Below are positions 1 to 64,000 of a stretch of DNA of 64,000 nucleotides, piece after piece. The stretch lies in IMG/VR virus record IMGVR_UViG_3300008255_000115, positions 35,193 to 99,192 of that record; one strand, 5' to 3'. This DNA is from a virus. Each line of letters begins with the position of its first letter. Positions within the stretch are counted from its first letter, which is position 1. Under the pieces are notes generated by a model that was given only the letters and a program-made list of their open reading frames with translations, was not told the origin of the DNA and did no database searches. The translations under genes were made by a program, and so were the position numbers.

Positions 1-2713
1 TAGTAAATCAGGAACAAATCCATTTTCTGAACCAAACTTTGAAGTTAATAAAACTATCAAAGCAGTAGATCCTTCTCAAGCAAATATTGAAGCAGAAGGT
101 GGGGAACAAGCTGTTGTTCCTGGTCAAGGTGGTATCCCAGAATCTTATAAAATATCTGGACCAAGACATAGTGGTGGTGGAGTACCTTTAAACTTAGCTC
201 CAGATTCTTTTATTTTTAGTGATCATAAGAAAGAAATGAAAATAAAAGACAAAGATATCTTAGCTGAATTTGGTATGAGTGTTCCAAAAAAAGGGAAAGT
301 AAAAGGATATACTCCTGCTGAGATTGCTAAGAAGTATGATATTAATGAATACAAGAAAATATTACTTGATCCTAACTCAGACAAAATTGCCCGTGAGACA
401 GCTGAGAAAATGATACAGAACTACAATATGAAACTAGGAAAACTAGCTTTAGTTCAAGAATCAATGAAAGGATTTCCACAAGATATTCCAGCAATTGCTA
501 TGCCTTATTTAGAAAGCATCAATGCAGACCCTAATCAATTTGTGCCACAAGAAGTACAACAACCTCAACAAGCTAATTTTGGAGCAGAGATTAAAAGTCA
601 AAACAACATTATGGCTAAAAGATTTCCAGGATTAGATGTAAAGCAAAGAGGTGGTCAATTTAATGGAGCATTCTGGGATAGTATATTACAAGATGGTGGT
701 CCAGTTGATGAAACACAATATCAAACTGCAGATGACTATGCTGCTTCTCAAATACAAATTTCTAACTATGATAATGAGCCTGCTCCAAAAGTTTTAACTC
801 AAGATCAGATTACTCTTATATATGGAACTAAAGAAGAGAAAATAGCATTACTTGATAAATTAAAATATGATGCAGAAGCTGCAGGTTTAGATGAGAATGC
901 TTACATCACTGAGACTGTAAAAAACATGACATGGGAAGAGATAGAACGTGCAGAAAAACATATGCAAGGATTTCCTATAAAAAGTCTTAAAAAAGAACTA
1001 GAGTGGGAAGCTAATCAATTAAAAAAACAAGCTGGTATTGAAACTAAACCTGAGCAAACAATAGGGGACAAAGTAAAAACTGTAGAAAAGCCTACATATA
1101 AAACTCCTAAAGATGCAATTATTCATGAAGAGAATGATGAATATGATGAAGCCAAAGTAAAAAAAGGAGAATATGTCAGAAGAAAAGATGGCAAATTATA
1201 TCAAGCTACAGGTAAAGTTTTCTCTGATTTTGAATATAAACAACTAGATAACATTCCTGAGAAGCATAGAGATGCTTATTCAAGAAGTTATGCATTACTA
1301 GAAAAAACATTAACAGATCCTGAAAACAAAGAACTTACTGATAAGCTTTATGAAAATTATAAAGATAGAATATCTAAGGGTAAAATAGATAAAAATAGAA
1401 AAGAGAAATTAATGAATCTTCCTAAAGAAGAAGTAATTAAAAATCTTATGAAAGCTCAAGAACAGATCTATGCAATTAACACACATGCTGCAGAAGATCC
1501 TGAGTTATTAAAAAGACTTGAATCCGGAGCTATGGATTCTAAATATAAAAAAGATCCTGTAACAGGAAAGACATATGGTAAAAATGAAGCATATAGAGAT
1601 ATTGCTAAAAGTCTTGGTTACAGTGATGAAGATCTTTTATCAGATGATGAAATTACTATATTTCAAGGAGCTTATCAAGGATTATTAGATTTGTCAAAAG
1701 ACCCTAAATACAAAGATAAAGTAGAAAACTTTAATTTAAAACCTGTTGGTATAGATGATCAAGATTGGGAAGGAGGTAAATCTATTTCACATGTAGATGG
1801 TTGGTTTGGTAATACAACAATTGGCCAAGCAGTTACTGCCAAGGAAGATAAAATGGCTTTTAAAGAAGCTGAAATAGAAGCTAAGAAAGATGCAGCAAGA
1901 CAAGGTGTAAATCCTCAGTATATAGAACAAACAATGGATGCTCCATGGTGGGCTCAAGATGTAGGTAACATGGCTTTATCTGTAGCTGAAAGAGCTCAGT
2001 TAAAAAAATATTTACCTCATTCTCAACCTATTGATCTTGCAAAACCTGATGTGTTATATTTTGATCCATCAAGAGCTTTAGCAGCCAATGCAGAACAAGC
2101 TAATATAGCTGCTCAAACTATTGGTTCATTTGCTGGACCACAAGGAACATCTAGATTAACAGGAATACAAGGGCAAGCTTTTGCACAAGCTGCAAATACA
2201 CTTGCTGATTATGAGAATAAAAATGTTGGTGTAGGAAATCAGTACTTACATAATGTACAACAAACCCTTAATCAAGAGTCCTTAGCAAATAATGAACGTA
2301 TGCAGAGATTATATGATCAGACTACAATTGCTAATCAACAATTTGATAACTCTAAAACTGCATCCAACAGAAATATATTTGATGCTTGGAGTAATGGTAT
2401 AACTAATGCAGCAGAAACACAATCTCTTAACATGCTATATCCCCAAGTCAATGTAGATCCTTCTACTGGAGGTAGAACAGGATTTACCAACGGAAGACCA
2501 TTAACAGGACAAAGATCATCAGGTACTAGTGATGAAGAATATTTTGCTGAAATTTCTAGACTCAAGAAAAAATATGAAGATTTAGATGAAAAAACTATAA
2601 TAGCAAGAGTTGCTCCTAAATATGGAAAAGGTGGAGGAACCTTTAATAAAAACAATAGAGAAAATCTAAAACGCTTTGTTGAAGACCAAAGAGGTTTAAA
2701 ACAAAGAAAGTAA
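1..2713 (+). CDS. Virion cargo/structural protein, 5'-truncated (frame open from position 2, so it starts upstream of the window)
   Basis: Frame of ORF 236..2713 has no stop from nt 2 and reads ...ANIEAEGGE...YKISGPRHSGGGVPL...FIFSD, an ExEGGE/GPxHxxGGV pattern I recall from crAss-like cargo proteins; Q/N/A-rich C-terminal part; directly upstream of the other giant cargo genes. Confidence 0.7.
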   Translation, partial: SKSGTNPFSEPNFEVNKTIKAVDPSQANIEAEGGEQAVVPGQGGIPESYKISGPRHSGGGVPLNLAPDSFIFSDHKKEMKIKDKDILAEFGMSVPKKGKVKGYTPAEIAKKYDINEYKKILLDPNSDKIARETAEKMIQNYNMKLGKLALVQESMKGFPQDIPAIAMPYLESINADPNQFVPQEVQQPQQANFGAEIKSQNNIMAKRFPGLDVKQRGGQFNGAFWDSILQDGGPVDETQYQTADDYAASQIQISNYDNEPAPKVLTQDQITLIYGTKEEKIALLDKLKYDAEAAGLDENAYITETVKNMTWEEIERAEKHMQGFPIKSLKKELEWEANQLKKQAGIETKPEQTIGDKVKTVEKPTYKTPKDAIIHEENDEYDEAKVKKGEYVRRKDGKLYQATGKVFSDFEYKQLDNIPEKHRDAYSRSYALLEKTLTDPENKELTDKLYENYKDRISKGKIDKNRKEKLMNLPKEEVIKNLMKAQEQIYAINTHAAEDPELLKRLESGAMDSKYKKDPVTGKTYGKNEAYRDIAKSLGYSDEDLLSDDEITIFQGAYQGLLDLSKDPKYKDKVENFNLKPVGIDDQDWEGGKSISHVDGWFGNTTIGQAVTAKEDKMAFKEAEIEAKKDAARQGVNPQYIEQTMDAPWWAQDVGNMALSVAERAQLKKYLPHSQPIDLAKPDVLYFDPSRALAANAEQANIAAQTIGSFAGPQGTSRLTGIQGQAFAQAANTLADYENKNVGVGNQYLHNVQQTLNQESLANNERMQRLYDQTTIANQQFDNSKTASNRNIFDAWSNGITNAAETQSLNMLYPQVNVDPSTGGRTGFTNGRPLTGQRSSGTSDEEYFAEISRLKKKYEDLDEKTIIARVAPKYGKGGGTFNKNNRENLKRFVEDQRGLKQRK

Positions 2714-2771
2714 ATCTCTAAACTTTAGAAGTGTAAAAAAATAAATATATTTTATGTAACTTAGCAAAATT

Positions 2772-5700
2772 ATGGCAACCTATTTACAAGGAATCACAGA
2801 CTACATACCTCAAGTTCAACCTTTTAAACCTAACTATAACTTCTATCAGAATGTTTTAGAAAGGAAACAATCTCAATATGATAGAGGTTGGGAACAAACC
2901 AATAACATATATAGTAGCATATTAAATGCTCCTATGATGAGAGGTCAGAATGTTGAACGCAGAGATGGGTTCTTTAAAAATATTGAGAATCAAATTCAAC
3001 AACTTTCAGGAGTAGATCTATCACTACAACAAAATGTAGATGCAGCAACTCAAATATTTAAACCTTTCTATGAAGATGATAATATTGTTCATGATATGTC
3101 TTTTACTAAAAAGTATCAGACTCAAATGCAACATGCTGAATATTTAAGAAACTGTACAGACAAAGATAAGTGTGGAGACAAATATTGGGAAGGTGGAGTA
3201 AGATTAATGAATCATATTGCACAAGATTTTGTTAATGCATCAGATGAAGAAGCATTAAAAATAAGTGCTCCTAATTATGTTAACCATGCAAATTTCATGG
3301 AGAAAGCCTCAGCAGCTGTAAAAGAAGCTGGGTTTAAAATGGAATATGAATCTAAGGAAGGAAGATATATGGTTAAGCGTATTAATGGTCCTCAAGCAGT
3401 ACAACCATTAATGGATTTCATGATGGCTAGATTTGGGGATGATCCAGAACTTACTTCTTTCTATAAAGCTAAAGCTGCTTTAATGAGTTATGAAAATCCA
3501 GAAGCTGCTATCAACACATATGAAGCTTCAATGCTAAGAAGTAAAGCTCAGAGTCAAGAAGAATATGATCAACTTATAAAAGATAAAAGTGCTGAAATAA
3601 ACTTCAATAAAGCAAAAGGTATTATTAACCACACTAAAGAAAATGTAAAAGCCAGCACTGATAGGTTATTTTTACAAAAAAGTGGATTAGAAAAACTTAT
3701 TGAAAATGAAGGTATAATAGAAGGATCTCCTGAAGATAAAGCATATAGAGCTATATTAGAAAGAGAAGGATCAGCAGTTGCTGCTTTAGAGAGTGTAGAT
3801 AAACTTTCTAATCAAGTAAACAATATGCAATACACTGATTCAGAAGGTAATGTTATTTCTAAAGGTGCAATAGATGGAGTTGTAGCAAATGCTATGATGA
3901 TGAGGGACATGAGTTTATCTGCTCAAACAATTGCATATAAAGATTATAGTGTTACAAAAAAAGCTGATCAGTATGCTTTGGCGGATTATAGAAATCAGCT
4001 TGCCTTAAAAACTGCAGCAATAAAACATAATTATGCTTTAGAGACAACTAATGTAAAAAGTATACTTAAAGAAGGACAAGATTATAGAAAATTCTTAATT
4101 GATAGAGGCTATATAAATCCTTTTACAGGAGAACCTAAATATATAGATCCAGTAACACAAACAATGCCTATTCTACCTGGTGGAGGTATGGCTACTGGAG
4201 ATCCTGCAGATATTGCTGCTGCATTAAAACAAAGAATAGCCAGTGGTGCTTCATTGGCACCAAGTTCTGCAGATAATGCTTATTTGTATTCTAATGCTGG
4301 ATTTACATACAAACCTTCTAAAAATAATCCTAAAAAAGCAAGATTAGTTGAAGCAATGAATGGAGCAGATGTATATTTAGATACTGGTTTACAAACAGCT
4401 ATAAAAAACTTTCCTGAAGCTTTAAAACCAGGAATACCTAAACCTTCTTTTACAGGTAAACTTGAAGATGGTGTATTAAAATTGGATCATGAAAATGTAA
4501 CACCAGATACTAGAATACAAGAAATTATATCTAAAGGAGAAAATGGAGATGTTGATGGAGCTTTATTAAATTTTAAATTTAGTGAATTTATACAACCTGC
4601 TAAAAATATAGTTTCAACATGGACTGAACAAGCTGCTAGTAATCAAGGATTTATAGTAGGAAGTCAACTTAATAGTTTGCTTAATATAGCATCATCACAA
4701 AATGATCAATATAATGCTTTTGCATTGGATGGTATGATTGGTATAGGGAATATGATTAAAGAAAATATAAATAATCCAGCCATTAAAGAAGCTCTTATAA
4801 AGAGTGGAAGTTATGATCTTCTAAAAGATTTTCCTAATAGTACTAATACTAAAAATTTAGATCCAGATTTTTTTAGAAAAATAGCTGATAAAAGTTTATC
4901 AGAAGATATAATGTTAGCTGCAGGTAAGAGAGATTTGTTTAAAAAATTTACAAATGATCAAGGTCAACATTTTGTAAAACAATATAATAGTGAAGATTTA
5001 GTTGACATTAATAAATTAGGTCTTGTTTCAAAAGAAGAAGCTGATATATTAAATTTTAGAAACAGTCATGCACCTATGAAGCCTTTAAGTGAAGAAGAAA
5101 GAAAAGCATTAAAAGACTATGATTACTATACATCACAACCAAAAATTGATAATGATTTTAGAAGTATTGGATTAAATACACCAATACCTGCTTTAAGAGA
5201 CTTTAGTAATAAACACCTTACACAAATGGCTTTAACAGAAAATATGTATAAAGCTGCAACAAATAGTAAAAGAAATTATAATAACCAAATGATTGATGCT
5301 TCTCAAACCATGGCTAAAAGTTTTGAGAATGAAAATACAGATTTTGCTAGTAAAATGTTAGCAGAAAGCATGGTTAAAATTGGTAAGGATGGATGGGCTG
5401 AATTAACACCTTTAGGAGTTGTATATAGTAAAGCTGCAGAAAAAGCACCATTACCAGGAGGAAATAGTTTATGGCAATTAACAAAAGATATAGGAATATT
5501 TAATCCATTTGATGGTATTTATACATCAACAGTTCCTGAACTTGAAAAAGAATATATGGGTGGTGTACCAGGTTTTACAAATGAAGCTATTAAAAATATG
5601 TTATGGTCTTCTGAATTACCAATTGATAAAGCACCTCCTAGAAATCTAAATAGAGAAGCTCTATGGAATAATGTAGACTTAAGTAAACTGAAAGGAGAAG

Positions 5701-6815
5701 TAGGTGGTCTTTTAAAAGATTTTGGAGTAGATAAAAGGTCACTTATGGAAAGTGATTTTGCTACATTTACTGCATTATTAAAACATCCTACAACACAGGT
5801 AATTAGAAATAAAGATAACACCATTAACATTAAAAGTCCTTATATATCTGGAGATATTAATCAGACTTATTCACTTGATGAAATAGAAATGCATAAAGGA
5901 TTTGAAAACATGTTTGATAGAATAGAAGAAAAGAGTGGGAAGATGAGAGCTGAATTTTTAAATATGGCACAAAATACTAAAGGAAAAAAAATGAGTGAAA
6001 CTCTTATGTTTCCACAAATATCAGGAAAATCTTCAGGAAACTTCAATTATAGTGTGCCTGTTATGAAAGACATTAATGTACAAGCAGGAAATCGTACACA
6101 AGAACATGCATTAGTATCTGAAACTTTAAATGAAATATCTACAATATATAATCAAGATTTAAGTCAATATGGTGTTAAACAAGGGGATAAGAATACTTTA
6201 GATTTGATTTTAAGTGAATTAAATGATGATACAAAAAAATACTCAACTGATAATCTTATGTTAAATATTGATGTAGAACCTGTTATGGGAAATATGGAAT
6301 TATCTAAAGTTACAGTTAAAATGCATCCTAGCACTAAACATAAATATTTAAAGCAAAAAGGATTATTAGTTTATGATTCTAAAGCTAAAGAATTAGATGA
6401 AAGATGGGTCTCTCTTATTGAAGACAATGCTACTTATTATATATCTAATGGTAAAGCTAAACTTATTAAAAATACACAACCAGATCCTTATCATACATTA
6501 GTTGGTCTAGCAGATGGAGAAGGTTATACAGATGATATATTTTGGGATGAGTTTGGAGGCAAAGTTGAATATAAAAGAGTAGGTGATAAGGTACAAATTA
6601 TTCCTATATATAAAGTTAAAGATCCAGTAACTGGGAAATTAAGAGAACTTAGAATAATGGGACCAAGTGGTCCTATGGAACAACCACTTGCAGGGGTTAA
6701 TTGGAAACAAATATTTGAAATGCAATATCAGAATATTTATGAATTACCCTTTAGAAATTTAGAATCTGATGTTAATCTTAACAGGATTACAAACTTAGAA
6801 CATTATAAAAAATAA
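2772..6815 (+). CDS. Large virion cargo/ejection protein (1347 aa)
   Basis: Long helical-looking ORF within the giant-gene block leading to the virion RNAP; no catalytic motif recognised. Confidence 0.6.
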   Translation: MATYLQGITDYIPQVQPFKPNYNFYQNVLERKQSQYDRGWEQTNNIYSSILNAPMMRGQNVERRDGFFKNIENQIQQLSGVDLSLQQNVDAATQIFKPFYEDDNIVHDMSFTKKYQTQMQHAEYLRNCTDKDKCGDKYWEGGVRLMNHIAQDFVNASDEEALKISAPNYVNHANFMEKASAAVKEAGFKMEYESKEGRYMVKRINGPQAVQPLMDFMMARFGDDPELTSFYKAKAALMSYENPEAAINTYEASMLRSKAQSQEEYDQLIKDKSAEINFNKAKGIINHTKENVKASTDRLFLQKSGLEKLIENEGIIEGSPEDKAYRAILEREGSAVAALESVDKLSNQVNNMQYTDSEGNVISKGAIDGVVANAMMMRDMSLSAQTIAYKDYSVTKKADQYALADYRNQLALKTAAIKHNYALETTNVKSILKEGQDYRKFLIDRGYINPFTGEPKYIDPVTQTMPILPGGGMATGDPADIAAALKQRIASGASLAPSSADNAYLYSNAGFTYKPSKNNPKKARLVEAMNGADVYLDTGLQTAIKNFPEALKPGIPKPSFTGKLEDGVLKLDHENVTPDTRIQEIISKGENGDVDGALLNFKFSEFIQPAKNIVSTWTEQAASNQGFIVGSQLNSLLNIASSQNDQYNAFALDGMIGIGNMIKENINNPAIKEALIKSGSYDLLKDFPNSTNTKNLDPDFFRKIADKSLSEDIMLAAGKRDLFKKFTNDQGQHFVKQYNSEDLVDINKLGLVSKEEADILNFRNSHAPMKPLSEEERKALKDYDYYTSQPKIDNDFRSIGLNTPIPALRDFSNKHLTQMALTENMYKAATNSKRNYNNQMIDASQTMAKSFENENTDFASKMLAESMVKIGKDGWAELTPLGVVYSKAAEKAPLPGGNSLWQLTKDIGIFNPFDGIYTSTVPELEKEYMGGVPGFTNEAIKNMLWSSELPIDKAPPRNLNREALWNNVDLSKLKGEVGGLLKDFGVDKRSLMESDFATFTALLKHPTTQVIRNKDNTINIKSPYISGDINQTYSLDEIEMHKGFENMFDRIEEKSGKMRAEFLNMAQNTKGKKMSETLMFPQISGKSSGNFNYSVPVMKDINVQAGNRTQEHALVSETLNEISTIYNQDLSQYGVKQGDKNTLDLILSELNDDTKKYSTDNLMLNIDVEPVMGNMELSKVTVKMHPSTKHKYLKQKGLLVYDSKAKELDERWVSLIEDNATYYISNGKAKLIKNTQPDPYHTLVGLADGEGYTDDIFWDEFGGKVEYKRVGDKVQIIPIYKVKDPVTGKLRELRIMGPSGPMEQPLAGVNWKQIFEMQYQNIYELPFRNLESDVNLNRITNLEHYKK

Positions 6816-6818
6816 GTT

Positions 6819-9800
6819 ATGCCAGAGAATATTATGCCTGAAACACCACAATTACCTGACACTACAGTAGATCCTGTAGTATCTAGTACACCTAATATTA
6901 GTGATATTAAGAATGAACTGTATAGTAATTTACAGACAGACATGGCTAAAGCTAGAGATCCTTATATGGCTGCTAAAGGAGAAGGTCATAACTTAGCTCC
7001 TACAAAAGATAATGGTTTAAATTTTCAAAGATACTATGGTAAAAAAGAATATACTAAGTTAGGATTTAATCCATATATAGATAATGAAAATTACTATCAA
7101 CAAAACACTTCTGCTTGGGATGATACAATTAACTCTTGGACACAAGCTGGTAATCTATTTAATTTAGGATTCAGTACAATATGGGGTGGTAAATCAGACA
7201 GAGAAGAAGCAAGAGATTATGAGAGATATGCTAATATAGGCACTAGCCAAAGAGGTGGTGTATCTGGATTTATGAACAATGCTATGTTAAATTCTGGATA
7301 TACAATAGGTCTATTATCAGAGATAGCAGCTGAAGAATTAGCATTAGGAGCAGTGGAATTTTTTTCAGGAGGTGGTACTACACCACTAGTAGCAGCAAGA
7401 ACTGCTGCTAATGTTAGCAGACTAGGTAAACTAGGACAAATAGGTAGTAAGATAACATCTACTGTTGATAGAATAAAAGATCTAAAAAATATAGGTAAAG
7501 CTAAAACTTTCTTTGAGGGAGCTAAATCAGTAGGACAAGCAATAAATCCATTAAGAGGGACCACAGAATATTTATCAACGGTTGGTAGACAATATACTAG
7601 ATCTAAGGATACTGGAAAAATTGTTGCTTTATCTGATATGGCTAAATGGCAAAAAGGTTTTGGTACTTTTTACAGAGACTTACGTGAGATAAATTTAGCT
7701 ATGGATGAAGCTCATCTAGAATCAGGTTTTGTTAGTAATGGAATTAAAGATGAATTAATCAATAAAGTTATTCAGGATACAGGTGAACATCCAACTGCTG
7801 AAGCAATGGATGAGATTAATAAAGAAGCAAAATTAGCTTCTGATAATACCTTTGCAACCAACTCTTTACTAATATATAGTACTAACAGGTTATCATTTGG
7901 AAATGTATTTAATAAGTACATGCCAAGAGCTTTACAAAAAGCTTCAAGTAATATGGCTGGTGGTAGAGTAATTAAAAATAGAGCTACTAAGAAATTAGAT
8001 TTTGTTGAACATGGTGGGCTACTAGGTTATAAAACATTTCTTAATGAAGCTAAATATGCTGCTTCTAATCTTAAGACTATGCCATTACAAACAGCTAAGT
8101 TTTTAGGAAAGTATACAAGAGCAAACTTTGGTGAGGGTGCTCAAGAATATTTTCAAGAAGTTATTCAGGATGCAGAAACTAATATGGCACATGATAGATA
8201 TACTGGAGCACTTTCAGGAGGAGCTTGGTATAATGCTTTATCTAGTGACCAATATATGAAAGCATATAAGGAAAGCATGGACCATTTTATAAGTTCTGAA
8301 GGTGCTGAAATATTTGCATCTGGATTTGTAATGGGAGGATTTGCTGGACCAATAGCATATGCTCAACAAAATGCTGTTAAACACTTAACAAAATCCGGAC
8401 AATATGTAGTGGACAAAGATGGTTATCAAGCTGATAAGTCTGAAGAAGAGCAAGCTAAGACTGATCTTGAAAAAAATATTACTAAGTTCAATGATATGAC
8501 AGATGCAAGAAAGAATTTCTTGTATGATTATATTGAACAATTAAGAACACAAGGTTCTCTTAAAAAAGAGATGGATCTAAAAGAAGATAATCAGAAAGAT
8601 ATAATAGATCTTAAAGATATAGCTTTAGTTCAACAGCTTATGTTTGCTGATAATATGGGAGCTTATGATTTAATTCTTGACAAAATTAAAGACATGAGTA
8701 ATTTATCAGAAGATGAATTAAGAGAAGCTTTTGGAGAACAAATAGATGAAGACAGTAATTTCATAAGTAACTTTAAAGACAGTTATGAAAAGATAATTAA
8801 AAGAGCAGAAAAAGTAAAAGAGATGATGGATAACTATGATAAGTTATTTCCTGAACCTCCTTTATATGGTGCTGAAAATAGTGATTTTGAAGATCTTATT
8901 GAAGAACAAGATATAAGAAAAGCTAGATATTATACTAAATTATTAGCAATAACTAATCAACAAAGTTTGGTTAGAACTATGGAAAGAATGAGTTCTATCA
9001 TGAATGGTGTTTATGAAAAAGCTCCTTTTTGGAATAAAGATAAAACTCCACCTGCTGGAGAAATAACTAAAATATTTAACTATACAGAACTATCACAAGA
9101 AGTAAGACTTCTAAAGGATGAAATCAAAAGCTTAAAAGGATTTACAAGTTTAAGCCCTGATCAAAGGAAAGATCTTGCATATAAAGAAAAAATTTATGCA
9201 ACACTTGAAAAGTTTACAGGTAAAGATGGTGTTCTTAAAGGATTTGTAAATGGTTTAAAAAATCAACAACTTGTAAATATATTAAGAAAACAAGCTGAAA
9301 AACTAAGAACTCTTGAAACAGGTAAATCTGTAACTTATAAAAGAGGAGGTAAATCATGGGAAGGAATTATTGAAGGTGAGACAATAGACAAAAAAGGAAG
9401 ACCTCAGTGGATGATTGTTAAATCTGATGGATCTAAAGTTAGAATTTTAAAAGATTCTGATGTACTGCAAGATCCTGGTATAGATGTGCCTGATATTGAA
9501 GATACTTATACTGAACCTTTAAAGCAATTATTTAGAGAATACTTGACAATAATAGGTAATAGATACAATAATAAAATAGATGAAACTAATTTTGATTCTG
9601 CATTCCAAGATTTTAAAGATTTTTATACTTTAAATGAAGATGAAAAAAATTTAAGTGAAACTGTTTCATTTTTAATGAATCCGGAAGCTCACTATATGTT
9701 TGTTGAAAGATATAACCAGATGGTTAAGAGTAAACGCACCAACATGGCTAGTGAAGTAGAAGCTCAACTAAAAATGTATCAAGACTCTAAAGAAGAGAAT

Positions 9801-11483
9801 GATCTTATCCAAATGCTTGCTAAAGAATATAATATTTATATTGAAGCAGATGATTTAGAAGCTCTATTTAAAGACAATATTATACCAGACATTTTTCATA
9901 ATATTGACACAGATGTTAAAATTAGACCAACTAGTGATACTTATAAAGAAATTAATACTGCTATAAAAAATTGGTTAGCAGAAACAAAAAGAGTTGAGCC
10001 TGAAATAATAACTGAGGAAGTAGTTAAGAAAACAACTGAAGAAGTAAGTGAGTTTAAAGAAATAACAATGGATACACCTATTGATGAATATCCTGCTGAA
10101 TTATCTTTATTAATGGAAGAAGCTATGAGTGCTTATAACAATGCTATAGATGAAAGAGAAAACTTATCTGATATGGCTAAAGAAAATGCTAAAGCAAAAA
10201 CATTAGAAGAGTTTATTAACAATCCTGGTGCTAAACCAAGAATAAGAAAAGTACTTGAAAAATGGAATGGTGAATCCCTAGTTAAACCAGTACAATCAAA
10301 TGAAAAAGAAGTAATTAATAAAACAATTATAACACCAGACGTAAAAGAAAATGCAGAAGAAAAAATTCAAGAAGTAATAATACCAGAAGGAGAAGTTCTT
10401 GATACAAATCTTGTTGACCCTAATGCTATTGATGAAAGAGAAATAGCACCAACTGTTGATATATTATTTCCAGATGAAATAAAACAATTACTTCTTAATA
10501 AAGAAATTAGATTTTTAATGCTTGGTGAAACAGATGGACAAACCCAACAGATTGTAAAAGCTTTACAAAAAAGTAAAAAACTTAGATCTAATCAAGGTAT
10601 TAAAGATATAAAAATGAATACCCAAATTGCTATACCTATTACTGTCAAGGGAAAGATTACAGAACTTGTATTTTCATATTCAGGTTTTGTAGACATTCAT
10701 GAAGCTGGTGGACAACACCAAATGATTATAGATATGAAGTTACAACCTAAGAAAACAAATGCTTTTCCACATGCTGTTAAAATAGGAAAAGATACATATT
10801 ATGCATCAAGTATAAATCATAAAGCATGGATAGAAGGTTCAGGTAAACTTCATAAATTTTCACTTAGACTTATTCAAGGCTCTGAACAAGTTGTAAATCA
10901 AGAAGATATAGATACAAAATGGACAAGTAGTATTCAAAAAAGATTTAGTGAATCAACAAACTTAGAAGATACCTTAATTGAATTACAGTCAGAAAATACT
11001 AAAAGAGAGATTGAAGGTAAAGCTTTTCTAGATACTGAAGATTTACATTTAATTTATGAAGATTTTGTTAAAAAGTTTCAAGGAGAACTAACTCCATCAA
11101 AACTAAACTTACAAGATGAGTATAATGTTAAGGGAAAATTACGTAAATTTGGCACTGCAAAAGTAAGTAAGAAGTATCCTAATGGTGTGGACTTTATATC
11201 TACAGGTAAGAAAACATTAGGTCAAGTTCAATTTATTAAAACTTCTGAAATACCAAGTGTTATACAAAATAAATTAACAACAGATATGGATGAAAAAATA
11301 TCAGAACAAGGTTTAGAAGAAGTAACTGAAACAGATAAGGAACTATTAAAGGACAGTACAGAGAATAGAGAAGCTCTTAGTAAAGATAAAATGGATGAGT
11401 TAGCAGATAAATCAGTTTCAATGACAGCTTCAGAAAGAATTCAATACTTAAAAGACAATAGAAAAAAACGCTGTAACCAATGA
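6819..11483 (+). CDS. Large ejection protein with Gly/Ala-rich hydrophobic segments, putative membrane channel former (1554 aa)
   Basis: Segments GYTIGLLSEIAAEELALGAVEFFSGGG and IFASGFVMGGFAGPIA, motif EGAQEYFQ; stop overlaps RNAP start (ATGA). Confidence 0.6.
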   Translation: MPENIMPETPQLPDTTVDPVVSSTPNISDIKNELYSNLQTDMAKARDPYMAAKGEGHNLAPTKDNGLNFQRYYGKKEYTKLGFNPYIDNENYYQQNTSAWDDTINSWTQAGNLFNLGFSTIWGGKSDREEARDYERYANIGTSQRGGVSGFMNNAMLNSGYTIGLLSEIAAEELALGAVEFFSGGGTTPLVAARTAANVSRLGKLGQIGSKITSTVDRIKDLKNIGKAKTFFEGAKSVGQAINPLRGTTEYLSTVGRQYTRSKDTGKIVALSDMAKWQKGFGTFYRDLREINLAMDEAHLESGFVSNGIKDELINKVIQDTGEHPTAEAMDEINKEAKLASDNTFATNSLLIYSTNRLSFGNVFNKYMPRALQKASSNMAGGRVIKNRATKKLDFVEHGGLLGYKTFLNEAKYAASNLKTMPLQTAKFLGKYTRANFGEGAQEYFQEVIQDAETNMAHDRYTGALSGGAWYNALSSDQYMKAYKESMDHFISSEGAEIFASGFVMGGFAGPIAYAQQNAVKHLTKSGQYVVDKDGYQADKSEEEQAKTDLEKNITKFNDMTDARKNFLYDYIEQLRTQGSLKKEMDLKEDNQKDIIDLKDIALVQQLMFADNMGAYDLILDKIKDMSNLSEDELREAFGEQIDEDSNFISNFKDSYEKIIKRAEKVKEMMDNYDKLFPEPPLYGAENSDFEDLIEEQDIRKARYYTKLLAITNQQSLVRTMERMSSIMNGVYEKAPFWNKDKTPPAGEITKIFNYTELSQEVRLLKDEIKSLKGFTSLSPDQRKDLAYKEKIYATLEKFTGKDGVLKGFVNGLKNQQLVNILRKQAEKLRTLETGKSVTYKRGGKSWEGIIEGETIDKKGRPQWMIVKSDGSKVRILKDSDVLQDPGIDVPDIEDTYTEPLKQLFREYLTIIGNRYNNKIDETNFDSAFQDFKDFYTLNEDEKNLSETVSFLMNPEAHYMFVERYNQMVKSKRTNMASEVEAQLKMYQDSKEENDLIQMLAKEYNIYIEADDLEALFKDNIIPDIFHNIDTDVKIRPTSDTYKEINTAIKNWLAETKRVEPEIITEEVVKKTTEEVSEFKEITMDTPIDEYPAELSLLMEEAMSAYNNAIDERENLSDMAKENAKAKTLEEFINNPGAKPRIRKVLEKWNGESLVKPVQSNEKEVINKTIITPDVKENAEEKIQEVIIPEGEVLDTNLVDPNAIDEREIAPTVDILFPDEIKQLLLNKEIRFLMLGETDGQTQQIVKALQKSKKLRSNQGIKDIKMNTQIAIPITVKGKITELVFSYSGFVDIHEAGGQHQMIIDMKLQPKKTNAFPHAVKIGKDTYYASSINHKAWIEGSGKLHKFSLRLIQGSEQVVNQEDIDTKWTSSIQKRFSESTNLEDTLIELQSENTKREIEGKAFLDTEDLHLIYEDFVKKFQGELTPSKLNLQDEYNVKGKLRKFGTAKVSKKYPNGVDFISTGKKTLGQVQFIKTSEIPSVIQNKLTTDMDEKISEQGLEEVTETDKELLKDSTENREALSKDKMDELADKSVSMTASERIQYLKDNRKKRCNQ

Positions 11484-14400
11484 ATTGTATATTAGATGGT
11501 TCTGATTATGAAGAGTTATTCATAATTGCTCATGGAGCATTAACAGATAGTAAAAATAATAATAAACCTTTTGATCTTAATCAAGAGATAAAAGATTTAT
11601 ATGAAGCTTTTAAAGATGACCAAGCTTATGCTATTGGATTAGTTCAAGCATATCCTTCTCAACTTGTTATGGCATTAACTCATACAAGAGAACTATCTAA
11701 ATATCATAGGTCTAAGGGGTTAACATTAGATTTACTAGAAGATCTTACAGATACTTTTGAAGATATAAATGCTGTATCTAAATACTTAAGTCCTGATCAA
11801 GCAGATAAAGAATCTATAGATGCCATTGATGACAGTATTAAAGACCAAGCTGAAAAACCAACTATATTACCTAAATTAACTCCTGATCAAATTGACAAGC
11901 AAACAGCTATACTAACAAATCTAGTTAAAGAATTTATCTTTAAAGGAGTATCTGGTATGGCTACTACAGGTCAACAAGCATTATTAGATCCTTCTGGTAA
12001 ATGGACACAAGAGAAAAATCCTGAATTAGATTTCTATTATAAGTTTTTTAAAGTATTTAATGAAGAATTTTTAGGTGTGCAAGATCCTGAGAAAGTAACT
12101 ATCAATGGACACACTGGCTTCAAATTGAAAATATTAAGTAAAACACAAATAGATATTGAGGTTGCTAAACCCTACGATCAGAGGCTTGTAAAAGGAGAAG
12201 AAGCATATCCTGCTGTAAGAGGTCAGGCTATTTATCATGGTGGAATAGCAGTTGCTGTAACAGACAATAATGGTGATGTATTATATTTTGATGAACATTA
12301 TAATGTAGTAGGTAAAAATAAAGGTGGTAAACCTATATATTATAATGTGAGGTTTATTAAAAAAGAAGGAGACACTTATACAACAGATAGTGATATACAA
12401 TCAGTTCAAGAAATGGCTAATAACTTAGGAATATCTCCTGAAGTTGCTCACTCATTACGTCAAGCTGAATTCAAAGCTTTATATGACTTAAGAAATTACA
12501 TCAATGAAAAGAGAAAAGAAAATAGTGTATTACTAAATATAACAGGTGTTAGTCAAGGTGTTCTTAATATAAGAAAAAATTTACCAACAGATATTGATAC
12601 TTCAATCAATTCAATTAATTGGGATAAATCTGATATTGATCTCAATATTAAAATTGCAAAAAGAGATGCCCCTGAAGCAGGTGAAAGAAAAGGTGGTTTA
12701 TATATAAGTATTCCTGGTCATAGATCTATACCAATACAAGCAAACAATTTGTCTCAAGAAGATATAGACAAGGTTCTTGATTTAATTTTGGATCCTAGTA
12801 TTACTGATGAAAATGGACTACCTATTACAGCAGATGTTAAAGTAAAACTTATTGAGTATATTATACTTACTGAAGATGGTTCTTTACAAGTAATGGATAG
12901 AAAAGGTAAATTCATTGCTTTATTTCAGGGTAAACAAATTACTCCAGAAATGAGACAAGAAATTAAAGACTTTCTAAATATAAAATATATTAATCCCAAT
13001 ACAGGACAACCAACTCAATATAATCATACAAGAGGTCAATATACATTTAAAGAGCCTACTGCAGGTAATATATTTGAAGAATTTACTATAAATGATGGTA
13101 AACTCATTAGAACGCCTATTGATTTAGAACAACATGTTGCTAATCATAGTAGTATGAAAATAATACCTAATACATTAGGTAAAGATAAAGTAATTACTTT
13201 TCTAAATGGTTACTTTACTTTTAATATAGATTCTCAAGATTCTAATAAAATAGAAAAACTCACCACTTCAAAAAAAGATACAAAAGAATCTACTACTGTA
13301 AAACTATATAGAGAAATTCCTGTATTAGATGTTAATGATATTATTACTCAAGAAGGAACAAAAGGAGCAGCCGTTTATAATAAAAAAGATAAAATAATTA
13401 AAGTTAATAGAAAACTACTTAAGGAAAAATATGCTCAGAAAGCATGGACTAATCCTAGAGAACTTACTGAAACATTAGATGGAAGAAATGTAAAATCTTT
13501 TGCTCAACCTTTACATGAAGATCAATTTCCAACATATGAACAGTTTGAACAATTTGTTATAGAGCATGAATATCAACATAGTCAATTAAGTAGAGCTCAG
13601 TTTCAAAAATCCAATCCTAATTCTACAAAAGGACAATATGAAACAGAAATAAATGATAGAGCATTATTTACTTTATCATTACATGATAATATTCCATTAT
13701 TTTTTTCAGGTAAAAATGATCTAGGGAACATTAATTCTAGTGAAGAAAACAATGAACCTCAAGAGAAAGTAAAAATATTTAAAAAGAATAATGTAGAAAT
13801 TAAAGATGATGATGGTCTAACTATGAACCGTATCATTCCGATGAAATCTCAACCAGAGCAAATAGCAGCAGCAAAAGAATGGTTTGATGCTTCTCCTCTT
13901 TCAAAACATATTAAATATAAAGAATTATTTAATGTTGTTAACTCTAATGCCTGGGCAGAGTTTATTAATGGAGGTATTAAATTATATGCTGGATCAGATT
14001 ATACAGTATTGTATCATGAAGCTTTCCATGCCTTTACACAACACTTCCTGTCTAAAGAACAAAAAGTAAAATTATATAAAGAAACAGCTATATTAGCTCA
14101 GGGTAAAAAAGCAATTAAAGATTATGCTAAATCTAAGAATGTATCAATAGATAAACTATCAGATTATCAAAAGTATTTAGCTATTGAAGAACTCTTAGCT
14201 GAAGGTTTTAGAGAATATGTTTTATCTGATGGTAAAGTATTAGGACAAAATCCTGTAAGTAATAGTATCTTTAGAAATATATTAGATTTCTTAAAAGAAC
14301 TTTTTGGAATTAAATTATCTCAATCACAAATAATTACAGATAAGGTTCTTCTTAATATAGAAGATTTATATGCACAGTTACATATAGGTAATATTAATAA

Positions 14401-17400
14401 TTATAGACCATCTGTTAAAAATGCATATTTTGGACAAGGTTTATATTCAACACCATCTGCAGTAGCAGGAGAAACTACAAATATAAATGATCAAGATGCT
14501 TTATTATTATTACAAAGTATTGATGGAATTATATCTGAATATCAAGATGAAAGAAATTTACAACTTCAAATTAATTCACCAGGAGATACAAGATATACTA
14601 GTGCTATTTTTACTAATCCAGAAAAATATTTAAAAGAAGTATATAATATTGCACGTAACAAGTTCATAGATAAGTATGAAGAATTTAATATAAAAATAGA
14701 AAAAGCAAATGAAGAAGAGAAACCTATTCTTATTGAAAGAAGAAACCTTTTAGAAGATGCTCTTACAAACTTTGGAGACCCAAATAACCCAATCAAAGGA
14801 GGAGGTCTTCTTGCATTTCATATAAAGAAAAGTCCTTATATGAGTACATATACAAAGGATTTAGATAGAGAAGCTTTTGAAAAAACTGAAGAAGATATTA
14901 CAGCAACTAGATATGATATCAAAGGTAATGAATTATCTAAAATAGATCTGGCTTCTAATAGGGTATCTTACTTAATTAAAAGTATAAAAAAATATGATAC
15001 AGATGGCAATCAAGTTAAAAATGAATTAGATTTTCCAGTATTAATGGAATTGAATGAAACATTTGGAAAGATAGCAAGTATCATTGGAGATAATAATAAT
15101 AGTCCTGCAGAAATAAGAACAGTTTTATTAAAAGCAGTTTCTGAAAATCCTTGGGTTGATGCATTAGTAAGAAAGTTAGGTCCAACATTAAGTCCTCATC
15201 ATTCAGTAAATGATTTATGGACAGGATTCTGGGCAGCTTTCTATATGTCAAATCAGAAACTCCACCAAACAATGATTAACGAGATATCAGATCCTAAAAC
15301 AAGATCAAAGTCTTATGAAGTTTTAACAGGATATGCTTCTGCAGTATTTAGACAAGCAGAGAGAGATTTTAGAAGTCACTTTAAAATTAGTGATCACCCA
15401 AATCCTTTTATTATTGATAATGGTGTATTTGGTAATAAACTTGATAGTAAATCCATACTTGATAAGTATAAAGGTAAACTATATAAAAGAGAATTTGAAT
15501 TTTTAAAAGATATAGGTATTCCTTTAACAGATACAAAAGACACTAGAGAAGGTCTTAAAAATATTAACTTAGAATATTTGTTAGATAAAATTGAAATGTT
15601 ACATATAAAAAATGTACCAATAACAGATATTATTCAATCTTTAAGAGATCCTTATATATTTAAAACAGCTACTGGAGAAATACATATAAAAAGTGAATCT
15701 AGTAATATTAATAAAATCTTAGGTTTAGAAGTTAAACATTCAGGAAACTATTCTAATGCATCTGTACTTACAGCAATTGGAAATGTGGCATATGAAACAA
15801 GTATGATGTCAACTATTGCTGTTCAAATAAAAGCAATAAATGAATCAGAAACTTTTCAAGATCTAATAAATATTCCATATATGTCTTACTTAGATTATAA
15901 AAATAATCCATCTGTAAGAGCTTCAGTAAGACTTAGATCATTATATGAGTTTGACCCAAATACTCAAACTTTTGGTAAAAGGAGAAAAGATGTAATATTT
16001 ACTTTAGATAATTTAGATGGTACACAAAATATAATAGATAACTCATATACTGATAAAGATTATAGTAGTACAACTTCTAAATCTGACAAGTATACAAGGT
16101 TAATGCAAGATATTTATTCATTGTTTCTAGAAGGTAAACCTTCAGGTATTACTCCAGGAGACAAAAGTACTATTTTAAGTGCTAATATTAATACAATATA
16201 TACTGAAGGTAATGATAAACATTTATATGTAGACCTTGGTGACTTTGGTAAAAAAGGAGGACAAGTTAATCTAGGTATTGAAAGAGCTTATAATATCTTA
16301 TTACCATATTTAGAAGGTGAACTTCAAAGAATTATTGATGTACAAAAACATCAAGAAGAAAGTTTCCTACCTAATATAGAAGGATATACTAGTCCTGATA
16401 AAAATAAAAATATTTCAGGATTAGACTTCTCAGCTTTTAAAGGAGTATTTAAAAAAGAAACTAAAGATAAATTATTAGAATTATATAAGGCAACAACAAA
16501 CTTAAAAAATATACCTTCAACATTACGTACAGAAATGCTTAAGGATATGCAAGAATATTTCAATTTTACTACTGCACAAACCAAAACTACATTAGATAGA
16601 ATGTTATTTATTGATAAAAACTTAGCAGGACTAGTAGAGAAAGGGCTTGGTGAAGTTGTAAATTCTATTGAAGTAAGTAATATAATACTTAAGGCTTATA
16701 CTGTTAACAAATTCATACATAATCTAGATGATGTTACATTATTTTATGGAGATCTTGCACAATATAAAGATCTTGATAAAAGAGGTTCAGCTTTAAATTC
16801 TACAGGTAGAATGTTTAGAACAGATGATGATGCGTTATCTTATGTTAATGATGTATTAAAAAGACCTTATGCTACAAAGAATAAAGTAAATAAGTATAAA
16901 AAATTTGATGGAACTCTTGAAACAGCAATATTAGCTGAGGATATAGAAAGATCAGTATTCTATGAAGAATATGAAGAAACTTTAAAAGATGCTAATGTAT
17001 CAGATGAAGAGATAAAACGTATTCTAAAACCATATGAAAAAATGGAAACAGGAGATGCTCAAGGTTATATTACTTTTGATTCATACAGAATTCTTTCTAA
17101 ACTAAGTAATAGATGGAGTGATCAGCAAGAAGCTTTATATCAACAAGAAATTAATGACCCAAATTCTGTTAGTAAAAAAAATATGTTGGAATATTTTCCT
17201 GTTAGAAAATATCAATACTTTGGACCACTTGCAGTTCAAGGCATACACACTACAGCTTTTCATAAATTCTCTTTACTTCCACTTATACCTAGTGTTATAA
17301 AAGGTAGAAAGTTAGAAGAACTTCATAATAATATGATGAATAATGGAATTGATTATGCAACTTTTAAAACAGGTTCTAAAGTAGGAACTGTTGTTGCACC

Positions 17401-20400
17401 AGGAACAATAGGAGGAGATAAGTTATATAATACAGATAAAACTATTGCACCAACGAAATATACAAAAAATACAATATATTTAAACTATCTTAAAGATCAA
17501 CTAGATATTAATTCAGAATATAAAGAAAAAGTAATTTTCTCTACTCAGTTAAGAGCTTTAATTGAGGAAGGTTTAATTGAAGGTGGAGTACCTGTTGATT
17601 TTAAACCAGAACTATCTCTAGATGAAAGAGTTGAGCTTTGGGAAAAATCACCAGAAGAAACAGATTTATATAAAGTATATAAAAAGCATGAAGATAATAT
17701 TAATAAACTTATTAAATTTAGAAAAGCAGAATTAAGAAAGGAGTTAGGTTCAACAGAAGAAGAACTAACTAGTGGAAAAGGAAATATGGCTAAATTAGTA
17801 AGATTTATACAAAAGGAATTAGATCGTCAAGATCTTGCAGATCATGAAATAGATTTTATTAAAGAAAAAGATGGCAAATTAGTAAGGGATTTATCAATCT
17901 CTCCAATTGCTTCTAAAATTGAAAAAGCTCTCAATGCTATAGTTAACAATAGATTAGTAAGACAAAAAGTTAATGGTGAATCTTTAGTTCAAGTAACTAA
18001 CTCAATGTGGGAACCAACTAGTAGTTCAGCTGAAGAAAAATTAAGCTGGGGAACTAAGGATCTCAAGACTTATAGAAGAGATAAATCTAAACAAACTCTT
18101 AATTCTTCTCAAATATACTCTCAACTAGGAACTAAAACTCAATTTGAGAATGTAGTTATTGATGAAGTAAATGGTAGAAAACCTGCTATTAAGGGTAATT
18201 TAACATTAACTAAAAAGAATTTATTTACTGTAAAACCAGTTCAATCAGCTGATAAAAAAGCTATTATAAAAGCAAGTGTTGCTACACAATATATAGGATT
18301 TGGAAAAGGTATTGATAATAGTTCTACAGAATTATATAGACAACAAGCGGAGCAATATGCTAATACAGGAAATTACTCATCTAATGATGTGATATTTGTA
18401 TCTATTGGTGGTAAAAGAGGAGATGAACAAGTTAGAAAAAAACAACAAGATAAGACCATTAAGGAAGCATTAAAAGCTATTGAAGCAGGAGCTACTTTAA
18501 TTACAGATAATAAAAATTATGTAGAGTCTTCTAATTATAATGAAGGAGAAAAGAGACTTGCAAAAAATCTTGAGTCTAAAGGTTATAATTATTCAGAAAA
18601 AACTATTAATAATCAGATATTAGGTGTTTGGAGTAAAAACCAATCTTCCAAACCAATAGTAGCATACAGAACAAGAGGTAATAACTTCTTAGAAGCACTT
18701 GAAAAAGATAATGCTATTGGTAATCCTTGGAGTCATGCAGGGTATAGTTTATATAAAACTAATACAGTAAAAGAAGCAGTAGAAGAATTTATAGCTTGGA
18801 TGACAGGTGAAAAACATACTGATAAATTACAAGACTATAGGCAAGCTATTATTGATAAAATACCTGAAATGAAAGATAAACCTATTCTTTATTATAAAGA
18901 TTTAAGAGAACCTTCTCATGCTACTGCTTTAGATTATTTGATTAATAAATATGATTGGAATATTCAACCATCTACTAGTAAAACATTAGGTATGGATGTT
19001 AAAGTTGCACTGCAAGGTAACTTTAAAAACCTTATTCATCTTGTTCATAAAGATGGTAAAAAAGTAGCTATATACAACAAAAGAAAAAAAGAAGATGCTC
19101 AAGGTAATATTATATTTACTAGGGAATTAGATTCAGATGCCACTTTAGAAAGACTTAATGAAACAATTAAAGATCCTGAATGGAGATCTAATCAAGATAA
19201 TCTAGACATGATTACTATGGTAGGTGTTAGAATACCAGTACAAGCTCATAACTCAATGGAGTTTATGACAGTATATGAATTCTTACCAGAAAGAGCAGGT
19301 AATATAATAGTTCCTCCTGCTGAAATTGTAGCTAAATCTGGATCTGATTTTGATATTGATAAGCTAACTATAATGATGCCTAGTATTAGCATAATTGGAG
19401 GCATTCCTGAAATTATAAAAGAACAGACTGGGGATCCAGTAAATAAACTTAAAAGAACAGATCAAATAACTGAAGAACTTAAAGAATTAAGAATTAAAAA
19501 GTCTTCAATACAAGAAGAAGTTACAGCTAAATTTAAGGAGGTATCTCCTAAAGATTTAACTGAAGATGATAAAGCAGAAATAAGAATTGCTCATAAATAT
19601 TTTGATGAAGAAATTGGAGAACTAAAAAAAGAACTTAAAACTTATGAAAATAATGTAACATTATTAACTAACATGACTAACCTAAATGAGGAACAACAAG
19701 AACTATTAGGTAGATCATGGGTAGGTATTGATGAAGTAAATAAGTATATTGATATCATGGAAACTGAGCGTAGAAACACAGTAAATGATATTAGACAAGA
19801 AATGCGTCAAGAGAAAATTGATACCATAGATACTAGTAAACTTAAAGCTATATCTTCAGCAATAAATAAACTTGAGAAAGAAAAGAATTCCTTAAGTGGA
19901 AAAGCTCTTGAGAATAATTTAATGTTTACTATAAGAGATATATTACAGTTACCAATTAACTATATTAATTTATTCACTCCTAATGATACATCACTTGTAA
20001 GACCTTTAGCAGAACAATTATCTAAAAACAGAGATTATAATGAACTAGATGGAGTCTTTGGTAAAACAAAAACTAGAGATGCAACTAAATATTTAGAACC
20101 AGCATATAACATTTCTGTACATGATAGAAATGCTGTAGGTAAAGATACATTAGGTTTAGGAGCAGTTGATAATAAATATAATCCTATATTCAATCGTATA
20201 GGTATGTACATGAATCCATATTACTTAAAAGGTATTAAGAAAAGACTAAGAAGAGCTATTATATTAATGGAACATAATACTAGACAAACAGAAGATGGAC
20301 AAAGAGGTATATCATTATCACACTTATATGATTTTAATAATGAAAATAGGATAGCTAATGTCATTAGTCAATTGATGAATGGTTGGGTTGATGTAGCAAA

Positions 20401-22807
20401 AGATGCTTGGATATTTGACATTCAAGGTAATAAACAAGTATCTCCAATATTATTATTTTTAATTCAAGCTGGAGTGCCTTTCCGTACAGCTGTTTATTTT
20501 GTTTCTAATCCTCTTATTAAAGAATATGTTAAAGAGCAAATTATAGCTACAAGTCCGTTTGCAAAACCTAATAGAGAAAATCCTAAATCAATATCTTTTT
20601 ATAGAAATAAAGCTAAAATAAAAATATTTGATAGTATTAGGCTAGGTGGAGTAACCAGATTAAATGAACAAAACATAAGAATTATTGATGATAATAAACT
20701 TTATAAAACAACTCTTAATTTTACTAAGAATATAGAGTTTACTAAAGATAGTAATTATAATATTTCACAAGTAAGTTTATATGAGGCACAACATTCAAAA
20801 CAAGCTATAGCTGGATTTTTACATTATTTAGAATTAGAAGACCTTTCAAAAGGTGTAAGTAAATTAAAACTGACTCTTAACTATGACACAAGTAAATCTA
20901 ATAGTTTATTTGATGCTCAAATGATAGAGGCTAATTTAATAGAATTACAAACTCAAACAATGTTTCATCCTAAATTTATTAAAGCTATATTAGATGAATC
21001 ACCTATAGGTAGTTTTAGAATTGCTCCTTTTCAATTAGAATTATTTGGACCTTTATTTGAAATAAGAAACAACACAACACTTAATAACTTTTTAATTAAT
21101 AAGTTATCAGAAATGAAGAATATTAAAAAGATGGAAAATGTTTTTGGTACTACAGAAAGATATATTGAGGAATATCAAAATGATGTTGTTGTAAAGATCT
21201 TTACAGATAATCTTAAAAAATATAGAATTAGTGACACAACATATAAAGGTCATGAAGTTATAGGAACTAAAGATGAAAAACAGATATTTCCAAGAGGTGC
21301 TTTTTATTCAATTGAAAATAATAAAATATATATAGATAAGCAAACTCTTGATATGCAATATGAGCATGATTTGTATTCTAACAATTATAAGACTGGTACT
21401 ACTATTCTTAATATTGCTTTACGTGATATAACATATGGTAAACTTGATTTGGCTAAAGTACCTATTGAAGCATTTAAAACAAGTGAAAATTCTAGAGAAG
21501 AATACTATCATTTTGTTATTGAAAGAGAATACCAAAGAGCTCTTAATCCATTTGCTGAATTAAGTAAAACTCATTATTTTAAGTATAAATTTAATAAAAA
21601 TATAGAAAAATATAAAGGACTAATTAATTTAACAGGAGAAGAATTAACAAATGAATTACTTAAAAGAACCTACGAAGAGATCCTAAGAGACACTGCATTA
21701 GATAATATTATGAACTTCTGGAAGATATTTAAAAGTAAAAATACTTTTGCAGATCAACTTTATGAGTTAAAAGAAATGCATCCTAATCTTATGAAATATA
21801 ATATTGTAAAAGATTTGGTTATATCTGAAGCTACTAATAAAACAAAAACTTTAGAGGGAGAAGAAAAAGAATATATTATTTTTAAAAATATTGTATTAAG
21901 AGATAATAGAGTAACTGAAGATTTGTTTAACATTTACTATAATAATATGCTTAAGCTCTCTGATGCAAGTACTATTAGTATTTCCATTAGTAAAGATAAT
22001 ACTGAACAAGATTACATAGAAAATAAACGTGTATCTAAATTTTTCTCTAAATTACCTTTAGTGGCTTTCTTACAATCTGGATTAAATACTAAAGATAGTC
22101 TCTCCATTATGAGAGCTATGCCTACTGATGACATTGTTGCTATAGTTCAAGAAGAAGCTAAGTCATTTAAAATAACTGAAGATTTTTTAACTAATTTCAT
22201 GTATAAATTTAATTTCCAAAATAGAATTCAAAATATATCTGTAAGAAGAAGATTAAAAGATTATGTAACACAAGACTCAAATAATATTCCTAATAGACAA
22301 TTAGCTGAAGAACATGAAGAAAAAGACTTAATTATAGATCCACTAGATAGAAAAAGCTTAGAAACATTTATTAGTAACAATCCAAATGTTATCTTTGTAC
22401 TTGAAAGTTCTAATATTAATCCAGAGTTTGGTACAGGATCATTTAAAAATGATAACATTGTAACACTAGAACTTAAATCGGGAAAAGAAGCTATAGATAT
22501 GTCATTAGATAATATAGAAAAACTATCTAAAGCAGGTACACCAATAGCTTTTTTAAATAGAAGTATTGGATATGGTAGAATCCTTACTAAAAAGAATAAA
22601 AAAACAGGTCAAATGATTGACCAACAAATGTATGAGTATTTAACTACAGAATTATTTTCAAGATTTGGATATGAAAATTCATATAGTAGATCAGTTAATG
22701 AAATAAAAGAACTTATTCAAAAATCACAAGAAGTTAGTGACTTTGATTTGAACATATCCTTTGATGATCTTGCTGAAGCAAGAGAAAGATTAAATTGTAA
22801 ATTATAA
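11480..22807 (+). CDS. Virion-packaged single-chain two-barrel RNA polymerase (crAss-like/phi14:2 gp66 type) with inserted zincin and other domains (3775 aa)
   Basis: Catalytic GSDFDIDK (D codons from 19346), preceded by VGVRIPVQAHNSM; TGDAQGY and STQLR motifs; HExxH motifs HEYQH (about 13565) and HEAFH (about 14015). Confidence 0.9.
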   Translation: MNCILDGSDYEELFIIAHGALTDSKNNNKPFDLNQEIKDLYEAFKDDQAYAIGLVQAYPSQLVMALTHTRELSKYHRSKGLTLDLLEDLTDTFEDINAVSKYLSPDQADKESIDAIDDSIKDQAEKPTILPKLTPDQIDKQTAILTNLVKEFIFKGVSGMATTGQQALLDPSGKWTQEKNPELDFYYKFFKVFNEEFLGVQDPEKVTINGHTGFKLKILSKTQIDIEVAKPYDQRLVKGEEAYPAVRGQAIYHGGIAVAVTDNNGDVLYFDEHYNVVGKNKGGKPIYYNVRFIKKEGDTYTTDSDIQSVQEMANNLGISPEVAHSLRQAEFKALYDLRNYINEKRKENSVLLNITGVSQGVLNIRKNLPTDIDTSINSINWDKSDIDLNIKIAKRDAPEAGERKGGLYISIPGHRSIPIQANNLSQEDIDKVLDLILDPSITDENGLPITADVKVKLIEYIILTEDGSLQVMDRKGKFIALFQGKQITPEMRQEIKDFLNIKYINPNTGQPTQYNHTRGQYTFKEPTAGNIFEEFTINDGKLIRTPIDLEQHVANHSSMKIIPNTLGKDKVITFLNGYFTFNIDSQDSNKIEKLTTSKKDTKESTTVKLYREIPVLDVNDIITQEGTKGAAVYNKKDKIIKVNRKLLKEKYAQKAWTNPRELTETLDGRNVKSFAQPLHEDQFPTYEQFEQFVIEHEYQHSQLSRAQFQKSNPNSTKGQYETEINDRALFTLSLHDNIPLFFSGKNDLGNINSSEENNEPQEKVKIFKKNNVEIKDDDGLTMNRIIPMKSQPEQIAAAKEWFDASPLSKHIKYKELFNVVNSNAWAEFINGGIKLYAGSDYTVLYHEAFHAFTQHFLSKEQKVKLYKETAILAQGKKAIKDYAKSKNVSIDKLSDYQKYLAIEELLAEGFREYVLSDGKVLGQNPVSNSIFRNILDFLKELFGIKLSQSQIITDKVLLNIEDLYAQLHIGNINNYRPSVKNAYFGQGLYSTPSAVAGETTNINDQDALLLLQSIDGIISEYQDERNLQLQINSPGDTRYTSAIFTNPEKYLKEVYNIARNKFIDKYEEFNIKIEKANEEEKPILIERRNLLEDALTNFGDPNNPIKGGGLLAFHIKKSPYMSTYTKDLDREAFEKTEEDITATRYDIKGNELSKIDLASNRVSYLIKSIKKYDTDGNQVKNELDFPVLMELNETFGKIASIIGDNNNSPAEIRTVLLKAVSENPWVDALVRKLGPTLSPHHSVNDLWTGFWAAFYMSNQKLHQTMINEISDPKTRSKSYEVLTGYASAVFRQAERDFRSHFKISDHPNPFIIDNGVFGNKLDSKSILDKYKGKLYKREFEFLKDIGIPLTDTKDTREGLKNINLEYLLDKIEMLHIKNVPITDIIQSLRDPYIFKTATGEIHIKSESSNINKILGLEVKHSGNYSNASVLTAIGNVAYETSMMSTIAVQIKAINESETFQDLINIPYMSYLDYKNNPSVRASVRLRSLYEFDPNTQTFGKRRKDVIFTLDNLDGTQNIIDNSYTDKDYSSTTSKSDKYTRLMQDIYSLFLEGKPSGITPGDKSTILSANINTIYTEGNDKHLYVDLGDFGKKGGQVNLGIERAYNILLPYLEGELQRIIDVQKHQEESFLPNIEGYTSPDKNKNISGLDFSAFKGVFKKETKDKLLELYKATTNLKNIPSTLRTEMLKDMQEYFNFTTAQTKTTLDRMLFIDKNLAGLVEKGLGEVVNSIEVSNIILKAYTVNKFIHNLDDVTLFYGDLAQYKDLDKRGSALNSTGRMFRTDDDALSYVNDVLKRPYATKNKVNKYKKFDGTLETAILAEDIERSVFYEEYEETLKDANVSDEEIKRILKPYEKMETGDAQGYITFDSYRILSKLSNRWSDQQEALYQQEINDPNSVSKKNMLEYFPVRKYQYFGPLAVQGIHTTAFHKFSLLPLIPSVIKGRKLEELHNNMMNNGIDYATFKTGSKVGTVVAPGTIGGDKLYNTDKTIAPTKYTKNTIYLNYLKDQLDINSEYKEKVIFSTQLRALIEEGLIEGGVPVDFKPELSLDERVELWEKSPEETDLYKVYKKHEDNINKLIKFRKAELRKELGSTEEELTSGKGNMAKLVRFIQKELDRQDLADHEIDFIKEKDGKLVRDLSISPIASKIEKALNAIVNNRLVRQKVNGESLVQVTNSMWEPTSSSAEEKLSWGTKDLKTYRRDKSKQTLNSSQIYSQLGTKTQFENVVIDEVNGRKPAIKGNLTLTKKNLFTVKPVQSADKKAIIKASVATQYIGFGKGIDNSSTELYRQQAEQYANTGNYSSNDVIFVSIGGKRGDEQVRKKQQDKTIKEALKAIEAGATLITDNKNYVESSNYNEGEKRLAKNLESKGYNYSEKTINNQILGVWSKNQSSKPIVAYRTRGNNFLEALEKDNAIGNPWSHAGYSLYKTNTVKEAVEEFIAWMTGEKHTDKLQDYRQAIIDKIPEMKDKPILYYKDLREPSHATALDYLINKYDWNIQPSTSKTLGMDVKVALQGNFKNLIHLVHKDGKKVAIYNKRKKEDAQGNIIFTRELDSDATLERLNETIKDPEWRSNQDNLDMITMVGVRIPVQAHNSMEFMTVYEFLPERAGNIIVPPAEIVAKSGSDFDIDKLTIMMPSISIIGGIPEIIKEQTGDPVNKLKRTDQITEELKELRIKKSSIQEEVTAKFKEVSPKDLTEDDKAEIRIAHKYFDEEIGELKKELKTYENNVTLLTNMTNLNEEQQELLGRSWVGIDEVNKYIDIMETERRNTVNDIRQEMRQEKIDTIDTSKLKAISSAINKLEKEKNSLSGKALENNLMFTIRDILQLPINYINLFTPNDTSLVRPLAEQLSKNRDYNELDGVFGKTKTRDATKYLEPAYNISVHDRNAVGKDTLGLGAVDNKYNPIFNRIGMYMNPYYLKGIKKRLRRAIILMEHNTRQTEDGQRGISLSHLYDFNNENRIANVISQLMNGWVDVAKDAWIFDIQGNKQVSPILLFLIQAGVPFRTAVYFVSNPLIKEYVKEQIIATSPFAKPNRENPKSISFYRNKAKIKIFDSIRLGGVTRLNEQNIRIIDDNKLYKTTLNFTKNIEFTKDSNYNISQVSLYEAQHSKQAIAGFLHYLELEDLSKGVSKLKLTLNYDTSKSNSLFDAQMIEANLIELQTQTMFHPKFIKAILDESPIGSFRIAPFQLELFGPLFEIRNNTTLNNFLINKLSEMKNIKKMENVFGTTERYIEEYQNDVVVKIFTDNLKKYRISDTTYKGHEVIGTKDEKQIFPRGAFYSIENNKIYIDKQTLDMQYEHDLYSNNYKTGTTILNIALRDITYGKLDLAKVPIEAFKTSENSREEYYHFVIEREYQRALNPFAELSKTHYFKYKFNKNIEKYKGLINLTGEELTNELLKRTYEEILRDTALDNIMNFWKIFKSKNTFADQLYELKEMHPNLMKYNIVKDLVISEATNKTKTLEGEEKEYIIFKNIVLRDNRVTEDLFNIYYNNMLKLSDASTISISISKDNTEQDYIENKRVSKFFSKLPLVAFLQSGLNTKDSLSIMRAMPTDDIVAIVQEEAKSFKITEDFLTNFMYKFNFQNRIQNISVRRRLKDYVTQDSNNIPNRQLAEEHEEKDLIIDPLDRKSLETFISNNPNVIFVLESSNINPEFGTGSFKNDNIVTLELKSGKEAIDMSLDNIEKLSKAGTPIAFLNRSIGYGRILTKKNKKTGQMIDQQMYEYLTTELFSRFGYENSYSRSVNEIKELIQKSQEVSDFDLNISFDDLAEARERLNCKL

Positions 22808-22809
22808 TT

Positions 22810-25800
22810 ATGAGCTGTCAATTAAGAAACAATGAAGATGGTACTTATACTGTTAGTGCACCTAATGGTGAAGAATCTATTTTATTTAACCAAATAACTA
22901 ATCTTCCTGAGATTGAGAATGAACATCAAGCTGTACAAGCTTGGATTAAAGTTTATACAAAAAGTTTTAAAGACTGGTATGGTTTAGATTGGGAAATTAT
23001 TTCAAAGACAGAAAAAGATAAGTTGATAAAGGCAGGATTCTTAGATCAAAATGGAGAACCTGTTATATTCTATAGAGGTGATTACACAGGTTTGGAATCA
23101 TTTAATTATTCAGATAATGTAGGTAAATTTGGACAAGGCATTTATCTAGCTCAAAATAAAGCTCAAGCAGAAGCATTTGCTAGTCAAACAAATAGAAAAG
23201 TATATCCTGTCTTTTTAAAACCGGGTAAGTTTAAAGTATTTAAAAACATAACAGAATTTAAAAGACAAGCTGCTGAATTTAATAAAACTAAATATGTACC
23301 AACTATTCAACAAATAAAAAATTATGTAGATACTTTACATAGTGATGACATTACAATAGTAGGTACTGGATTATTAGGAAAAGAATTCAACACAGCAAAA
23401 AAAGAGAATGTTAAATCTATTTTCTCAGAAGGTTTTATGTTAACTCTTAAGTATTTTGATCCATTATTACCAACACAAACTTTCAATGAAGATTTTCAAA
23501 AAACACAAAAAAGTGAAAGCTTTATCAGTGAGATGATCTTAAGATTACAAAATAATTTAGGATTAAGTTCTGAAGATATTCAGCTCATTACTAAAGAGGA
23601 TGCTTTACTAATAACAAATAAAGCAAAGAATCCTTATAAAGATCAAGCAGGATTTTTTTATGAGGGTAAAGTTTATCTTGTAAAAGGTAAAATTACACCT
23701 GAAACAGTATTTCATGAATTTGCACATCCTCTTATAAAAGCTATATCTAAAGATAACAATAAACTTTTCAACAGAATATACCAGGACATTATTCAAGATT
23801 CACAAGGACAACAGTTTCTAGCAGAAGCTATATCAGAAAATCCTGAGTTAGATCCTACAAATGAGCAAATTAAAGAAGAGGTTATAGTTAAAGCTATGAC
23901 ATATGCTGCAAAAAATTCAGATATGGTAGATCCTGTAGTACAACCCTCTAAAGGATTAATTGCTGCACTTAAGAAATTATTTTATGCTATTAAACAGATA
24001 TTACGTAATATATCTAAAGGACCCACAAAAGTAGAAAACTTATCTTCTACTACTACTGTTGAAGAATTGGCAAATATGCTAATGAATAAACAATGGAACA
24101 TAAACATGAACATTGTAAAAGATTCAGATATTGTAGCATATATAAACGAACATAAAGAAAGGATAGAAGAATTAAATCAAAGAGCAAATAGTAAAGAAAG
24201 TATGGCAGCATATTATACTCTTCTTAAAGAAGCTGGTTCTATATATAGAAATCAACTTCAAGCTATGTTAGAATCAGAACACTATGATGAATTAGCAATA
24301 GTACTATCTGATGAGACTGGACAATTAGATGTAGAAGCTATTAAAAGAAATATAGGAGATCTTGTAAACGATACATCTATTATAAAAAAACAAGTAACAA
24401 GACATACAAGATTAGTTAATAGTAAAACTGACCAAGAAAAAATAGCAACTAAAGCTCAAAATGAACATGAAGAAACTCTTGAATTTGAAAGAAGAGTAAC
24501 TGCATTATCTCTTAATATAATTACTATAGATGATCAAGTAAAAAGAATTAAAAAACATATTGTTTCATTAGCACAAGAACCAGATCAAAAAACTGCATTT
24601 AAACAGTTAGCATTCTATGTAAAACAATTAAAAGCTTGGAATGAACATTTAGAGAACTTTGATAAAGAGGCTAATAAAGCAAACCTAGAAACTGATAATC
24701 CTGTAAGACAAGACATTAATAGTATTCTTAAAAATATTAAAGACACTGAAAATAATATAGAAAAAATATATGAAAATACCTTATCAGAAACATTTTCTGA
24801 AATATTTGATAACTTAACCATAAATGTAACTAAAAAACAAGAAGCTCTTATAAAAGAATATAAAGAAAAAATACAAAAAGGAGGAGATAAGAAATATCTT
24901 GAAAAATTAATTAAAGAAGCTGAAGAAGAAATAGAAAGAGTACAAGTACCAAAAGAAAAAATGCTTAAATATCTTACTGGACAAATGGGTGATATAGGGT
25001 TTTTACATAGTCAATTTGAAAACTTTATATCTAGTCAAGATCCTTCAATATCGAGTTTTGCTGCATATATAAAAGATAATCATACTAAAGTTAATGGTAA
25101 ACTTCATAACAAGCTTAATAGCTTTTTAACAGAACTTGGACCTTTACTTAAAGAATTTGGTATAACTCCTCAACAACTTAGTAAATTCCGTAAAGAGTTT
25201 GCTTTTATAGATAAGAGTACAAGAAGAAATGACAAAGGTGAATTAGAGGATTATCAGATCTATACATTCTTTAATGAGTATCAGAACTATAAACATACTC
25301 TTGCTATTTTAAATGATAAGATACAAGAAGCTAAAGACAATTGGATAGATGACCCATCTACAGAAAAATTACTTAAACTTAATGAATTAAATTCAATTAA
25401 AGATGAGCATATAAAATATTATTTTCGTAAACAATATATAGATGAATACTATCATGCTGATGATATGTTGGAATCAACTGAGTTAGGTAGAGAAGCAAAA
25501 GGAGAAATAGATGATATATTAAGTGAAATAAGAGATTGGCAGAATGTACATCCTGATGCCACAGAGATCTATGAAGACTTTGAAACAGTTGAAGTACTAT
25601 GGAAAGACTATAAAAAGAAATTTTCATTATATGATGATTTTGGTCTTAAAAAAACTGGTGATGAACTTAAAAAAGCTGAATTACTTAAAGAAAATAGAGA
25701 TGCTAAAAGAAAATTTCATAAATATACTATAATACCTGGAGCTTTTGAAGGAGCTTTAAAAGCATTTGAAGTTAAGCTTGTTGCAAGTCTACAGCATGAA

Positions 25801-28800
25801 GGACTACAAGAAGAAGATCCAAGGTTCACTGAGGAATATAATAGAAGAAGAACCTTATGGATAGACAGGAATACTCATACTAAAATATCAGATGAATTTT
25901 ATCAGGTTAGAGAAAAAATTTATAAAAAAATAGCAAACATAATGTCTCATGTAGATAAAGGCGTTGATACTAGTTTAGAATTAGAAGCTATACTTAATTC
26001 TTTACAAGGAAGAAGAGATGAAGATGGCCAACCTATTGGTACAGAAATGACTGATGAGATGCTTAAAAATATAAAAGATCTTGAGCAAAAAATTGAGAAC
26101 AGTAAGCAAAATGTTATAGGATCTAGTGGATTAACAAAAATAGAAGGAGCAGAACTAGCTTCTTACTATAATATAATGGCTGAAGGAAAATTATCAAAAG
26201 GCCAACTAATTAGGTTTAAACAACTTAAGGATAAAAAAACTAAGTTAGGATTATCTAAAGCACAAAGATCAGAATTATTTTCACTCTTTGGATTTTTAAC
26301 TACATTACAATATAGTGTACCAACAGATTATTATATAGATGTACTAAACAATTTTTATAGAAATATAAAAGAAGCTTCTGGTCAAGAAAATCCTGAAGAA
26401 ATAACACATGATAATATTGATAGATTTTTACAACCTTCAGTGTTAGTTCCATTATTTAGTCAAAGTCCTAAATTTGAAAAATGGTTTAAGGACAATCATA
26501 TTCTTAAAAATGTATTTGATTATGATATAAATGATGTGGTAGAAGTATATCAAAGAACTAAAGCATGGTCAGTTATAAAACCAGGTAATTCTAAATACAT
26601 AGAAAAAACAGAGATATATGATAAAGATGGAACTTTGATTGAAACAATAAATGGTGTACCTAATATGAAGTTTCAAAGACGTGAAGTATTAGATAAATAT
26701 CATACTGGATATGATCCTAAAACAGGAGAAATAAATAAACTTGCTCATTATAATATTCAAGGTTATCAACTTCCTAAGACTTTAGAAGAGATGGAAATGA
26801 TAAAAAATAAATATGGTGCTGAGTTAACAGCACACAATGAAAAATTAGCAACAGTATTAGGACAAGGTATACCTTATGATTATTATATTAACAGAGAATA
26901 CCTTAATATGAAAAAAGAAAATTCTACTAGGTTTCAAATATTAGAAAAACTTAGAAGATTTCATTATGAGTCACAAGAAGGTCTTGATAGAGGGGCCGTA
27001 TTAGGAGATGAAATGCCTAGACAAAGAAAAGACAAGTATGAATACCTTACATCAGGAACAGCAAAAGAAGATGCTGTAAGCAAAGGTGAACAAATTATGA
27101 AAGGTATTACTCAATTTTTAGGTAAAAAAAGAGATGACTTTGAAGAAGGTTTAAATGCTGAAGAATCAGAATTATTAATTGGTACAGATGCTTATAATGA
27201 AATTAAGGGTAGTAAAATACCAATTAGAGGAAGATATAATTTAGATCTAGGTCAGGTTTCTGAAGATATTACATCTGCTATTTTTACATATTATCAATCA
27301 GCAGAACAAAATAAACTTCTTAAAGAAATGCAACCTATGGCTGAAGCTATGAAACAACTAGCTAACAATCAACCATTAGAAATGAATAATATTAATCATG
27401 GTATATTATCTGCAGCTCAACATGCTATCAACAATATTACTGGAAGAAAGAGTCAGAATAATAGACGTAAAGAAGTTATAGATGGTATGGTTGAAATTAT
27501 TTTTGAAGGTAAAAAACTCAAAACAGGACATAATAATCCTACATTAGTTAAAATGACTAATAATGCATTAGCTTTATCTTCTCATTCTTTCTTTGCTTTT
27601 GATATTACTTCTGCTATGAAAAACTTTTTAGGTGCTCAGTTTCAAATTGCCTTAGAAGGAGCTGGCAAAAAATACTATTCTTATAGTAATTGGCATAGAG
27701 GTAGACCATGGGCATTTAAAGCAATGGCCCAAATTTCACAACAGGTATATGCTCAAGAAGCTAAAAGTTTAGATATTCAAATTATTGACATATTTGATGC
27801 AATACAAGGTAGGTTTGAAGAAAAATTTGGAGAATCTGTTTCAAGATCTATCACTAGAGATACTGCTAATTTACAGTGGAGTACATCTCATAGAAAATGG
27901 TTAGAATCAGAAGCAACACTTCAACTATTTTCTGCTATAATGCATGACAGAACTGTAGAACAAATTCAACCTGATGGAACTACTAAGAAGTTAAGATATA
28001 TTAATGCTTGGGAGTTAGATCCTAAAACTAGATCTATAAAACTCAAAGAAGGTATAGATTCTAAATGGGATATAGGAGGAAAGGAGTTTAATAAAGTATA
28101 TAAAGAAAATCATGAAGTATCTAATTTACTTCAAGGAGCTTATGCTGGATTTGATCAACCACTTGTTACAAGACATATTATGTTCAGAATGGTAGGATCC
28201 ATGAGAAAATATTTTACTAAAATGTTACTTCATAGATATGGTGCAAGAGGTATAGGTCTATGGCCTACTCAATGGTTTCATGCTAAAGCTAGGTATAATC
28301 TAGCTACTAGTGATATGCATCTTGGATTTTATTGGCAAAATATGATTACTTTAAGAAAAATAGTAGAAAGTGGTTTTAAGCATATTATGTATATGTCTCC
28401 AGAAGAAACTAGAGCTCTTAAGATGGGAGCTTTAGAATTACTTAAATTACAATTATTTACATTAGCTTATTTTTGGATCTTTGGATTTGATCCAGGAGAT
28501 GATGAAAAGTGGAAAAAACTTAAAGACAAGTCAGGAGCCTTACCTACAATGATAACTGATGACCAATGGTCAGAAAATTTTAAACTTGGAGGATGGTTAG
28601 AAAATCATATATTACTTCTTATGATGCATGTAGAAGCAGAGAATGAACATTTTGTTCCTATGCCTGGATATGGACTATCAGATATGTATCAAGTAATTGG
28701 AGGTGAAGCTTCAATTGCAGCTGGAGGTTCATATAAACCAATCCTAGATCTTCTTTCTACTTTATTTTTTGTAATGACCGGTAATGAAAAAATATATTAT

Positions 28801-28947
28801 AAAAAAGACACAGGAGCTCTTAATATACAACAAGAAGGAGAAAACAAATTTTGGAGAAAGTTTTATAGATTAGGAGGAGTAAGTGGTAAATTTATAGATC
28901 CTGCTACTTCACTTAAGAACTTCTATCAACAGAGAGAAAGAAATTAA
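22810..28947 (+). CDS. Large polyvalent ejection protein with N-terminal ART-PolyVal-like ADP-ribosyltransferase and zincin domain (2045 aa)
   Basis: FKDWYG..DW...LDQNGEPVIFYRG...FGQGIYL...AEAFA...VYPVFL resembles the ART-PolyVal pattern; HEFAHP followed by EEVIV is a zincin signature. Confidence 0.7.
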   Translation: MSCQLRNNEDGTYTVSAPNGEESILFNQITNLPEIENEHQAVQAWIKVYTKSFKDWYGLDWEIISKTEKDKLIKAGFLDQNGEPVIFYRGDYTGLESFNYSDNVGKFGQGIYLAQNKAQAEAFASQTNRKVYPVFLKPGKFKVFKNITEFKRQAAEFNKTKYVPTIQQIKNYVDTLHSDDITIVGTGLLGKEFNTAKKENVKSIFSEGFMLTLKYFDPLLPTQTFNEDFQKTQKSESFISEMILRLQNNLGLSSEDIQLITKEDALLITNKAKNPYKDQAGFFYEGKVYLVKGKITPETVFHEFAHPLIKAISKDNNKLFNRIYQDIIQDSQGQQFLAEAISENPELDPTNEQIKEEVIVKAMTYAAKNSDMVDPVVQPSKGLIAALKKLFYAIKQILRNISKGPTKVENLSSTTTVEELANMLMNKQWNINMNIVKDSDIVAYINEHKERIEELNQRANSKESMAAYYTLLKEAGSIYRNQLQAMLESEHYDELAIVLSDETGQLDVEAIKRNIGDLVNDTSIIKKQVTRHTRLVNSKTDQEKIATKAQNEHEETLEFERRVTALSLNIITIDDQVKRIKKHIVSLAQEPDQKTAFKQLAFYVKQLKAWNEHLENFDKEANKANLETDNPVRQDINSILKNIKDTENNIEKIYENTLSETFSEIFDNLTINVTKKQEALIKEYKEKIQKGGDKKYLEKLIKEAEEEIERVQVPKEKMLKYLTGQMGDIGFLHSQFENFISSQDPSISSFAAYIKDNHTKVNGKLHNKLNSFLTELGPLLKEFGITPQQLSKFRKEFAFIDKSTRRNDKGELEDYQIYTFFNEYQNYKHTLAILNDKIQEAKDNWIDDPSTEKLLKLNELNSIKDEHIKYYFRKQYIDEYYHADDMLESTELGREAKGEIDDILSEIRDWQNVHPDATEIYEDFETVEVLWKDYKKKFSLYDDFGLKKTGDELKKAELLKENRDAKRKFHKYTIIPGAFEGALKAFEVKLVASLQHEGLQEEDPRFTEEYNRRRTLWIDRNTHTKISDEFYQVREKIYKKIANIMSHVDKGVDTSLELEAILNSLQGRRDEDGQPIGTEMTDEMLKNIKDLEQKIENSKQNVIGSSGLTKIEGAELASYYNIMAEGKLSKGQLIRFKQLKDKKTKLGLSKAQRSELFSLFGFLTTLQYSVPTDYYIDVLNNFYRNIKEASGQENPEEITHDNIDRFLQPSVLVPLFSQSPKFEKWFKDNHILKNVFDYDINDVVEVYQRTKAWSVIKPGNSKYIEKTEIYDKDGTLIETINGVPNMKFQRREVLDKYHTGYDPKTGEINKLAHYNIQGYQLPKTLEEMEMIKNKYGAELTAHNEKLATVLGQGIPYDYYINREYLNMKKENSTRFQILEKLRRFHYESQEGLDRGAVLGDEMPRQRKDKYEYLTSGTAKEDAVSKGEQIMKGITQFLGKKRDDFEEGLNAEESELLIGTDAYNEIKGSKIPIRGRYNLDLGQVSEDITSAIFTYYQSAEQNKLLKEMQPMAEAMKQLANNQPLEMNNINHGILSAAQHAINNITGRKSQNNRRKEVIDGMVEIIFEGKKLKTGHNNPTLVKMTNNALALSSHSFFAFDITSAMKNFLGAQFQIALEGAGKKYYSYSNWHRGRPWAFKAMAQISQQVYAQEAKSLDIQIIDIFDAIQGRFEEKFGESVSRSITRDTANLQWSTSHRKWLESEATLQLFSAIMHDRTVEQIQPDGTTKKLRYINAWELDPKTRSIKLKEGIDSKWDIGGKEFNKVYKENHEVSNLLQGAYAGFDQPLVTRHIMFRMVGSMRKYFTKMLLHRYGARGIGLWPTQWFHAKARYNLATSDMHLGFYWQNMITLRKIVESGFKHIMYMSPEETRALKMGALELLKLQLFTLAYFWIFGFDPGDDEKWKKLKDKSGALPTMITDDQWSENFKLGGWLENHILLLMMHVEAENEHFVPMPGYGLSDMYQVIGGEASIAAGGSYKPILDLLSTLFFVMTGNEKIYYKKDTGALNIQQEGENKFWRKFYRLGGVSGKFIDPATSLKNFYQQRERN

Positions 28948-28962
28948 ATAACAGCTAAAGGC

Positions 28963-29016
28963 AAAAAAAAAGAGAGTGAAAGTCTAGCTTAAGCTAAACC
29001 TTCACTCTCTTTTTTT
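28963..29016. terminator. Bidirectional intrinsic terminator between convergent gene blocks
   Basis: A-tract, AGAGAGTGAA...TTCACTCTCT stem, T-tract; lies exactly at the +/- strand switch. Confidence 0.9.
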
Positions 29017-29332
29017 AATCTTGTTTTATATCAGTTATATTATGTTCATCTAGATATTCAATATATAAATTTAATTTATAGACTTCTATTGAATCTTCAT
29101 ATAACTCTTCTAATAATTCTTCTACTTCTTTATTTAACCAATTAATAGGTTCATCATTCCAGTCTTTAGGAACTGTTTCAGAAAGATTACTAGAAGCAAA
29201 CATTTTCAACTTACACTTAACAGAATACATATAGTCTTCTAGTCCTTTAATCTTTTCTTTTACCTCTTCTTTAGTTCTATATTTTTGCTTATTAAGAAAT
29301 ATGTTTATTTCAAAGTCTGTTCCAAATCCCAT
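29015..29332 (-). CDS. Hypothetical protein (105 aa)
   Basis: ORF in the - strand operon, ends at the terminator. Confidence 0.7.
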   Translation of the reverse strand: MGFGTDFEINIFLNKQKYRTKEEVKEKIKGLEDYMYSVKCKLKMFASSNLSETVPKDWNDEPINWLNKEVEELLEELYEDSIEVYKLNLYIEYLDEHNITDIKQD

Positions 29333-29353
29333 AAGTTTTTTATTTAATAATTT

Positions 29354-30193
29354 TTATCTTCCTAATTCATTTGGATATAATTCTTTAACAAAATCTGATT
29401 GAAAATATTCTTTAGTATCTATATCCATTAAGGTTATTTTACCTCCAAATCCTCCTCCTGTATCAAGATTCCATACATTACATCTATTCATGGGTACTGT
29501 TATTTTACCTTGTTTAGCTTGATTATTATCTTTATATTCAGGATAATGTTTTTTAATATTCCAATTTTGTGTAGGTGTATGTCCTATATATATTTCCTTA
29601 TGTCTTAAAAATCTAAGATTATAAGATATTTTATCTTTTACTGAATTAAGTATATGTGGCAAACTACTATGACTTGTTATTGCTAAATTCCACATGTATC
29701 TATCCCAATAATAATCAGCTTCATATTTTTCATGACCTAATCCTTTTTTTGAAGTGAATCCTCCATGTACAAAAGCTCTATTTTGGTCATCAATATAATA
29801 TAATAATTGATTTTTAAAAAATTCTCTATGAGATTCTTCAGTTATATAACCTGTTCTTATATAAGAGTTAATAGTAGCTTGTCCTCCATTTTGAGTCCAT
29901 GTTAAAAGTGTTTGACCATTTATGAACCATTTATTACACCATTCATCATGATTTCCTTTAATAAATATATGTCTATTATTAGATTCTTTTTGTAAATCAA
30001 TAAAATATTGAATAAGTTCAGCACTTTGACTCCATCCGTCTACAATATCTCCTAAGCATATTAAAATATCTTTGGTATTATCAAAATTAGCTCTTTCCAT
30101 TACTTGTTTAACAGCTAAAAAACCACCATGAGAATCACCAAGACATAAAGTTCTTTTAGCAATATTTTTTATTTCTATATTTTTTTTGTTCAT
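29354..30193 (-). CDS. Calcineurin-like metallophosphoesterase (Ser/Thr phosphatase family)
   Basis: GDSHG, GDIVD, GNHD, VHGG, GHT and LDTGG motifs. Confidence 0.9.
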   Translation of the reverse strand: MNKKNIEIKNIAKRTLCLGDSHGGFLAVKQVMERANFDNTKDILICLGDIVDGWSQSAELIQYFIDLQKESNNRHIFIKGNHDEWCNKWFINGQTLLTWTQNGGQATINSYIRTGYITEESHREFFKNQLLYYIDDQNRAFVHGGFTSKKGLGHEKYEADYYWDRYMWNLAITSHSSLPHILNSVKDKISYNLRFLRHKEIYIGHTPTQNWNIKKHYPEYKDNNQAKQGKITVPMNRCNVWNLDTGGGFGGKITLMDIDTKEYFQSDFVKELYPNELGR

Positions 30194-30316
30194 TTGTTAA
30201 AGTATTATTATATTTATTTTTATTAAATTCTAAAGTTTTATACTTCATAGAACTATGATAATATTGTTCAAAAAAACTTTCAAACAATTGAACTTCTTTA
30301 ACAGAAGTTAATCTTA

Positions 30317-30811
30317 TTATTTTGTTGGTTTATAATTTACAATTGTTACATTACATTCCCAAAGTTCATCTCTTATTATCTTACTAACTATTGACCAGGA
30401 ACCACCTGCTAGACCACAACCTATTTTTGGTAAACCTATATGTTTTCCTTTAAATATTTTATTTACTTTTCTCATACACAACCTAAGAGCATCATAGTCT
30501 AAAGGTTCTTTTGTCCCTCCTATATGATTATTTCCTAAACCATATTGAGTATATGCATTGATTACAGTTATTAATATTTCCGGATTAATTTTTATTCTTA
30601 ATTCTTTGTAATCTATGTTACCAAGTTTATTTATATCACCTCTATAATAAGAATCTTCTAGTGGAAATTTACCACACCCAAAGCTTTTAGCCATTTGAGG
30701 AGCAATGCCTGAGCCCATGGTGCAAAAACAATTACAACCATGGGCTATGACATCAAACTTACCTTCTAAAGCAAGTTGTATAAGATCACCATCTACTTCA
30801 TTATATTTCAT
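30317..30811 (-). CDS. Macrodomain protein (ADP-ribose binding/hydrolase)
   Basis: GDL...IAHGCNC..TMGSGIA, INAYTQ and PKIGCGLAGG motifs. Confidence 0.9.
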   Translation of the reverse strand: MKYNEVDGDLIQLALEGKFDVIAHGCNCFCTMGSGIAPQMAKSFGCGKFPLEDSYYRGDINKLGNIDYKELRIKINPEILITVINAYTQYGLGNNHIGGTKEPLDYDALRLCMRKVNKIFKGKHIGLPKIGCGLAGGSWSIVSKIIRDELWECNVTIVNYKPTK

Positions 30812-31055
30812 TAGAAATTAATGCTTTAATATTACTTATTACTTTTTGATTACTCTGAGTCATATTATCAAGATAATTGTTTTCTTGACTCAAATTATCA
30901 ATAAGTTCTTGATTTTTACTAGCTAAATTATTCGCTTCTATAATAGATTCTTCTAAAGTATTAATTGCAGAATGAAACATTCCTAATGCTCTATTAGCTT
31001 TTTGAGTTATTAATTCTTGTGTTGGAGTATTTCCTCCAGTTAAAATATTAAACAT
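30801..31055 (-). CDS. Hypothetical coiled-coil protein (84 aa)
   Basis: ORF overlapping the next gene start; heptad pattern. Confidence 0.65.
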   Translation of the reverse strand: MFNILTGGNTPTQELITQKANRALGMFHSAINTLEESIIEANNLASKNQELIDNLSQENNYLDNMTQSNQKVISNIKALISNEI

Positions 31056-31143
31056 GTTTATAATTTTTTAAAAATTTAAGATAATAAATATTCATAGGTT
31101 AATAATAAAGTTGTCACATATATTAATTGATCAAAACCAATTA

Positions 31144-31479
31144 CTATAAATATACTTCCTCCAATTTTAATGCATTAGGATTTCTTTTTAAAAGTTCTCC
31201 TACAGCAATTATTTTAACAGGATCTGTGTCCGCTATTATTTTACTTATTTCTAATATACCTTCCTGTATTGCTAGCATACTTTCTTCACTTGTATTCCAT
31301 AATTGATTTATTTGTGGATCACAAGTTCTTGTTAACTCATCTTGCATTTTCTTAGTTGTGTGTTTTAGAGAATGTTTATAAAATGATGTTTCTTGAATAT
31401 CATCAAGACATTCATGTAAAGTTTGAGCTGCTACACATGCTGTTATTATAGTTAATCTTTGTTTATTTGTTATTTCCAT
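31144..31479 (-). CDS. Hypothetical protein (111 aa)
   Basis: ORF in operon orientation. Confidence 0.7.
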   Translation of the reverse strand: MEITNKQRLTIITACVAAQTLHECLDDIQETSFYKHSLKHTTKKMQDELTRTCDPQINQLWNTSEESMLAIQEGILEISKIIADTDPVKIIAVGELLKRNPNALKLEEVYL

Positions 31480-31498
31480 TAATTAATCTATTTTAATT

Positions 31499-31621
31499 TT
31501 ACCATAGTTTTGTTTGACTTTTTACTTTAGATAGTAAACCAACAGCATTTAAACATTCATTACACATATGAAAACTTTTTACAATGCTATATGTACCTAC
31601 TTCTATAAATAGTGATGGCAT
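31499..31621 (-). CDS. Possible small protein (40 aa, CxxC), not in the ORF track
   Basis: ATG 1 nt after the upstream stop; MPSLFIEVGTYSIVKSFHMCNECLNAVGLLSKVKSQTKLW* fills the gap. Confidence 0.4.
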   Translation of the reverse strand: MPSLFIEVGTYSIVKSFHMCNECLNAVGLLSKVKSQTKLW

Positions 31622-31622
31622 A

Positions 31623-31955
31623 TTATGTTTTTAGTTTATAATGTTGAGGTCTATCATCCATATCTGGACGTAATTCTTCAAGTTCTAATAGCATCATTAG
31701 ACAACATCCTGCATGAGCAAGGTGAGATTTACCTGTTTCCAGGTCTATATTCTCACCTTTATACCATGCTGTCATATGTCTTTGTAAAGCTCCATATAAC
31801 CTAGAATATTCCAGGCCTTTTGCCCAATTCCATTCAGAGTATTTTTTACTTCCATAAGTAAATATTTCAGCTATTCTTTCAATAGCTAAGGGTGGCATAA
31901 GCTGAAGCATATTTTTATCATCAGTTATATCATTCTTAGTTGCTTTTTCTATCAT
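31623..31955 (-). CDS. dATP/dGTP diphosphohydrolase domain protein (DUF5664-like)
   Basis: L.P..A....A....YG.KKY..WNW.KG...R...A..RH...W..GE..D.ETG..HLAHA pattern. Confidence 0.85.
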   Translation of the reverse strand: MIEKATKNDITDDKNMLQLMPPLAIERIAEIFTYGSKKYSEWNWAKGLEYSRLYGALQRHMTAWYKGENIDLETGKSHLAHAGCCLMMLLELEELRPDMDDRPQHYKLKT

Positions 31956-31967
31956 AAATATATTTTT

Positions 31968-33395
31968 TTAAAATTCAAAATCTAGATCATCTATTACATG
32001 TTCTTTAGAAGTTTTATCTTCTACTGATTCATTAGGATCAAAATTTTGATCTTCAGTAGGCCCATCAGTTAACCAATCTAAATTTTCTGGTTCAACTGTT
32101 GTTTCAGTCCTTTTATCAATAACAGGATCTGCACTTACTTCTTTTTCTTCAGGAGTAATTGGAGCTATTAATTCATTAGCAACTTGTTCTTCTAAAGGTA
32201 ATATATCTTCTACTAAGCTTTCTGTTGAACTTACATCTAATACATCATTTATTAATTCAATTACTCTTTCTTCAGATTTCACAGGAATATTTTCCATAGC
32301 ATCAGCAACTATTTCACTACTATATACTGGTAAATCTATAGGTGGCTTAGGAAATTCATTAATATTCTCTTCCTCTAAATCACTAAAATTTTCATCTAAT
32401 TCAGAAATAGCTTTTAGAATCTGATCAGACTTATGTTCTGTTGAAAGTTCAGAGACATGAACTATCTCTTCTATATTCTCTTCTTGAATTTGATCTTCTT
32501 GCTCATCAGTTATTTCATCCATATCATAATCATCTAAAGATAGCACTACAGGTTTTTTAACTTCTTCAACTATTTCTGGAGATAACTCTTGAGATTCAAT
32601 TTCTTCAATCTGATCTAATAAATTAATTTGATTTGGATCAATTTCAATCTCTTCCTGAGATCCGGTAATAGGTGTAATAACTACAGAAAGATATTTACTA
32701 TCAATTAATGTATGTAACTTCTTTTGTTGTTCCATCCATAATTTAGGATGAGCTTTTTTAAGACTTACTATAATATGATTATAAATAGTCCATAAAGAAT
32801 TTGCTGGCGTTGTATAAGTAAAAGAAGATTTTTTGTATTCATCTTTTACATTAATTAATTGAGAGCTTGTTATTACATCATTAAAATATAATATACCCAT
32901 AAGTTCAGCAACTTCTGTATCTGTTACAGTTATACCTTTCATCTTATCTTTATCTTGTACTAATGCAGAAAAATAAGAGTTAGCTCCTTGAATCTGTAAT
33001 TTAATATGATCTTTAACTTGCTGCTGTGCATTTCCTGTATGAACTCTACCATAATTACTCATATCTCCAGCAATTATTCTTGCTTCAGATATAAAAGTAT
33101 GTGCTCCAATGGCACATCTAAATCTCATAGTTTTATCATATGAGTTTGCCCATGTGAACATAAGATCCATATCCGGATCATTGCCATACTGTAGATAATA
33201 TACACCTAATGCTACTTCTCCATTAAGATTTCTACAGTATTCTTCCTTATTAACTATAAAACCACCAGCTGCTAATTGCGCTAAGGTTTCATCAATGATA
33301 AACTTATGACTTACAACAGTATAACTAGTTCCATGATTAGGAAGTGATACATTTGTTAAGTCATTTACATCTGTTATAATAACTTGTTTTGGCAT
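31968..33395 (-). CDS. DUF932-like domain protein with long acidic disordered tail (475 aa)
   Basis: YTVVSH and NSYDKTMRFRCAIG motifs, SLWTIYN; C-terminal half is very D/E/P-rich. Confidence 0.65.
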   Translation of the reverse strand: MPKQVIITDVNDLTNVSLPNHGTSYTVVSHKFIIDETLAQLAAGGFIVNKEEYCRNLNGEVALGVYYLQYGNDPDMDLMFTWANSYDKTMRFRCAIGAHTFISEARIIAGDMSNYGRVHTGNAQQQVKDHIKLQIQGANSYFSALVQDKDKMKGITVTDTEVAELMGILYFNDVITSSQLINVKDEYKKSSFTYTTPANSLWTIYNHIIVSLKKAHPKLWMEQQKKLHTLIDSKYLSVVITPITGSQEEIEIDPNQINLLDQIEEIESQELSPEIVEEVKKPVVLSLDDYDMDEITDEQEDQIQEENIEEIVHVSELSTEHKSDQILKAISELDENFSDLEEENINEFPKPPIDLPVYSSEIVADAMENIPVKSEERVIELINDVLDVSSTESLVEDILPLEEQVANELIAPITPEEKEVSADPVIDKRTETTVEPENLDWLTDGPTEDQNFDPNESVEDKTSKEHVIDDLDFEF

Positions 33396-33413
33396 TTTAA
33401 TTTTTTTTGATTA

Positions 33414-33713
33414 TTAAATAATTTTTTCTGCTTGATGTAAGAGAATATCTGCATCAGATATAAGTTTTTCCCAATCATACATTGCTGTAGAAGGACTACT
33501 ATATTGCATTCCTGTATGGTCACCAACAACCCTATACCAGACTCTTTTTAGAATAGTATTAAATTTTCCTGTAGGTTGTCTTCTTTTGAAAAAGCCTACA
33601 CTTTCCATAATAGGTTCTTCTTTTGTATCTACTTGTGTTATTATTTTAAATACATTTCTTCTAGCAGAATTATCCCACATAAGAAATACTTGACCTTCTT
33701 TAGGTATATACAT
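33414..33713 (-). CDS. Hypothetical protein (99 aa)
   Basis: ORF tightly packed after PolB. Confidence 0.7.
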   Translation of the reverse strand: MYIPKEGQVFLMWDNSARRNVFKIITQVDTKEEPIMESVGFFKRRQPTGKFNTILKRVWYRVVGDHTGMQYSSPSTAMYDWEKLISDADILLHQAEKII

Positions 33714-33715
33714 TT

Positions 33716-35620
33716 TTAAAATAGTGTTAATTGTTTAAATTTGGATCCAGCTATATTTTCAATTTCCCTGTATATCATTTTTAAGTAATACTGTTCATTG
33801 ATATTATAATCTTCCCAGTTTTTTTCTTCATATTTATTAAATACAGTTAATAACCATTTTCCACTTTCTACTTGAATAGATCTACCATCATCTTTGTTGA
33901 TTTTAAATACTTTAGCACCCTGTTTAGAAATATAGTATCTAATAGTTGGTTGTAAATTTTCTTCTAAGTATTCTCTATCTTCAATTGATTTCTTTATAAA
34001 ATTCCAATTTCCCTTTATTCTTTTACCTATACAGTAATCAAATATGTTTCTATTAGATGCTAGATATGTTTCAGGGGGAACATCATTTAAAAAGAATTCA
34101 TATAAAGCTTTAGCTACAACTAAATGACTCTTATCTTTGTGTAATCCAAGATTTTCAAACTCAAATCTACCTTTACATTTTGTTTTACCATTTTTAAAAA
34201 CTGCAATATAACTATTTACATCAGCAATTACTAATTTTTGATATTCATCATGCTCTAAAGTTAATCTAGTTAGTTGTTCCCATTCTTCACATATTTTTAT
34301 GTATTCATCAATATACTCTTTAGGAATCATTGTTTCAAGACCATCTGTATTTTGCATTAGTGGAATAGCTCCTGGAATTCTTTCCATGATCATTTCATAT
34401 AACATCATTAGACTTAGCTGACCATTAATAGTAATTTGCATTGTGAATTGTGGATCATAAAGAAAACAATGTTTATCATTAGAAAGACCATATGTACTAT
34501 TAAGTATAATCTTATATACATAATTCATAATATCTTTCTTTGATATTTTTTTCCTTTCAAGAAAGAACCATTCATAAAGCTCACAAAAAATTTCTTTTGG
34601 TAAATGAGCTGGAGCCCAACCATTTTCAATAGCAAGTTTAGGATAATAACTCACAACATCTGAGGTCATAATAGTCATTGCTTCAGTTGCTTCATATATT
34701 CCACTTTCCCTTGCACCATGTAATCCTCCTAAACCAAAATCCATTTTTACTCCATCCATTCTAATAGAGTGTTTAAAACCCCCTTTAGTTTTTAGAGGAT
34801 CTATAATTATATTATGATATTTATTATATAATTCTTGAAATTTAGGATTATTAAACTTTATATATGGTAATATAATATCTTTACCAAATATTTGAGTTCT
34901 TTTAGTTCTTAAATATTTTAATTCATTTTTATCTTTTCCAGTTTTTTCTGATAAAAAATGTAAAAATAGTTCTTTTGATATTCTTGGTTCAGATGCACTA
35001 TATAGATTAATTTTATATTCTTTTGTTAAATTATTTCTTAATTTAATTTGTCCTGCACTTAATTTTAATATAGCTTTAGTAGACTTAACATCATTAATAC
35101 AATAAGAAACTATACTATTAATTTCTTCATTTGTATGAATTGGTGTATTATGATGGATTGGCATATCTTGTAAGTTAGGCCAATCCATTGAAAACTGTAT
35201 CCATTTAAGAGATGACCTTTTTGCTGGATTATCCCAATGATTCAACTTAAATAGATCAAGTTGTGGTATTTTCATTTTTCCTTCATAGAAATCTAACCAT
35301 TCTCTATTATTACTTTTATTAATAATATATTGGGCTTTCTTATAAATTTCATGAGCTAATGTGGCCCCATCTAATTTTGACCATTCTTTCTCATGTTGAA
35401 AGAAATATTCTGTAATTTGAGCATCAAAGGCTAATCCATTAAAAGATATATGCCTTTCCTTGTTATCTATATTCCTATGAAGGAATTTTATAAATTCTTG
35501 AAAATCATTTTGTAGTTCATGTATAATAAAAATCTTAGTTTCTTCTGTCCTATAATCCTCAAATACACCACAAAAGAAGTTTATTAGTGTTTCATAATCA
35601 TGTACATAGTGACTTCTCAT
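33716..35620 (-). CDS. polB: Family B DNA polymerase with 3'-5' exonuclease
   Basis: Exo motifs DYET, FNGLAFD, YCINDV; polymerase motifs SDVVSYYP, KIILNSTYG, NTDG. Confidence 0.93.
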   Translation of the reverse strand: MRSHYVHDYETLINFFCGVFEDYRTEETKIFIIHELQNDFQEFIKFLHRNIDNKERHISFNGLAFDAQITEYFFQHEKEWSKLDGATLAHEIYKKAQYIINKSNNREWLDFYEGKMKIPQLDLFKLNHWDNPAKRSSLKWIQFSMDWPNLQDMPIHHNTPIHTNEEINSIVSYCINDVKSTKAILKLSAGQIKLRNNLTKEYKINLYSASEPRISKELFLHFLSEKTGKDKNELKYLRTKRTQIFGKDIILPYIKFNNPKFQELYNKYHNIIIDPLKTKGGFKHSIRMDGVKMDFGLGGLHGARESGIYEATEAMTIMTSDVVSYYPKLAIENGWAPAHLPKEIFCELYEWFFLERKKISKKDIMNYVYKIILNSTYGLSNDKHCFLYDPQFTMQITINGQLSLMMLYEMIMERIPGAIPLMQNTDGLETMIPKEYIDEYIKICEEWEQLTRLTLEHDEYQKLVIADVNSYIAVFKNGKTKCKGRFEFENLGLHKDKSHLVVAKALYEFFLNDVPPETYLASNRNIFDYCIGKRIKGNWNFIKKSIEDREYLEENLQPTIRYYISKQGAKVFKINKDDGRSIQVESGKWLLTVFNKYEEKNWEDYNINEQYYLKMIYREIENIAGSKFKQLTLF

Positions 35621-35635
35621 ATTAAAATATATAAG

Positions 35636-35669
35636 CCAAAAAAAGCAGGATATGCCTGCTTTTTTTTGG
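35636..35669. terminator. Intrinsic terminator (bidirectional-looking)
   Basis: CCAAAAAAAGCAGG-atatg-CCTGCTTTTTTTTGG hairpin with A/T tracts. Confidence 0.85.
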
Positions 35670-35683
35670 TAATTAATATAAAA

Positions 35684-36118
35684 TTATTTTTCAACAATTA
35701 ATTGTGGTCCTTTTGCAATAGTGTCAGGATTAGACATACTAGGTGCATCTAATATTTTTTTGTAATTAAAACTGTCTGCATTAATAGCAAAATTTTTAAT
35801 AAAATTCTCAATTTCATCAGCATTAGTGATATAATATTCTGTATAACTTTCTTGCTGAACTCTTTGTTTTTTCATGGGATCTTGAGAATTACCAGTTTTA
35901 GATTTAATGGGTCTACCATCATCATCTAATCTTGGTATCATATGAAAAGTATCTTTTTTAGTTTTACCTATAATAGCTAATACTTTTTCAGCTGGATTAT
36001 ATAGACATTCTATATAAGGACATGTATTATTAGCAGGTATTAAACTAAATGATGGAGTAGGACCCCAATTACTAGTTAATATTAACATTGATGGATTTGA
36101 CCAGTTGGTTTTTGACAT
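35684..36118 (-). CDS. Hypothetical protein (start probably ATG 36118, MSKTNW...)
   Basis: ORF track 35684..36148; the internal ATG follows an A-rich leader and a promoter-like motif. Confidence 0.7.
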   Translation of the reverse strand: MSKTNWSNPSMLILTSNWGPTPSFSLIPANNTCPYIECLYNPAEKVLAIIGKTKKDTFHMIPRLDDDGRPIKSKTGNSQDPMKKQRVQQESYTEYYITNADEIENFIKNFAINADSFNYKKILDAPSMSNPDTIAKGPQLIVEK

Positions 36119-36145
36119 ATTTATTTTTTTAATTGGTTTATGGTA

Positions 36146-36153
36146 CAAAAATA
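36146..36153 (-). promoter_or_regulatory. Bacteroidota sigma-A -7 element (TAnnTTTG)
   Basis: TATTTTTG on the - strand about 30 nt upstream of ATG 36118. Confidence 0.45.
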
Positions 36154-36154
36154 A

Positions 36155-36742
36155 TTATAATCTTCCTAATTTCAAAGAGTTTACAGATATTTTTAATTTT
36201 TCCTTTTCAAAATTTGGTTTACTACATAGTTCACCTACTCCTTTCAATATTTCATGCATCTCTTTTACATAAATTTCTTGTGGAGAAAGCATTTTTGCAT
36301 ATTCCTCAAAATAATCATCAGGATAAAGATAACTTTTAATATATGCATAATTAGCACTAGATCCTCCATAAACATCTCTAATTCTATTTTTAAGCTGTTG
36401 AGATAATTGAGAGTATTTACCATTTATAACATTATCATAGTCCTCCTTATGTTCATCAAAATTAAATATATATACAGCTTTGTCTTTATTTACTTCTTTA
36501 TAATCTTCAAATAATGGATTTCCTAATAGGTTTCTATCTTCATAATCTAAAAATTCATCATCATCTCTTAGATGATATAAGCATATTAATTTTCTGTCAT
36601 CAACTTTGATATCTCCCCATTCTAAATATGTTTCAATTGGAGTAACTCCTGAACCTTTTCTATTTCCTAAAGCAGGATATAGAAAAACTTTTGATTTTTG
36701 AAAATATTCTTGGTAAATATCTGTTATTTTTTTTATTGCCAT
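36155..36742 (-). CDS. Hypothetical protein (195 aa)
   Basis: ORF in the replication operon. Confidence 0.75.
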   Translation of the reverse strand: MAIKKITDIYQEYFQKSKVFLYPALGNRKGSGVTPIETYLEWGDIKVDDRKLICLYHLRDDDEFLDYEDRNLLGNPLFEDYKEVNKDKAVYIFNFDEHKEDYDNVINGKYSQLSQQLKNRIRDVYGGSSANYAYIKSYLYPDDYFEEYAKMLSPQEIYVKEMHEILKGVGELCSKPNFEKEKLKISVNSLKLGRL

Positions 36743-36754
36743 AGATTTGTAACT

Positions 36755-37798
36755 TTATAAAGTTACTTGACCTAAAGCAAACTCATATGGTAATTTGTAA
36801 TCTTTATTTATATAGTGGTACTTAGCAACTTCTAAAACTTTGTCCAATTGAGATTGCCAATCAAGTAATGATTGATTACTAACAGGAAATGGATATACAA
36901 GATTGTTCTTATCTATCACAATGAAGTGCATAATAAATGCATAATTTTCTACTTCTGGATGACAACTTTTTACTAATCTCATATATATAGCTCCTTGCAT
37001 CCAATATTTATAATACTCCACAGTATCTTTGAACTCACTCAAAGTTTTACCAGTAGTTTTAAGATCATTAATATATACTATTTTAAGTGTATGATCAATA
37101 ACATAATTGTCTACAATTCCTTTTAAGCCAAAAGGATAATATTGTAGTGCACATGAAAGAGCTTTTTCATTGTACACTTCTAATAACTCAAAACCTGTTT
37201 GACCATGTTTTAGTAATTCTGTAATAGTTTTATTTTCCTTAATAATATTGACCGCTTCTTGACATCTATCAAAGGCTTCTTGACTAATTACATCTTTACC
37301 TTCAGAATTTTTAAAGTATTCAAAATATTTATCTGCATTACTAGTCAGAACCTTTTCCAATCTTTTCTGATTACTAGTTTTTGCACCTTTTTTTGATAAA
37401 TCTTTATCATCTGTAAGAGTTTGGTGAAGGTTGTTATCTTCCAACCATTTAATTATTTGTGTTTCAAAATCCTTTAATTTCAACTGAGGATCTTTTTCAA
37501 CTCTCCATAATTTATACATGTCTTCTACTATTTTCTTATTACTGGATCCAGGAATGCTCCCTGGCATAATAACAAATAGTTTATCAAACATTTTTTGTTC
37601 TAATAAAAGACAGTGAATAGCCTTACCTTCTACTAAGTAGGAGGCAAGACCATCTTCACGTTCTTTTAATATGTACCAATTATAGAATAATGGAGCAGAA
37701 TGAAGTAGCTTGTTTAAGCTAGAGTAACTGAATAAAAAATATTGAGAATAAAACTTTTTAATTGCCTTATTATCAGTTATATTAATTGTACTAATCAT
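36755..37798 (-). CDS. PD-(D/E)XK exonuclease (RecE/ExoVIII-like)
   Basis: SYSSL, G..IH..LLE, KGIVD...INDLKTT and YWMQGAIY motifs. Confidence 0.85.
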   Translation of the reverse strand: MISTINITDNKAIKKFYSQYFLFSYSSLNKLLHSAPLFYNWYILKEREDGLASYLVEGKAIHCLLLEQKMFDKLFVIMPGSIPGSSNKKIVEDMYKLWRVEKDPQLKLKDFETQIIKWLEDNNLHQTLTDDKDLSKKGAKTSNQKRLEKVLTSNADKYFEYFKNSEGKDVISQEAFDRCQEAVNIIKENKTITELLKHGQTGFELLEVYNEKALSCALQYYPFGLKGIVDNYVIDHTLKIVYINDLKTTGKTLSEFKDTVEYYKYWMQGAIYMRLVKSCHPEVENYAFIMHFIVIDKNNLVYPFPVSNQSLLDWQSQLDKVLEVAKYHYINKDYKLPYEFALGQVTL

Positions 37799-37814
37799 TC
37801 TTTTATAATTTTTA

Positions 37815-38933
37815 TTAGTTTACTAATTTTTGTTGCTTCTTTTTAAGATGTTTTTTTACTTCATCTGACACTGTTATCGTACTAATCTTAAAGTGTTTAG
37901 TATCATAATCTTTTATCCACTGCATTTTTACACCTTCTGCTAGTTCTTTAACTGTGTTATATGTAAGAACATCCTTATCTAGAAGATATGTAATTATATT
38001 ATCATCAGTAATTCTACACATCTGTTGTCTTGTGATACCAATGTACTCCAATAAACTCTTAAAATTAACATGATTACTTTCTTTCATGTTTAAAATAGTA
38101 TTATAGTTTGCTTGAAATAATAATAACACATGATGTAATGAAGGATTAATATTACAATTAGCTATTATTTCAATTGCTAATATTTTATCTGCTTCATTAG
38201 TACTGTCTAACATATTTTGCAATCTTGCATACATATTTTGATCAATAATTGTTGAATTTTCATTAATAAGTTCAATAATTCTTTCTTGTAGACAAATTTT
38301 ATCATCAGATAATAATGATATTAAAGTATCATATTTTTCTATGTATAATGTTTGTTTAATAGAATAATCTATAGAAGGATCTAATTCAACAAGTGATTTT
38401 TTAAATCCTTTTGCATGAGCTCTACTATCTCCTGTTATATATGTACCTATATAGTCAGACCCATAATATCCAGAATATTCTGAAGACAAATATACACATT
38501 TATTTGGACAATTTTTGATTTCATCTTTTAATAGAATAATATCACTTCTACCTGAATCATAATTAATATCTAACCACTGAATAAAAATAGTTTTATTAAC
38601 TTTTCTTATATATCTATTAGATAAACATTCAATTACTGAATCATTACTAACAAACTTAATATCAGCATTTTCTTCTTTAATAGTTACAGACATACCTAAT
38701 TTTTGAGCCCAATCTCTTACTTTATATCTTGGTACAGTACATCCAGGATAGAAATATAAATGATCTCCAGCAGAAGGTATATAATCTATATGTTTTATAT
38801 TAATCTTAGATATGTCAAGTTTACCTTTATAGATTTTTCTAATTGACCACATAAATTCTACATCATTAGTTAAAGAATTTGGTGCAGGTATTTTATCTAT
38901 TTGTATTATATTTTTAATTTTACTAATATCCAT
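37815..38933 (-). CDS. Hypothetical protein with BRCT-like N-terminal region and shared helical motif (372 aa); paralog of next gene
   Basis: GDHLYFYPGCTVPRYKVRDW...SVTIKEENAD aligns with GDKVYVLPGHNLAHTRIKEY...NTTKNIENAT of 38923..40059; motif MLDSTNEADKILAIEII. Confidence 0.6.
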   Translation of the reverse strand: MDISKIKNIIQIDKIPAPNSLTNDVEFMWSIRKIYKGKLDISKINIKHIDYIPSAGDHLYFYPGCTVPRYKVRDWAQKLGMSVTIKEENADIKFVSNDSVIECLSNRYIRKVNKTIFIQWLDINYDSGRSDIILLKDEIKNCPNKCVYLSSEYSGYYGSDYIGTYITGDSRAHAKGFKKSLVELDPSIDYSIKQTLYIEKYDTLISLLSDDKICLQERIIELINENSTIIDQNMYARLQNMLDSTNEADKILAIEIIANCNINPSLHHVLLLFQANYNTILNMKESNHVNFKSLLEYIGITRQQMCRITDDNIITYLLDKDVLTYNTVKELAEGVKMQWIKDYDTKHFKISTITVSDEVKKHLKKKQQKLVN

Positions 38934-40059
38934 CTGTTTCTGGTTTTAAAATGTTCATCCATTTTGGTTTAAGTTTAATTGTCCATTGAAAAGTTTCATT
39001 ATCCTTTTCTAATGCAAAATAATTTTCATTAAAGTAATGACATGCATTTATATTTTCTATAAATATATCATCTATTAAATCTTGCATTATTGATTTTGTA
39101 AGTATACCTTTTGTATCAGCATATTTAATGAATTCTTCTGAATTAAGATTACCAAAATAAGCAAACTTAGTATAATCTAAAAAGAAAGATAAAGCTTTAC
39201 TTCTATCAAATCCTGAAATAATATAATAATGAGCTTTTGATAACTTCCATACATGATAATCTATATTTCCGGATAAATCAGCATGTATTAATAGTTCTAC
39301 ACCCATTTCTTTATCTTTTTCATTTGGACTAGCTAACATTGTATTTATAGTATCATAAGATTTAGAATCCTCAAGTTTCATTCCTGAGTTAGCACTTTGA
39401 CTAATTGTTTCATCATTTAGAACTCTTAATTTTCCAGATAATACATGATAAACAATTTCCATGCATTGTGGAGTTAAAAAATATGTATTTCCATATGCAA
39501 AATGAATATTTGAATTATAATTGATATAATTATAAGCATCAGGACTCATAAATGTAATTTTACTTTGCTTATATTGGTTTTTAAGTTTGAAATAATCAGG
39601 ATGATACTCATTAAAACTTGTATCAATTGTATCAATTACATCAATTTCATTATTAGTAAACTCATAAATAGGATTATAGTTAAACATAATACTAGCAAGT
39701 TTAACTTGAGTATAATTACAATTATCTTCATGAAAGTTATCAGTACCTGCAATTACAGTTGCATTTTCTATATTTTTGGTTGTATTGGCATCATTGTTTT
39801 TAAGATACTCTTTTATTCTAGTATGCGCTAGATTATGACCAGGTAATACATAAACCTTATCTCCAGTTTTTATATTATGTGTGGAATTTCCAGTTAATAT
39901 TTTCTTAATTTTCTCATACACAATATTATCAACTTTATATAATTGACCAACTGAAAGTCCTTTATTTTTACTAAAATAGATATAATTGCACAACTCCCAT
40001 TTAAACTGAAGTTGTGCAATTTTTTTACTATCTATTTCCTTATAAGGATCAAATGCCAT
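38923..40059 (-). CDS. Hypothetical protein with BRCT-like N-terminal region and shared helical motif (378 aa)
   Basis: Paralogy with 37815..38933; motif MLASPNEKDKEMGVELL; stop of the ATPase gene abuts its start. Confidence 0.6.
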   Translation of the reverse strand: MAFDPYKEIDSKKIAQLQFKWELCNYIYFSKNKGLSVGQLYKVDNIVYEKIKKILTGNSTHNIKTGDKVYVLPGHNLAHTRIKEYLKNNDANTTKNIENATVIAGTDNFHEDNCNYTQVKLASIMFNYNPIYEFTNNEIDVIDTIDTSFNEYHPDYFKLKNQYKQSKITFMSPDAYNYINYNSNIHFAYGNTYFLTPQCMEIVYHVLSGKLRVLNDETISQSANSGMKLEDSKSYDTINTMLASPNEKDKEMGVELLIHADLSGNIDYHVWKLSKAHYYIISGFDRSKALSFFLDYTKFAYFGNLNSEEFIKYADTKGILTKSIMQDLIDDIFIENINACHYFNENYFALEKDNETFQWTIKLKPKWMNILKPETDGY

Positions 40060-41255
40060 TATTTAACAGCCATTTTAACTACCTCTGGATTCATCATGAG
40101 TTTTTGAAACTTCTGCTTATTCCCATTAAGAATCTCACGTACCGCATAGTACTGTAAGTCATTACCAAAGATGTTGTCTATTGTTAACATAGTAATTCTA
40201 TCAATAATCTTTTGATCTACTGGATTATTTTCTGCATGAACTACAGTATAGTTAGCAAATCTTGTACATAATACACTTGCAATGTCAGCTCTATAATTGT
40301 GATCAATGCCAATGGCTTCTTTAAGAAGTTTTTTAACATGTTCTTCATTATCATGAGTTAACATAACCTTTGGATCTACCAGTTTATCAAGTTTATTATT
40401 AATAAAACTTATAAACATATTAGAAAACTCTTCACCAACAGAACCTTCACCAATCATTTGAATAAGAGGTAACTCATCTTCAAATGTTTTAATACTAGAT
40501 ATTGAATTAAAGAATGCTGTAATAGCTCTTGCATTAGTTTCTTGAGTAACTAATTCAGGATTTAATAGTAAGAAGTTAATACATCTACTATCAATACCTT
40601 CTTTTTCAGCCCATTTACCCCATACATCTTTGTCAAACTTAAGCCCTATAGATATATATCTAGTTTTTTGAGCTGAATCTTGTGATTGAACTTGGTAGTC
40701 TCCATTATCAGGATTTGCACTTAAAACTATAGTACAATTTTTAGGCATTTTCCATGATATATATTCTTGCCTATCTATTATCTCCATACAAGCTTGTATG
40801 AATCTTTGTTGAGCTCTTGTCCAGTCATCAAATAAAATTAATGTACCTTTATCATGAGTTGGTACCCAATCAGGTAATGAATAAGCCATTTTGTCTTTAC
40901 CTGTAGGTTCATATCCTTTTTTCTTATAATCATCTAAAATAGCTTCATCTGCCCATTTAACATTCCACTTGGACTTATCTTCAGTTCCATTTTTGTTAAT
41001 CATTTGAAATTGTCTAGTTGGATATCCAATTATGTCTCCTAACTCATCAAGTTGAGCTAGATTTACTTTAATAAATTCATAATTTAACTCCTTAGCTAAT
41101 TGTTTTATAGCACTAGTCTTTCCAATACCAGACTCTCCTTCAACTTCAACAGTTACAGGAAACTTATTAGTCTCTTGAAGCATTCTATTGGTTTTAACCA
41201 TATGAGACATGAATACTTTTAACTCATCAATATTTAAACTTACTTGTTTGTTCAT
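40059..41255 (-). CDS. MoxR-like AAA+ ATPase
   Basis: Walker A GESGIGKT, Walker B-like LFDDWTRA, sensor ANP, DSAQKTR; adjacent to a VWA gene. Confidence 0.85.
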   Translation of the reverse strand: MNKQVSLNIDELKVFMSHMVKTNRMLQETNKFPVTVEVEGESGIGKTSAIKQLAKELNYEFIKVNLAQLDELGDIIGYPTRQFQMINKNGTEDKSKWNVKWADEAILDDYKKKGYEPTGKDKMAYSLPDWVPTHDKGTLILFDDWTRAQQRFIQACMEIIDRQEYISWKMPKNCTIVLSANPDNGDYQVQSQDSAQKTRYISIGLKFDKDVWGKWAEKEGIDSRCINFLLLNPELVTQETNARAITAFFNSISSIKTFEDELPLIQMIGEGSVGEEFSNMFISFINNKLDKLVDPKVMLTHDNEEHVKKLLKEAIGIDHNYRADIASVLCTRFANYTVVHAENNPVDQKIIDRITMLTIDNIFGNDLQYYAVREILNGNKQKFQKLMMNPEVVKMAVK

Positions 41256-41274
41256 TTTTTATTATAATTAATTA

Positions 41275-41460
41275 TTAATTTAACTTTATTGTTTTTCCTG
41301 GTAAGTGATCACATTCACTTGATCTTGATGATAGTACCCAAAGACATCTACCATTTGGATTTCTTTCTGGAGCAGGTGCTTCTCCATCTGTAAAATAAAT
41401 TAAACATGAAAATTTTCTTGAGTTTTCATTAAAATAATCCACTACAGGATCAAAATATGT
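41275..41460 (-). CDS. Exon 2 of VWA/metallopeptidase (DUF2201-like) gene
   Basis: TYFDPVV...LIYFTDG...CLWVLS completes the VWA domain in frame after exon 1 (...GRGG). Confidence 0.9.
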   Translation of the reverse strand, partial: TYFDPVVDYFNENSRKFSCLIYFTDGEAPAPERNPNGRCLWVLSSRSSECDHLPGKTIKLN

Positions 41461-42425
41461 CATTTAACATGTATACTTTCATATACAACTGGACTATCCC
41501 TTTAACTCTATTGAGTTAGCTGATTATAGTCTCTGAACATTTCTCTTTTATATGTAAGTCAAAGATTGCTTTTTTTCTTTCTAAAAAAATAGTAGCATCT
41601 TTATACAGGTAATTATAAAAAGAAATAAGTTTTTTATTTCTTTTATATGCTAAATTATAGCATTTATTACCTTTAGATTGTGTAATTTTTCCATTAAGAT
41701 TGATTTGTTTATCAATTTCTATTAAAAATTCTTTTGTTCCAGTAAATCTATAATGTATTACAGGAAATATATTTCCATTTCTCCAATGTTTTTCATTAGA
41801 TATAAATACACTACCATCACCATCAAAATATCCTCTGATAAAATGTGATATTAATATCTTATCTATTTTTGGAAATTTTAATGTTAAAGATTTTCTTGGT
41901 ACACAACCATATTTTGATAAATCATTAACTAATTGTTGTGAAGTTATAAAAACTCTAGAATGCCATAAACCTTTAAAAAGTCCAGACTTTATTTGATTAT
42001 CATTGACAGGACCTTTAAATCCTAAAGATGACTTATATTTATCTAAATGTTCTTTATCTTTAATAGCTAACACTAGTTGTATACGATCTTGACCAGGTCT
42101 TTCTTGTATACATCCATCTGCCATTAAAAAACCTAACCAATAGGCTTTATCTTCATTATCTATTTTGTTAAAATAGTTATCATTTACATTATATATTCTT
42201 TTCATGGTGGTATATATTTACTACCAATATAAGAATAATATTTTACATATGCAAGAGATTTTGCTGCGGATTGTGCAATCTATTAAACTTTTTACTATCT
42301 CTAAGTAATTAACTTAGCCCTTATGTATATTTCTATCACAAGTTAGTATTTAATAGCTCTAAGCAGTTTCCCGCAATTTACAGCATTTTTTAATGTATAT
42401 CACTATACATGGAGGCACATCGTTT
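41461..42425 (-). mobile_element. Group I intron (965 nt) carrying a homing endonuclease
   Basis: P1: exon GGAGGU pairs with intron GCCUCC (U.G at splice site); P10 AUGU/ACAU; P AAUUGCGGGAAA (about 42367-42379), Q AAUCCGCAGC (42263-42272), R GUUCAGAGACUAUA (41525-41538), S AAGGGAUAGUCC (41491-41502); terminal G at 41461. Confidence 0.93.
41516..42205 (-). CDS. Intron-encoded double-motif LAGLIDADG homing endonuclease
   Basis: YWLGFLMADG and FIRGYFDGDG motifs; C-terminus (CSETIIS) overlaps the intron R element. Confidence 0.92.
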   Translation of the reverse strand: MKRIYNVNDNYFNKIDNEDKAYWLGFLMADGCIQERPGQDRIQLVLAIKDKEHLDKYKSSLGFKGPVNDNQIKSGLFKGLWHSRVFITSQQLVNDLSKYGCVPRKSLTLKFPKIDKILISHFIRGYFDGDGSVFISNEKHWRNGNIFPVIHYRFTGTKEFLIEIDKQINLNGKITQSKGNKCYNLAYKRNKKLISFYNYLYKDATIFLERKKAIFDLHIKEKCSETIIS

Positions 42426-43568
42426 ACCTCCTCTACCATGAACTTTAATCTTTCCATCTTCACTGTTTTTATACTTAGTAATGTTACTAATAGCAGTATC
42501 ACACTGAACAACGGTTATCTCAGTTCCTGTTTTATGCATATGATGCAGTTCATGAAAGAATTCTGTTAATTCAGTATCACTAACAGATCCTGATGTGTCT
42601 ACACCTACTAATACATGTAATTTTTCTTGTATTTTAAGACCTGGACTTTTAGGAAATCTTTTACTTTTTTTCCTTCTTGTCTTCTTAGCATTAGTTTGAG
42701 TTGATCCTCCTACAAAGTTTCTTAGGTAACCTTTCCAATCAAATTTTGGAGGTTCTGATTTATTGAGTTCATCAATAAGACCTTTTAATTCTCCAGGGAC
42801 TGTACCTCTACTCTTAGATACTTGTTGAGCAACTTCTTTAAGTTGATACTCAATTTGCTTTTGAATCATTTTCTTCTCAGCTTCACTGAGTGAGTTAAAT
42901 TCATCCCAAGTTACATGTTTCCAAGGAGCTTGGCCAGGATGTCCACCAGGATTATTACCTAGAACATCATTTAAGTTAGAACAAGTACTTTGACCATTTT
43001 GGTCCATTGTTTCAGCAAGTTTCTTATAGTAATAATCAGTTCCAGATTTAGGTTCTAATGGATTATTATCTTTATCTTTAAAATCTTCTAAGAATAGAGC
43101 TCTCATTGGAATTTTTAATAATTGATCTCTTGCTTCTTTTTGATCTATTTCTCCAGCAGTTTCTTTTCTTTTAATTTCATCAATGAATATTTTTGTATCA
43201 TCTTCATAGCTTTTCTTATCAGAATAAGTTCCACCAGGAAGATATGATCTATCAATATATTGATTTATTTCTAAATCTGCTGCAATATTAAATAGTTCTT
43301 TATTAGTATAACTATCTCTTAATAATAAATGCTGAAAACATACATGTAAAATCTCATGTTTCAAAATTCCAACTCTATATTCTTGAGAAAGGTTTTCCCA
43401 AAATATAGGATTAATAGCTAACTGAACATTAATATTATGTTTACTAACGCCTGCTGTATCAAGTTCATGTCTCCAAACTTTATTCATCATAATAAGAAAG
43501 AGCCCATAGAAAGGTTCTTTTAACATGAGTTCTTTTGTTGCTTTACTAAGTGTTTCTTGATTTGTCAT
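42426..43568 (-). CDS. Exon 1 of VWA-domain protein with HExxH metallopeptidase (DUF2201-like), spliced product 442 aa
   Basis: KHEILH, NIAADLEINQ, MIDAS DTSGS; 381 codons end at GRGG at the 5' splice site. Confidence 0.9.
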
Positions 43569-43836
43569 GATGTTGAGTTATGAGATCCTTTACCTTTAAC
43601 ATTGAAAGCCAAGTTTCAGGATCATTTGTTTGTATTTCTTTTAAACATTCTTCTGGTGCAAGTTCTAACATGAGTTCATTATCAAATCTACATATAGTTG
43701 CACAATATCCACATATTGATATATCATGAACTTTAGGACTATCAGGATTAGAATCTGTTGTTGCTACTGCATTAATTGTTTTTTTACAATTAGGGCAATA
43801 GTCAGGTTTTGTATCATACACTTTGTTTTGTGGCAT
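43546..43836 (-). CDS. Small zinc-ribbon protein
   Basis: CPNC...CGYC. Confidence 0.7.
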   Translation of the reverse strand: MPQNKVYDTKPDYCPNCKKTINAVATTDSNPDSPKVHDISICGYCATICRFDNELMLELAPEECLKEIQTNDPETWLSMLKVKDLITQHHDKSRNT

Positions 43837-44341
43837 AATCTTTTATTTTATACATTGCTAATTCATTTTCAAGTTCAGCTATTTTCAGATCTTTTGGATC
43901 TGGCATATCTTTTGGTCTAAACTCCATTTCTAAATCTTCAAAAAGTTCAAATCCAAATTCTTTCAAAAGGGCTTTTAGATCATCTCTTAGTATATTTAAC
44001 ATAAAAGAAAGTTCTTCTTTTTTATTTCTTTCTTTAGTAATTTCAAAGATTTTTCTAAATGATAACTTAGATATATCCGTTCCACTATCTCTTAATATAT
44101 TTGTTATATTTGAAAATAAAGTAGGATAATTTGTTTCTAACCTTGTTGTTTTGCTTCCAAATAAAGATTCATAAGTCTCTTTTAAAAGACATAATATAAA
44201 TACTTGTGAATCCTTAAAGTCAGATTGTTCTAATATAGTCATAGCTAATGTAATAGATGTATCATCATTACATGTCAACATCTTTAGAATCTCTTCATAA
44301 TTCTCAGTAGATACTACACTCTTTTCTGTTAGTTTTTCCAT
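43814..44341 (-). CDS. Hypothetical protein with shared helical motif (175 aa)
   Basis: N-terminal ENYEEILKMLTCNDDTSITLAMTILE. Confidence 0.7.
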   Translation of the reverse strand: MEKLTEKSVVSTENYEEILKMLTCNDDTSITLAMTILEQSDFKDSQVFILCLLKETYESLFGSKTTRLETNYPTLFSNITNILRDSGTDISKLSFRKIFEITKERNKKEELSFMLNILRDDLKALLKEFGFELFEDLEMEFRPKDMPDPKDLKIAELENELAMYKIKDYATKQSV

Positions 44342-44342
44342 A

Positions 44343-44798
44343 TTATTTTATATTTAATTCTTGTTTACATAATTCTAGCATATGCATAGCATCAGCTACA
44401 TTATCATCTTCACCTATATAACCATACTTAGACTTAGCTGCTTTAATCATAGCTGGTTTACCAGCACTACCATTGTCTGTTGCAAACTTTTTTATTTCTT
44501 TAGCAGAATAAGCTTTGTAATCTATACCTGTTTCTTCACAAAATTTTTCAATTATTCCAATCATTTTAGATTGATGTATAACAGAAGCTGTATGTTGTCC
44601 AGCAGCTCTTTCATATATAATAAGATCTAGTTTTTCAACTTCATGTATTTCTTGAAGTTTTGCTTTAAAACGTATAAGTTTCATACCCATGGATTCATCT
44701 CTTAATGTTTTAAGATCCCAAGTACCATATAAAAGACTTGTGTCAATGGCCCAACCTGTAGTTGAAGCAACATCCAAGCTTAATATTTTTAATTTCAT
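44343..44798 (-). CDS. RuvC-like Holliday junction resolvase
   Basis: ILSLD...TGWA, IIYE, IKKFAT..G.A.K..M and DNVADA motifs. Confidence 0.85.
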   Translation of the reverse strand: MKLKILSLDVASTTGWAIDTSLLYGTWDLKTLRDESMGMKLIRFKAKLQEIHEVEKLDLIIYERAAGQHTASVIHQSKMIGIIEKFCEETGIDYKAYSAKEIKKFATDNGSAGKPAMIKAAKSKYGYIGEDDNVADAMHMLELCKQELNIK

Positions 44799-45745
44799 AT
44801 TTTTGGAATAAATGGTGTTAAATACTGTTTTACTTTTTTTGCTCCATAATCTCTTATTGAATCAGAAGGATCTTTAGACATTTTAAGATATATACCTGAA
44901 ATATTATAATTATCTTTATACTTGTCCATTGCATTATATCCAGCAATATCATTATCAAAAATAGTATATATATATTTATATTTCAAGAAATAACTACTTA
45001 GTACTGCATTTGGTATCATTGTATTTTCACTATCTGGAGCAACTAACTCAATGTCAGAAAAGTTTAAAGAATCTATGGACATAATATCTTTAAGAGAAGA
45101 TGTTATTAGAAGTATTGGTTTTTTATAACTTAACTGTTCAGATCCTTGTATATAAGAAAACAATTGAAGAAATCTTTTTTTTCTAAAAGGTTGATATACT
45201 TTATAAAGTTCTCCTGAATTTGTGAAATAACCATATAAATTAGGACCATTAATTATTATTTCTTTAGAAATTCCATTATTAGATTTAGCTACAGTATATT
45301 CTTTTAAAGGAAGTACATTATATTTTTTTAAAATCTTGCTACCAATATTAAATTGAGTCCAGAAGTCTGCATCATGCTTTGTCCATTTTCTAGTTGTATG
45401 TGCTGTAACTTTAAAACCTGATGTTTTTTGTAATTCTATAATTTTTATTTTTTCTTTATTATTTATAAAATCTTCTCTTATTTTATCAATAGCATCAATA
45501 AAATTAAGATTAAAAAGGTATGATACTAATAATATACAACCTCCTTTTTTACCTGATGAAAAGTCATTAAATCTATAATTAGAATCTAAATAATAAATTT
45601 TCATTGATGGTGTTTTTTCTTCTTTAAAAAGGGATTTTATTATTACAGTTTGACCATGTAACTTTTCTGGAAGATTACAATAATATTCAAAAATCCAAGT
45701 ATCAGGAATACCATCAACATTTCCATTTTTTGTAGTTCTTATCAT
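44795..45745 (-). CDS. DNA primase (Toprim, crAss-like)
   Basis: EKTPS...FNDFSSG..G N-terminal region, LLITSSLKD, FDND.AG, KDPSD. Confidence 0.85.
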   Translation of the reverse strand: MIRTTKNGNVDGIPDTWIFEYYCNLPEKLHGQTVIIKSLFKEEKTPSMKIYYLDSNYRFNDFSSGKKGGCILLVSYLFNLNFIDAIDKIREDFINNKEKIKIIELQKTSGFKVTAHTTRKWTKHDADFWTQFNIGSKILKKYNVLPLKEYTVAKSNNGISKEIIINGPNLYGYFTNSGELYKVYQPFRKKRFLQLFSYIQGSEQLSYKKPILLITSSLKDIMSIDSLNFSDIELVAPDSENTMIPNAVLSSYFLKYKYIYTIFDNDIAGYNAMDKYKDNYNISGIYLKMSKDPSDSIRDYGAKKVKQYLTPFIPKI

Positions 45746-45756
45746 AAGTTATAGGT

Positions 45757-45787
45757 AAAAAAGAGGGAGTCTGTAAAAGACCCCCTC
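45757..45787 (-). terminator. Intrinsic terminator after SSB
   Basis: On - strand GAGGGGGTCT-ttTAC-AGACTCCCTC followed by T6. Confidence 0.8.
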
Positions 45788-45793
45788 AGTTAT

Positions 45794-46456
45794 TTATACT
45801 TCAAAATCATCAGTAGTTGCTGGTTCAAAATCTTCTACTTCTTTTACTTTTCTTTTTATAATATGATCATTTGCATTAAATCTATATACTTTTCCTGTAG
45901 ATTCATTTGCAGAATTTTCAAAAGGAATACCTGACTTACTATATTTAGGGAAGAATAAGTCATAACTAGTATAACCAGCTTTGTTTTCATATTCTCTACC
46001 AGCTAAACAAGCAGTAATAAATTTGTTTTTAAATGGTGCATCTTCATTCATTTTTTCAACAAGAGACTCAATTGTTTCATGTTTTCCATCTTGAGCTTCA
46101 TACCATTCTAAACAGTCAGTTGCTATAGCTAAATTTTTTAAAAACTTAGTAATTTCAACATCTCTATCAATAATCATATTAGGAAGAACTTTATCCTGAT
46201 AAGCCCATTGACTTGATTTTACTCTTCCTACTTGGCCTTTATAACGACCTTCATTTTCATTATCTTTGTTTATGAAAAAGCCTTCAAAATCTCCACCTAA
46301 AGCAGGTCCTTCACAGTCTAATGCAATATGATATGCATTTTCTCCAAAGGGAAACTTTTCTAAATAAAGTTTGTTAATTTTAATATTTACATTACCTGGT
46401 TGTAAACTTTTAGGTGTTGTTCCACCTCCCATAGGGACATCTTTTGTGTTAATCAT
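45794..46456 (-). CDS. Putative single-stranded DNA-binding protein
   Basis: Beta-rich; acidic-hydrophobic C-terminus (TTDDFEV); lies between Sak4-like ATPase and primase. Confidence 0.6.
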   Translation of the reverse strand: MINTKDVPMGGGTTPKSLQPGNVNIKINKLYLEKFPFGENAYHIALDCEGPALGGDFEGFFINKDNENEGRYKGQVGRVKSSQWAYQDKVLPNMIIDRDVEITKFLKNLAIATDCLEWYEAQDGKHETIESLVEKMNEDAPFKNKFITACLAGREYENKAGYTSYDLFFPKYSKSGIPFENSANESTGKVYRFNANDHIIKRKVKEVEDFEPATTDDFEV

Positions 46457-46470
46457 TTTTTTGTTTGTTT

Positions 46471-47154
46471 TTATTGTTCATAATTAATAATTGCTTCTTT
46501 TACCAGTTTTAAATTATTGGGAATATCCACTGATTCAAACATCCCTATTGGTGACTTACATGTATTACTTCCATCATTTTGAGTTTCAAATACGTATTCA
46601 AGTTCACCATCTTTATCTCTTTTTATTTTTCCATAAAGTACAATAGAAAATAAACCTTCAAGAGTTAACTTTTCATCAACCATTTTACCTATGGTTTTTG
46701 CTTTAGTTTTTCTCTTTCCTTTATTATCTACAATATCTTCAGCATGTGTTAAGAAGAATACAATAAGATCATTTCTCATTGTAACTGGTTTTTTAGCTAC
46801 TTGAGCTAACCATTTTCCAATATCAGTAAACTTATCATAACCTTTTTCATCTGATCTATCAAAAAATTCAAATGCACTCATGTACTGAAAATCATCTATT
46901 ATTAAGGTCTTAATTTCAGGCCTATCTTTATTTACATAATCCATAGCTTTTATAATACCTGCAGGTGAGTTTACTGCTGACATTCTTCCAGTAGGATTGT
47001 CTTTACTTAACATAGGATACTTATTTTTCCAACCTTTAAAAGGTAGTGGTTTATTAGCTATATTTATAATAAATGTTTCTTTTTCATATAAATTCATTAT
47101 AGATGTAGTTTTTCCGGAACCTGATTCTGCTATTATTAATACACTTGTAGCCAT
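46471..47154 (-). CDS. AAA_24/Sak4-like P-loop ATPase (ssDNA annealing)
   Basis: ESGSGKTTS, LIIDDFQY, FLTH, CKSPIGMF, NNL. Confidence 0.8.
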   Translation of the reverse strand: MATSVLIIAESGSGKTTSIMNLYEKETFIINIANKPLPFKGWKNKYPMLSKDNPTGRMSAVNSPAGIIKAMDYVNKDRPEIKTLIIDDFQYMSAFEFFDRSDEKGYDKFTDIGKWLAQVAKKPVTMRNDLIVFFLTHAEDIVDNKGKRKTKAKTIGKMVDEKLTLEGLFSIVLYGKIKRDKDGELEYVFETQNDGSNTCKSPIGMFESVDIPNNLKLVKEAIINYEQ

Positions 47155-47694
47155 TTAAAAGGGGTTTTGAGTTGCTTCATTTATAATTTCATTTAACCAT
47201 GGTTTAGAACTTTTAGCTACACCCAACTTGATACAAGCATAATCTCTTAATGTCATCTGATCCATGGGGGTATCAGCAAATTCATCAGTAGGGATAGTAA
47301 CTATTTTTTTATTATTTTCTTTTTTACTGAGTTGATTAATAGGTGTTTTCACTACTTCTAATTCCTCCATAGGAACATAATATCTAACACTTGTTGTACC
47401 CACATCAGATACTAATTCATCTTTAAAATGTGGGTTGTTTCTAAACTTATACAAAGTTCTTGTGGGATCTTCTGATTCCATCCGCATACTTACCATTTCT
47501 GTATAAATATCCTTACCTTGATTAAGTTCACTTTCAAAGAATCCCATGTGTAACCCTTGTAATCCTTTGACATGATGAGCCATTTTAGGAATATAAAGAG
47601 CATCAGGTATACCTAGTTTATCAAATATGGGTTGATGTTTTTGTCTAAGTAAAAGTGTTGCCTCTTTCCTTTCTTGAGGTGTTGGTTTATTCAT
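47155..47694 (-). CDS. Hypothetical protein (179 aa)
   Basis: ORF abutting the ATPase gene. Confidence 0.75.
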   Translation of the reverse strand: MNKPTPQERKEATLLLRQKHQPIFDKLGIPDALYIPKMAHHVKGLQGLHMGFFESELNQGKDIYTEMVSMRMESEDPTRTLYKFRNNPHFKDELVSDVGTTSVRYYVPMEELEVVKTPINQLSKKENNKKIVTIPTDEFADTPMDQMTLRDYACIKLGVAKSSKPWLNEIINEATQNPF

Positions 47695-47716
47695 TCATTC
47701 TTAATTTAATTAATAA

Positions 47717-48742
47717 TTACATATTTCTTGCTCTTGTTTCTCCTCTTGCTGGAGTTGGTACTTCATCAATACGCATTTTATTAAATGCAGCATTAAAAAA
47801 TGTTAAACCATTTTCTCCATTTCTACTTTTTAAAAAGTGCATGACAAGAAGTTTATCATCAGGTATAATATACCTTTCAGGGCCATAAAAACGGATTTTC
47901 TGTCTACCTGGAAGATTCAGACCTATTACTGTATCTGCATGTTGCAGGAGCGCATCAGCTCCAAAGATATCTGAATCTAATATATAGTTTCCATATTTCC
48001 CATCTTCGTTTCTTTCTGGGTGATCAACTGATCTATTTAATTGACTTAAAATAATAAATATTATAGGATACTTTCTTTTTAATCTTGTTAAAGTTGCTCC
48101 AAGTTCATATAACATATCATTTCTAGTTTGATGCTTTTCACACTCTAATAATATTGAATGGTCTAATGTTATAACTGTGTTTTGATATTTTCTTTTAACT
48201 TCATCTTTACCTGTTTTTGAATTTCTTAGTGTTTCAACAGTTGAATAATGTTTCATATATGTAACTATATGAGCTTCAAATCCTTTTACAGTAGGAGCAT
48301 CTTCAATTACATCAATATTATATTTAACCATTTCTTGAGCATATGCTAAACAGTTTTTTAGATCTTCATCAGTTATAACCTTCTTTCCTTCTTCTTCAGC
48401 ACTACATAAATATTTATAACTTTTTTCAATATAAGAAGACATACCTCTTATTGCAGAAACTTTTCCTAACATTTCTAATGAAAAATCTAATACTCTCATA
48501 TTTGCTGTAGGGTTAAGTCTAAAAGCTTCTCTAATAAGTTGATCTTTAACTACTGTTTTTCCTGTTCCTGGTCTACCACCTACAACATTAGTTGAATGCC
48601 ATTCAAAACCATTTAAGGTTGCATTATTAACTTTAGGCCATGGTGTTTTTAAACTTGATATTATTCCTTCTTTCCTACCTTTGAGGTATTTTAGAGCTTC
48701 ATTAAAACTCTCTTTTTGCGGTTTCCAAGGTAAATCTGTCAT
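47717..48742 (-). CDS. dnaB: DnaB-like replicative helicase
   Basis: GGRPGTGKT, FSLEM, LDH, LSQLNR, ADALLQHAD, KSRNG. Confidence 0.92.
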   Translation of the reverse strand: MTDLPWKPQKESFNEALKYLKGRKEGIISSLKTPWPKVNNATLNGFEWHSTNVVGGRPGTGKTVVKDQLIREAFRLNPTANMRVLDFSLEMLGKVSAIRGMSSYIEKSYKYLCSAEEEGKKVITDEDLKNCLAYAQEMVKYNIDVIEDAPTVKGFEAHIVTYMKHYSTVETLRNSKTGKDEVKRKYQNTVITLDHSILLECEKHQTRNDMLYELGATLTRLKRKYPIIFIILSQLNRSVDHPERNEDGKYGNYILDSDIFGADALLQHADTVIGLNLPGRQKIRFYGPERYIIPDDKLLVMHFLKSRNGENGLTFFNAAFNKMRIDEVPTPARGETRARNM

Positions 48743-48851
48743 AATTAAAAGTGAATAATTTCCCTATTCACATTGTGAAATATTTTACTAACTAACATAT
48801 ATTTGGAATTAAGGGATTGTAAAAATACACATTAATTTTATAATGTGCAAC

Positions 48852-49442
48852 TTAAAATACATTTTCTTTGAAGAATCCTTCTTCTGGTTCATCACTACCA
48901 TCTCTTACGGCTTGACACCAATTAGATAATTCTGATTTCCAAGATTTATCTAGTTCTTGTTTTCTAACAAAATACTGACTGTTAATTGTAAATTTCCAAC
49001 TATCTCTTTCTCTGTTATCCAAATAAGAAGCTGTAGCTTTAAATATTTCTTGCCAAGTATAATCATTATTATCAAAGAACCATCTAAAACCTGGTGTTAA
49101 ATTAGATTTTGAGGATCTTGCTAATTTACCAGTATTTAATCTCATCTTTGGAAACATTTCATTATACTTATTTATATTTTCATCAAAATCATCACCCATT
49201 ACAATTTCATCAGTCTTTTTCTTTGCTCTTTTAAAGTAACCATCTATCTCTTTAGTAATTCTTTTACCTTTAGTAGATATTTCTCCCGATTCCAGGATCC
49301 ATCCTTTATTTCTCAGGTGTCTGATTTCCAGATCTTGGTTTATAGTAGGGGCTGTTTGGTCATTAAACATTGACCATAATAAATAAAACTGATTAGGAGT
49401 TAACTCATGTCTTATCAGCATTTTCCACATTTCTTCCATCAA
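48852..49442 (-). CDS. Hypothetical protein, possible wHTH replication/helicase-loader-like factor
   Basis: N-terminal LTPNQFYLL...LRNKGWI...ISTKG winged-helix-like pattern; upstream of DnaB. Confidence 0.45.
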   Translation of the reverse strand: MMEEMWKMLIRHELTPNQFYLLWSMFNDQTAPTINQDLEIRHLRNKGWILESGEISTKGKRITKEIDGYFKRAKKKTDEIVMGDDFDENINKYNEMFPKMRLNTGKLARSSKSNLTPGFRWFFDNNDYTWQEIFKATASYLDNRERDSWKFTINSQYFVRKQELDKSWKSELSNWCQAVRDGSDEPEEGFFKENVF

Positions 49443-49761
49443 ATTGTTTTTTATAATTTCTAATTATTAATTGGTGTTCAGTTGGTGTAGGTTTACTTAT
49501 AGACAAAAAATTATATTTTTTTGGATACTTGATTATTGTAGCATAATCATCTTCATTAGTTGAAAAAGGCTCTTTAGTTTTAGTGAATCCAAAATTATCA
49601 TTTTCTTTTCTGTTTTCTAATATAGCTCTACTTAAAAATAGCTGAAATTGTTTTTCTGTTATTTTTACTTTTCTTATTATTTGACTCTTACTGTATATCT
49701 TCCAAAGACCTAAAAATTCTTTGTATTTTTCAGTATTTGTTTTTTTACATTCACCTCTCAT
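49405..49761 (-). CDS. Hypothetical protein (118 aa)
   Basis: ORF in operon orientation. Confidence 0.55.
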   Translation of the reverse strand: MRGECKKTNTEKYKEFLGLWKIYSKSQIIRKVKITEKQFQLFLSRAILENRKENDNFGFTKTKEPFSTNEDDYATIIKYPKKYNFLSISKPTPTEHQLIIRNYKKQFDGRNVENADKT

Positions 49762-49820
49762 ATTTTAAAATTTGGTTTTTACAGCAAAAATGCTTATATT
49801 ATAGTATAAAAATATAAATT

Positions 49821-50099
49821 ATGACTATTAGAAAAAAATCTAGTTTTGTATTCTTTCAAGATATCTTCAGAGAAAAATGCGGGGGAAAATATTCTTCAAA
49901 GAAAATCTGGGGTACTATTATAATGCTTTTAGTTTCTACTGCTTTTGTTATAGATGGGCTTAATTTTTATACAGTAAATGAAAACTTATTTAATTCAATG
50001 CTTATTGCAGGTACTACACTTATAGGCCTTGGTACATTAAATTTATTTTCTACTAAAAAAGATATAAACCCAGAAAAAATAGATGAAAAACAAAATTAA
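49821..50099 (+). CDS. Putative holin (two TM helices)
   Basis: YSSKK followed by two hydrophobic helices and a charged C-terminus; first gene of a + strand membrane cassette. Confidence 0.6.
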   Translation: MTIRKKSSFVFFQDIFREKCGGKYSSKKIWGTIIMLLVSTAFVIDGLNFYTVNENLFNSMLIAGTTLIGLGTLNLFSTKKDINPEKIDEKQN

Positions 50100-50415
50100 T
50101 ATAGTATTTGTAATTTTATTACTAATTATATTTGGTTTAATTGTTTATATTATCTTAAGTAAACCTGTTGTTCCAGTAGAAAAGTTTGATGATACAGTTC
50201 TTAGAGAACAAATAAGAAAGCAAGATAGTATTACTATACATTGGCAACAAGAATCTATACATTGGCAAAATTTAGCCACTTCATATGAATTAAAAGTTGA
50301 TAGTTTAGAAGCACTAAAGCCTATTATACATGAAAAATATAATAAACAAATTAAGTTTAATAACTCTGCTAATATGTTACAGCTGGACAGTATCATACGC
50401 TCAACCTGGAAGTAA
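50083..50415 (+). CDS. Putative i-spanin-like protein
   Basis: N-terminal TM helix then periplasmic coiled coil; overlaps both neighbours. Confidence 0.55.
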   Translation: MKNKINIVFVILLLIIFGLIVYIILSKPVVPVEKFDDTVLREQIRKQDSITIHWQQESIHWQNLATSYELKVDSLEALKPIIHEKYNKQIKFNNSANMLQLDSIIRSTWK

Positions 50416-50785
50416 GTTTACTACATGGCATTCAGGTGAAACATTGGCTTGTTATACTATAGATGAGTTGCGTCATATTGCTAATATGAGTATTGAACTT
50501 GAAAAAGCAATTGAACTTTATAACATTGCTCAACAACAACTGATTCTTAAAGATCGTACACTATTTGCCAAAGAGCAAGTTATAATATCTAAAGATTCAG
50601 TTATTGTAAGCATGGGATCAGTTATTAGTTTAAAAGAGGGAATCATAGTTGGCAAGAACCATGAAATAACGGATTTACGTACTGCATTATCCAAAACCAA
50701 TAGGCTGATTAAATGGCTTAAAATTCAGAAAGCTGGTCTTACAATTGGATTATCAGGTTTGGTAGTCTACTGTCTTTTTAAGTGA
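50330..50785 (+). CDS. Secreted/membrane coiled-coil protein, putative spanin partner
   Basis: Signal peptide ending SYA-Q, coiled coil, C-terminal hydrophobic segment; overlaps the previous gene by 86 nt. Confidence 0.5.
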   Translation: MKNIINKLSLITLLICYSWTVSYAQPGSKFTTWHSGETLACYTIDELRHIANMSIELEKAIELYNIAQQQLILKDRTLFAKEQVIISKDSVIVSMGSVISLKEGIIVGKNHEITDLRTALSKTNRLIKWLKIQKAGLTIGLSGLVVYCLFK

Positions 50786-51127
50786 TGTAGGTTTATTTAT
50801 TTTAGCTAATACTAAAAACAATTCTTCATTCTTCTTTTTATATTCAGCTAATTTTATGTCTTTATAATGATTAGCTTCTACTAGTTTTTTATTTTTAAGA
50901 ATAACAGCTCCAAGATTATCTTTTTGCATTCTTTCCTTAAACTCATTTATTTCTTGAGCACATTTAGTCTTTGTTTCTTTTAACTCAGTTTCTAATTGTT
51001 CAAGTTTAAGATCTTGTTTTCTTAATTGATCAAAAATCATCTTGTTTACTTGTCTCTCCCAAACTAATTTTTCAAAGTCAGTTTTTGGTCTTAAACCTAT
51101 TAATGGTTTTTCTTTTTCCATCACCAT
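50753..51127 (-). CDS. Hypothetical coiled-coil protein (124 aa)
   Basis: K/E-rich heptads. Confidence 0.65.
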   Translation of the reverse strand: MVMEKEKPLIGLRPKTDFEKLVWERQVNKMIFDQLRKQDLKLEQLETELKETKTKCAQEINEFKERMQKDNLGAVILKNKKLVEANHYKDIKLAEYKKKNEELFLVLAKINKPTSLKKTVDYQT

Positions 51128-51825
51128 ATGATTTTAGTTCCTATTTTAGATTCCACTAATTCACTAATTCTATTAAATACATCGTTACTTTCCCATTCTC
51201 CTCCTGAATAACAGGCAGAGGCTGGATGATAACAAAATAGTTTGTAGTTGGACTCAGGAATCTTTTTGGCCCATTCTCTTGCAGCTTGTCCCATAAATAC
51301 ATAAACTAATCCTGTATTCATATCAACAAGCTTCTTAAATAAGTATTCAACAAATGGTTTCCATATATCATAGTGCATTGCTATTTTTCCTACTTCTGTT
51401 GTAAATGCAGTATTCATTAATAACATGCCTTGTTTAGCCCATCTTGTTAAATCAGGTTCACATGCATACCAGTTTTCATTTATTGGTTTATATACAGTAT
51501 CTTGTATTTCTTGAAATATAACTTTAAGTGATGGTTGTATAACACCAGTATTACTACATGAAAAAGCAAGTCCATCAGCTACATTTTCTTGAGGATAAGG
51601 ATCTTGACCAATAATTACTACAGCCAGATCTTTATAAGGACACTCGTAAAATGCTCTAAATACTTGTTTAATACCAGGTGTTATCTTTCCATCAGCATGC
51701 AACTTGTATAGAGTTGTCATTAATATTTCAAAATTACTACTATCTATAAAATCATTTAATACTCTATCCCAACCAGAAGGTTTAAGCTTCTCCTTGAATT
51801 GGATTCTTATTTTCTGTATTTCCAT
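51121..51825 (-). CDS. ung: Uracil-DNA glycosylase (family 1)
   Basis: GQDPYP, ADGLAFS, PSL..IF.E, WAKQG.LL.N, HPAS. Confidence 0.95.
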   Translation of the reverse strand: MEIQKIRIQFKEKLKPSGWDRVLNDFIDSSNFEILMTTLYKLHADGKITPGIKQVFRAFYECPYKDLAVVIIGQDPYPQENVADGLAFSCSNTGVIQPSLKVIFQEIQDTVYKPINENWYACEPDLTRWAKQGMLLMNTAFTTEVGKIAMHYDIWKPFVEYLFKKLVDMNTGLVYVFMGQAAREWAKKIPESNYKLFCYHPASACYSGGEWESNDVFNRISELVESKIGTKIIW

Positions 51826-52204
51826 CCTTTATAAATATATATTTTTCTTCTGTATCAACAAATGCTATTCCATCAACATTGTGTTCTTTAAGTAAATCTT
51901 TTATCTTAACTAGCTCATTATTAGCTTCATGTTCAGTTGCATTTCTTGTTAATTGAAGAAACAATACCTTATCAGAATCATGATCTTCATATGATAATTT
52001 GCAATTAGGATGAGCACATTGTATTTTTTGAAGAGTTGCTTCTCCTAGTAATCCACCATGATTTTCAGAAGCATCTGCTATATGTTTTGGGCCCACTGTA
52101 AAAGGATGAGGTCTATAATTAACCTCATGAATACCAGAAACTTTAAGTATATTTTCTACTTTTAATACATCAGAAAAAACTATTAATAATTCTTCTTTTG
52201 TCAT
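51782..52204 (-). CDS. Hypothetical protein with H/C cluster (140 aa)
   Basis: PHPF...H...CAHPNC...H, possible metal site. Confidence 0.65.
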   Translation of the reverse strand: MTKEELLIVFSDVLKVENILKVSGIHEVNYRPHPFTVGPKHIADASENHGGLLGEATLQKIQCAHPNCKLSYEDHDSDKVLFLQLTRNATEHEANNELVKIKDLLKEHNVDGIAFVDTEEKYIFIKDGNTENKNPIQGEA

Positions 52205-52617
52205 TTTCCAGTTGAACCATGACCTCCTACTCCTCTTTCACTTTCAGACAGTTCTTCAACTGCTTCAAATTCAATTTGAGGATAAGGAATAATTATTATT
52301 TGAGCACATCTTTCTCCTTCTGCATATATTGCAGATGAGTTGTTTTTGTAGAATTTTGCCATAAGACTTCCACGATAACCACTATCTATAACTCCAACAG
52401 AATTACTTAAATTCATTTTAGTTTTATAGATTGAGCTTCTTGGAAATATTAATCCTACATATCCTTCTGGGATCTCAATAGCTAGTTTAAAATCATAAGT
52501 AATAGTATCTCCTTGATCTATGATATTTACTGCTGTTAGATCCATTCCCGCATCTCCATTCTTTGCATAAGTTGGAATAACACTTCTTGGATCTAATTTT
52601 TTAATTTTAATTTTCAT
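52201..52617 (-). CDS. dut: Trimeric dUTPase
   Basis: AGMDL, PRSS, GVIDSGYRG, ERCAQ, RGVGGHGSTG. Confidence 0.96.
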   Translation of the reverse strand: MKIKIKKLDPRSVIPTYAKNGDAGMDLTAVNIIDQGDTITYDFKLAIEIPEGYVGLIFPRSSIYKTKMNLSNSVGVIDSGYRGSLMAKFYKNNSSAIYAEGERCAQIIIIPYPQIEFEAVEELSESERGVGGHGSTGK

Positions 52618-52629
52618 ATTTAATTGTTT

Positions 52630-52869
52630 TTAATAAGTAGCTGCTTTTACTGCCCACATGGCAGCTTCTTCATAAGCTGTCTGTGCTAGTGAAATTAATC
52701 TTGCCTTTTCACCTGACATCATACTACCATCTTGAGGTTTTAATGTCTCACACATATCTAATAATTTAGCTGTTTCAATTTTAATATTATCTACTTGAGA
52801 ACTTCTTGAGTTATTAAAATCTACTCTTACTCTTTGTTCTCCTAATGTTTTTTTTGAATTATTTTCCAT
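52630..52869 (-). CDS. Acb2/Tad1-like helical hairpin protein (candidate nucleotide-signal sponge)
   Basis: RLISLAQTAYEEAAMWAVKAAT fits the R..SLA.T..EEA.MW..KA hairpin pattern. Confidence 0.55.
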   Translation of the reverse strand: MENNSKKTLGEQRVRVDFNNSRSSQVDNIKIETAKLLDMCETLKPQDGSMMSGEKARLISLAQTAYEEAAMWAVKAATY

Positions 52870-52881
52870 ATTTAATTATTT

Positions 52882-53301
52882 TTAATTGTTTATTTCATAA
52901 ATTAAGTTTTCAATAACTAGATTCCAAGTAGCACCTGGATCACTTTCTTGTGAATTTATATATCTATCAAGTATTAATTGAGCTTCTTCTTCAGTTACAG
53001 TTTTACCTATACTTGTAGCAACTTCATTTACATCAGTTATTGATAGATTATGAGCATTGTCATCTTTAGACTCTTTTTTATTTAACTCTTCTTTAAGAGC
53101 ATCAATTATTCCTAGAGCTTCTGCAACATCTGAAGTATAGTCATCCCATCCAAATTGTTCCTTAAGATCTTTGATTAATTCTTCTTTTCTACTAATGGCT
53201 ACTTCTAAAGTACCATATGTAGTATTTTCAATATGTTTTGCTATTTGAGTACCTATATATACACCATTTTTATAGTGTGGGTTATTACTTAATCCTGCCA
53301 T
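52882..53301 (-). CDS. Hypothetical protein (139 aa)
   Basis: ORF in operon orientation. Confidence 0.7.
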   Translation of the reverse strand: MAGLSNNPHYKNGVYIGTQIAKHIENTTYGTLEVAISRKEELIKDLKEQFGWDDYTSDVAEALGIIDALKEELNKKESKDDNAHNLSITDVNEVATSIGKTVTEEEAQLILDRYINSQESDPGATWNLVIENLIYEINN

Positions 53302-53638
53302 ATTTTTTTTCTGCTATTTGATCTAAAATTGTTGCTGCTACTGTATAATCAGCTTTATTTTTACTAATTAAAAGATTTTTAAGATTACTTGGTCCTAAAA
53401 CTACTTGATCATTAGGGCTTTTAGTAATTGTTTTAAAACCTATTCTATTTCTTATACACCATTTAGTTTTACTTTCATCTAATAAAATTCTCCATGAACT
53501 TGAGGTTATTTTACTATGATAAGCATCATATGTAGTTCTCTGAAATAATTGAGTAGATTCATCTTGAAAATCAGTAAAATTTTCTTTTGCTTTTGTAAGT
53601 TTATCTATGAGTTCTAATATTTCATTTGCTATTTCCAT
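53285..53638 (-). CDS. Hypothetical protein with C-terminal shared helical motif (117 aa)
   Basis: NLKNLLISKNKADYTVAATILD. Confidence 0.7.
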   Translation of the reverse strand: MEIANEILELIDKLTKAKENFTDFQDESTQLFQRTTYDAYHSKITSSSWRILLDESKTKWCIRNRIGFKTITKSPNDQVVLGPSNLKNLLISKNKADYTVAATILDQIAEKKYGRIK

Positions 53639-53798
53639 GTTTTAATTCAATTTTTCTTAAAGTATTATCTGTAAATATTCTTTCTTTTTTGTCTTCATAT
53701 TTAAGTACTACACAGACTACTAAATCTTTAGTAATTTGGATAGACTCAATATTTTCTTTTGAGACTTTTTTTCCATCTATATACAGATCTAAATTCAT
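53622..53798 (-). CDS. Small hypothetical protein (58 aa), not in the ORF track
   Basis: MNLDLYIDGKKVSKENIESIQITKDLVVCVVLKYEDKKERIFTDNTLRKIELKHGNSK*; start overlaps the upstream stop and fills the gap. Confidence 0.6.
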   Translation of the reverse strand: MNLDLYIDGKKVSKENIESIQITKDLVVCVVLKYEDKKERIFTDNTLRKIELKHGNSK

Positions 53799-54142
53799 TA
53801 TTTACTTCTCAATCTTTTTTTTCTATACATGTCAATACAACCTTCTACAATAGTATGATCACCTTCATTACTTGAAGCTAACATTTTTATAAGGTTATTA
53901 GATGTTTCTTGATTAATAATTCCTGCTTCTACAAGGGTAACTAATTCAAAAGGTAATATAATTTTAGCTGTAGCTACATTTCTTATACTTCTTTCAAAGT
54001 TAGGATTTTTATTAATAAAGAATTTATAAAGCTTAATATTTTTAAATATTTTTATCTTTTCTGGATCATTTTTATGTATTGATTCAAATTTATCAAGGAA
54101 TCCTTGGGCTAAATCTCTACCTACTTTATTCTGTATTTCCAT
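53798..54142 (-). CDS. Hypothetical protein with C-terminal shared helical motif (114 aa)
   Basis: NLIKMLASSNEGDHTIVEGCID. Confidence 0.7.
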   Translation of the reverse strand: MEIQNKVGRDLAQGFLDKFESIHKNDPEKIKIFKNIKLYKFFINKNPNFERSIRNVATAKIILPFELVTLVEAGIINQETSNNLIKMLASSNEGDHTIVEGCIDMYRKKRLRSK

Positions 54143-54144
54143 AA

Positions 54145-54420
54145 TTAATAGTCTATAATTACTTTTTCACTTTTTTTTAATTCAGCATTTAAAATACTGG
54201 TTGCTACTGTTACATTAGATTCATCTATTGAAAATAATAGTTTCTTAATATCTTCTGATGCTTCAATTACATACATTTTATTTCTTTTTCTATAAACTGT
54301 ACTTTTGTTATAACAGTATATACCTCTCTTAAAATATGGTATATTAGGTTCATTATAATTAAAGCCAAAAACATACCATGCATTAGTACTTACAGTTCTA
54401 CAATATTTAATATTTGCCAT
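54145..54420 (-). CDS. Hypothetical protein with C-terminal shared helical motif (91 aa)
   Basis: DIKKLLFSIDESNVTVATSILN. Confidence 0.7.
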   Translation of the reverse strand: MANIKYCRTVSTNAWYVFGFNYNEPNIPYFKRGIYCYNKSTVYRKRNKMYVIEASEDIKKLLFSIDESNVTVATSILNAELKKSEKVIIDY

Positions 54421-54422
54421 AG

Positions 54423-55523
54423 TTATTTATCTAATCTGAAACCTACACATACTGGAAACCTTGGAACACCATCATCAGTGAATTCAAAAAATCTTATTTC
54501 TCCAGTTTGTCCAATATATCTATTTTTATTTTTTAGAATTTCTTCTCTTTCTGCATGAGAGAATTTCATTCCACATCCAAAAGTTATTATGTTACCTGAT
54601 TTATCTACACATTCACAATGTATAACACCTTGTTCTGGATTTTTATCAGATGGTACTACATTAATGATCTTATAAGTTTCATCTATAAAATCTTTGTATT
54701 TTAAAAGTTGTGAGGATCTTTTATTTACAGCATAACCCTCTTCACTGTGTCTAATAATAGTTCCTTCATAACCTTCACTAATAAACTGTGAATGATACTT
54801 CTTAATATCAGCTTCAGAATGAACTTGATATGTCGGTACAAGTTCTATGCATGCAAAATCTGCGATTTCAAGTATACTTTTTAAAAGTGTCATTCTGTTA
54901 TCAAAGCTCATATTAAGAAGTACCATATCATAAACATGATAAACCACTTTCTCAGTTTCTCCTTTTCTGTATTTTTTGATAAGTTTCATGTTTTCCTGAA
55001 AGCTTAATCCATGAGCATATAATTCACCATCAAGAAAATCAATAGTTATGAGATCATTTAGATCTTCCTGTATATGCTCCATTGTATCAATATGTTTACC
55101 TTTTCTGGAGTATATATTACCCATTTTATTTCCTAAAGCTCTCATACCATCAAGTTTAGGTTGAACATAGCAAGGAAATTTTACTTTTTTGGATTCTTTT
55201 TTGTAATCCTTTGCTAACATAGGTAATATAACATCACCATCTTCAGCTTCTTCTATTGTATCAAAGTACCCTGTACTTCTTTTTGTTTCAATTTTACTAA
55301 CTGCTTCAGATATAGCTTGTTCTTCAGGTGTTGTTTCATTGGCTTTACCAATGTTTTTACCAGTACAAGTACTTCTATGTTCAACTAGAGATCCACCTAC
55401 AACTCCTGATTTCTGAATGAGATCTGCTCCTTTTGTATATACATGTAAAACTCTTATTTTACCTGTACTATCTTTTTTATAGACCTTTTGGTCATAGACT
55501 CCTATATTTTTTATGTCTGTCAT
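54423..55523 (-). CDS. ATP-dependent DNA ligase with WGR-like N-terminal domain
   Basis: QPKLDGMR, DGELY, YHVYD, EGYEGTIIR, LLKYK, PRFP. Confidence 0.93.
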   Translation of the reverse strand: MTDIKNIGVYDQKVYKKDSTGKIRVLHVYTKGADLIQKSGVVGGSLVEHRSTCTGKNIGKANETTPEEQAISEAVSKIETKRSTGYFDTIEEAEDGDVILPMLAKDYKKESKKVKFPCYVQPKLDGMRALGNKMGNIYSRKGKHIDTMEHIQEDLNDLITIDFLDGELYAHGLSFQENMKLIKKYRKGETEKVVYHVYDMVLLNMSFDNRMTLLKSILEIADFACIELVPTYQVHSEADIKKYHSQFISEGYEGTIIRHSEEGYAVNKRSSQLLKYKDFIDETYKIINVVPSDKNPEQGVIHCECVDKSGNIITFGCGMKFSHAEREEILKNKNRYIGQTGEIRFFEFTDDGVPRFPVCVGFRLDK

Positions 55524-55550
55524 AATTTGATTTTTGTATAAAATTTTTAT

Positions 55551-55558
55551 TACTTTTG
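55551..55558 (+). promoter_or_regulatory. Bacteroidota sigma-A promoter -7 element
   Basis: TACTTTTG(CA) just upstream of the + strand ORF at 55563, with TTTG about 15-25 nt further upstream. Confidence 0.6.
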
Positions 55559-55562
55559 CACC

Positions 55563-55877
55563 ATGAGTGATACTAAAAAAATTACTACATATGTTGTTGC
55601 AAATGATAGTGTAGTTTCTATTGAAATAAGTGGTGCATATTATAAAAGAATTACAGCACTATATTTTAACTTAGTTAAGAAAATTGGCACTGAGCATTTT
55701 GAGAAAATAGTTAAGGCTTTGATTGATAATAAGTTAGAGAATTTGGCTGAAGAGCAAGATAAACATGATGGTCTTAGCATAGATACTTTACTTATTTTGA
55801 TGACCGCAATAGAGTCAAAGTTTAAAGAAGATAATCTCATCAATAAACAAGAATTAGAGATTCCTAACGTAGATTAA
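55563..55877 (+). CDS. Hypothetical protein (104 aa), counter-oriented
   Basis: Fills the intergenic gap; has its own promoter-like motif. Confidence 0.7.
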   Translation: MSDTKKITTYVVANDSVVSIEISGAYYKRITALYFNLVKKIGTEHFEKIVKALIDNKLENLAEEQDKHDGLSIDTLLILMTAIESKFKEDNLINKQELEIPNVD

Positions 55878-56262
55878 GACCTACTTCATCTCCTAATTCT
55901 ATACAAGACTGGATTGCTAATCCTAGATCATCTTTTGAGATTTTAGCAAAAGACTTCCAATCCATATATATTTTACCCAAGGCTTCTCTTCTCACTACTA
56001 ATCCAGATCTATCTTTAATAACCATTTTAATATCTTCAAAAGTATTTCCGGTATGCTTGGCTATTTCTCGGATACATTTATGTACCTTGGCTAGTTGTAA
56101 CAGAGTATTATCAGCTGTATTGATTTCCATTAATAAATCAATTTGATCTCCCTCTTCTAAAAGATTTATAAAATTTTTATAATTAGTCTCATCAGCTTTT
56201 CTAATATAAACTAATTTTCCATTTGACTTCTTAAGAGAAGTACTAAGCATTCCATCTTTCAT
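55864..56262 (-). CDS. Hypothetical protein, NinB-like
   Basis: T..QLAKVH..IREIA..TG..F...K helical pattern. Confidence 0.45.
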   Translation of the reverse strand: MKDGMLSTSLKKSNGKLVYIRKADETNYKNFINLLEEGDQIDLLMEINTADNTLLQLAKVHKCIREIAKHTGNTFEDIKMVIKDRSGLVVRREALGKIYMDWKSFAKISKDDLGLAIQSCIELGDEVGLNLR

Positions 56263-56270
56263 ATAGCAAG

Positions 56271-56300
56271 AAAAAAGGGAACTCTAATGAGTCCCCTTTT
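56271..56300 (-). terminator. Intrinsic terminator
   Basis: On - strand AAAAGGGGACTC-atta-GAGTTCCCTTTTTT. Confidence 0.8.
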
Positions 56301-56304
56301 AATT

Positions 56305-56955
56305 TTAGTTAATTTTGTATAATGCTCCACCTAATTTAAGTGAGACAATAGTTTGTAAGTTGATTTGACGGATTGTTTTCTTAGGATCTGATTCAGTTTT
56401 CATAAGAGAAGTCTCCTTTACTTTTACATATCCTAATTTAGGTGTACCTTGATCTTTAAGATATGTACAATTTATTATACGTGTAGCACCTTTTTTATCA
56501 ATAAACTCAGCTGTGAAAAATCTTCCTTTATTTCCAATCATAAGATCTAAAGCTTTAGTTTTACTAATTCTTTTTGCTTTTGGTCCTTTTGAAACAACTT
56601 TTACAGTTGGTACAGCTTTAGTTATAGGGTTTTGTGCAACATTTACTGTAACATTTTTTGTAGTAGTTTTTGGTCTACCAGCTCCTATTCTTGTTCCGCC
56701 TCTTTTACTAGTTTTAAAACTATAAGTTCTAAAAGTACCATTATCAGTGTAAGTTATAGCAGTATCTCTTGCTAAAGCATCCATACATTCACTTACAAAT
56801 TTTTGGTTCCATTTCATAGCAGGATACTTTTTTCTCAAAGTATCCTTTACTTCTAAAGTAGTAGTTTCACTTACTTTTCTTGAAAGAAGTTTATTTACCA
56901 TAATTACTATCATAGAAGCCTTTACATGCTTCTCCATTCTTACATTTTTTTTCAT
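56305..56955 (-). CDS. Basic putative nucleic-acid-binding protein (216 aa)
   Basis: Very K/R-rich; KRGGTRIGAGRPK AT-hook-like motif between two globular domains. Confidence 0.6.
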   Translation of the reverse strand: MKKNVRMEKHVKASMIVIMVNKLLSRKVSETTTLEVKDTLRKKYPAMKWNQKFVSECMDALARDTAITYTDNGTFRTYSFKTSKRGGTRIGAGRPKTTTKNVTVNVAQNPITKAVPTVKVVSKGPKAKRISKTKALDLMIGNKGRFFTAEFIDKKGATRIINCTYLKDQGTPKLGYVKVKETSLMKTESDPKKTIRQINLQTIVSLKLGGALYKIN

Positions 56956-56965
56956 TGTTTGTGTT

Positions 56966-58210
56966 TTAATTTAACCAAATAATATGTTTTAGTCTACATT
57001 GTTCTTCTTTGTAGGCTATAATTTCAGAGTTAAGTAAGCCATTACCAGCATTTACCTGTGTACTATCAAAACCTCTTTTACTTAACTCATTGTAGGATAG
57101 TACAAAACTATTTCCTCTATACCAACCATCATATATGTATGGTTTTCCGGTATGAACTTCATAAACAAGTAATACTTTATCATGATCATACCCAGTATAA
57201 TTAAGAGATTTTTTTACTACTTCAGAGAAGTAATTACCATCACCGTAGGCTTTACCTGAAAAATTAAAATTTCCAGATGGTCTAATTTTGAGACCTTGTT
57301 CAATTATTGGAATAACAGAGGTACATCTTGTGCCGTGGATTAACAATCTTGTTTCTTTGTTTTTTTGTTTTGATAACCATTGGTTAAAGATTTTATCTTC
57401 TGAACTTTTTTCTGCTGTTAATATACCAGCAATAGTGTGGTGTGTATCAGACTTTATCTGATCAATCAGATATTGTAACTCTTTTGTTACCTTACCTTCT
57501 TTCATCTTAACACCTAATACATCAAGTAGAGATTTTTCTTCTTTTTTCTTTGTTGGTGTTTTGCTATTTTTATTTGTTATTTTTTCTGCTTTAAGTTTTT
57601 CTTTCTTAATTAAATTAACTTGAGCAACCATTGCATCTAAATTATCCTGCTCTTGAATTATACATTTATTAAGATCTATATTTGGCAGCAAGTGAGATCT
57701 TGTATTACTCATATATCTTGGGATAGTCATATATAACTTAAGAAGATTTTCATTAATTTTCTTTTCAGCACCTTTTTTAGAAGGATCAATCTTCATAAGA
57801 TCATTAATAAGTTTCTGAGCTTCTTTAACTTGAGCTTCACTTACTACATCAGCTTTTACAGAATATGTTTTAGATACTAAATTGTTTGTATAACTAAACA
57901 TTTTTGTCATAAAACTTTTAGTTGTAGTACAAGTTATAATATCTAGTCCATTACCTTTTGGGGTGCCATCTATAATAGTTATATCAGGTTCAGTACTAAC
58001 AAGATGAGTCATATCCTGATAACCCTTTTTAAGTTTGGATTTATAAATTTTATCCCAGTGACTCATTGGTTTACTAGTTTTGATGCTAGTTAATTCAATT
58101 CTACCATAAGTAATATCAATAATACCATTTAATTCTTTCATCTCATAGTATTTGTTATTATTTTTTTCACTAACCATTACTAATTTTGCATATTTTCCTT
58201 TTTGTATCAT
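56966..58210 (-). CDS. Poly(ADP-ribose) polymerase-like protein: WGR + regulatory helical + catalytic domain
   Basis: WGR: NNNKYY...YGRI...KLKKGY; regulatory LYMTIPR; catalytic LLIHGT, GKAYGDGNYFS..KSLNY, GFDS, LLNSEIIAY...QCRL (H-Y-E triad). Confidence 0.9.
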   Translation of the reverse strand: MIQKGKYAKLVMVSEKNNNKYYEMKELNGIIDITYGRIELTSIKTSKPMSHWDKIYKSKLKKGYQDMTHLVSTEPDITIIDGTPKGNGLDIITCTTTKSFMTKMFSYTNNLVSKTYSVKADVVSEAQVKEAQKLINDLMKIDPSKKGAEKKINENLLKLYMTIPRYMSNTRSHLLPNIDLNKCIIQEQDNLDAMVAQVNLIKKEKLKAEKITNKNSKTPTKKKEEKSLLDVLGVKMKEGKVTKELQYLIDQIKSDTHHTIAGILTAEKSSEDKIFNQWLSKQKNKETRLLIHGTRCTSVIPIIEQGLKIRPSGNFNFSGKAYGDGNYFSEVVKKSLNYTGYDHDKVLLVYEVHTGKPYIYDGWYRGNSFVLSYNELSKRGFDSTQVNAGNGLLNSEIIAYKEEQCRLKHIIWLN

Positions 58211-58584
58211 AAGTGCACTCTTTTAAATCCATTTTTTCTTCTACTTTTTCTTAAGATATTAGTAAATATAGAGTCTACATCTAGTCCAAGATCTTTGAAT
58301 ATTTTAAAGTTTCTTGGAGTAACAAATTTACCAGGAACATATAATTTATAATAAGTAGAGTTTTTTCCATAAAGGTCTTTTTCAGTGGTAATTTTTTCAA
58401 AGCATAATTTGTTACCATGTAAAGTTTTTATAATATTTTTAACAGTTATAATTTTTTCTAAATTATTTTCTCCAGCTATAATTTCTACATTGAATCTAAT
58501 AAAAGTAGGATTTTTAGAATAAAAACTAGCTTCATCTTTAATTATAGGATCATCATATTGTTGAAGTTTATGTTTGTTTTTCAT
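58207..58584 (-). CDS. Hypothetical protein (125 aa)
   Basis: Stop overlaps PARP start. Confidence 0.7.
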   Translation of the reverse strand: MKNKHKLQQYDDPIIKDEASFYSKNPTFIRFNVEIIAGENNLEKIITVKNIIKTLHGNKLCFEKITTEKDLYGKNSTYYKLYVPGKFVTPRNFKIFKDLGLDVDSIFTNILRKSRRKNGFKRVHL

Positions 58585-58870
58585 CTTTAGTAAGTTTTTT
58601 ATAAAGTTCTCTTCTATCTTTTCTTGATATAAAATATGTTTTTATATCATAACCTAATGATTCTATTATTGCAACATCTTTATCAGTTAGATTAGGAATT
58701 AATACTTCATAAGTACCATAAATATTATGTTTAGACCATGGAGAATTTATTCCTTTTTTCTTACATAAAGTTAATGCTATGTTATCTATAGCTTTTATAT
58801 TATCTATTGTTTCACTAAAGTTAGGAGATATAGTAGAGACTCTTATTCTATGCCAATGTGTTTTACTCAT
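58568..58870 (-). CDS. Hypothetical protein (start probably ATG 58870, MSKTHW..., 100 aa)
   Basis: Internal ATG overlaps the end of 58863..59210. Confidence 0.65.
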   Translation of the reverse strand: MSKTHWHRIRVSTISPNFSETIDNIKAIDNIALTLCKKKGINSPWSKHNIYGTYEVLIPNLTDKDVAIIESLGYDIKTYFISRKDRRELYKKLTKDEKQT

Positions 58871-59210
58871 CAAGATCACTTCTAACCAGTGTGAGATAAC
58901 ATGGATCAATATAAGCCATAATATTTGCACTGTGTATATGTTTGATTTCTTCATCTGATCTTCCATGTTTTTTACCAAGTTGTTCTTCACGTTTAAGTAT
59001 TTCTTCAGTTTTGTCTTGAGCTGCTAATAGTATTTTAACAGTGTTTTTATCCCTATAAGCAATTATAATCACATGGATCCCCGGCATAATCAGTGCATAA
59101 GGAGCATCATCATTAATTTTATATTCTCCTGGAGGATATTTTTTAGCTATTTCTTGAATTTCTTCAGGTCTAGTTTTTAACCATTCCTCAAATGTGTTTT
59201 TGTAACTCAT
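58863..59210 (-). CDS. Hypothetical protein (115 aa)
   Basis: ORF; WLKTRPE.IQE.A.KYPP N-terminus. Confidence 0.7.
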   Translation of the reverse strand: MSYKNTFEEWLKTRPEEIQEIAKKYPPGEYKINDDAPYALIMPGIHVIIIAYRDKNTVKILLAAQDKTEEILKREEQLGKKHGRSDEEIKHIHSANIMAYIDPCYLTLVRSDLDE

Positions 59211-59391
59211 AACATGTTTCTTTAATTAAGATTAGTAAATCAACTATTTTTCCTTGAATATGATGTTTATAAGCCATTTCTTCTAAATAATCTTGTATAT
59301 ATCTTTGTTCTATTTCTGCAGCTCTTTTTTCAAGTTCTTGCATATAATCTTGTTCTGTATTACTACTAGAATTGAATCGCCATCCTTGCAT
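59188..59391 (-). CDS. Hypothetical protein (67 aa)
   Basis: Overlapping operon ORF. Confidence 0.55.
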   Translation of the reverse strand: MQGWRFNSSSNTEQDYMQELEKRAAEIEQRYIQDYLEEMAYKHHIQGKIVDLLILIKETCYELQKHI

Positions 59392-59659
59392 AATCTGTAG
59401 AATTAATAATTGTAAATCCTAAATCTCTTAAAATACTTCTAGTATATTCAGGATTATCACTTCTTCCCGTAATGACATATCCCCAAGTTGTATAATTAAT
59501 AGTTTTGACTTGAGTATAAAATTTTGATAGTTCACAAATTGAAAGTTCTTTCATCATTTTTATAACTACTTCTAAAAGTTCTGTATCTACACCCTTTGTA
59601 CCTTTACCTGTTGGGACTAATACATTAATTGTATTATAATTACATCTCATTGATTTCAT
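59366..59659 (-). CDS. Hypothetical protein (97 aa)
   Basis: Overlapping operon ORF. Confidence 0.6.
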   Translation of the reverse strand: MKSMRCNYNTINVLVPTGKGTKGVDTELLEVVIKMMKELSICELSKFYTQVKTINYTTWGYVITGRSDNPEYTRSILRDLGFTIINSTDYARMAIQF

Positions 59660-59921
59660 TTCCTGTATTTATCATGTCTTTAATAATTTCTGCTGGAGAT
59701 GAGCTTTCTTCATGTTCATATTTTTTATCAAAAAAATCTATTTTTGTATTTACATAGTTCATAATTTTATAGATATCTCCATATGTATTTGCTTTTCTAA
59801 TTTTTCTTAATATTATTTTACATAATACTAATAAGGCCATAATACTACTTTTTTCTACTATACTTAATGGTGTATTAGGATTTAATTGTTTTGTATGATC
59901 AAATTTTTGAAAAAATTGCAT
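59640..59921 (-). CDS. Hypothetical protein (93 aa)
   Basis: Overlapping operon ORF. Confidence 0.6.
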   Translation of the reverse strand: MQFFQKFDHTKQLNPNTPLSIVEKSSIMALLVLCKIILRKIRKANTYGDIYKIMNYVNTKIDFFDKKYEHEESSSPAEIIKDMINTGNEINEM

Positions 59922-59946
59922 AATGTAAATTTTTAATTAATAATAG

Positions 59947-60089
59947 TGGGGAAACCAGGAGTCGAACCTGGAGGCTATCTTATACCAATAATAATATTGT
60001 CTAGGATAATCATTTATTGAAGATAGCATGTCAATTGACATGAAGGATACATCTAAAATATATTGTGTCTACCATTTCACCATTTCCCC
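59947..60089 (-). tRNA. Atypical tRNA-like RNA: Leu-type D arm, UUA anticodon in canonical register, 75-nt variable region
   Basis: Acceptor GGGGAAA/UUUCCCC+A73; D arm GUGAAAUGGUAGACAC; anticodon arm AUAUA-UUUUAGA-UGUAU; T arm CCAGG-UUCGACU-CCUGG; no encoded CCA. Confidence 0.7.
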
Positions 60090-60095
60090 AATAGT

Positions 60096-60137
60096 CCCCA
60101 GCTCAAGTCAATATCCTTCAAAAGAGCTGGGGTTTTT
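60096..60137 (+). terminator. GC-rich hairpin between the two tRNA-like RNAs (terminator-like on + strand)
   Basis: CCCCAGCTC...GAGCTGGGG followed by TTTTT on the + strand. Confidence 0.55.
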
Positions 60138-60388
60138 GTAAATTCAGTATTCAGTTAATTTTAAGCTAATGCTAGTTTATTCTGTTGTTATGCCTCTAAA
60201 CCACACCCCCTGTTATATCCTTAATTAGAGGGGATGGCAGGATTTGAACCTGCGTCTACAGAAAAGTAATTAATAACTGACTGACTTTACCAATGATCCT
60301 CATGCTTAAGCTTTGACCCAACACTAATGCTAATTACCTAGAATAGATAATGCTTATGTTGATGCTTAGGCTAAGGTCTTCTTCCTAG
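60138..60388 (-). ncRNA. Circularly permuted tRNA-mimic ncRNA (YrlA/Y-RNA-like architecture) with hexamer repeats
   Basis: 5'->3': UCUGU, AGAC, T arm GCAGG-UUCAAAU-CCUGC, CAUCCCC, loop, GGGGGUG, D arm GUUUAGAGGCAUAAC, ACAGA; closed by GUAAAGUCAGUCAGUUA/UAACUGAAUACUGAAUUUAC. The 5' boundary is approximate. Confidence 0.75.
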
Positions 60389-61168
60389 TTATCCAAACAG
60401 ATAACTAAATATTTTATCAGAATCTAAATTAGATTCCACAACTTCTACTTCATTACATCTTTTTAAAGCTTCTATAATTGAAGTTGTTAAAGTTGTTCTT
60501 CTTTTTAAAGCTTCAGCTCTTTTTCTTTGAGTCCATTGACCTGAAAATCTTTGTTGAGTATATTCTCCTAATTCAACAGTAGTAGTTTTAGTAGCTACAG
60601 TTGGTGTATAATTTGGAGAATTTTTATCTACATTTGGATCTTTAAGAATGTAATTTTCTTTTTCAGTAGTTATACTTACACCTTCTATTAAAGGTGTTTC
60701 AAATATTTCTTTACCTTTGTACATCTCATTCTCTGAAAGAGACCATTCTTCAGAATCACTTCTTACAGGAATAGATTCAATCATTCCATGTAATCCTGTA
60801 GTTTCTACTAAACTTTTAAGCCTTAATAGTTCTAAAGAAGTATATTCTCCCCAACTATTTCCTTCAACAATAAGTTCAGCTTTTGCTATTCCAGAAGCAT
60901 TTGTAGCTTCTTGTGCAAATAATGCATCAATATATTCTTTAGCATTTTCTTTAAACCATCTTAATTTTTCATCCACAGTAGTTTGTACTAATGTATTACC
61001 TCTTTTATTAGGTTCATCAATAGTACCTTCTTTTGCTTCATATGTTCTCTTTTCACCTAAAAAAGCTCCTTGAGATTTTGTAAAGAATTTAGCATAATCT
61101 TGGATCATACCTTTAAATATTGGTGCTAAAGAATCTGTTTTAGCCAATAATACATTTAATTTGTTCAT
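60389..61168 (-). CDS. Uncharacterised 259-aa protein directly upstream of the permuted tRNA-like RNA
   Basis: Long helices plus a beta hairpin (EKRTYE, TPTVATKTTTVELGEYTQQRFSG); no TROVE/Ro60 features recognised. Confidence 0.8.
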   Translation of the reverse strand: MNKLNVLLAKTDSLAPIFKGMIQDYAKFFTKSQGAFLGEKRTYEAKEGTIDEPNKRGNTLVQTTVDEKLRWFKENAKEYIDALFAQEATNASGIAKAELIVEGNSWGEYTSLELLRLKSLVETTGLHGMIESIPVRSDSEEWSLSENEMYKGKEIFETPLIEGVSITTEKENYILKDPNVDKNSPNYTPTVATKTTTVELGEYTQQRFSGQWTQRKRAEALKRRTTLTTSIIEALKRCNEVEVVESNLDSDKIFSYLFG

Positions 61169-61171
61169 TTT

Positions 61172-61426
61172 TTAATTTTTAAGGTTGTTAATAAAATTTT
61201 CTACTTTTTTTCTAAGTATTTCAGGATCATCATTATAAAAATTTTGTATTCCTTGAGTATTGTTATTTTCAAGATATATTGTAGCTCTATGAAAACAATT
61301 CCCTCTCATAAAAGATTTTGTTCTATGAAATTCATAATATACTCTATCTACTGAGTCTTTGTTAAATGGATCTTTAAACTCAGAAGGCAATTTAATACTT
61401 TCTGAGTTGTTTGTTATATCTGTCAT
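61172..61426 (-). CDS. Hypothetical protein (84 aa)
   Basis: Operon ORF. Confidence 0.65.
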   Translation of the reverse strand: MTDITNNSESIKLPSEFKDPFNKDSVDRVYYEFHRTKSFMRGNCFHRATIYLENNNTQGIQNFYNDDPEILRKKVENFINNLKN

Positions 61427-61438
61427 AGTATTTATTAT

Positions 61439-62575
61439 TTAAAAAACATCTGGATCATACCATGTTATTTTATTCTGATCAAAGCCTTCTAAAGCTTCTT
61501 TTACCCATTTTTCATCCACTGTATTTTTAAAACAGAGAATGTCTATATTGGCCATATCATCAGGATTTAATCTTAACATTCTACCTACTCTTTGAGCAGA
61601 GCTTCTATTATTACCATAAGCATGCATTATAATACAATGTTTAAGTCCTATAATATTTGCACCTTGAGATAACTGATGAACACATGATAGTTTATTAATA
61701 ATACCTTGTTCAAACTTTTCCATATTAAGTTCTGAATCTTTATTATCACTATGATAACTATGAGCACATAATTTATCTGCTTGTTGTCTCTCATTTGCAA
61801 AGAGAATACATTTTTCATTAGTCTCAGTTAGTAACTTCTCAGCATATGATTCCTTTGTATAAAAACCTTTCATAGCATTCATTCTAAGGATACTCATAAT
61901 TTGTAGTTCTTTGGTGCTAGAAGCATTATCAATTCTATCAGACCAGTAGTTATAATTTTCAAATTCAGAAGTATACCATGATTTGGTTACTATACCTTCT
62001 TTATCTTTAATTTCTACTTTGTGATTTTTTACTTTGCTCAGATCAAGCATATGAATTGTAATATTATAATCATTTAAAATATCATCTTCTATTGCTTCAT
62101 CTGTTAAATAAGTAAATCTGATAGGACAATACTTGTTAATCATTTTAGCTTTTTCAGAATGTTTCCATTTTGGTGCTGTTCCTGTTACACCAATAATAAT
62201 ACCTTTAAATTGACTCAACCATGGATTATGAGATAATTTAAGTGAATGACATTCATCTAAATATATTACATCATAATCTAATGATTGTTTAGTAAGAGAT
62301 CTATAAGTTGAAAAATCTACACTATCAATCAAGTGGTTCATATTCCATTTATCTGATTCTTCTTTCCAATTTTGAATTATTCTTTTGATAGGAGCAACAG
62401 CTAATGCTTTAGGTTTTCTATTTTCAGTTCTTTGGTATTTATTAACTACAAGTTGAAAATGTTCTAAACATAATCTTGTTTTACCAACTCCCATACTGAC
62501 TGCAGCACCGGAGTATTTATACTTACGTATGGCCTCTAAGGCCTCTTTGCGTACATCATCCTTAGTTTTAGCCAT
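61439..62575 (-). CDS. Superfamily 2 helicase (DExH)
   Basis: MGVGKT, DECH, TGT, QGANI, QRVGRMLR. Confidence 0.9.
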   Translation of the reverse strand: MAKTKDDVRKEALEAIRKYKYSGAAVSMGVGKTRLCLEHFQLVVNKYQRTENRKPKALAVAPIKRIIQNWKEESDKWNMNHLIDSVDFSTYRSLTKQSLDYDVIYLDECHSLKLSHNPWLSQFKGIIIGVTGTAPKWKHSEKAKMINKYCPIRFTYLTDEAIEDDILNDYNITIHMLDLSKVKNHKVEIKDKEGIVTKSWYTSEFENYNYWSDRIDNASSTKELQIMSILRMNAMKGFYTKESYAEKLLTETNEKCILFANERQQADKLCAHSYHSDNKDSELNMEKFEQGIINKLSCVHQLSQGANIIGLKHCIIMHAYGNNRSSAQRVGRMLRLNPDDMANIDILCFKNTVDEKWVKEALEGFDQNKITWYDPDVF

Positions 62576-62586
62576 AATAATTAGTT

Positions 62587-63162
62587 TTAGTTTATAGAAT
62601 TTAGATTAGCAATGGGATGATAATCTACATTTAATATATTTTGAAGAGTACCTTCCATCTCATAATTTTTTGGTTCCCATTCTCCAGATAAGTTTTCATC
62701 ATATATTAATACTGGATTATCTTTATCTGTTCTATCTATTTTGTATACAATATTACAATGTGTAGCTGCTGTTTCAAGTGTGAGATATACTACTTCAATT
62801 TTATCATCCATTTCAGATACTCTTTTACCTTTCATGGCTTTTTTAATATCCTCTATAGATTTGTTATTATATTTGTTTATTGATATACCCCAACCTTCAG
62901 TTATGAATGCTATTACAAGAGGTTTAACATTTTCTAATGAGTCTCTAAACAATTCTTTTAAAGCACGTTTAGTAACTTCATTAGCTAACATTGGTTCAAA
63001 ATCACTTAAGATACCTATTTCTTTACAAATAGCATCTTTTTTATACATATATGCTGCTAGCATTGGTCTAATTTCTTTTGCTTCTTTAAAAACATTAGTA
63101 ACTAGTTTACACATTTCTTCTTGAAAATTTTTAATTTCTTTATTAAATTCTGTTGTTGTCAT
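62587..63162 (-). CDS. Hypothetical protein (191 aa)
   Basis: Operon ORF; FITEGW motif. Confidence 0.7.
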   Translation of the reverse strand: MTTTEFNKEIKNFQEEMCKLVTNVFKEAKEIRPMLAAYMYKKDAICKEIGILSDFEPMLANEVTKRALKELFRDSLENVKPLVIAFITEGWGISINKYNNKSIEDIKKAMKGKRVSEMDDKIEVVYLTLETAATHCNIVYKIDRTDKDNPVLIYDENLSGEWEPKNYEMEGTLQNILNVDYHPIANLNSIN

Positions 63163-63198
63163 AAGGAACTATTTTAATTGTTAATTTAATTTTAATTT

Positions 63199-63867
63199 TT
63201 ACTTTCTATGTCTAAAAGATTCTTTTAAATCAAATCCATGAGTTACTATTTTTTCAGTATCAGTTTGTTTGTTAGGTATTTCTGGATTATTTACTAACCA
63301 ACCTAAGAATTGAGATATATCTTGATATATTTCTTCTGCTGGATAAAAAGCTGCCATACCATATTCAGATAATATAGGAATATTCCATTTAGCATCTTCA
63401 TGTTTATTATACTCTCCAAAATAAGAATTATAAATTTTAGTAATTGGAGTATCAAACTCAAAACTTTCAGAACAATAAACCCTTATAAGAATTGGTTGTC
63501 TAGTTACTTTATTAACAATTGTTTCTCTATTATGTCTTTTATAGTAGTTTGTTGCTTGTTCTATTGTTGATACTTTCTTTTTATTATATTTTGTAGACTC
63601 TGGTAATATACCTACTACATTATCTTTAATAAGTATATTATTTAATTCAAGTATTTCTTCAGGAGTATGATAATACTTTTTTTTATAATAATGAAGTATA
63701 AATAGTCTGTTACATATAGCAAAAGTATATTCTAAATAATTATCACTTAGAAAATTACTTGGTTTTTCTAAATGCTTTGCTCTTCTATCATAAATTATTT
63801 TTTCATCTATTCCATAGATACCTTGTAAATAATCATAATAATCTTTATGTTTAGTCAATAATTTCAT
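63199..63867 (-). CDS. Hypothetical protein (222 aa)
   Basis: KDYYD N-terminus and KI..HGFD.K.SFR C-terminus. Confidence 0.75.
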   Translation of the reverse strand: MKLLTKHKDYYDYLQGIYGIDEKIIYDRRAKHLEKPSNFLSDNYLEYTFAICNRLFILHYYKKKYYHTPEEILELNNILIKDNVVGILPESTKYNKKKVSTIEQATNYYKRHNRETIVNKVTRQPILIRVYCSESFEFDTPITKIYNSYFGEYNKHEDAKWNIPILSEYGMAAFYPAEEIYQDISQFLGWLVNNPEIPNKQTDTEKIVTHGFDLKESFRHRK

Positions 63868-64000
63868 CTTTTTTAGTTTTTTTATAATAATAAATTCCTA
63901 ATCCTCCTAGTGCCAACCACTCTATTCCTCCATTAATTGGCACTCCTGTTTGGGTGCATCTTGGGTGTGTGGGGTTTTGCATACACCAACATGGTGAAAA
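63851..64000 (-). CDS. C-terminus of a truncated gene ending in a PID-CTERM-like sorting signal
   Basis: Open frame from 64000: FSPCWCMQNPTHPRCTQTGVPINGGIEWLALGGLGIYYYKKTKKDEIID*. Confidence 0.55.
   Translation of the reverse strand, partial: FSPCWCMQNPTHPRCTQTGVPINGGIEWLALGGLGIYYYKKTKKDEIID

Follow-up and report, generated by a model that had tools for sequence, protein, structure and literature searches.

Crassviruses, among them the most abundant human gut phages, have to pack RNA polymerase proteins that together approach a megadalton and to eject them in order through a narrow tail. On ejection order, the structural atlas of crAss001 states only that it is 'likely controlled by packing and interactions'. 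The question of order arises at a run of three giant genes, g1, g2 and g3, in the stretch of DNA analysed here (the window), which comprises 64,000 nt (positions 35,193 to 99,192) of the IMG/VR record IMGVR_UViG_3300008255_000115. A preliminary description had proposed that cysteines at the facing ends of the three products join them covalently in gene order.

The cargo genes and their cysteines

The record belongs to an uncultured groundwater (aquifer) crAss-like phage with a 99-kb genome that is 83% complete. The same 99-kb record encodes a crass-type capsid and muzzle (PF23898 Crass_capsid and PF25731 crAss_MUZ, both above cut-offs) and a portal that matches phrog_6547. The features of the cargo block, in window coordinates, are as follows.

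1..2713, + strand: gA, a 933-aa Cys-free cargo protein; its start lies 88 nt before the window
2772..6815, + strand: gB, a cargo protein of 1347 aa, poor in Cys, that precedes the putative chain; its sole cysteines are C128 and C134 (CX5C), neither of them terminal
6819..11483, + strand: g1, an open reading frame of 1554 aa (176 kDa); gp47-like RNAP-associated cargo protein, predicted first link, no N-terminal Cys
11472..11474, + strand: TGT codon for the third-last residue of g1, Cys1552 (RCNQ*); invariant column C1547 of alignment A2
11480..22807, + strand: g2, 3775 aa (432 kDa); vRNAP catalytic protein (gp50 / phi14:2 g066-like), predicted middle link, Cys at both ends
11486..11488, + strand: TGT codon of g2 Cys3 (MNC); invariant C3 of alignment A1
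14015..14029, + strand: zincin-like HExxH of g2 (H846, E847, H850) in the N-terminal domain; invariant columns in A1
19346..19360, + strand: RNA polymerase catalytic DxDxD of g2 (D2623, D2625, D2627); invariant columns in A1
22796..22798, + strand: TGT codon for the third-last residue of g2, Cys3773 (NCKL*); invariant C3773 of A1
22810..28947, + strand: g3, 2045 aa (237 kDa); gp49-like RNAP-associated cargo protein, predicted last link, no C-terminal Cys
22816..22818, + strand: TGT codon of g3 Cys3 (MSC)
23044..23283, + strand: ART-PolyVal (ADP-ribosyltransferase) domain of g3, residues 79-158 (Pfam PF18760, E 1e-7, passing the curated threshold)
23713..23727, + strand: HExxH of g3 (H302, E303, H306); invariant columns in alignment A3

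The start of g2 overlaps the stop of g1 (ATGA), a gap of 2 nt separates g2 from g3, and the motif AATTGTA is present at both junctions. Profile comparison shows g1, g2 and g3 to be homologous to three proteins of the crAss001 virion, namely gp47, gp50 (the RNA polymerase) and gp49, respectively. The g1 family profile matches gp47 with E 1.4e-18 and the g3 family profile matches gp49 with E 7.1e-22; the g2 family profile matches both phi14:2 g066 (E 1.2e-50), which is also found by tblastn, and crAss001 gp50 (E 5.4e-39). No match came from tblastn of g1 and g3 against phage records, from single-protein scans of viral contigs, from a PHROGs search with gA, gB, g1 and g3, or from a sequence search of the PDB with g2, g3 and the g1 profile.

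The computed count gives four cysteines in the 7374 residues of g1, g2 and g3, namely g1 Cys1552, g2 Cys3, g2 Cys3773 and g3 Cys3. This is exactly the set that had been noted earlier (codons 11472, 11486, 22796 and 22816), and the concern that internal cysteines had been missed proved groundless within these three proteins. Each of the four is the third residue from a facing end, and the N-terminus of g1 and the C-terminus of g3 carry none. At the cysteine rate of the genome's minus-strand genes (1.19%), ~87 would be expected in g1-g3, and the probability of four or fewer is ~3e-32. Random placement of four cysteines would put all of them within three residues of the four facing ends with a probability of ~7e-12. 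The whole cargo block contains seven cysteines in 10,462 aa, or 0.067% as against 1.6% in the other genes. The preliminary description had also referred to a DUF4326-like insert that lacks cysteine, but Pfam finds no DUF4326 in g1-g3 (E up to 5) or in the 99-kb genome.

The statement that only facing ends carry cysteine holds within g1-g3 but not for the cargo upstream: outside positions 6819-28947, a cargo protein of 523 aa contains a single, conserved cysteine, Cys5 (motif MKKKCRVYK), with no facing partner. A search of viral contigs with the alignment of this 523-aa family gave no match. The protein at the gB position in related loci shares the N-terminal motif MATY[IL]QG and has zero, two or four internal cysteines and none that is terminal. 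The lone cysteine of p-crAssphage gp47, at -2, is likewise unpaired, and these two cases suggest that terminal cysteines can have other partners.

Terminal cysteines in related loci

Among ~345 relatives, cysteines lie almost exclusively at facing ends. The g1 homologues have a single cysteine, within the last three residues, in 33 of 35 cases, and the g3 homologues a single cysteine at position 3-4 in 22 of 27; most of the 120 g2 homologues listed have two, one at position 3-6 and one in the last 1-8 residues. The pattern persists down to 23-27% identity, and C3 and C3773 of g2 are as invariant in alignment A1 as the catalytic DxDxD. Four homologues lack the C-terminal cysteine (P0115, P0124, P0145 and P0148) and one lacks any cysteine (P0178); some of these may be truncated gene calls. 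Overall, the chain members in related loci contain 258 terminal and 27 internal cysteines in 509,735 residues. The purge of internal cysteines is looser in Intestiviridae, where the last giant protein holds 7-14 of them.

We then scored neighbouring proteins in 73 distinct IMG/VR loci for a cysteine at the C-terminus of the upstream protein and at the N-terminus of the downstream protein. Both were present in 127 pairs and both absent in 56, and none of the 183 pairs was discordant, so the expected co-occurrence of C-terminal and next-gene N-terminal cysteines is borne out; the counts of joint presence are mostly inherited rather than independent, and about 5-7 events are truly independent. 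The tree used here was built with hmmalign and FastTree, and its deep branches are unreliable.

Gene splits and fusions follow the same rule. Stand-alone link proteins in three loci (L035, L052 and L076) have cysteines at both ends, and other phages carry homologous modules in fusion with g3 or g2; in the sister loci L066 and L060 the link proteins are absent. The cysteines were also predicted to vanish on gene fusion, and fused proteins do lack those of the junction: a g1-g2 fusion in L073 has one cysteine in >4554 aa and a fusion in L059 has one in 4665 aa. Single proteins occupy the g2 plus g3 position in p-crAssphage (gp44, 4070 aa) and cr271_1 (gp48, 4620 aa), and both keep the N-terminal cysteine and have none at the C-terminus. 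The p-crAssphage record itself annotates gp44 as such a fusion. Additionally, the cysteines are kept in crAss001, where gp47 is on the strand opposite to gp50 and gp49, and in pairs that are split by an inserted GIY-YIG (homing-endonuclease) or ferritin gene. The terminal cysteines are therefore not a DNA-level signal.

A putative disulfide chain and its alternatives

The predicted pairing of facing terminal cysteines is well supported by these comparisons. We consider it probable that g1, g2 and g3 form a head-to-tail chain through these residues, most likely by disulfides. Cys1552 of g1 would pair with Cys3 of g2, and Cys3773 of g2 with Cys3 of g3, the bonds most likely forming in the assembled or released particle. 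Three separately translated proteins would thus become a single N-to-C thread without branches, 7374 residues long and 845 kDa in mass. With all other cysteines purged, wrong or branching cross-links would be impossible, and with the remaining ones 1-10 residues from the ends, the thread would be linear enough for the tail channel. Such a thread would hold the partners together in equal numbers; on ejection each C-terminus would pull the next N-terminus into the channel, and the thiol reductants of the host cytoplasm would then part the subunits. For crassviruses we infer that the bond is a disulfide and when it forms, as well as the ordered ejection and the reductive release.

Against a disulfide, assembly takes place in the reducing cytoplasm, and the habitats (an aquifer here, the gut for crAss001) may be anoxic. 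Searches of the 83%-complete genome found no thioredoxin family and no Erv1-type oxidase; the same Erv1 search matched no control genome either, so its negative carries no weight.

Other readings of the cysteines were weighed against the chain. It is hardly credible that the TGT codons are a nucleotide signal at the junctions (for translational coupling or a promoter), a product of chance or an artefact of start-codon choice. The genes do abut here, with AATTGTA at both junctions, but the cysteines are kept on opposite strands in crAss001 and across inserted genes and gaps of over 150 nt, their distance to the start or stop varies while they are always in frame, and the placement probability (~7e-12) speaks against chance. 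The nucleotide-motif and chance readings are refuted by the opposite-strand, insert and gap cases. Intein-like or ligation chemistry was also rejected as unsupported, because there is no catalytic module in the few residues at the ends. It seems very unlikely that the Cys-free state merely reflects the avoidance of cysteine by periplasm-crossing proteins that is known from N4-like phages, and that the terminal cysteines are tolerated leftovers or have separate roles, e.g. in packaging or as a degradation signal. Suppression of cysteine in ejected proteins is documented in Schitoviridae (PMC11445570), but N4-type proteins have no cysteine at all, whereas the terminal cysteines here are invariant over 23-27% identity and follow every gene break, a mark of positive selection rather than of tolerance.

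The remaining alternatives accept that the terminal cysteines are functional. That facing cysteines pair through a bridging metal (e.g. Cu(I), Zn or Fe together with additional ligands) or other thiol chemistry is quite unlikely, even though the co-occurrence data show pairing and not chemistry, and both g2 and g3 have metal-binding HExxH motifs in other regions. There is only one cysteine on each partner, with no conserved His, Cys or Asp adjoining, and its position shifts between 3 and 6 and between -1 and -11, more in keeping with a flexible disulfide than with a defined metal site; furthermore, the sole solved example of the signature is a disulfide (PMC12002296). It is also unlikely, if somewhat less so, that the cysteines bind something other than the neighbour, such as a cysteine of the portal, tail or muzzle, a second copy of the same protein (as a homodimer) or a cofactor, so that the proteins are anchored and not chained. 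The unpaired Cys5 of the 523-aa protein and the lone cysteine of p-crAssphage gp47 point this way, as do the Cys-rich, disulfide-bonded tail and muzzle proteins of crassviruses. However, anchoring leaves unexplained why cysteine never occurs at the outer ends, namely the N-terminus of g1 and the C-terminus of g3, and why cysteines are jointly absent at fusions and jointly present at splits, with 0/183 pairs discordant.

The disulfide chain would also account for the Cys-free state of the cargo proteins. A conserved tether that can be read from sequence offers a concrete, testable mechanism for cargo order, and it supplies a rule for annotation: terminal cysteines would show which giant proteins join the ejected chain and in which order, and would flag inserted modules (e.g. 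the ADP-ribosyltransferase domain) as co-delivered effectors. A broader scheme is conceivable but is held only tentatively. The proteins may be translated separately, stitched by terminal disulfides into a pseudo-polyprotein and ejected in a fixed N-to-C order, with redox-gated delivery and activation of the polymerase through unstitching by host cytoplasmic reductants and with further links that carry inserted effector modules, and the arrangement may have originated independently in cyanopodophage A4.

Comparison with known ejection systems

Among the closest known systems are those of cultured crassviruses. In crAss001, gp47, gp49 and gp50 are present in virions by mass spectrometry and the tail has several disulfides (PMC10172136); the phi14:2 cargo proteins were likewise detected in virions by mass spectrometry. 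The crAss001 cysteines are at -3 in gp47, at position 5 and at -9 in gp50, and at position 5 in gp49, and those of phi14:2 are at -1 in g067, at position 3 and at -2 in g066, and at position 3 in g065. The proteins g1-g3 are homologous to both sets (gp47/gp50/gp49 and g067/g066/g065), show the same cysteine pattern and are predicted to be packaged as well. Unlike g2, crAss001 gp50 has one internal cysteine, and the crAss001 module genes sit on two strands. The proteins g1-g3 are larger than their counterparts in either phage and have extra domains (HExxH, ART-PolyVal). We found no description of the terminal-cysteine rule of crassviruses in the literature compared, which includes PMC10172136.

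The ejection operon of Schitoviridae (N4 gp50, DEV gp71-gp73) resembles the cargo block in that a giant vRNAP and ejection proteins have near-zero cysteine against a normal proteome. In that family the suppression has been explained by periplasm crossing (PMC11445570) and tethering of the ejection proteins has not been proposed. The N4-type proteins lack any cysteine, termini included, whereas g1-g3 have four conserved terminal ones. In the published account, the N4 and phi14:2 polymerases are fundamentally distinct in global structure, and a common origin is left open.

Finally, a structural precedent is found in a cyanophage. In Anabaena phage A-4L (KF356198), the sole cysteine of gp27 (1717 aa) is residue 1715 and that of gp26 (1114 aa) is residue 5, and cryo-EM of the cyanopodophage A4 virion shows gp27 Cys1715 and gp26 Cys5 to be joined by a disulfide (PNAS 2025, PMC12002296). 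The signature is shared with g1-g3, that is, a sole cysteine third from the C-terminus of the upstream protein and a sole cysteine near the N-terminus of the next, and A4 therefore provides a disulfide precedent for the chain. The g1, g2 and g3 profiles gave only negative or near-zero bit scores against A4L_26 to A4L_29, with no detectable homology. A single link joins two members of the pentameric pre-ejectosome of A4, and no RNA polymerase is present. In contrast, at least two successive links would run through the RNA polymerase in g1-g3, and the rule tracks fusions and splits in many relatives.

Cysteines of the cargo and polymerase genes

Three long ORFs, coding for a gp47-like cargo protein (g1, 1554 aa), a virion RNA polymerase protein (g2, 3775 aa) and a gp49-like cargo protein (g3, 2045 aa), had been read by eye in the preliminary description as holding only four Cys residues. 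Computation bears out both the ORFs and the count, which is exactly 4 Cys in 7374 residues, at the positions described. In window coordinates the features are:

6819-11483, + strand, g1 ORF
11480-22807, + strand, g2 ORF
22810-28947, + strand, g3 ORF
14015-14029, + strand, invariant zincin-like HExxH motif of g2
23044-23283, + strand, ART-PolyVal ADP-ribosyltransferase domain of g3
23713-23727, + strand, invariant zincin-like HExxH motif of g3

The residues are g1 Cys1552 (RCNQ*), g2 Cys3 (MNC), g2 Cys3773 (NCKL*) and g3 Cys3 (MSC), all encoded by TGT, and the outer ends (the N-terminus of g1 and the C-terminus of g3) have none. Because minus-strand genes of the same genome have 1.19% Cys, about 87 would be expected in g1 to g3; the depletion to four or fewer has P ~3e-32, and four Cys placed at random would all come to lie no more than three residues from the four facing ends with a probability of ~7e-12. 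A DUF4326-like insert in this region was not reproduced, as there was no match in g1 to g3 at E values up to 5 and none genome-wide.

The source record is a 99,192 bp IMG/VR entry (28% G+C; the window is its bases 35193-99192) that encodes a crass-type major capsid protein (PF23898), muzzle protein (PF25731), crass portal and terminase, and its DNA is found again in aquifer and groundwater metagenomes. The g1 family profile matches crAss001 gp47 (E 1.4e-18), that of g2 matches the phi14:2 catalytic RNA polymerase g066 (E 1.2e-50) and crAss001 gp50 (E 5.4e-39), and that of g3 matches crAss001 gp49 (E 7.1e-22). Mass spectrometry places gp47, gp49 and gp50 in crAss001 virions, as 'cargo' together with gp45 and gp46 (PMC10172136). 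The DxDxD motif is invariant in g2, which also has its HExxH motif in the N-terminal part; the HExxH motifs of both proteins and the ART-PolyVal domain are candidate co-injected enzymatic effectors.

The Cys-poor block begins just behind the muzzle gene and ends with g3 (7 Cys in 10,462 residues), against 1.6% Cys elsewhere in the genome and 3-7% in the tail-fibre block. The latter lies outside the window, upstream of the muzzle gene (genome 16372-27749), and the contrast within a single virion module is sharp, the tail-fibre side being rich in Cys and the cargo block almost free of it. Outside this module, the large terminase (L002:5152-8436 of the same genome, outside the window; 1094 aa) has an insert that is probably an intein, because it contains a LAGLIDADG domain and matches frequent intein-host families (DnaB-loader, primase, RNR). 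The replication-side module encodes a PARP-catalytic-domain protein (PF00644, E 1e-15; window 56966-58210, - strand) and a DUF2201 metallopeptidase/VWA protein (window 42390-43568, - strand).

Conservation and pairing of facing ends

Exactly one Cys, located in the last three residues, is present in 33 of 35 g1 homologues (24-100% identity, 1448-2716 aa). Of the 120 g2 homologues listed (27-100% identity, 2.2-5.5 thousand aa), most carry two Cys and no more, one at positions 3-6 and the other in the last 1-8 residues; across the g2 alignment C3 and C3773 are as invariant as the catalytic residues. A single Cys at position 3-4 is found in 22 of 27 g3 homologues, and a C-terminal Cys in 0 of 27. 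A pooled set of 345 distinct proteins (980,208 residues) contains 543 Cys; the N-terminal ones are at positions 3-6, never position 2, and the C-terminal ones mostly at -1 to -5.

An IMG/VR profile scan gave 75 loci (73 distinct), each taken with 10-kb flanks. Pairing was scored between adjacent + strand ORFs coding for 400 aa or more, with the upstream Cys no more than 12 residues from the C-terminus and the downstream Cys no more than 10 from the N-terminus. Among the distinct loci both Cys are present in 127 neighbour pairs, both are absent in 56 and only one is present in 0, so the co-occurrence test proposed in the preliminary description came out in its favour. In the 509,735 residues of the chain members across the loci, 258 Cys are terminal and 27 are internal. 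When the ORF cut-off was lowered to 120 aa, discordances arose only with small ORFs outside the chain or small genes inserted in it, and the chain proteins flanking the following inserts retain their terminal Cys:

L062:11711-13050, GIY-YIG homing endonuclease gene between chain genes
L076:10024-10641, GIY-YIG homing endonuclease gene between chain genes
L067:19819-20316, ferritin-like gene between chain genes

The pair counts are largely inherited, and splits and fusions are therefore the informative cases. Three related loci have a stand-alone link protein between g2 and g3 with Cys at both ends:

L035, 583 aa
L052, 655 aa
L076, 506 aa

Homologues of these links occur in other phages as modules fused to g3 at its N-terminus or to g2 at its C-terminus, and the link is absent from the close sisters L066 (g2 74% identical) and L060 (58%). 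By a FastTree tree, the three links were gained in no fewer than two to three events; fusions deep in that tree lie on long branches and may share a single origin. Disappearance of Cys on fusion, the other check suggested beforehand, was likewise found: in L073 a complete g1 (profile positions 131-1647) continues in the same frame into g2, and only one Cys occurs in the >4554 aa. Locus L059 likewise has only one, over 4665 aa, and L067 has an expected junction without Cys. In p-crAssphage, gp44 stands in the place of g2 and g3 together and is annotated in its own record as the catalytic subunit fused to another RNAP subunit. In both this protein and cr271_1 gp48 the N-terminal Cys is retained and faces one at -2 in the protein before it, and neither has a C-terminal one.

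The cr108_1 polymerase gene (gp054 and gp053, L082:12936-24526) is given as two CDS that break exactly inside DxDxD with a gap of ~290 nt, and the new 'ends' are without Cys on both sides. An intron or a break in the annotation would account for this better than a real division of the protein.

A proposed head-to-tail chain and its alternatives

The most economical reading of these sequences is that the proteins would form a head-to-tail disulfide chain, g1-S-S-g2-S-S-g3. Such a chain would be an unbranched thread of single N-to-C polarity, in which the purge of internal Cys would prevent wrong links and the near-terminal placement would avoid loops unable to pass the tail channel. A natural fusion through a peptide bond amounts to the same state, which would be why Cys are absent there. 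The tether would provide ejection order and equal numbers of partners, and the subunits would come apart once reduced in the cytoplasm; we infer this ordering, stoichiometry and release for g1 to g3. A weak point of the disulfide reading is that phage assembly takes place in a reducing cytoplasm and the habitats are possibly anoxic. Searches of the genome for a phage thiol oxidase or thioredoxin found none, and the Erv1 search matched no control genome either.

A signal in the DNA is ruled out as the reason for the terminal Cys. In crAss001, gp47 (sole Cys at -3) is encoded on the + strand, ~11 kb from the - strand genes for gp50 (Cys5 plus one at -9) and gp49 (sole Cys5), and eight neighbour pairs separated by more than 150 nt still have both Cys. 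The arrangement in phi14:2 is g067 with Cys at -1, g066 with Cys3 and a Cys at -2, and g065 with Cys3. Anchoring of the terminal Cys to partners other than the neighbouring cargo protein is an explanation to which we assign a low level of probability. A 523-aa cargo protein encoded ~1.7 kb before the window begins (genome 33522-35093; L003:13522-15093), and found among the same genes in four metagenome loci, has Cys5 (MKKKCRVYK) as its sole Cys, as do most of its 55 homologues, the others having Val there. No neighbouring protein has a Cys facing it, the preceding one being Cys-free, and p-crAssphage gp47 has a lone Cys at -2. These unpaired residues suggest that a terminal Cys can have other partners, such as itself or a tail protein.

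Upstream of the chain, the 1347-aa cargo protein gB has as its only Cys a CX5C pair (C128/C134, window 3153-3173). Lone close pairs are also present in crAss001 gp45 (C390/C398), phi14:2 g069 (C369/C378), cr271_1 gp44 (C337/C347) and A-4L gp28 (C1036/C1039), and could represent another conserved thiol feature in ejection proteins.

Comparison with known ejection systems

Full-text literature searches found no paper mentioning these terminal Cys in crassviruses. The crAss001 atlas, which proposes N-to-C ejection of gp45 and regards packing and mutual interactions as likely to govern the order, does not mention them either (PMC10172136). In N4-like phages the ejected polymerases are Cys-suppressed, which has been ascribed to passage through the periplasm (PMC11445570); unlike g1 to g3, they are without terminal Cys. 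The same signature as in g1 to g3 is found in the cyanopodophage A4 pre-ejectosome, where gp27 Cys1715 and gp26 Cys5 are seen by cryo-EM to be joined in a disulfide (PMC12002296). In the A-4L record these are the sole Cys of gp27 (1717 aa; third residue from the end) and of gp26 (1114 aa), and the A-4L proteins have no detectable homology to g1 to g3. Disulfide-linked, Cys-purged ejection proteins are already known; what is new here is their proposed extension to several links in series, with the virion RNA polymerase among the members and with a pattern that follows the fusion and splitting of the genes.

Follow-up and report, generated by a model that had tools for sequence, protein, structure and literature searches.

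A predicted PARP1/2/3-type ADP-ribosyltransferase of phage lineage and its conserved gene neighbours in an uncultured groundwater phage

PARPs are central to DNA-break signalling in eukaryotes and are drug targets. To our knowledge, no biological role or substrate is known for their prokaryotic and viral relatives. Two bacterial PARPs have been assayed, HaPARP from Herpetosiphon aurantiacus and CdPARP from Clostridioides difficile CD160. Both combine WGR and catalytic domains and carry out PAR automodification in vitro; HaPARP was reported to need activated DNA, whose presence and absence were both covered in the assay of CdPARP. Bacterial PARPs have three conserved zones in the WGR domain, commonly with a tyrosine at the first position of the WGR signature, and these zones have been tied to DNA dependence (PMC5966428). 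Among viruses, gp031 of phage phi4:1 was listed in 2014 as a viral PARP with the H-Y-E triad (PMC4245714), and phage PARPs were reported again in 2021-22. A literature search found no assay of any phage PARP.

The window analysed here is a stretch of 64,000 nucleotides from an IMG/VR virus record (IMGVR_UViG_3300008255_000115), a contig of 99,192 bp that originates from an uncultured groundwater (aquifer) phage and is 83% complete. An earlier note had described one gene of this window as a phage-encoded PARP, and the origin of the DNA in a virus record of 99,192 bp upholds the first part of that description. The gene (P0001; 56966..58210, minus strand) is an uninterrupted reading frame of 414 aa with the layout WGR-HD-ART. 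It lies in a minus-strand replication/repair block together with genes for DNA polymerase, helicases and ligase. All the motifs pointed out in the note are present in the frame, namely LYMTIPR (159-165), HGT (292-294), YFS (327-329) and NSEIIAY (394-400).

The catalytic ART domain occupies approximately residues 233-414 (56969..57514, minus strand), as placed by Pfam PARP and by profile alignment. The Pfam PARP model (PF00644) covers residues 251-357 with 58.2 bits (E 1e-15; cut-off 26.7), and it is matched by all 45 of the homologues collected. When compared with the PDB by phmmer, residues 123-357 pair with PARP1 across its helical domain and its ART domain (E 4e-11), which sets LYMTIPR against FYTLIPH, HGT against HGS (H862), GDGNYFS against GKGIYFA (Y896) and KKSLNY against SKSANY (K903, S904, Y907). 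The family profile, whose positions 4-342 match a PARP1 WGR-CAT chain, aligns GLLNSEIIAY with CLLYNEYIVY of PARP1 (E988) and places residues 374-397 on the E988 strand. From the pairwise and profile alignments, the catalytic residues H292, Y327 and E396 correspond to H862, Y896 and E988 of PARP1, and the NAD+-site residues G293, K334, S335 and Y338 correspond to G863, K903, S904 and Y907. These seven residues are invariant in the alignment of 45 homologues. Across 112 cluster representatives, which are 27-54% identical to the query, H292, G293, Y327 and Y338 are still invariant, and at least 90% of the representatives retain E396. The invariance, or near invariance, of the NAD+ site in both sets points to selection on catalysis.

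The WGR domain spans approximately residues 5-70 (58001..58198, minus strand), as judged from the Pfam calls of homologues, the conserved blocks and the structural model, with YGR replacing WGR. Its signature consists of the blocks N17-Y22 (NNNKYY), Y35-G36-R37 (YGR) and K59-Y64 (KKGY), which are invariant or nearly so among the 45 homologues and the 112 representatives; N19, K20, Y22, G36, R37 and Y64 are invariant across the representatives. The three blocks are the zones also conserved in bacterial PARPs. The helical domain, which is the regulatory or autoinhibitory HD-like part of the protein, spans approximately residues 90-232 (57515..57943, minus strand), and was assigned by phmmer, by the helices of the model and by VIA. 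Residues 123 to about 250 pair with the PARP1 helical domain by phmmer, and the AlphaFold model has helices at 95-115, 125-140, 148-162 and 180-214. The domain holds LYMTIPR and the invariant block EQDNLDAM (187-194), with R165 and E187 invariant across the 112 representatives, and it includes a Lys-rich insert of low confidence at approximately residues 200-226. A search with domain HMMs, which the earlier note had proposed as a check, gave a divided outcome: the PARP model matched far above its cut-off, whereas the WGR model gave a weak match on the phage protein alone (10.5 bits, E 0.67, below threshold), and PARP_reg was called in only 2 of the 45 homologues (best E 0.0011). The WGR model (PF05406) is called in 29 of the 45 close homologues, with a best E of 4e-7.

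Comparison of folds extends the likeness to the full length of the protein. Residues 1-414 of the AlphaFold model superpose on residues 548-1006 of PARP1 (4dqy_C) with a VIA Z of 21.6 and an rmsd of 4.2 Å over 352 residues; residue 1 onward is paired with the PARP1 WGR domain from 548, and residues 90-414 with 662-1006. Foldseek matches the model to PARP1 WGR-CAT in its DNA-bound structure with an E of 3e-17. The model has a pLDDT below 50 at residues 311-326, the donor-loop region, and at 387-399, a stretch that contains E396, so that the position of the triad is set by alignment and not by confident three-dimensional geometry. Sequence, profile and fold comparisons together bear out the proposed combination of WGR domain, helical regulatory domain and ART domain with an intact H-Y-E triad, and identify the 414-aa protein, as predicted from its sequence, as a compact PARP1/2/3-type ADP-ribosyltransferase of phage lineage.

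The WGR-HD-ART core of human PARP1, PARP2 and PARP3 (4dqy, 6x0l, 3c49) superposes over the whole phage protein at approximately 17-20% identity, the VIA Z being 18.5-19.5 for PARP2 and PARP3 as compared with the value given above for PARP1 WGR-CAT. Unlike the human enzymes, the phage PARP lacks zinc fingers, a BRCT domain and an N-terminal tail, carries the Lys-rich insert between its helical and ART domains, has a much shorter acceptor-loop region, and occurs with different partners, without HPF1 or XRCC1. HaPARP and CdPARP, when compared by description, resemble the phage PARP in having a compact WGR domain, a helical domain that is often uncalled by Pfam, and an ART domain with H-Y-E.

With regard to the product, the earlier note went too far in taking this architecture and the catalytic glutamate as marks of a polymer-forming enzyme. 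H-Y-E is necessary but not sufficient for PAR chain elongation, as illustrated by PARP3 and PARP4, which have the triad and yet add single ADP-ribose units, and neither the triad nor the domain layout amounts to proof. Human PARP3 has been termed a mono-transferase in a preprint. In the phage PARP, approximately 58 residues lie between the equivalents of Y907 and E988, versus approximately 80 in PARP1; the acceptor-loop region is some 20 residues shorter than that of PARP1, and the position of PARP1 Y986 is occupied by an asparagine. Given the shorter acceptor-loop region and this asparagine, polymerisation is not assured, and the predicted enzyme may produce either polymer or single ADP-ribose.

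The phage PARP matches PHROG 23333 over its full length (E 2.5e-56). Gp031 of phi4:1 and phi17:2 (Lightbulbvirus), annotated as 'poly (ADP-ribose) polymerase', belongs to the same family and the same PHROG and has the full-length layout; an alignment that covers 98% of the query gives 31% identity between the phi4:1 protein and the phage PARP (E 2e-46). The two phages differ in origin and size, phi4:1, with 146 kb, being a Cellulophaga phage from the sea and the present one, with about 100 kb, an uncultured phage from an aquifer. The order of genes is the same, with PARP (gp031) followed by the partner described below (gp030) and then by a DNA ligase (gp029, directly after the partner in phi4:1), and phi4:1 also carries a macrodomain, elsewhere in its genome.

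The gene that follows PARP, 10 nt past its stop codon, encodes a conserved partner of 216 aa without annotated function (56305..56955, minus strand). It lies just downstream of PARP in 24 of 25 IMG/VR loci, either directly or with 1-3 small ORFs between, and also downstream of PARP in a contig from a metagenome-assembled genome (MAG; L029) and in phi4:1. It belongs to the same family as gp030 of phi4:1 (hhalign 99.2%, E 1.2e-19), which differs in having 154 aa and no long disordered linker, and it matches PHROGs 33401 and 2267. Partner HMMs found a match in only 3 of 81 loci of a sister PARP clade and none beside the jumbo-phage PARPs or in locus L026, which makes the partner clade-specific. 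From an RNA library, a single contig of 162 nt maps to the partner gene; DNA carry-over is possible, and hence it is not taken as evidence of expression.

The model of the partner (m53b15b00c9d6) comprises an N-terminal winged helix (1-84), a disordered linker rich in K, T, S and P (83-122) and a WYL_2-like beta-barrel at approximately 125-216. Residues 1-84 match the winged helices of FurB, cullin WHB and Stn1 (VIA Z 9-10, rmsd 1.9-2.7 Å), and the DNA-binding domain of BlaI is matched by Foldseek with a TMt of 0.60. The whole chain matches BrxR, CapW and PafBC with Foldseek E values of 0.007-0.017, a probability of about 0.9 and a TM of about 0.25, the PDB titles of the matches being a WYL-domain transcriptional regulator, a BREX-system protein bound to DNA and CapW bound to ssDNA. 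Pfam WYL_2 is matched weakly, by 3 of the 21 family members at a best E of 7e-4, and the classical WYL model is unmatched. WYL_2-bearing viral clusters are among its Atlas matches with scores of 0.87-0.89; an Atlas search using the whole partner and a search of the PDB with its sequence profile gave no match. In common with the wHTH-WYL proteins BrxR, CapW and PafBC, the partner has a winged helix at its N terminus and then a putative beta-barrel of the SH3/Sm type. A C-terminal dimerisation (WCX) extension is part of the wHTH-WYL regulator family. The three proteins have about 290 aa, whereas the chain of the partner stops with the barrel, at residue 216, with nothing beyond to match the remainder, and the partner is not classed with the wHTH-WYL family. 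By analogy, the partner is the most likely candidate for a dedicated target, DNA-bound co-factor or reader for PARP.

Three genes downstream of PARP, a frame of 366 aa (54423..55523, minus strand) encodes an ATP-dependent DNA ligase, as shown by Pfam DNA_ligase_A_M (E 1.2e-19), by OB_2 and by PHROG 114. In 10 of 26 loci an ATP-dependent DNA ligase is encoded no more than 6 kb away from PARP, which makes it recurrent without being universal. Its nearness to PARP could reflect a mere shared replication module.

At about 26 kb from PARP, a further gene (30317..30811, minus strand) encodes a putative, divergent macrodomain protein of 164 aa that is TARG1/BT1257/SCO6735-like. Pfam Macro (PF01661) gives 20.6 bits, under its cut-off of 22, and the search of the contig with this model at E 0.001 was a false negative; the gene surfaced through a neighbour cluster in relatives. 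By phmmer against the PDB it matches 2fg1 (BT1257; E 2.4e-12) and 5e3b (a macrodomain protein; E 1.9e-8), both nearly full length, and it has in common with BT1257 the phosphate-loop motif PxIGCGLAGG. The match to human TARG1 (OARD1/C6orf130; E 3e-4) is limited to the C-terminal 33 residues. A homologue lies 1-3 genes upstream of PARP in loci L002, L003, L004, L011 and L017, and the macrodomain is found in 4 of 5 PARP-phage records of at least 90% completeness. In the sister clade, a TARG1-like gene stands directly upstream of PARP in 67 of 80 loci; this neighbour matches human OARD1 with an E of 3e-24 and is 31% identical to the present macrodomain protein (E 3e-17). The sequence makes the latter a candidate eraser or reader of ADP-ribose. 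For HaPARP and CdPARP, PAR is removed by a cognate DUF2263/PARG-type glycohydrolase, whereas the candidate eraser here is the TARG1/BT1257-like macrodomain; searches of the 83%-complete 99-kb contig for PARG (PF10021/DUF2263), ARH and NADAR found none.

Taken as a whole, these observations are best explained by a phage-lineage PARP1/2/3-type transferase that would act in break-linked, reversible ADP-ribosylation, a reading to which we give a probability of about 0.5. Its mechanism is proposed here on the model of PARP1-3 and of the pair of bacterial PARPs that have been assayed. The WGR domain would bind nicks or ends in phage DNA that is being replicated or recombined or has been cleaved by the host, and this binding would loosen the autoinhibitory helical domain. 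The ART domain, using NAD+, could then ADP-ribosylate PARP itself and nearby proteins, or possibly DNA ends. The partner might serve as a dedicated target, a DNA-bound co-factor or a reader of the mark, and the macrodomain would take the mark off. The mark may help to protect or signal breaks, or to pass them on for sealing by the ligase. The presence of the predicted winged-helix/WYL_2 partner, the ligase and the macrodomain favours such a DNA-linked and reversible role.

A further-reaching proposal, which is possible but tentative, joins PARP, partner, TARG1-like macrodomain and ATP-dependent ligase in a self-contained phage circuit for DNA-break signalling and repair. PARP would sense nicks and ends left in phage DNA by host nucleases or by replication, and would mark itself and the partner; the partner would read or carry the mark on DNA and recruit or license ligation, and the macrodomain would reset the system. 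If this is true, the circuit would be a viral counterpart, in the prokaryotic world, of PARP1-XRCC1-Lig3 break repair, and would include a family of readers or targets not described before. The fixed partner, the recurring ligase and the macrodomain are testable candidates for the targets of phage PARPs and for removal of the mark. Given that phi4:1 is cultured and has the same order of PARP, partner and ligase as well as a macrodomain, the question is open to direct bench work.

The phage T4 proteins Alt, ModA and ModB ADP-ribosylate host proteins, and ART families are known from the literature as common phage weapons. The PARP might likewise serve in host take-over or anti-defence by modifying host RNA polymerase, translation factors or defence proteins, with WGR and helical domains kept as baggage or for localisation only, and the winged helix of the partner could then belong to a transcription factor. 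This appears somewhat unlikely, given that the DNA-contact blocks of the WGR domain and the helical domain hold residues that are invariant even in very divergent members, which would be difficult to account for in an enzyme that could do without DNA sensing, and that the gene lies among replication genes with linkage to a ligase, and not in an early host-shutoff cluster. The nucleic acid itself could also be the substrate. In vitro, PARP1-3 can ADP-ribosylate terminal phosphates at DNA breaks, and macrodomains of the TARG1 type can remove such marks. By analogy, the phage enzyme might cap phosphorylated DNA or RNA ends, either against host exonucleases or as marks, and the macrodomain might uncap them before ligation, so that writer, macrodomain and ligase would fit a cycle of capping, uncapping and sealing. 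We consider this unlikely: it is pure analogy, the sequence cannot separate DNA from protein targets, and the tightly linked partner would have no obvious role unless it holds DNA.

Hyperactivation of PARP depletes NAD+ in eukaryotes, which lends some plausibility to manipulation of the NAD+ pool by the phage, one of the roles suggested in the earlier note, whether triggered by breaks or constitutive, that would shut down the host, exclude other phages, or starve or pre-empt NAD+-dependent defences. Such a function seems very unlikely here. Searches for NAPRTase and NUDIX found no NAD+ salvage gene in the 83%-complete contig that could buffer the needs of the phage; the conserved candidate eraser and the dedicated partner would suit signalling better than consumption in bulk; and the phage ligase is ATP-dependent, so that no particular link with NAD+ is visible. 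It is highly improbable that the protein is a catalytically dead, non-enzymatic binder of DNA ends which has retained the fold alone. The low model confidence at both active-site loops would agree with this; the H, G, Y, K, S, Y and E of the NAD+ site, which are invariant in the 45 homologues and almost so in the 112 representatives, argue against it.

As to the phage itself, its DNA polymerase gave no taxonomic placement, a megablast search with 14 kb of the window found no match among GenBank phages, and a literature search on crAss-like phages and ADP-ribose polymerase gave no paper. The scan of genome contigs turned up a sole PARP copy, truncated, on one MAG contig, and a search of 401 genomes of the phylum of that MAG gave no other PARP above the cut-off. 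The genomes of this phylum are small, and the contig is therefore probably a mis-binned phage that carries no information on the host. The earlier note had called PARPs of this type uncommon in phages, which overstates the case: the gene has relatives reported since 2014 and is of a type already catalogued in phages, of which it is an ordinary family member, whereas the partner gene family is undescribed. The 90%-clustered (metagenomic) protein set contains 536 relatives of the phage PARP, 165 clusters at 50% identity have E < 1e-30, and in IMG/VR at least 136 phage contigs, spread over two clades, carry such PARPs.

The minus-strand ORF at 56966..58210 is open for 414 codons and contains all the motifs quoted in the earlier note, namely LYMTIPR (residues 159-165), HGT (292-294), YFS (327-329) and NSEIIAY (394-400). 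Its identity as a PARP was confirmed by HMM search, with Pfam PARP scoring 58.2 bits (E 1e-15) against a cut-off of 26.7. When searched with phmmer against PDB sequences, residues 123-357 match chicken and human PARP1 across the helical and ART domains (E 4e-11), with LYMTIPR paired with FYTLIPH, HGT with HGS (H862), GDGNYFS with GKGIYFA (Y896) and KKSLNY with SKSANY (K903, S904 and Y907). A profile of 45 homologues pairs GLLNSEIIAY with LLYNEYIVY (E988) and extends, over profile positions 4-342, as far as the WGR domain in a WGR-CAT construct of PARP1. The AlphaFold2 model (mean pLDDT 77, pTM 0.73) has PARP1 WGR-CAT chains as its top Foldseek matches (E 3e-17), and its residues 1-414 align with PARP1 548-1006 with a VIA Z of 21.6 and an rmsd of 4.2 Å over 352 residues, followed by catalytic fragments of PARP2, PARP3 and PARP4 (Z 18.5-20). 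Given that the pLDDT falls below 50 at 311-326 and 387-399, the geometry of the triad is taken from the alignment and not from a confident structure.

Pfam WGR is weak in the window PARP alone (10.5 bits), and the domain is called in 29 of the 45 homologues (best E 4e-7). The three WGR zones, which have been tied to DNA dependence in bacterial PARPs, read NNNKYY, YGR and KKGY; the commonest residue of bacterial PARPs at the "W" position of WGR is a tyrosine (PMC5966428 for both). Across 112 cluster representatives with 27-54% identity to the window PARP, residues N19, K20, Y22, G36, R37, Y64, R165, E187, H292, G293, G319, Y327 and Y338 are invariant, and E396, K334 and S335 are kept in at least 90%. 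The window PARP is an intact WGR-HD-ART enzyme (HD, helical regulatory domain) whose catalytic, sensor and brake residues are strongly constrained. Between the helical and ART domains lies a lysine-rich insert of variable length, modelled with low confidence (KKEKLKAEKITNKNSKTPTKKKEEKS; 57533-57610, minus strand, residues ~200-226), a possible site of automodification or of contact with DNA.

The architecture and the H-Y-E triad proposed earlier stand. The description of such enzymes as uncommon in phages is overstated, given the 536 relatives found (E up to 1e-3, in a protein set clustered at 90%), many of them named PARP by JGI, and the presence of PARP in at least 136 IMG/VR loci, 25 in the clade of the window and at least 111 in a sister clade. 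With E below 1e-30 there are 165 PARP clusters at 50% identity, and PHROG 23333 is matched over the full length of the protein (E 2.5e-56). The nearest relatives among GenBank phages are gp031 of the Cellulophaga phages phi4:1 and phi17:2 (31% identity, 98% coverage), both annotated as poly(ADP-ribose) polymerase. Perina et al. (2014, PMC4245714) counted phi4:1 as one of four dsDNA viruses that carry PARP genes, and reported on the H-Y-E triads of these; jumbo-phage PARPs have been noted, with PARP/PART ranked as one of the commonest ART families in viruses (Iyer et al. 2021, 2022). The window PARP belongs to this phage family and is new as a member, not as a kind. The family is known and catalogued, and no published assay of any phage PARP was found in the literature.

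PARP begins with an ATG that lies in a 4-nt overlap with the stop of the preceding ORF, and 10 nt separate its own stop from the start of the next gene. It is part of a long minus-strand block with genes for a family-A DNA polymerase, DnaB-like and other helicases, an HNH endonuclease and an ATP-dependent DNA ligase. The source IMG/VR virus record has 99,192 bp and an estimated completeness of 83%; the G+C content of the window is ~28%, and its DNA was found again in at least seven more aquifer or groundwater metagenome runs (at least half of the sampled words present).

Clustering of the ORFs of the window together with those of 25 related IMG/VR loci gave only two families common to nearly all loci, PARP and the gene immediately downstream, which in the window encodes a partner of 216 aa (56305..56955, minus strand). 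This partner adjoins PARP in 24 of 25 loci, at times with one to three small ORFs inserted, and also lies downstream of PARP on one MAG contig; the sole locus without it, L026, is the one where PARP is split in two ORFs. For 22 listed partner relatives the longest contig is equal in length to that of a listed PARP relative, a heuristic match which suggests that the two come from the same contigs. The family, to which gp030 of phi4:1 belongs (hhalign 99.2%, E 1.2e-19), counts at least 202 proteins, each labelled "hypothetical"; SWIB, on one of them, is the sole precomputed Pfam domain.

The structure predicted for the partner comprises an N-terminal winged helix (residues 1-84; VIA Z 9-10 to the winged helices of FurB, cullin WHB and Stn1), a disordered linker rich in K, T, S and P (83-122) and a C-terminal beta-barrel. 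The barrel may be WYL_2-like: Pfam WYL_2 is found in 3 of 21 members (best E 7e-4), PHROG 2267 is matched, and the Atlas feature matches are WYL_2-bearing viral clusters (0.87-0.89). The whole chain resembles the wHTH-WYL regulators BrxR, CapW (one entry ssDNA-bound) and PafBC (Foldseek E 0.007-0.017, probability ~0.9), but these are longer and the partner ends right after the barrel, for which reason it was not filed among them. Some homologues carry extra N-terminal modules, such as the SWIB/MDM2 domain (PF02201) of P0318 (373 aa) and the ~100-residue extensions, of unassigned fold, in the partners of loci L004 and L017 (318-319 aa); the winged-helix/barrel core thus serves as a module. The linker of the window partner contains GAGRPK, which resembles an AT-hook core (56650-56680, minus strand, residues ~90-100), and its sequence is not conserved among relatives. 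From the metatranscriptome library of an aquifer, one contig of 162 nt maps to the partner (56362-56506, one mismatch), a weak hint of transcription, with DNA carry-over as another possible source.

The ATP-dependent ligase (54423..55523, minus strand) lies three genes downstream of PARP; a ligase is found within 6 kb of PARP in 10 of 26 loci, and the gene order in phi4:1 is PARP, partner, ligase. Direct searches of the 83%-complete contig for PARG, ARH, NADAR, NUDIX and NAPRTase found none, and Pfam Macro gave no match at E 0.001. A small cluster located one to three genes upstream of PARP in five relatives has a marginal Macro score, and the window ORF at 30317..30811 (minus strand) is 59% identical to it. 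This ORF matches BT1257 (2fg1, E 2.4e-12), the macrodomain protein 5e3b (E 1.9e-8) and, weakly, human OARD1/TARG1, and its Pfam Macro score of 20.6 bits is just below the cut-off of 22. The macrodomain occurs in four of five PARP-phage records of at least 90% completeness and in phi4:1. In the sister clade (L036-L115, PARP at ~4001-5180 of each and ~31% identical to the window PARP), 67 of 80 loci have a gene of the same macrodomain family directly upstream of PARP. BLASTP with the window ORF recovers 28 of these genes (best 31%, E 3e-17), and human OARD1 is matched along the whole length of one of them (E 3e-24). The sister clade lacks the window type of partner, the HMMs of which match in just 3 of 81 loci. 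Given that the macrodomain is present in PARP phages and upstream of PARP in the sister clade, writer plus macrodomain is a recurring phage arrangement; in the window phage the two genes lie 26 kb apart.

One partner gene is tightly linked to PARP, and ligase and macrodomain genes are linked to it recurrently. If the enzyme works like PARP1-3 and the bacterial PARPs that have been assayed, HaPARP (Herpetosiphon aurantiacus) and CdPARP (Clostridioides difficile), nicks or ends in phage DNA would be bound by WGR, which would release the block imposed by the helical domain, and the ART domain would then ADP-ribosylate PARP itself and nearby targets. The partner would be the best candidate for a target, a DNA-bound co-factor or a reader, and the macrodomain would reset the mark. 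Modification of host proteins has been proposed for phage PARPs (Iyer et al.), but the invariant DNA-sensing blocks and the setting of the gene in a replication module speak against it. ADP-ribose could instead be used to cap DNA ends. Depletion of NAD+ by the enzyme fits poorly with the presence of an eraser and a partner, and a dead enzyme is at odds with the invariant NAD+ site.

An H-Y-E triad is not enough for polymer formation. The span equivalent to Y907-to-E988 is ~58 residues in the window PARP versus ~80 in PARP1, and the position of PARP1 Y986 is occupied by an asparagine. The earlier designation "polymer-forming" exceeds the evidence, as do the roles proposed with it, namely DNA-break signalling, host protein modification and manipulation of NAD+ pools. 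What is added here is a system view, in which PARP is joined by a macrodomain, a ligase and a hitherto undescribed partner with a winged helix and a WYL_2-like barrel. Phage phi4:1, which is in culture, has the same PARP-partner-ligase order and carries the macrodomain at another place in the genome; it offers a direct experimental route.

Other genes were observed near these components. A calcineurin-like metallophosphoesterase (29354-30193, minus strand; Pfam Metallophos E 7e-15) adjoins the macrodomain gene and possibly belongs to the module as well, for example as a phosphodiesterase with ADP-ribose or DNA ends as its substrate; the Metallophos cluster c5 lies a few genes from PARP in six loci (L002, L003, L007, L012, L013 and L016). 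An ORF of ~540 aa lies immediately upstream of PARP in five loci (L003-L006 and L017). Those of L004-L006 and L017 cluster together, and the member that was tested is a GroEL/Cpn60-type chaperonin (Pfam Cpn60_TCP1, E 3.8e-61); that of L003 (545 aa) was not placed in this cluster. The PARP homologue of L026 (positions 6001-7233; IMGVR_UViG_638276288_000001, 212 kb) consists of two separate ORFs (234 and 181 aa) and probably represents a gene in decay. The locus L058 (IMGVR_UViG_3300032167_003270) carries tandem PARP paralogues of 415 and 406 aa with one 185-aa ORF between them.

What the first reader, a model, noticed from the sequence alone, without database searches (positions are those of the whole stretch)
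59947..60089. tRNA-like RNA with an ochre-reading UUA anticodon and a 75-nt branched variable arm
Seen: intact acceptor, Leu-type D and T arms, and A73. Canonical numbering gives stem AUAUA/UGUAU with loop UU-UUA-GA, i.e. anticodon UUA, complementary to UAA. A one-base shift gives Leu(UAG) but with a worse stem. The variable region is 75 nt and holds a palindromic hairpin CAUGUCAAUUGACAUG (60027-60042) and a second long stem GCUAUCUU...AAGAUAGC (59974-60027). TAA is the dominant stop in this genome, so a working ochre suppressor is unlikely. Inference: a decoy or structural tRNA mimic co-transcribed with the permuted RNA, or a tRNA with a removable insert of about 55 nt.
Basis: partly seen in the sequence, partly recalled or inferred. 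Interest (0 to 1): 0.7.

Follow-up and report, generated by a model that had tools for sequence, protein, structure and literature searches.

The report
Docking tRNA look-alike, not suppressor
The flagged gene is a real tRNA-shaped RNA, but it is most likely not a stop-codon reader: its oversized extra arm and the strand next to its "anticodon" stem pair with two loops of the neighbouring phage RNA, and both pairings change in step across dozens of related phages, which points to an undescribed two-RNA particle.

Summary
On the minus strand (60089 to 59947) lies a tRNA-shaped RNA with a Leu-type D arm, A73, UUA at the anticodon position and a 75-nt variable region with two hairpins. Rfam tRNA scores 43.9 bits (cut-off 29).

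It is very unlikely to be an ochre suppressor.
- The phage uses the standard code, and TAA ends 53 of 62 long ORFs.
- The "anticodon" loop differs in almost every relative; one 89%-identical relative in an RNA library has 3 of 7 loop letters changed.

What is conserved is docking to the adjacent DUF7873-linked, back-to-front tRNA-mimic RNA, which this scan has noted before on other DNA.
- Contact 1: the tip of the long hairpin (CCUAGA) complements a loop of that RNA (UCUAGG). It stays complementary through more than 20 different sequence pairs in about 40 loci.
- Contact 2: GUAUCCUUC, overlapping the 3' strand of the "anticodon" stem, complements the near-invariant loop GAAGGAUAUUGA of the preceding GC hairpin. 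Rare loop variants are compensated.

I read it as the second RNA subunit of an undescribed phage RNA-protein particle. Its function is unknown. I found no paper describing it.

The parts
59947..60089 (-). tRNA-shaped companion RNA gene (143 nt): acceptor stem, Leu-type D arm, three hairpins (a, b, c), T arm, A73; no encoded CCA
   Evidence: RF00005 43.9 bits; fold; coordinates checked
60047..60063 (-). Hairpin a, the 'anticodon arm': stem AUAUA/UGUAU, loop UUUUAGA (60052-60058; UUA at positions 34-36). On its own it folds at only -0.8 kcal/mol
   Evidence: the loop is not conserved in relatives
60042..60050 (-). Contact-2 segment GUAUCCUUC (tRNA positions 40-48): 3' strand of hairpin a plus the single-stranded CCUUC; complementary to GAAGGAUAU of the upstream hairpin loop
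   Evidence: duplex -12.6 kcal/mol; 1 of 1000 shuffles as good
60027..60042 (-). Hairpin b: CAUGUC-AAUU-GACAUG
   Evidence: compensatory U-A to G-C change in the 89% relative
59975..60026 (-). Hairpin c: long imperfect stem with the 9-nt apical loop AUCCUAGAC (59999-60007); contact-1 core CCUAGA at 60000-60005
   Evidence: covariation with the partner loop
60096..60132 (-). GC-rich hairpin just upstream of the tRNA-like RNA, with the near-invariant 12-nt loop GAAGGAUAUUGA (60108-60119); partner of contact 2
   Evidence: the stem covaries between loci and in the RNA-library relative
60337..60342 (-). Loop core UCUAGG of a hairpin (60327-60352) in the permuted tRNA-mimic RNA; partner of contact 1
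   Evidence: duplex -8.0 kcal/mol; 3 of 1000 shuffles as good
60138..60388 (-). Context: DUF7873-linked RNA with hexamer repeats and a circularly permuted, anticodon-less tRNA-like core (subject of another finding of this scan)
60389..61168 (-). Context: DUF7873 protein gene (259 aa)
   Evidence: Pfam PF25283, E 1.4e-40; 550 homologues

Best explanation
This is a dedicated tRNA-shaped partner RNA of the adjacent DUF7873-linked, permuted tRNA-mimic ('Y-like') RNA. It is not a decoding tRNA.

Shown by sequence and covariation:
1. The same kind of RNA (7-bp acceptor stem, 3-bp Leu-type D arm, T arm, A73) follows the DUF7873 RNA in most related loci.
2. The apical loop of its long hairpin c (CCUAGA) is complementary to a loop of the Y-like RNA (UCUAGG). 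The two loops change together across loci.
3. GUAUCCUUC (3' strand of the 'anticodon' stem plus the CCUUC linker) is complementary to the loop GAAGGAUAUUGA of the GC hairpin that ends the Y-like RNA. Rare variants of that loop are compensated.
4. The loop at the anticodon position is free to vary.

Inferred:
- The three elements are transcribed together in this phage.
- RNase P and 3' trimming release the 143-nt RNA.
- It docks on the Y-like RNA at two points about 20 bp apart.
- Because contact 2 uses the 3' strand of the weak hairpin a (-0.8 against -12.6 kcal/mol), docking probably opens that stem.
- The complex, probably with DUF7873, would show two tRNA-like heads: one with a closed acceptor stem, one with a free A73 end.

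My favoured but untested guess for its job is a bait or platform for tRNA-binding enzymes (nucleases, repair or modification enzymes) during infection, on the logic of Ro60/Y-RNA particles. I put that guess at about 0.3. The confidence below is for the docking-partner reading.
For: Real tRNA shape: RF00005 43.9 bits.

Family: a custom scan finds a Leu-type tRNA-shaped RNA 280-820 nt after the DUF7873 gene in most of 40 viral and about 60 metagenome loci. Of these, 17 (counting this window) are three-hairpin forms of 113-148 nt like this one.

Contact 1:
- 27 of 29 distinct loci have at least 6 nt of perfect complement between a Y-loop window chosen without reference to the tRNA-like RNA and the middle of the tRNA-like RNA; mismatched locus pairs reach this in 36%.
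- In the long family, 13 of 14 auto-parsed loci give 6 of 6 Watson-Crick pairs. Three positions covary: U-A/A-U/G-C, A-U/C-G and G-C/A-U. None of 5000 partner permutations reaches the observed value.
- Eleven of 17 more distant loci add new pairs, for example UCCACAGC/GCUGUGGA and CCUAUAU/AUAUAGG.
- The motif lies in the apical loop, or an otherwise unpaired stretch, of the last hairpin in most of the 16 independent folds; two folds pair part of it.

Contact 2:
- All 16 long members tested have 8.5-12 paired positions, 14 of them at the same place, against a shuffled mean of 5.4.
- Compensated loop variants: GAAGGAAAUUGA with UCAAUUUCCUUC; GAAGGAGAUUGA with CAAUCUUCUUC; GAAGGAUAAAGA with UUUGUCCUUC; GAAGGAUAUAGA with UAUAUCCUUC.

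Non-conserved anticodon loop: UUUUAGA, GUUUGAA, UUGCUAA, AUGUUAA, GUGCUAA, UUAUGCA, UUUAGGA and 8-9-nt loops.

RNA-library relative (soil, 89% identical, depth 60):
- It spans the tRNA-like RNA, the GC hairpin and part of the Y-like RNA, and stops at the discriminator, followed by Illumina adapter.
- It changes 5 positions in hairpin a's 5' strand and loop, and none in either contact segment, the acceptor stem or the T arm.
- It carries compensatory pairs in hairpin b and in the GC hairpin.

No terminator-like site separates the elements.
Against: - No experiment shows the RNA, its ends or the pairing in this phage.
- The RNA-library evidence is one assembled contig of a relative, and DNA carry-over cannot be excluded.
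- A single 6-nt complement is not significant by itself (36% in mismatched pairs); the case rests on consistency and covariation.
- Loci are related, so the counts are not independent events.
- The contact-2 loop is almost invariant, so its covariation rests on five loci, and the permutation test is weak (1 of 5000).
- Contact 2 and hairpin a exclude each other, so both cannot exist at once.
- Among the 7-nt loops of the family, U33 and a purine at 37 are more frequent than composition suggests (my reading), so some anticodon-loop character is kept.
- DUF7873 gave no fold or family clue to function.
Confidence: 0.75

Rival explanations
1. The tRNA-like module is never cut off. It is the 3' domain of one ~450-nt RNA, and the two contacts are tertiary interactions within that single molecule.
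For: In this window only 6 nt separate the GC hairpin from G1, and no terminator-like site is found. The RNA-library contig runs across the tRNA-like RNA, the hairpin and part of the Y-like RNA. In most long-form loci the tRNA-like RNA starts 10-25 nt after the hairpin.
Against: In L016, L017 and L293 a T-run and an open reading frame lie between the hairpin and the tRNA-like RNA, so there the pairing must be long-range or in trans. An intact acceptor stem with A73 is what RNase P and 3' processing recognise (established knowledge of tRNA processing). Contigs cannot show RNA ends or single transcripts.
Confidence: 0.1
2. It serves only as a processing signal: a tRNA-shaped punctuation mark at which RNase P cleaves to make the 3' end of the Y-like RNA, with no role for the released RNA.
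For: Position directly after the Y-like RNA; conserved acceptor, D and T arms and A73. tRNA-like punctuation is a known device (mitochondrial transcripts, MALAT1 mascRNA; own knowledge).
Against: It does not explain a conserved 52-nt hairpin whose loop covaries with a distant loop, nor contact 2. It also does not explain loci where an ORF separates the two RNAs.
Confidence: 0.06
3. It is a working ochre suppressor: a Leu-accepting tRNA with anticodon UUA that reads UAA.
For: In this copy the loop is canonical (7 nt, U33, UUA, G37), with A73 and a Leu-type D arm. ARAGORN calls tRNA-Stop(tta) once hairpin c is removed. LeuRS does not read the anticodon (established for E. coli; own knowledge).
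Against: Standard code gives 95% ORF coverage with intact 1347-3775-aa ORFs. TAA ends 53 of 62 long ORFs. No relative found here keeps UUA, and the 89% relative has 3 of 7 loop positions changed. The stem is marginal (-0.8 kcal/mol) and its 3' strand is under a different constraint.
Confidence: 0.03
4. It is a tRNA gene with a removable insert (a new small intron) that matures into an ordinary class II tRNA.
For: Removing 59975-60026 leaves a 91-nt class II-like tRNA that ARAGORN accepts.
Against: The product would still carry a non-conserved, non-Leu anticodon. The insert's tip is the most conserved motif of the middle region and covaries with a partner. No joint was seen in the RNA-library contig, which keeps the insert. 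The insert is too short for a group I intron and lies outside the anticodon loop (own knowledge).
Confidence: 0.03
5. It is a decaying tRNA-Leu pseudogene.
For: Odd anticodon, oversized variable region, missed by ARAGORN.
Against: All arms are intact. The same architecture is kept in relatives whose DUF7873 proteins are only 50-74% identical, with compensatory changes.
Confidence: 0.02

Closest known systems
YrlA-type bacterial and phage Y RNAs bound by Ro60/Rsr (Rfam RF02553; Chen et al. 2014, PMC4201824)
   Same: A non-coding RNA with a tRNA-like module (T arm, D arm, acceptor stem) encoded next to a protein partner, also in phages. It is thought to present a tRNA shape to tRNA-recognising enzymes.
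   Different: No Ro60/TROVE gene in the record and no Rfam Y-RNA hit. This RNA has normal 5'-to-3' tRNA order and a free acceptor end. It pairs with a second RNA through two covarying helices; PMC4201824 does not contain the word 'kissing'.
T-box riboswitch leader with its tRNA (own knowledge; PMC10424219 turned up but was not opened)
   Same: A structured RNA recognises a tRNA-shaped RNA at two separate points, one being base pairing with the loop of the anticodon-equivalent arm; the pairing sequence covaries with the partner.
   Different: The T-box reads a 3-nt anticodon of a cellular tRNA plus its elbow and 3' end, and controls a downstream gene. Here 6-9 nt pair with a dedicated, co-encoded tRNA look-alike. 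The second contact is a loop-strand helix beside the D arm. No regulated gene is evident, and no T-box Rfam hit.
Bacterial class II tRNA-Leu
   Same: A73, 3-bp D stem with a GAAUUGGUAGA-type loop, T arm; a 21-nt 5' stretch is identical to an ordinary phage tRNA-Leu(UAG) (L007:2379-2462).
   Different: Variable region of 75 nt instead of about 12-20. The anticodon is not a Leu anticodon and is not conserved. The 3' strand of the anticodon stem is constrained by pairing to another RNA.
Suppressor tRNAs of stop-codon-recoded phages, including crAss-like phages (amber and opal reassignment: abstract of bioRxiv 10.1101/2022.06.29.495998; rest own knowledge)
   Same: A phage-encoded tRNA-shaped gene with a stop-complementary triplet at positions 34-36, in a crAss-like genome.
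   Different: Those phages have in-frame TAG or TGA in part of their genes and a conserved CUA or UCA anticodon. Here there is no recoding, the triplet is UUA (ochre), and it is not conserved.
tRNA-Lys3 primer annealed to the HIV-1 genome (own knowledge)
   Same: A tRNA is held on another RNA by two separate helices, one involving its anticodon loop.
   Different: There a cellular tRNA unfolds its acceptor and T arms on an 18-nt primer-binding site to prime reverse transcription. Here the acceptor and T arms stay free, and no reverse transcriptase was seen among the genes I looked at near the element.

Membership tests
Canonical tRNA (Rfam RF00005) | Covariance-model score at or above the gathering score, full-length match | tested here: met
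   43.9 bits against 29, model positions 1-71
Canonical tRNA (Rfam RF00005) | Anticodon conserved among orthologues at the same locus | tested here: not met
   The loop differs in nearly every relative and has 8-9 nt in several; 3 of 7 positions differ in an 89% relative
Canonical tRNA (Rfam RF00005) | Variable region within the known range (4-5 nt, or about 10-24 nt in class II) | tested here: not met
   75 nt with two hairpins
Canonical tRNA (Rfam RF00005) | CCA addition, aminoacylation and use on the ribosome | not testable with these tools
   CCA is not encoded (trailer CUAUUA). The RNA-library contig shows adapter directly after the discriminator, which is uninformative for CCA
Phage stop-codon suppressor tRNA (recoded phages) | In-frame copies of the matching stop codon in phage genes | tested here: not met
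   Code 11 gives 95% ORF coverage and intact giant ORFs; TAA ends 53 of 62 long ORFs
Phage stop-codon suppressor tRNA (recoded phages) | Stop-complementary anticodon kept in related phages | tested here: not met
   UUA occurs only in this copy among 17 long-form relatives and the RNA-library relative
Class II tRNA-Leu | A73 and a Leu-type D arm (3-bp stem, G18G19 placement) | tested here: met
   A73 invariant; D-loop letters invariant in 16 sequences
Class II tRNA-Leu | Leu anticodon (NAG or YAA) | tested here: not met
   UUA here; only L308 of the family shows UAG
Intron-containing tRNA gene | Insert of a known intron type and position (group I in the anticodon loop; bulge-helix-bulge) and a spliced product | tested here: not met
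   The 52-nt hairpin lies in the variable region and is conserved as a functional-looking arm. No joint in the RNA-library contig, though contigs can hide rare forms
YrlA / Y RNA with Ro60 | Ro60/TROVE protein encoded in the genome, normally adjacent | tested here: not met
   No PF05731 match in the 99-kb record, which is 83% complete
YrlA / Y RNA with Ro60 | Match to the Rfam Y-RNA models | tested here: not met
   No such hit at the gathering score, nor at E up to 10 in 59700-60500
DUF7873-linked RNA module (named only in this scan's notes) | DUF7873 gene followed by a conserved RNA with a permuted tRNA-like core and a GC hairpin with loop GAAGGAUAUUGA | tested here: met
   PF25283, E 1.4e-40; conserved RNA alignment of 13 loci; loop motif found in 39 distinct locus contexts
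DUF7873-linked RNA module (named only in this scan's notes) | Physical binding of DUF7873 to either RNA | not testable with these tools
   Only gene-RNA linkage is seen. The DUF7873 model (pLDDT 88.7) has no informative fold match

The most novel reading that the evidence does not exclude
The two RNAs form a strand-exchange switch. Free, the companion folds as a tRNA with a weak anticodon-like stem. On meeting the Y-like RNA, its CCUUC toehold pairs with the GAAGGAUAUUGA loop and the helix spreads into the stem. The result is a clamped, two-headed tRNA-mimic particle with DUF7873, an undescribed class of phage RNA-protein machine that captures or senses tRNA-handling enzymes. The boldest version has the free form act as a Leu-charged mis-decoder (here of UAA) that the particle keeps in check.
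Probability: 0.25. Interest if true: 0.9.

Novelty: new variant of a known kind. Interest (0 to 1): 0.78.

Why it matters
- It changes an annotation. tRNA and 'suppressor' calls directly downstream of DUF7873 genes in phage genomes (Stop(tta) here; Pyl(cta), Tyr(ata), Thr(tgt) and '???' calls in relatives) are probably not decoders, so they should not be used to infer recoding.
- It adds a second RNA subunit, with a simple and directly testable pairing rule, to a widespread but unstudied protein-RNA module. The protein has 550 homologues at E up to 0.001, in phages and some bacteria.
- A tRNA look-alike that uses its anticodon-equivalent arm to dock on another non-coding RNA, with a 'specifier'-like loop that co-evolves, resembles T-box logic outside gene regulation.
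- The compensatory-mutation experiment can be designed straight from the covariation table, which gives a handle on what tRNA mimicry is for in phage infection.

Tried and rejected
- ARAGORN default, and at a lowered score threshold (-ps80), finds nothing. With introns allowed it gives an arbitrary 'Ser(aga)' that treats hairpins a and b as an intron.
- BLAST of the locus against GenBank phages found no match.
- Exact-pattern scans of IMG/VR for the 5' half found either nothing or one unrelated ordinary tRNA-Leu(UAG).
- The single-protein locus search with DUF7873 failed. The helicase neighbour gave two loci without a syntenic tRNA.
- The pattern ATCCTAGA...GGTTCRANTCC gave mostly chance hits.
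- The pattern for a Leu D arm with a 65-95-nt gap gave about 90 other insert-bearing Leu-type scaffolds. Only 2 of 99 candidates have the hairpin motif upstream: one is this family's own member (the contig of L016), the other is a divergent match.
- 'Spare anticodon arm' idea, from earlier notes on suppressor tRNAs: the hairpin-c loop can be read as AU-CCU-AG (Arg-like), but the CCGAGA, CGACAA and other variants do not fit; partner-loop complementarity explains all of them.
- MAFFT could not align the middle region across subtypes, so contact statistics were computed with anchored motifs in Python.
- The acceptor and T-stem pair count is partly circular, because my scan required those pairs.
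- Pairing of the hairpin-a loop with the hexamer repeats (UGCUAA/UUAGCA in L289 and L295) is not general, so I dropped it.
- DUF7873: no PDB sequence match, no Foldseek match at E up to 0.001, best VIA Z 6.2 to helical proteins. No functional clue.
- The promoter scan was no better than shuffles.
- DNA runs X5, X7 and X9 show only identical sequence here.
- Literature: 'DUF7873' gives 0 papers. No paper found on a companion tRNA-like RNA or on kissing contacts with Y-like RNAs.

Full report
**1. What is there**

The window is the right-hand 64 kb of a 99,192-bp IMG/VR virus record, 83% complete.
- It carries giant ORFs of 1347-3775 aa, typical of crAss-like phages (earlier notes).
- G+C is about 28%.
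- It reads well in the standard code: ORFs of at least 100 aa cover 95% of the record.
- The same DNA occurs in aquifer and groundwater metagenomes.

The flagged element lies on the minus strand, 60089 down to 59947.
- Rfam's tRNA model matches it end to end at 43.9 bits (cut-off 29) once permissive filters are used. It is the only tRNA hit in the record.
- Default ARAGORN and the default-filter Rfam scan miss it.
That places UUA at positions 34-36.
- Then follow CCUU, a 6-bp hairpin (b), a long imperfect hairpin (c, 59975-60026) with the apical loop AUCCUAGAC, CCU and the T arm.
- With hairpin c deleted in silico, ARAGORN reports tRNA-Stop(tta).
- TAA ends 53 of 62 long ORFs.

**2. What relatives carry**

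The gene upstream (60389-61168, minus strand) is a DUF7873 protein. It has 550 homologues at E up to 0.001. Between it and the tRNA-like RNA lies the permuted tRNA-mimic RNA that this scan has reported many times on other DNA.

With an alignment of DUF7873 proteins I fetched 40 viral and 80 metagenome loci. I scanned them for any T arm followed by a 7-bp acceptor stem. Most loci with enough downstream sequence have a tRNA-shaped RNA with a Leu-type D arm and A73, 280-820 nt after the gene.
- Counting this window, 17 are long three-hairpin forms (113-148 nt) built like this one. These include the closest relatives found, with 74, 70, 69, 67, 65 and 64% protein identity.
- More distant loci have 72-100-nt forms.
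- So the expanded region is a conserved feature, not decay.
- The acceptor, D and T stems pair in all 16 aligned sequences with many double changes. This count is partly circular, because my scan required acceptor and T pairing.

**3. The anticodon loop is not conserved**

At the anticodon position the family shows UUUUAGA, GUUUGAA, UUGCUAA, AUGUUAA, GUGCUAA, UUAUGCA, UUUAGGA, UUAUGGA and CAUUUAA, plus 8-9-nt loops.

A soil RNA-library contig about 89% identical to this locus has 13 listed changes in the tRNA-like RNA.
- Five fall in the 5' strand and loop of hairpin a. Three of the 7 loop letters differ.
- None falls in the acceptor stem, the T arm, the 3' strand of hairpin a, CCUUC or the hairpin-c loop.
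- A U-A pair of hairpin b becomes G-C.

A decoding tRNA, suppressor or otherwise, would show the opposite pattern.

**4. Contact 1**

The most conserved motif of the middle region is the tip of hairpin c: CCUAGA here, CCGAGA in another subgroup. The Y-like RNA has a hairpin loop, just before a conserved GUGUUG, that reads UCUAGG here (60337-60342).
- I took a 30-nt window before GUGUUG, chosen without reference to the tRNA-like RNA. In 27 of 29 distinct loci it shows at least 6 nt of perfect complement to the tRNA-like middle, against 36% for mismatched locus pairs.
- In the long family the six core pairs are Watson-Crick in 13 of 14 auto-parsed loci. The 14th was a parsing error; one search shows GCUAGA/UCUAGC for it.
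- Three positions covary: U-A/A-U/G-C, A-U/C-G and G-C/A-U. None of 5000 partner permutations reaches the observed value.
- Eleven of 17 further distant loci add other pairs at the same Y position, such as UCCACAGC/GCUGUGGA, CCUAUAU/AUAUAGG, CCAUAGC/GCUAUGG and ACUAGUAA/UUACUAGU. Jumbo-phage loci have the two motifs swapped between the RNAs.
- Together that is more than 20 different complementary pairs.
- In the short companions the pairing loop is the loop of the anticodon arm itself. ARAGORN's Pyl(cta), Tyr(ata) and Thr(tgt) calls in L049, L052 and L030 fall on such loops. By position, hairpin c may therefore be the anticodon-arm homologue, with hairpins a and b as the addition (inference).
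- In most of the 16 independent folds the motif sits in the apical loop or an unpaired stretch of the last hairpin; two folds pair part of it.

**5. Contact 2**

The GC hairpin that ends the Y-like RNA (60096-60132) has a nearly invariant 12-nt loop, GAAGGAUAUUGA, while its stem covaries freely.

All 16 long companions tested carry its complement, 14 of them at the same place: the 3' strand of hairpin a plus CCUU(C). Here it is GUAUCCUUC, 9 pairs. In several loci it is 11-12 pairs (shuffled mean 5.4). The short forms lack it.

The few loci with a variant loop are compensated:
- GAAGGAAAUUGA with UCAAUUUCCUUC (12 of 12 pairs)
- GAAGGAGAUUGA with CAAUCUUCUUC or AUCUUCUUC
- GAAGGAUAAAGA with UUUGUCCUUC
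- GAAGGAUAUAGA with UAUAUCCUUC

In this window the predicted duplexes are -8.0 kcal/mol (contact 1) and -12.6 kcal/mol (contact 2). Only 3 and 1 of 1000 shuffles are as good. Hairpin a alone is worth only -0.8 kcal/mol. Contact 2 and hairpin a use the same strand, and the 5' strand of hairpin a covaries with it as well (for example ACAAA/UUUGU in L295). Both states therefore seem to be selected, which suggests a switch. This is inference.

**6. Expression and processing**

No terminator-like site lies between the Y-like RNA and the tRNA-like RNA. G1 follows the GC hairpin after 6 nt.

In the soil RNA library one contig (274 nt, depth 60) covers 59947-60173 and stops at the discriminator, where Illumina adapter follows. 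A second contig (1189 nt, depth 90) covers 60235-60380 and runs on upstream, into what should be the DUF7873 gene by position. No joint removes the insert.

This fits co-transcription and a defined 3' end. But it is a relative, the evidence is contigs only, and DNA carry-over cannot be ruled out.

**7. Function**

The record has no Ro60/TROVE gene. DUF7873 folds confidently (pLDDT 88.7) but matches nothing informative.

I therefore commit only to the architecture: a two-RNA complex with two tRNA-like heads, probably bound by DUF7873. As its most likely use I suggest a bait or platform for tRNA-recognising enzymes during infection, by analogy with Ro60/Y-RNA particles (PMC4201824; PMC7824862, section 3.4.9). 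I rate that part at about 0.3.

**8. Known or new**

'DUF7873' occurs in no paper of the library. Searches for tRNA-like RNAs with Y RNAs, kissing loops and phages found nothing that describes a companion RNA or these contacts.

That agrees with the rule found here, but I did not check it on that genome.

**9. Verdict**

The suppressor and intron readings are rejected. The 'structural tRNA mimic' reading is upheld and made specific: a docking partner with two covarying contacts.

Noticed in passing
L049:4034-4110, L052:4106-4181, L030:4131-4203, L045:4283-4377 (and L046-L048): ARAGORN's tRNA-Pyl(cta), Tyr(ata), Thr(tgt) and '???(ttag)' calls right after DUF7873 RNAs. For the first three, the 'anticodon loop' is 7-9 nt complementary to the Y-like loop of the same locus. 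In L045, and I expect its near-identical neighbours L046-L048, the complement (6 nt) lies in the second hairpin, not in the called anticodon loop. They look like docking companions, not decoders or suppressors.
   Followed up: partly
L178, L180, L193, L201, L209, L217, L234, L260, L264, L274, L282 (coordinates): About 90 IMG/VR contigs carry Leu-type tRNA scaffolds with 65-95-nt middles and no canonical anticodon arm, for example a family with acceptor AGUCAGG/CCUGACU. Apart from this family's own member and one divergent match, none has the DUF7873-type hairpin motif upstream, so they are something else.
   Followed up: no
L199, L225, L230, L262, L211, L272, L238, L285, L213: tRNA-Leu(UAA)-like genes with a hairpin of about 45-50 nt inserted in the anticodon loop. 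In most the insert ends in ...CACCA just before UUAAAA. Possibly a small intron or a nested tRNA end.
   Followed up: no
window 60174-60234 (minus strand): The two RNA-library contigs laid on the locus leave a gap of about 40 nt over the loop that caps the permuted acceptor stem of the Y-like RNA. This could be divergence, an assembly break or a processing site.
   Followed up: no
window 60150-60185 (minus strand): The Y-like RNA contains a tmRNA-like reading ...AAU AAA CUA GCA UUA GCU UAA (ending A-L-A-stop). It coincides with the hexamer repeats (AGCAUU/AGCUUA). The tmRNA_permuted model scores only 22 bits against a cut-off of 47, so it is probably not a tag.
   Followed up: partly
L017:4405-4500: A 96-nt tRNA-Thr(CGU)-like gene with a variable region of about 25 nt sits between the DUF7873 RNA and the long companion in the 67% relative.
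   Followed up: no
window 60389-61168 (minus strand): The DUF7873 model is confident (pLDDT 88.7): long helices packed against a long beta hairpin or sheet. It has no informative PDB neighbour (best VIA Z 6.2; Foldseek E above 0.01).
   Followed up: partly
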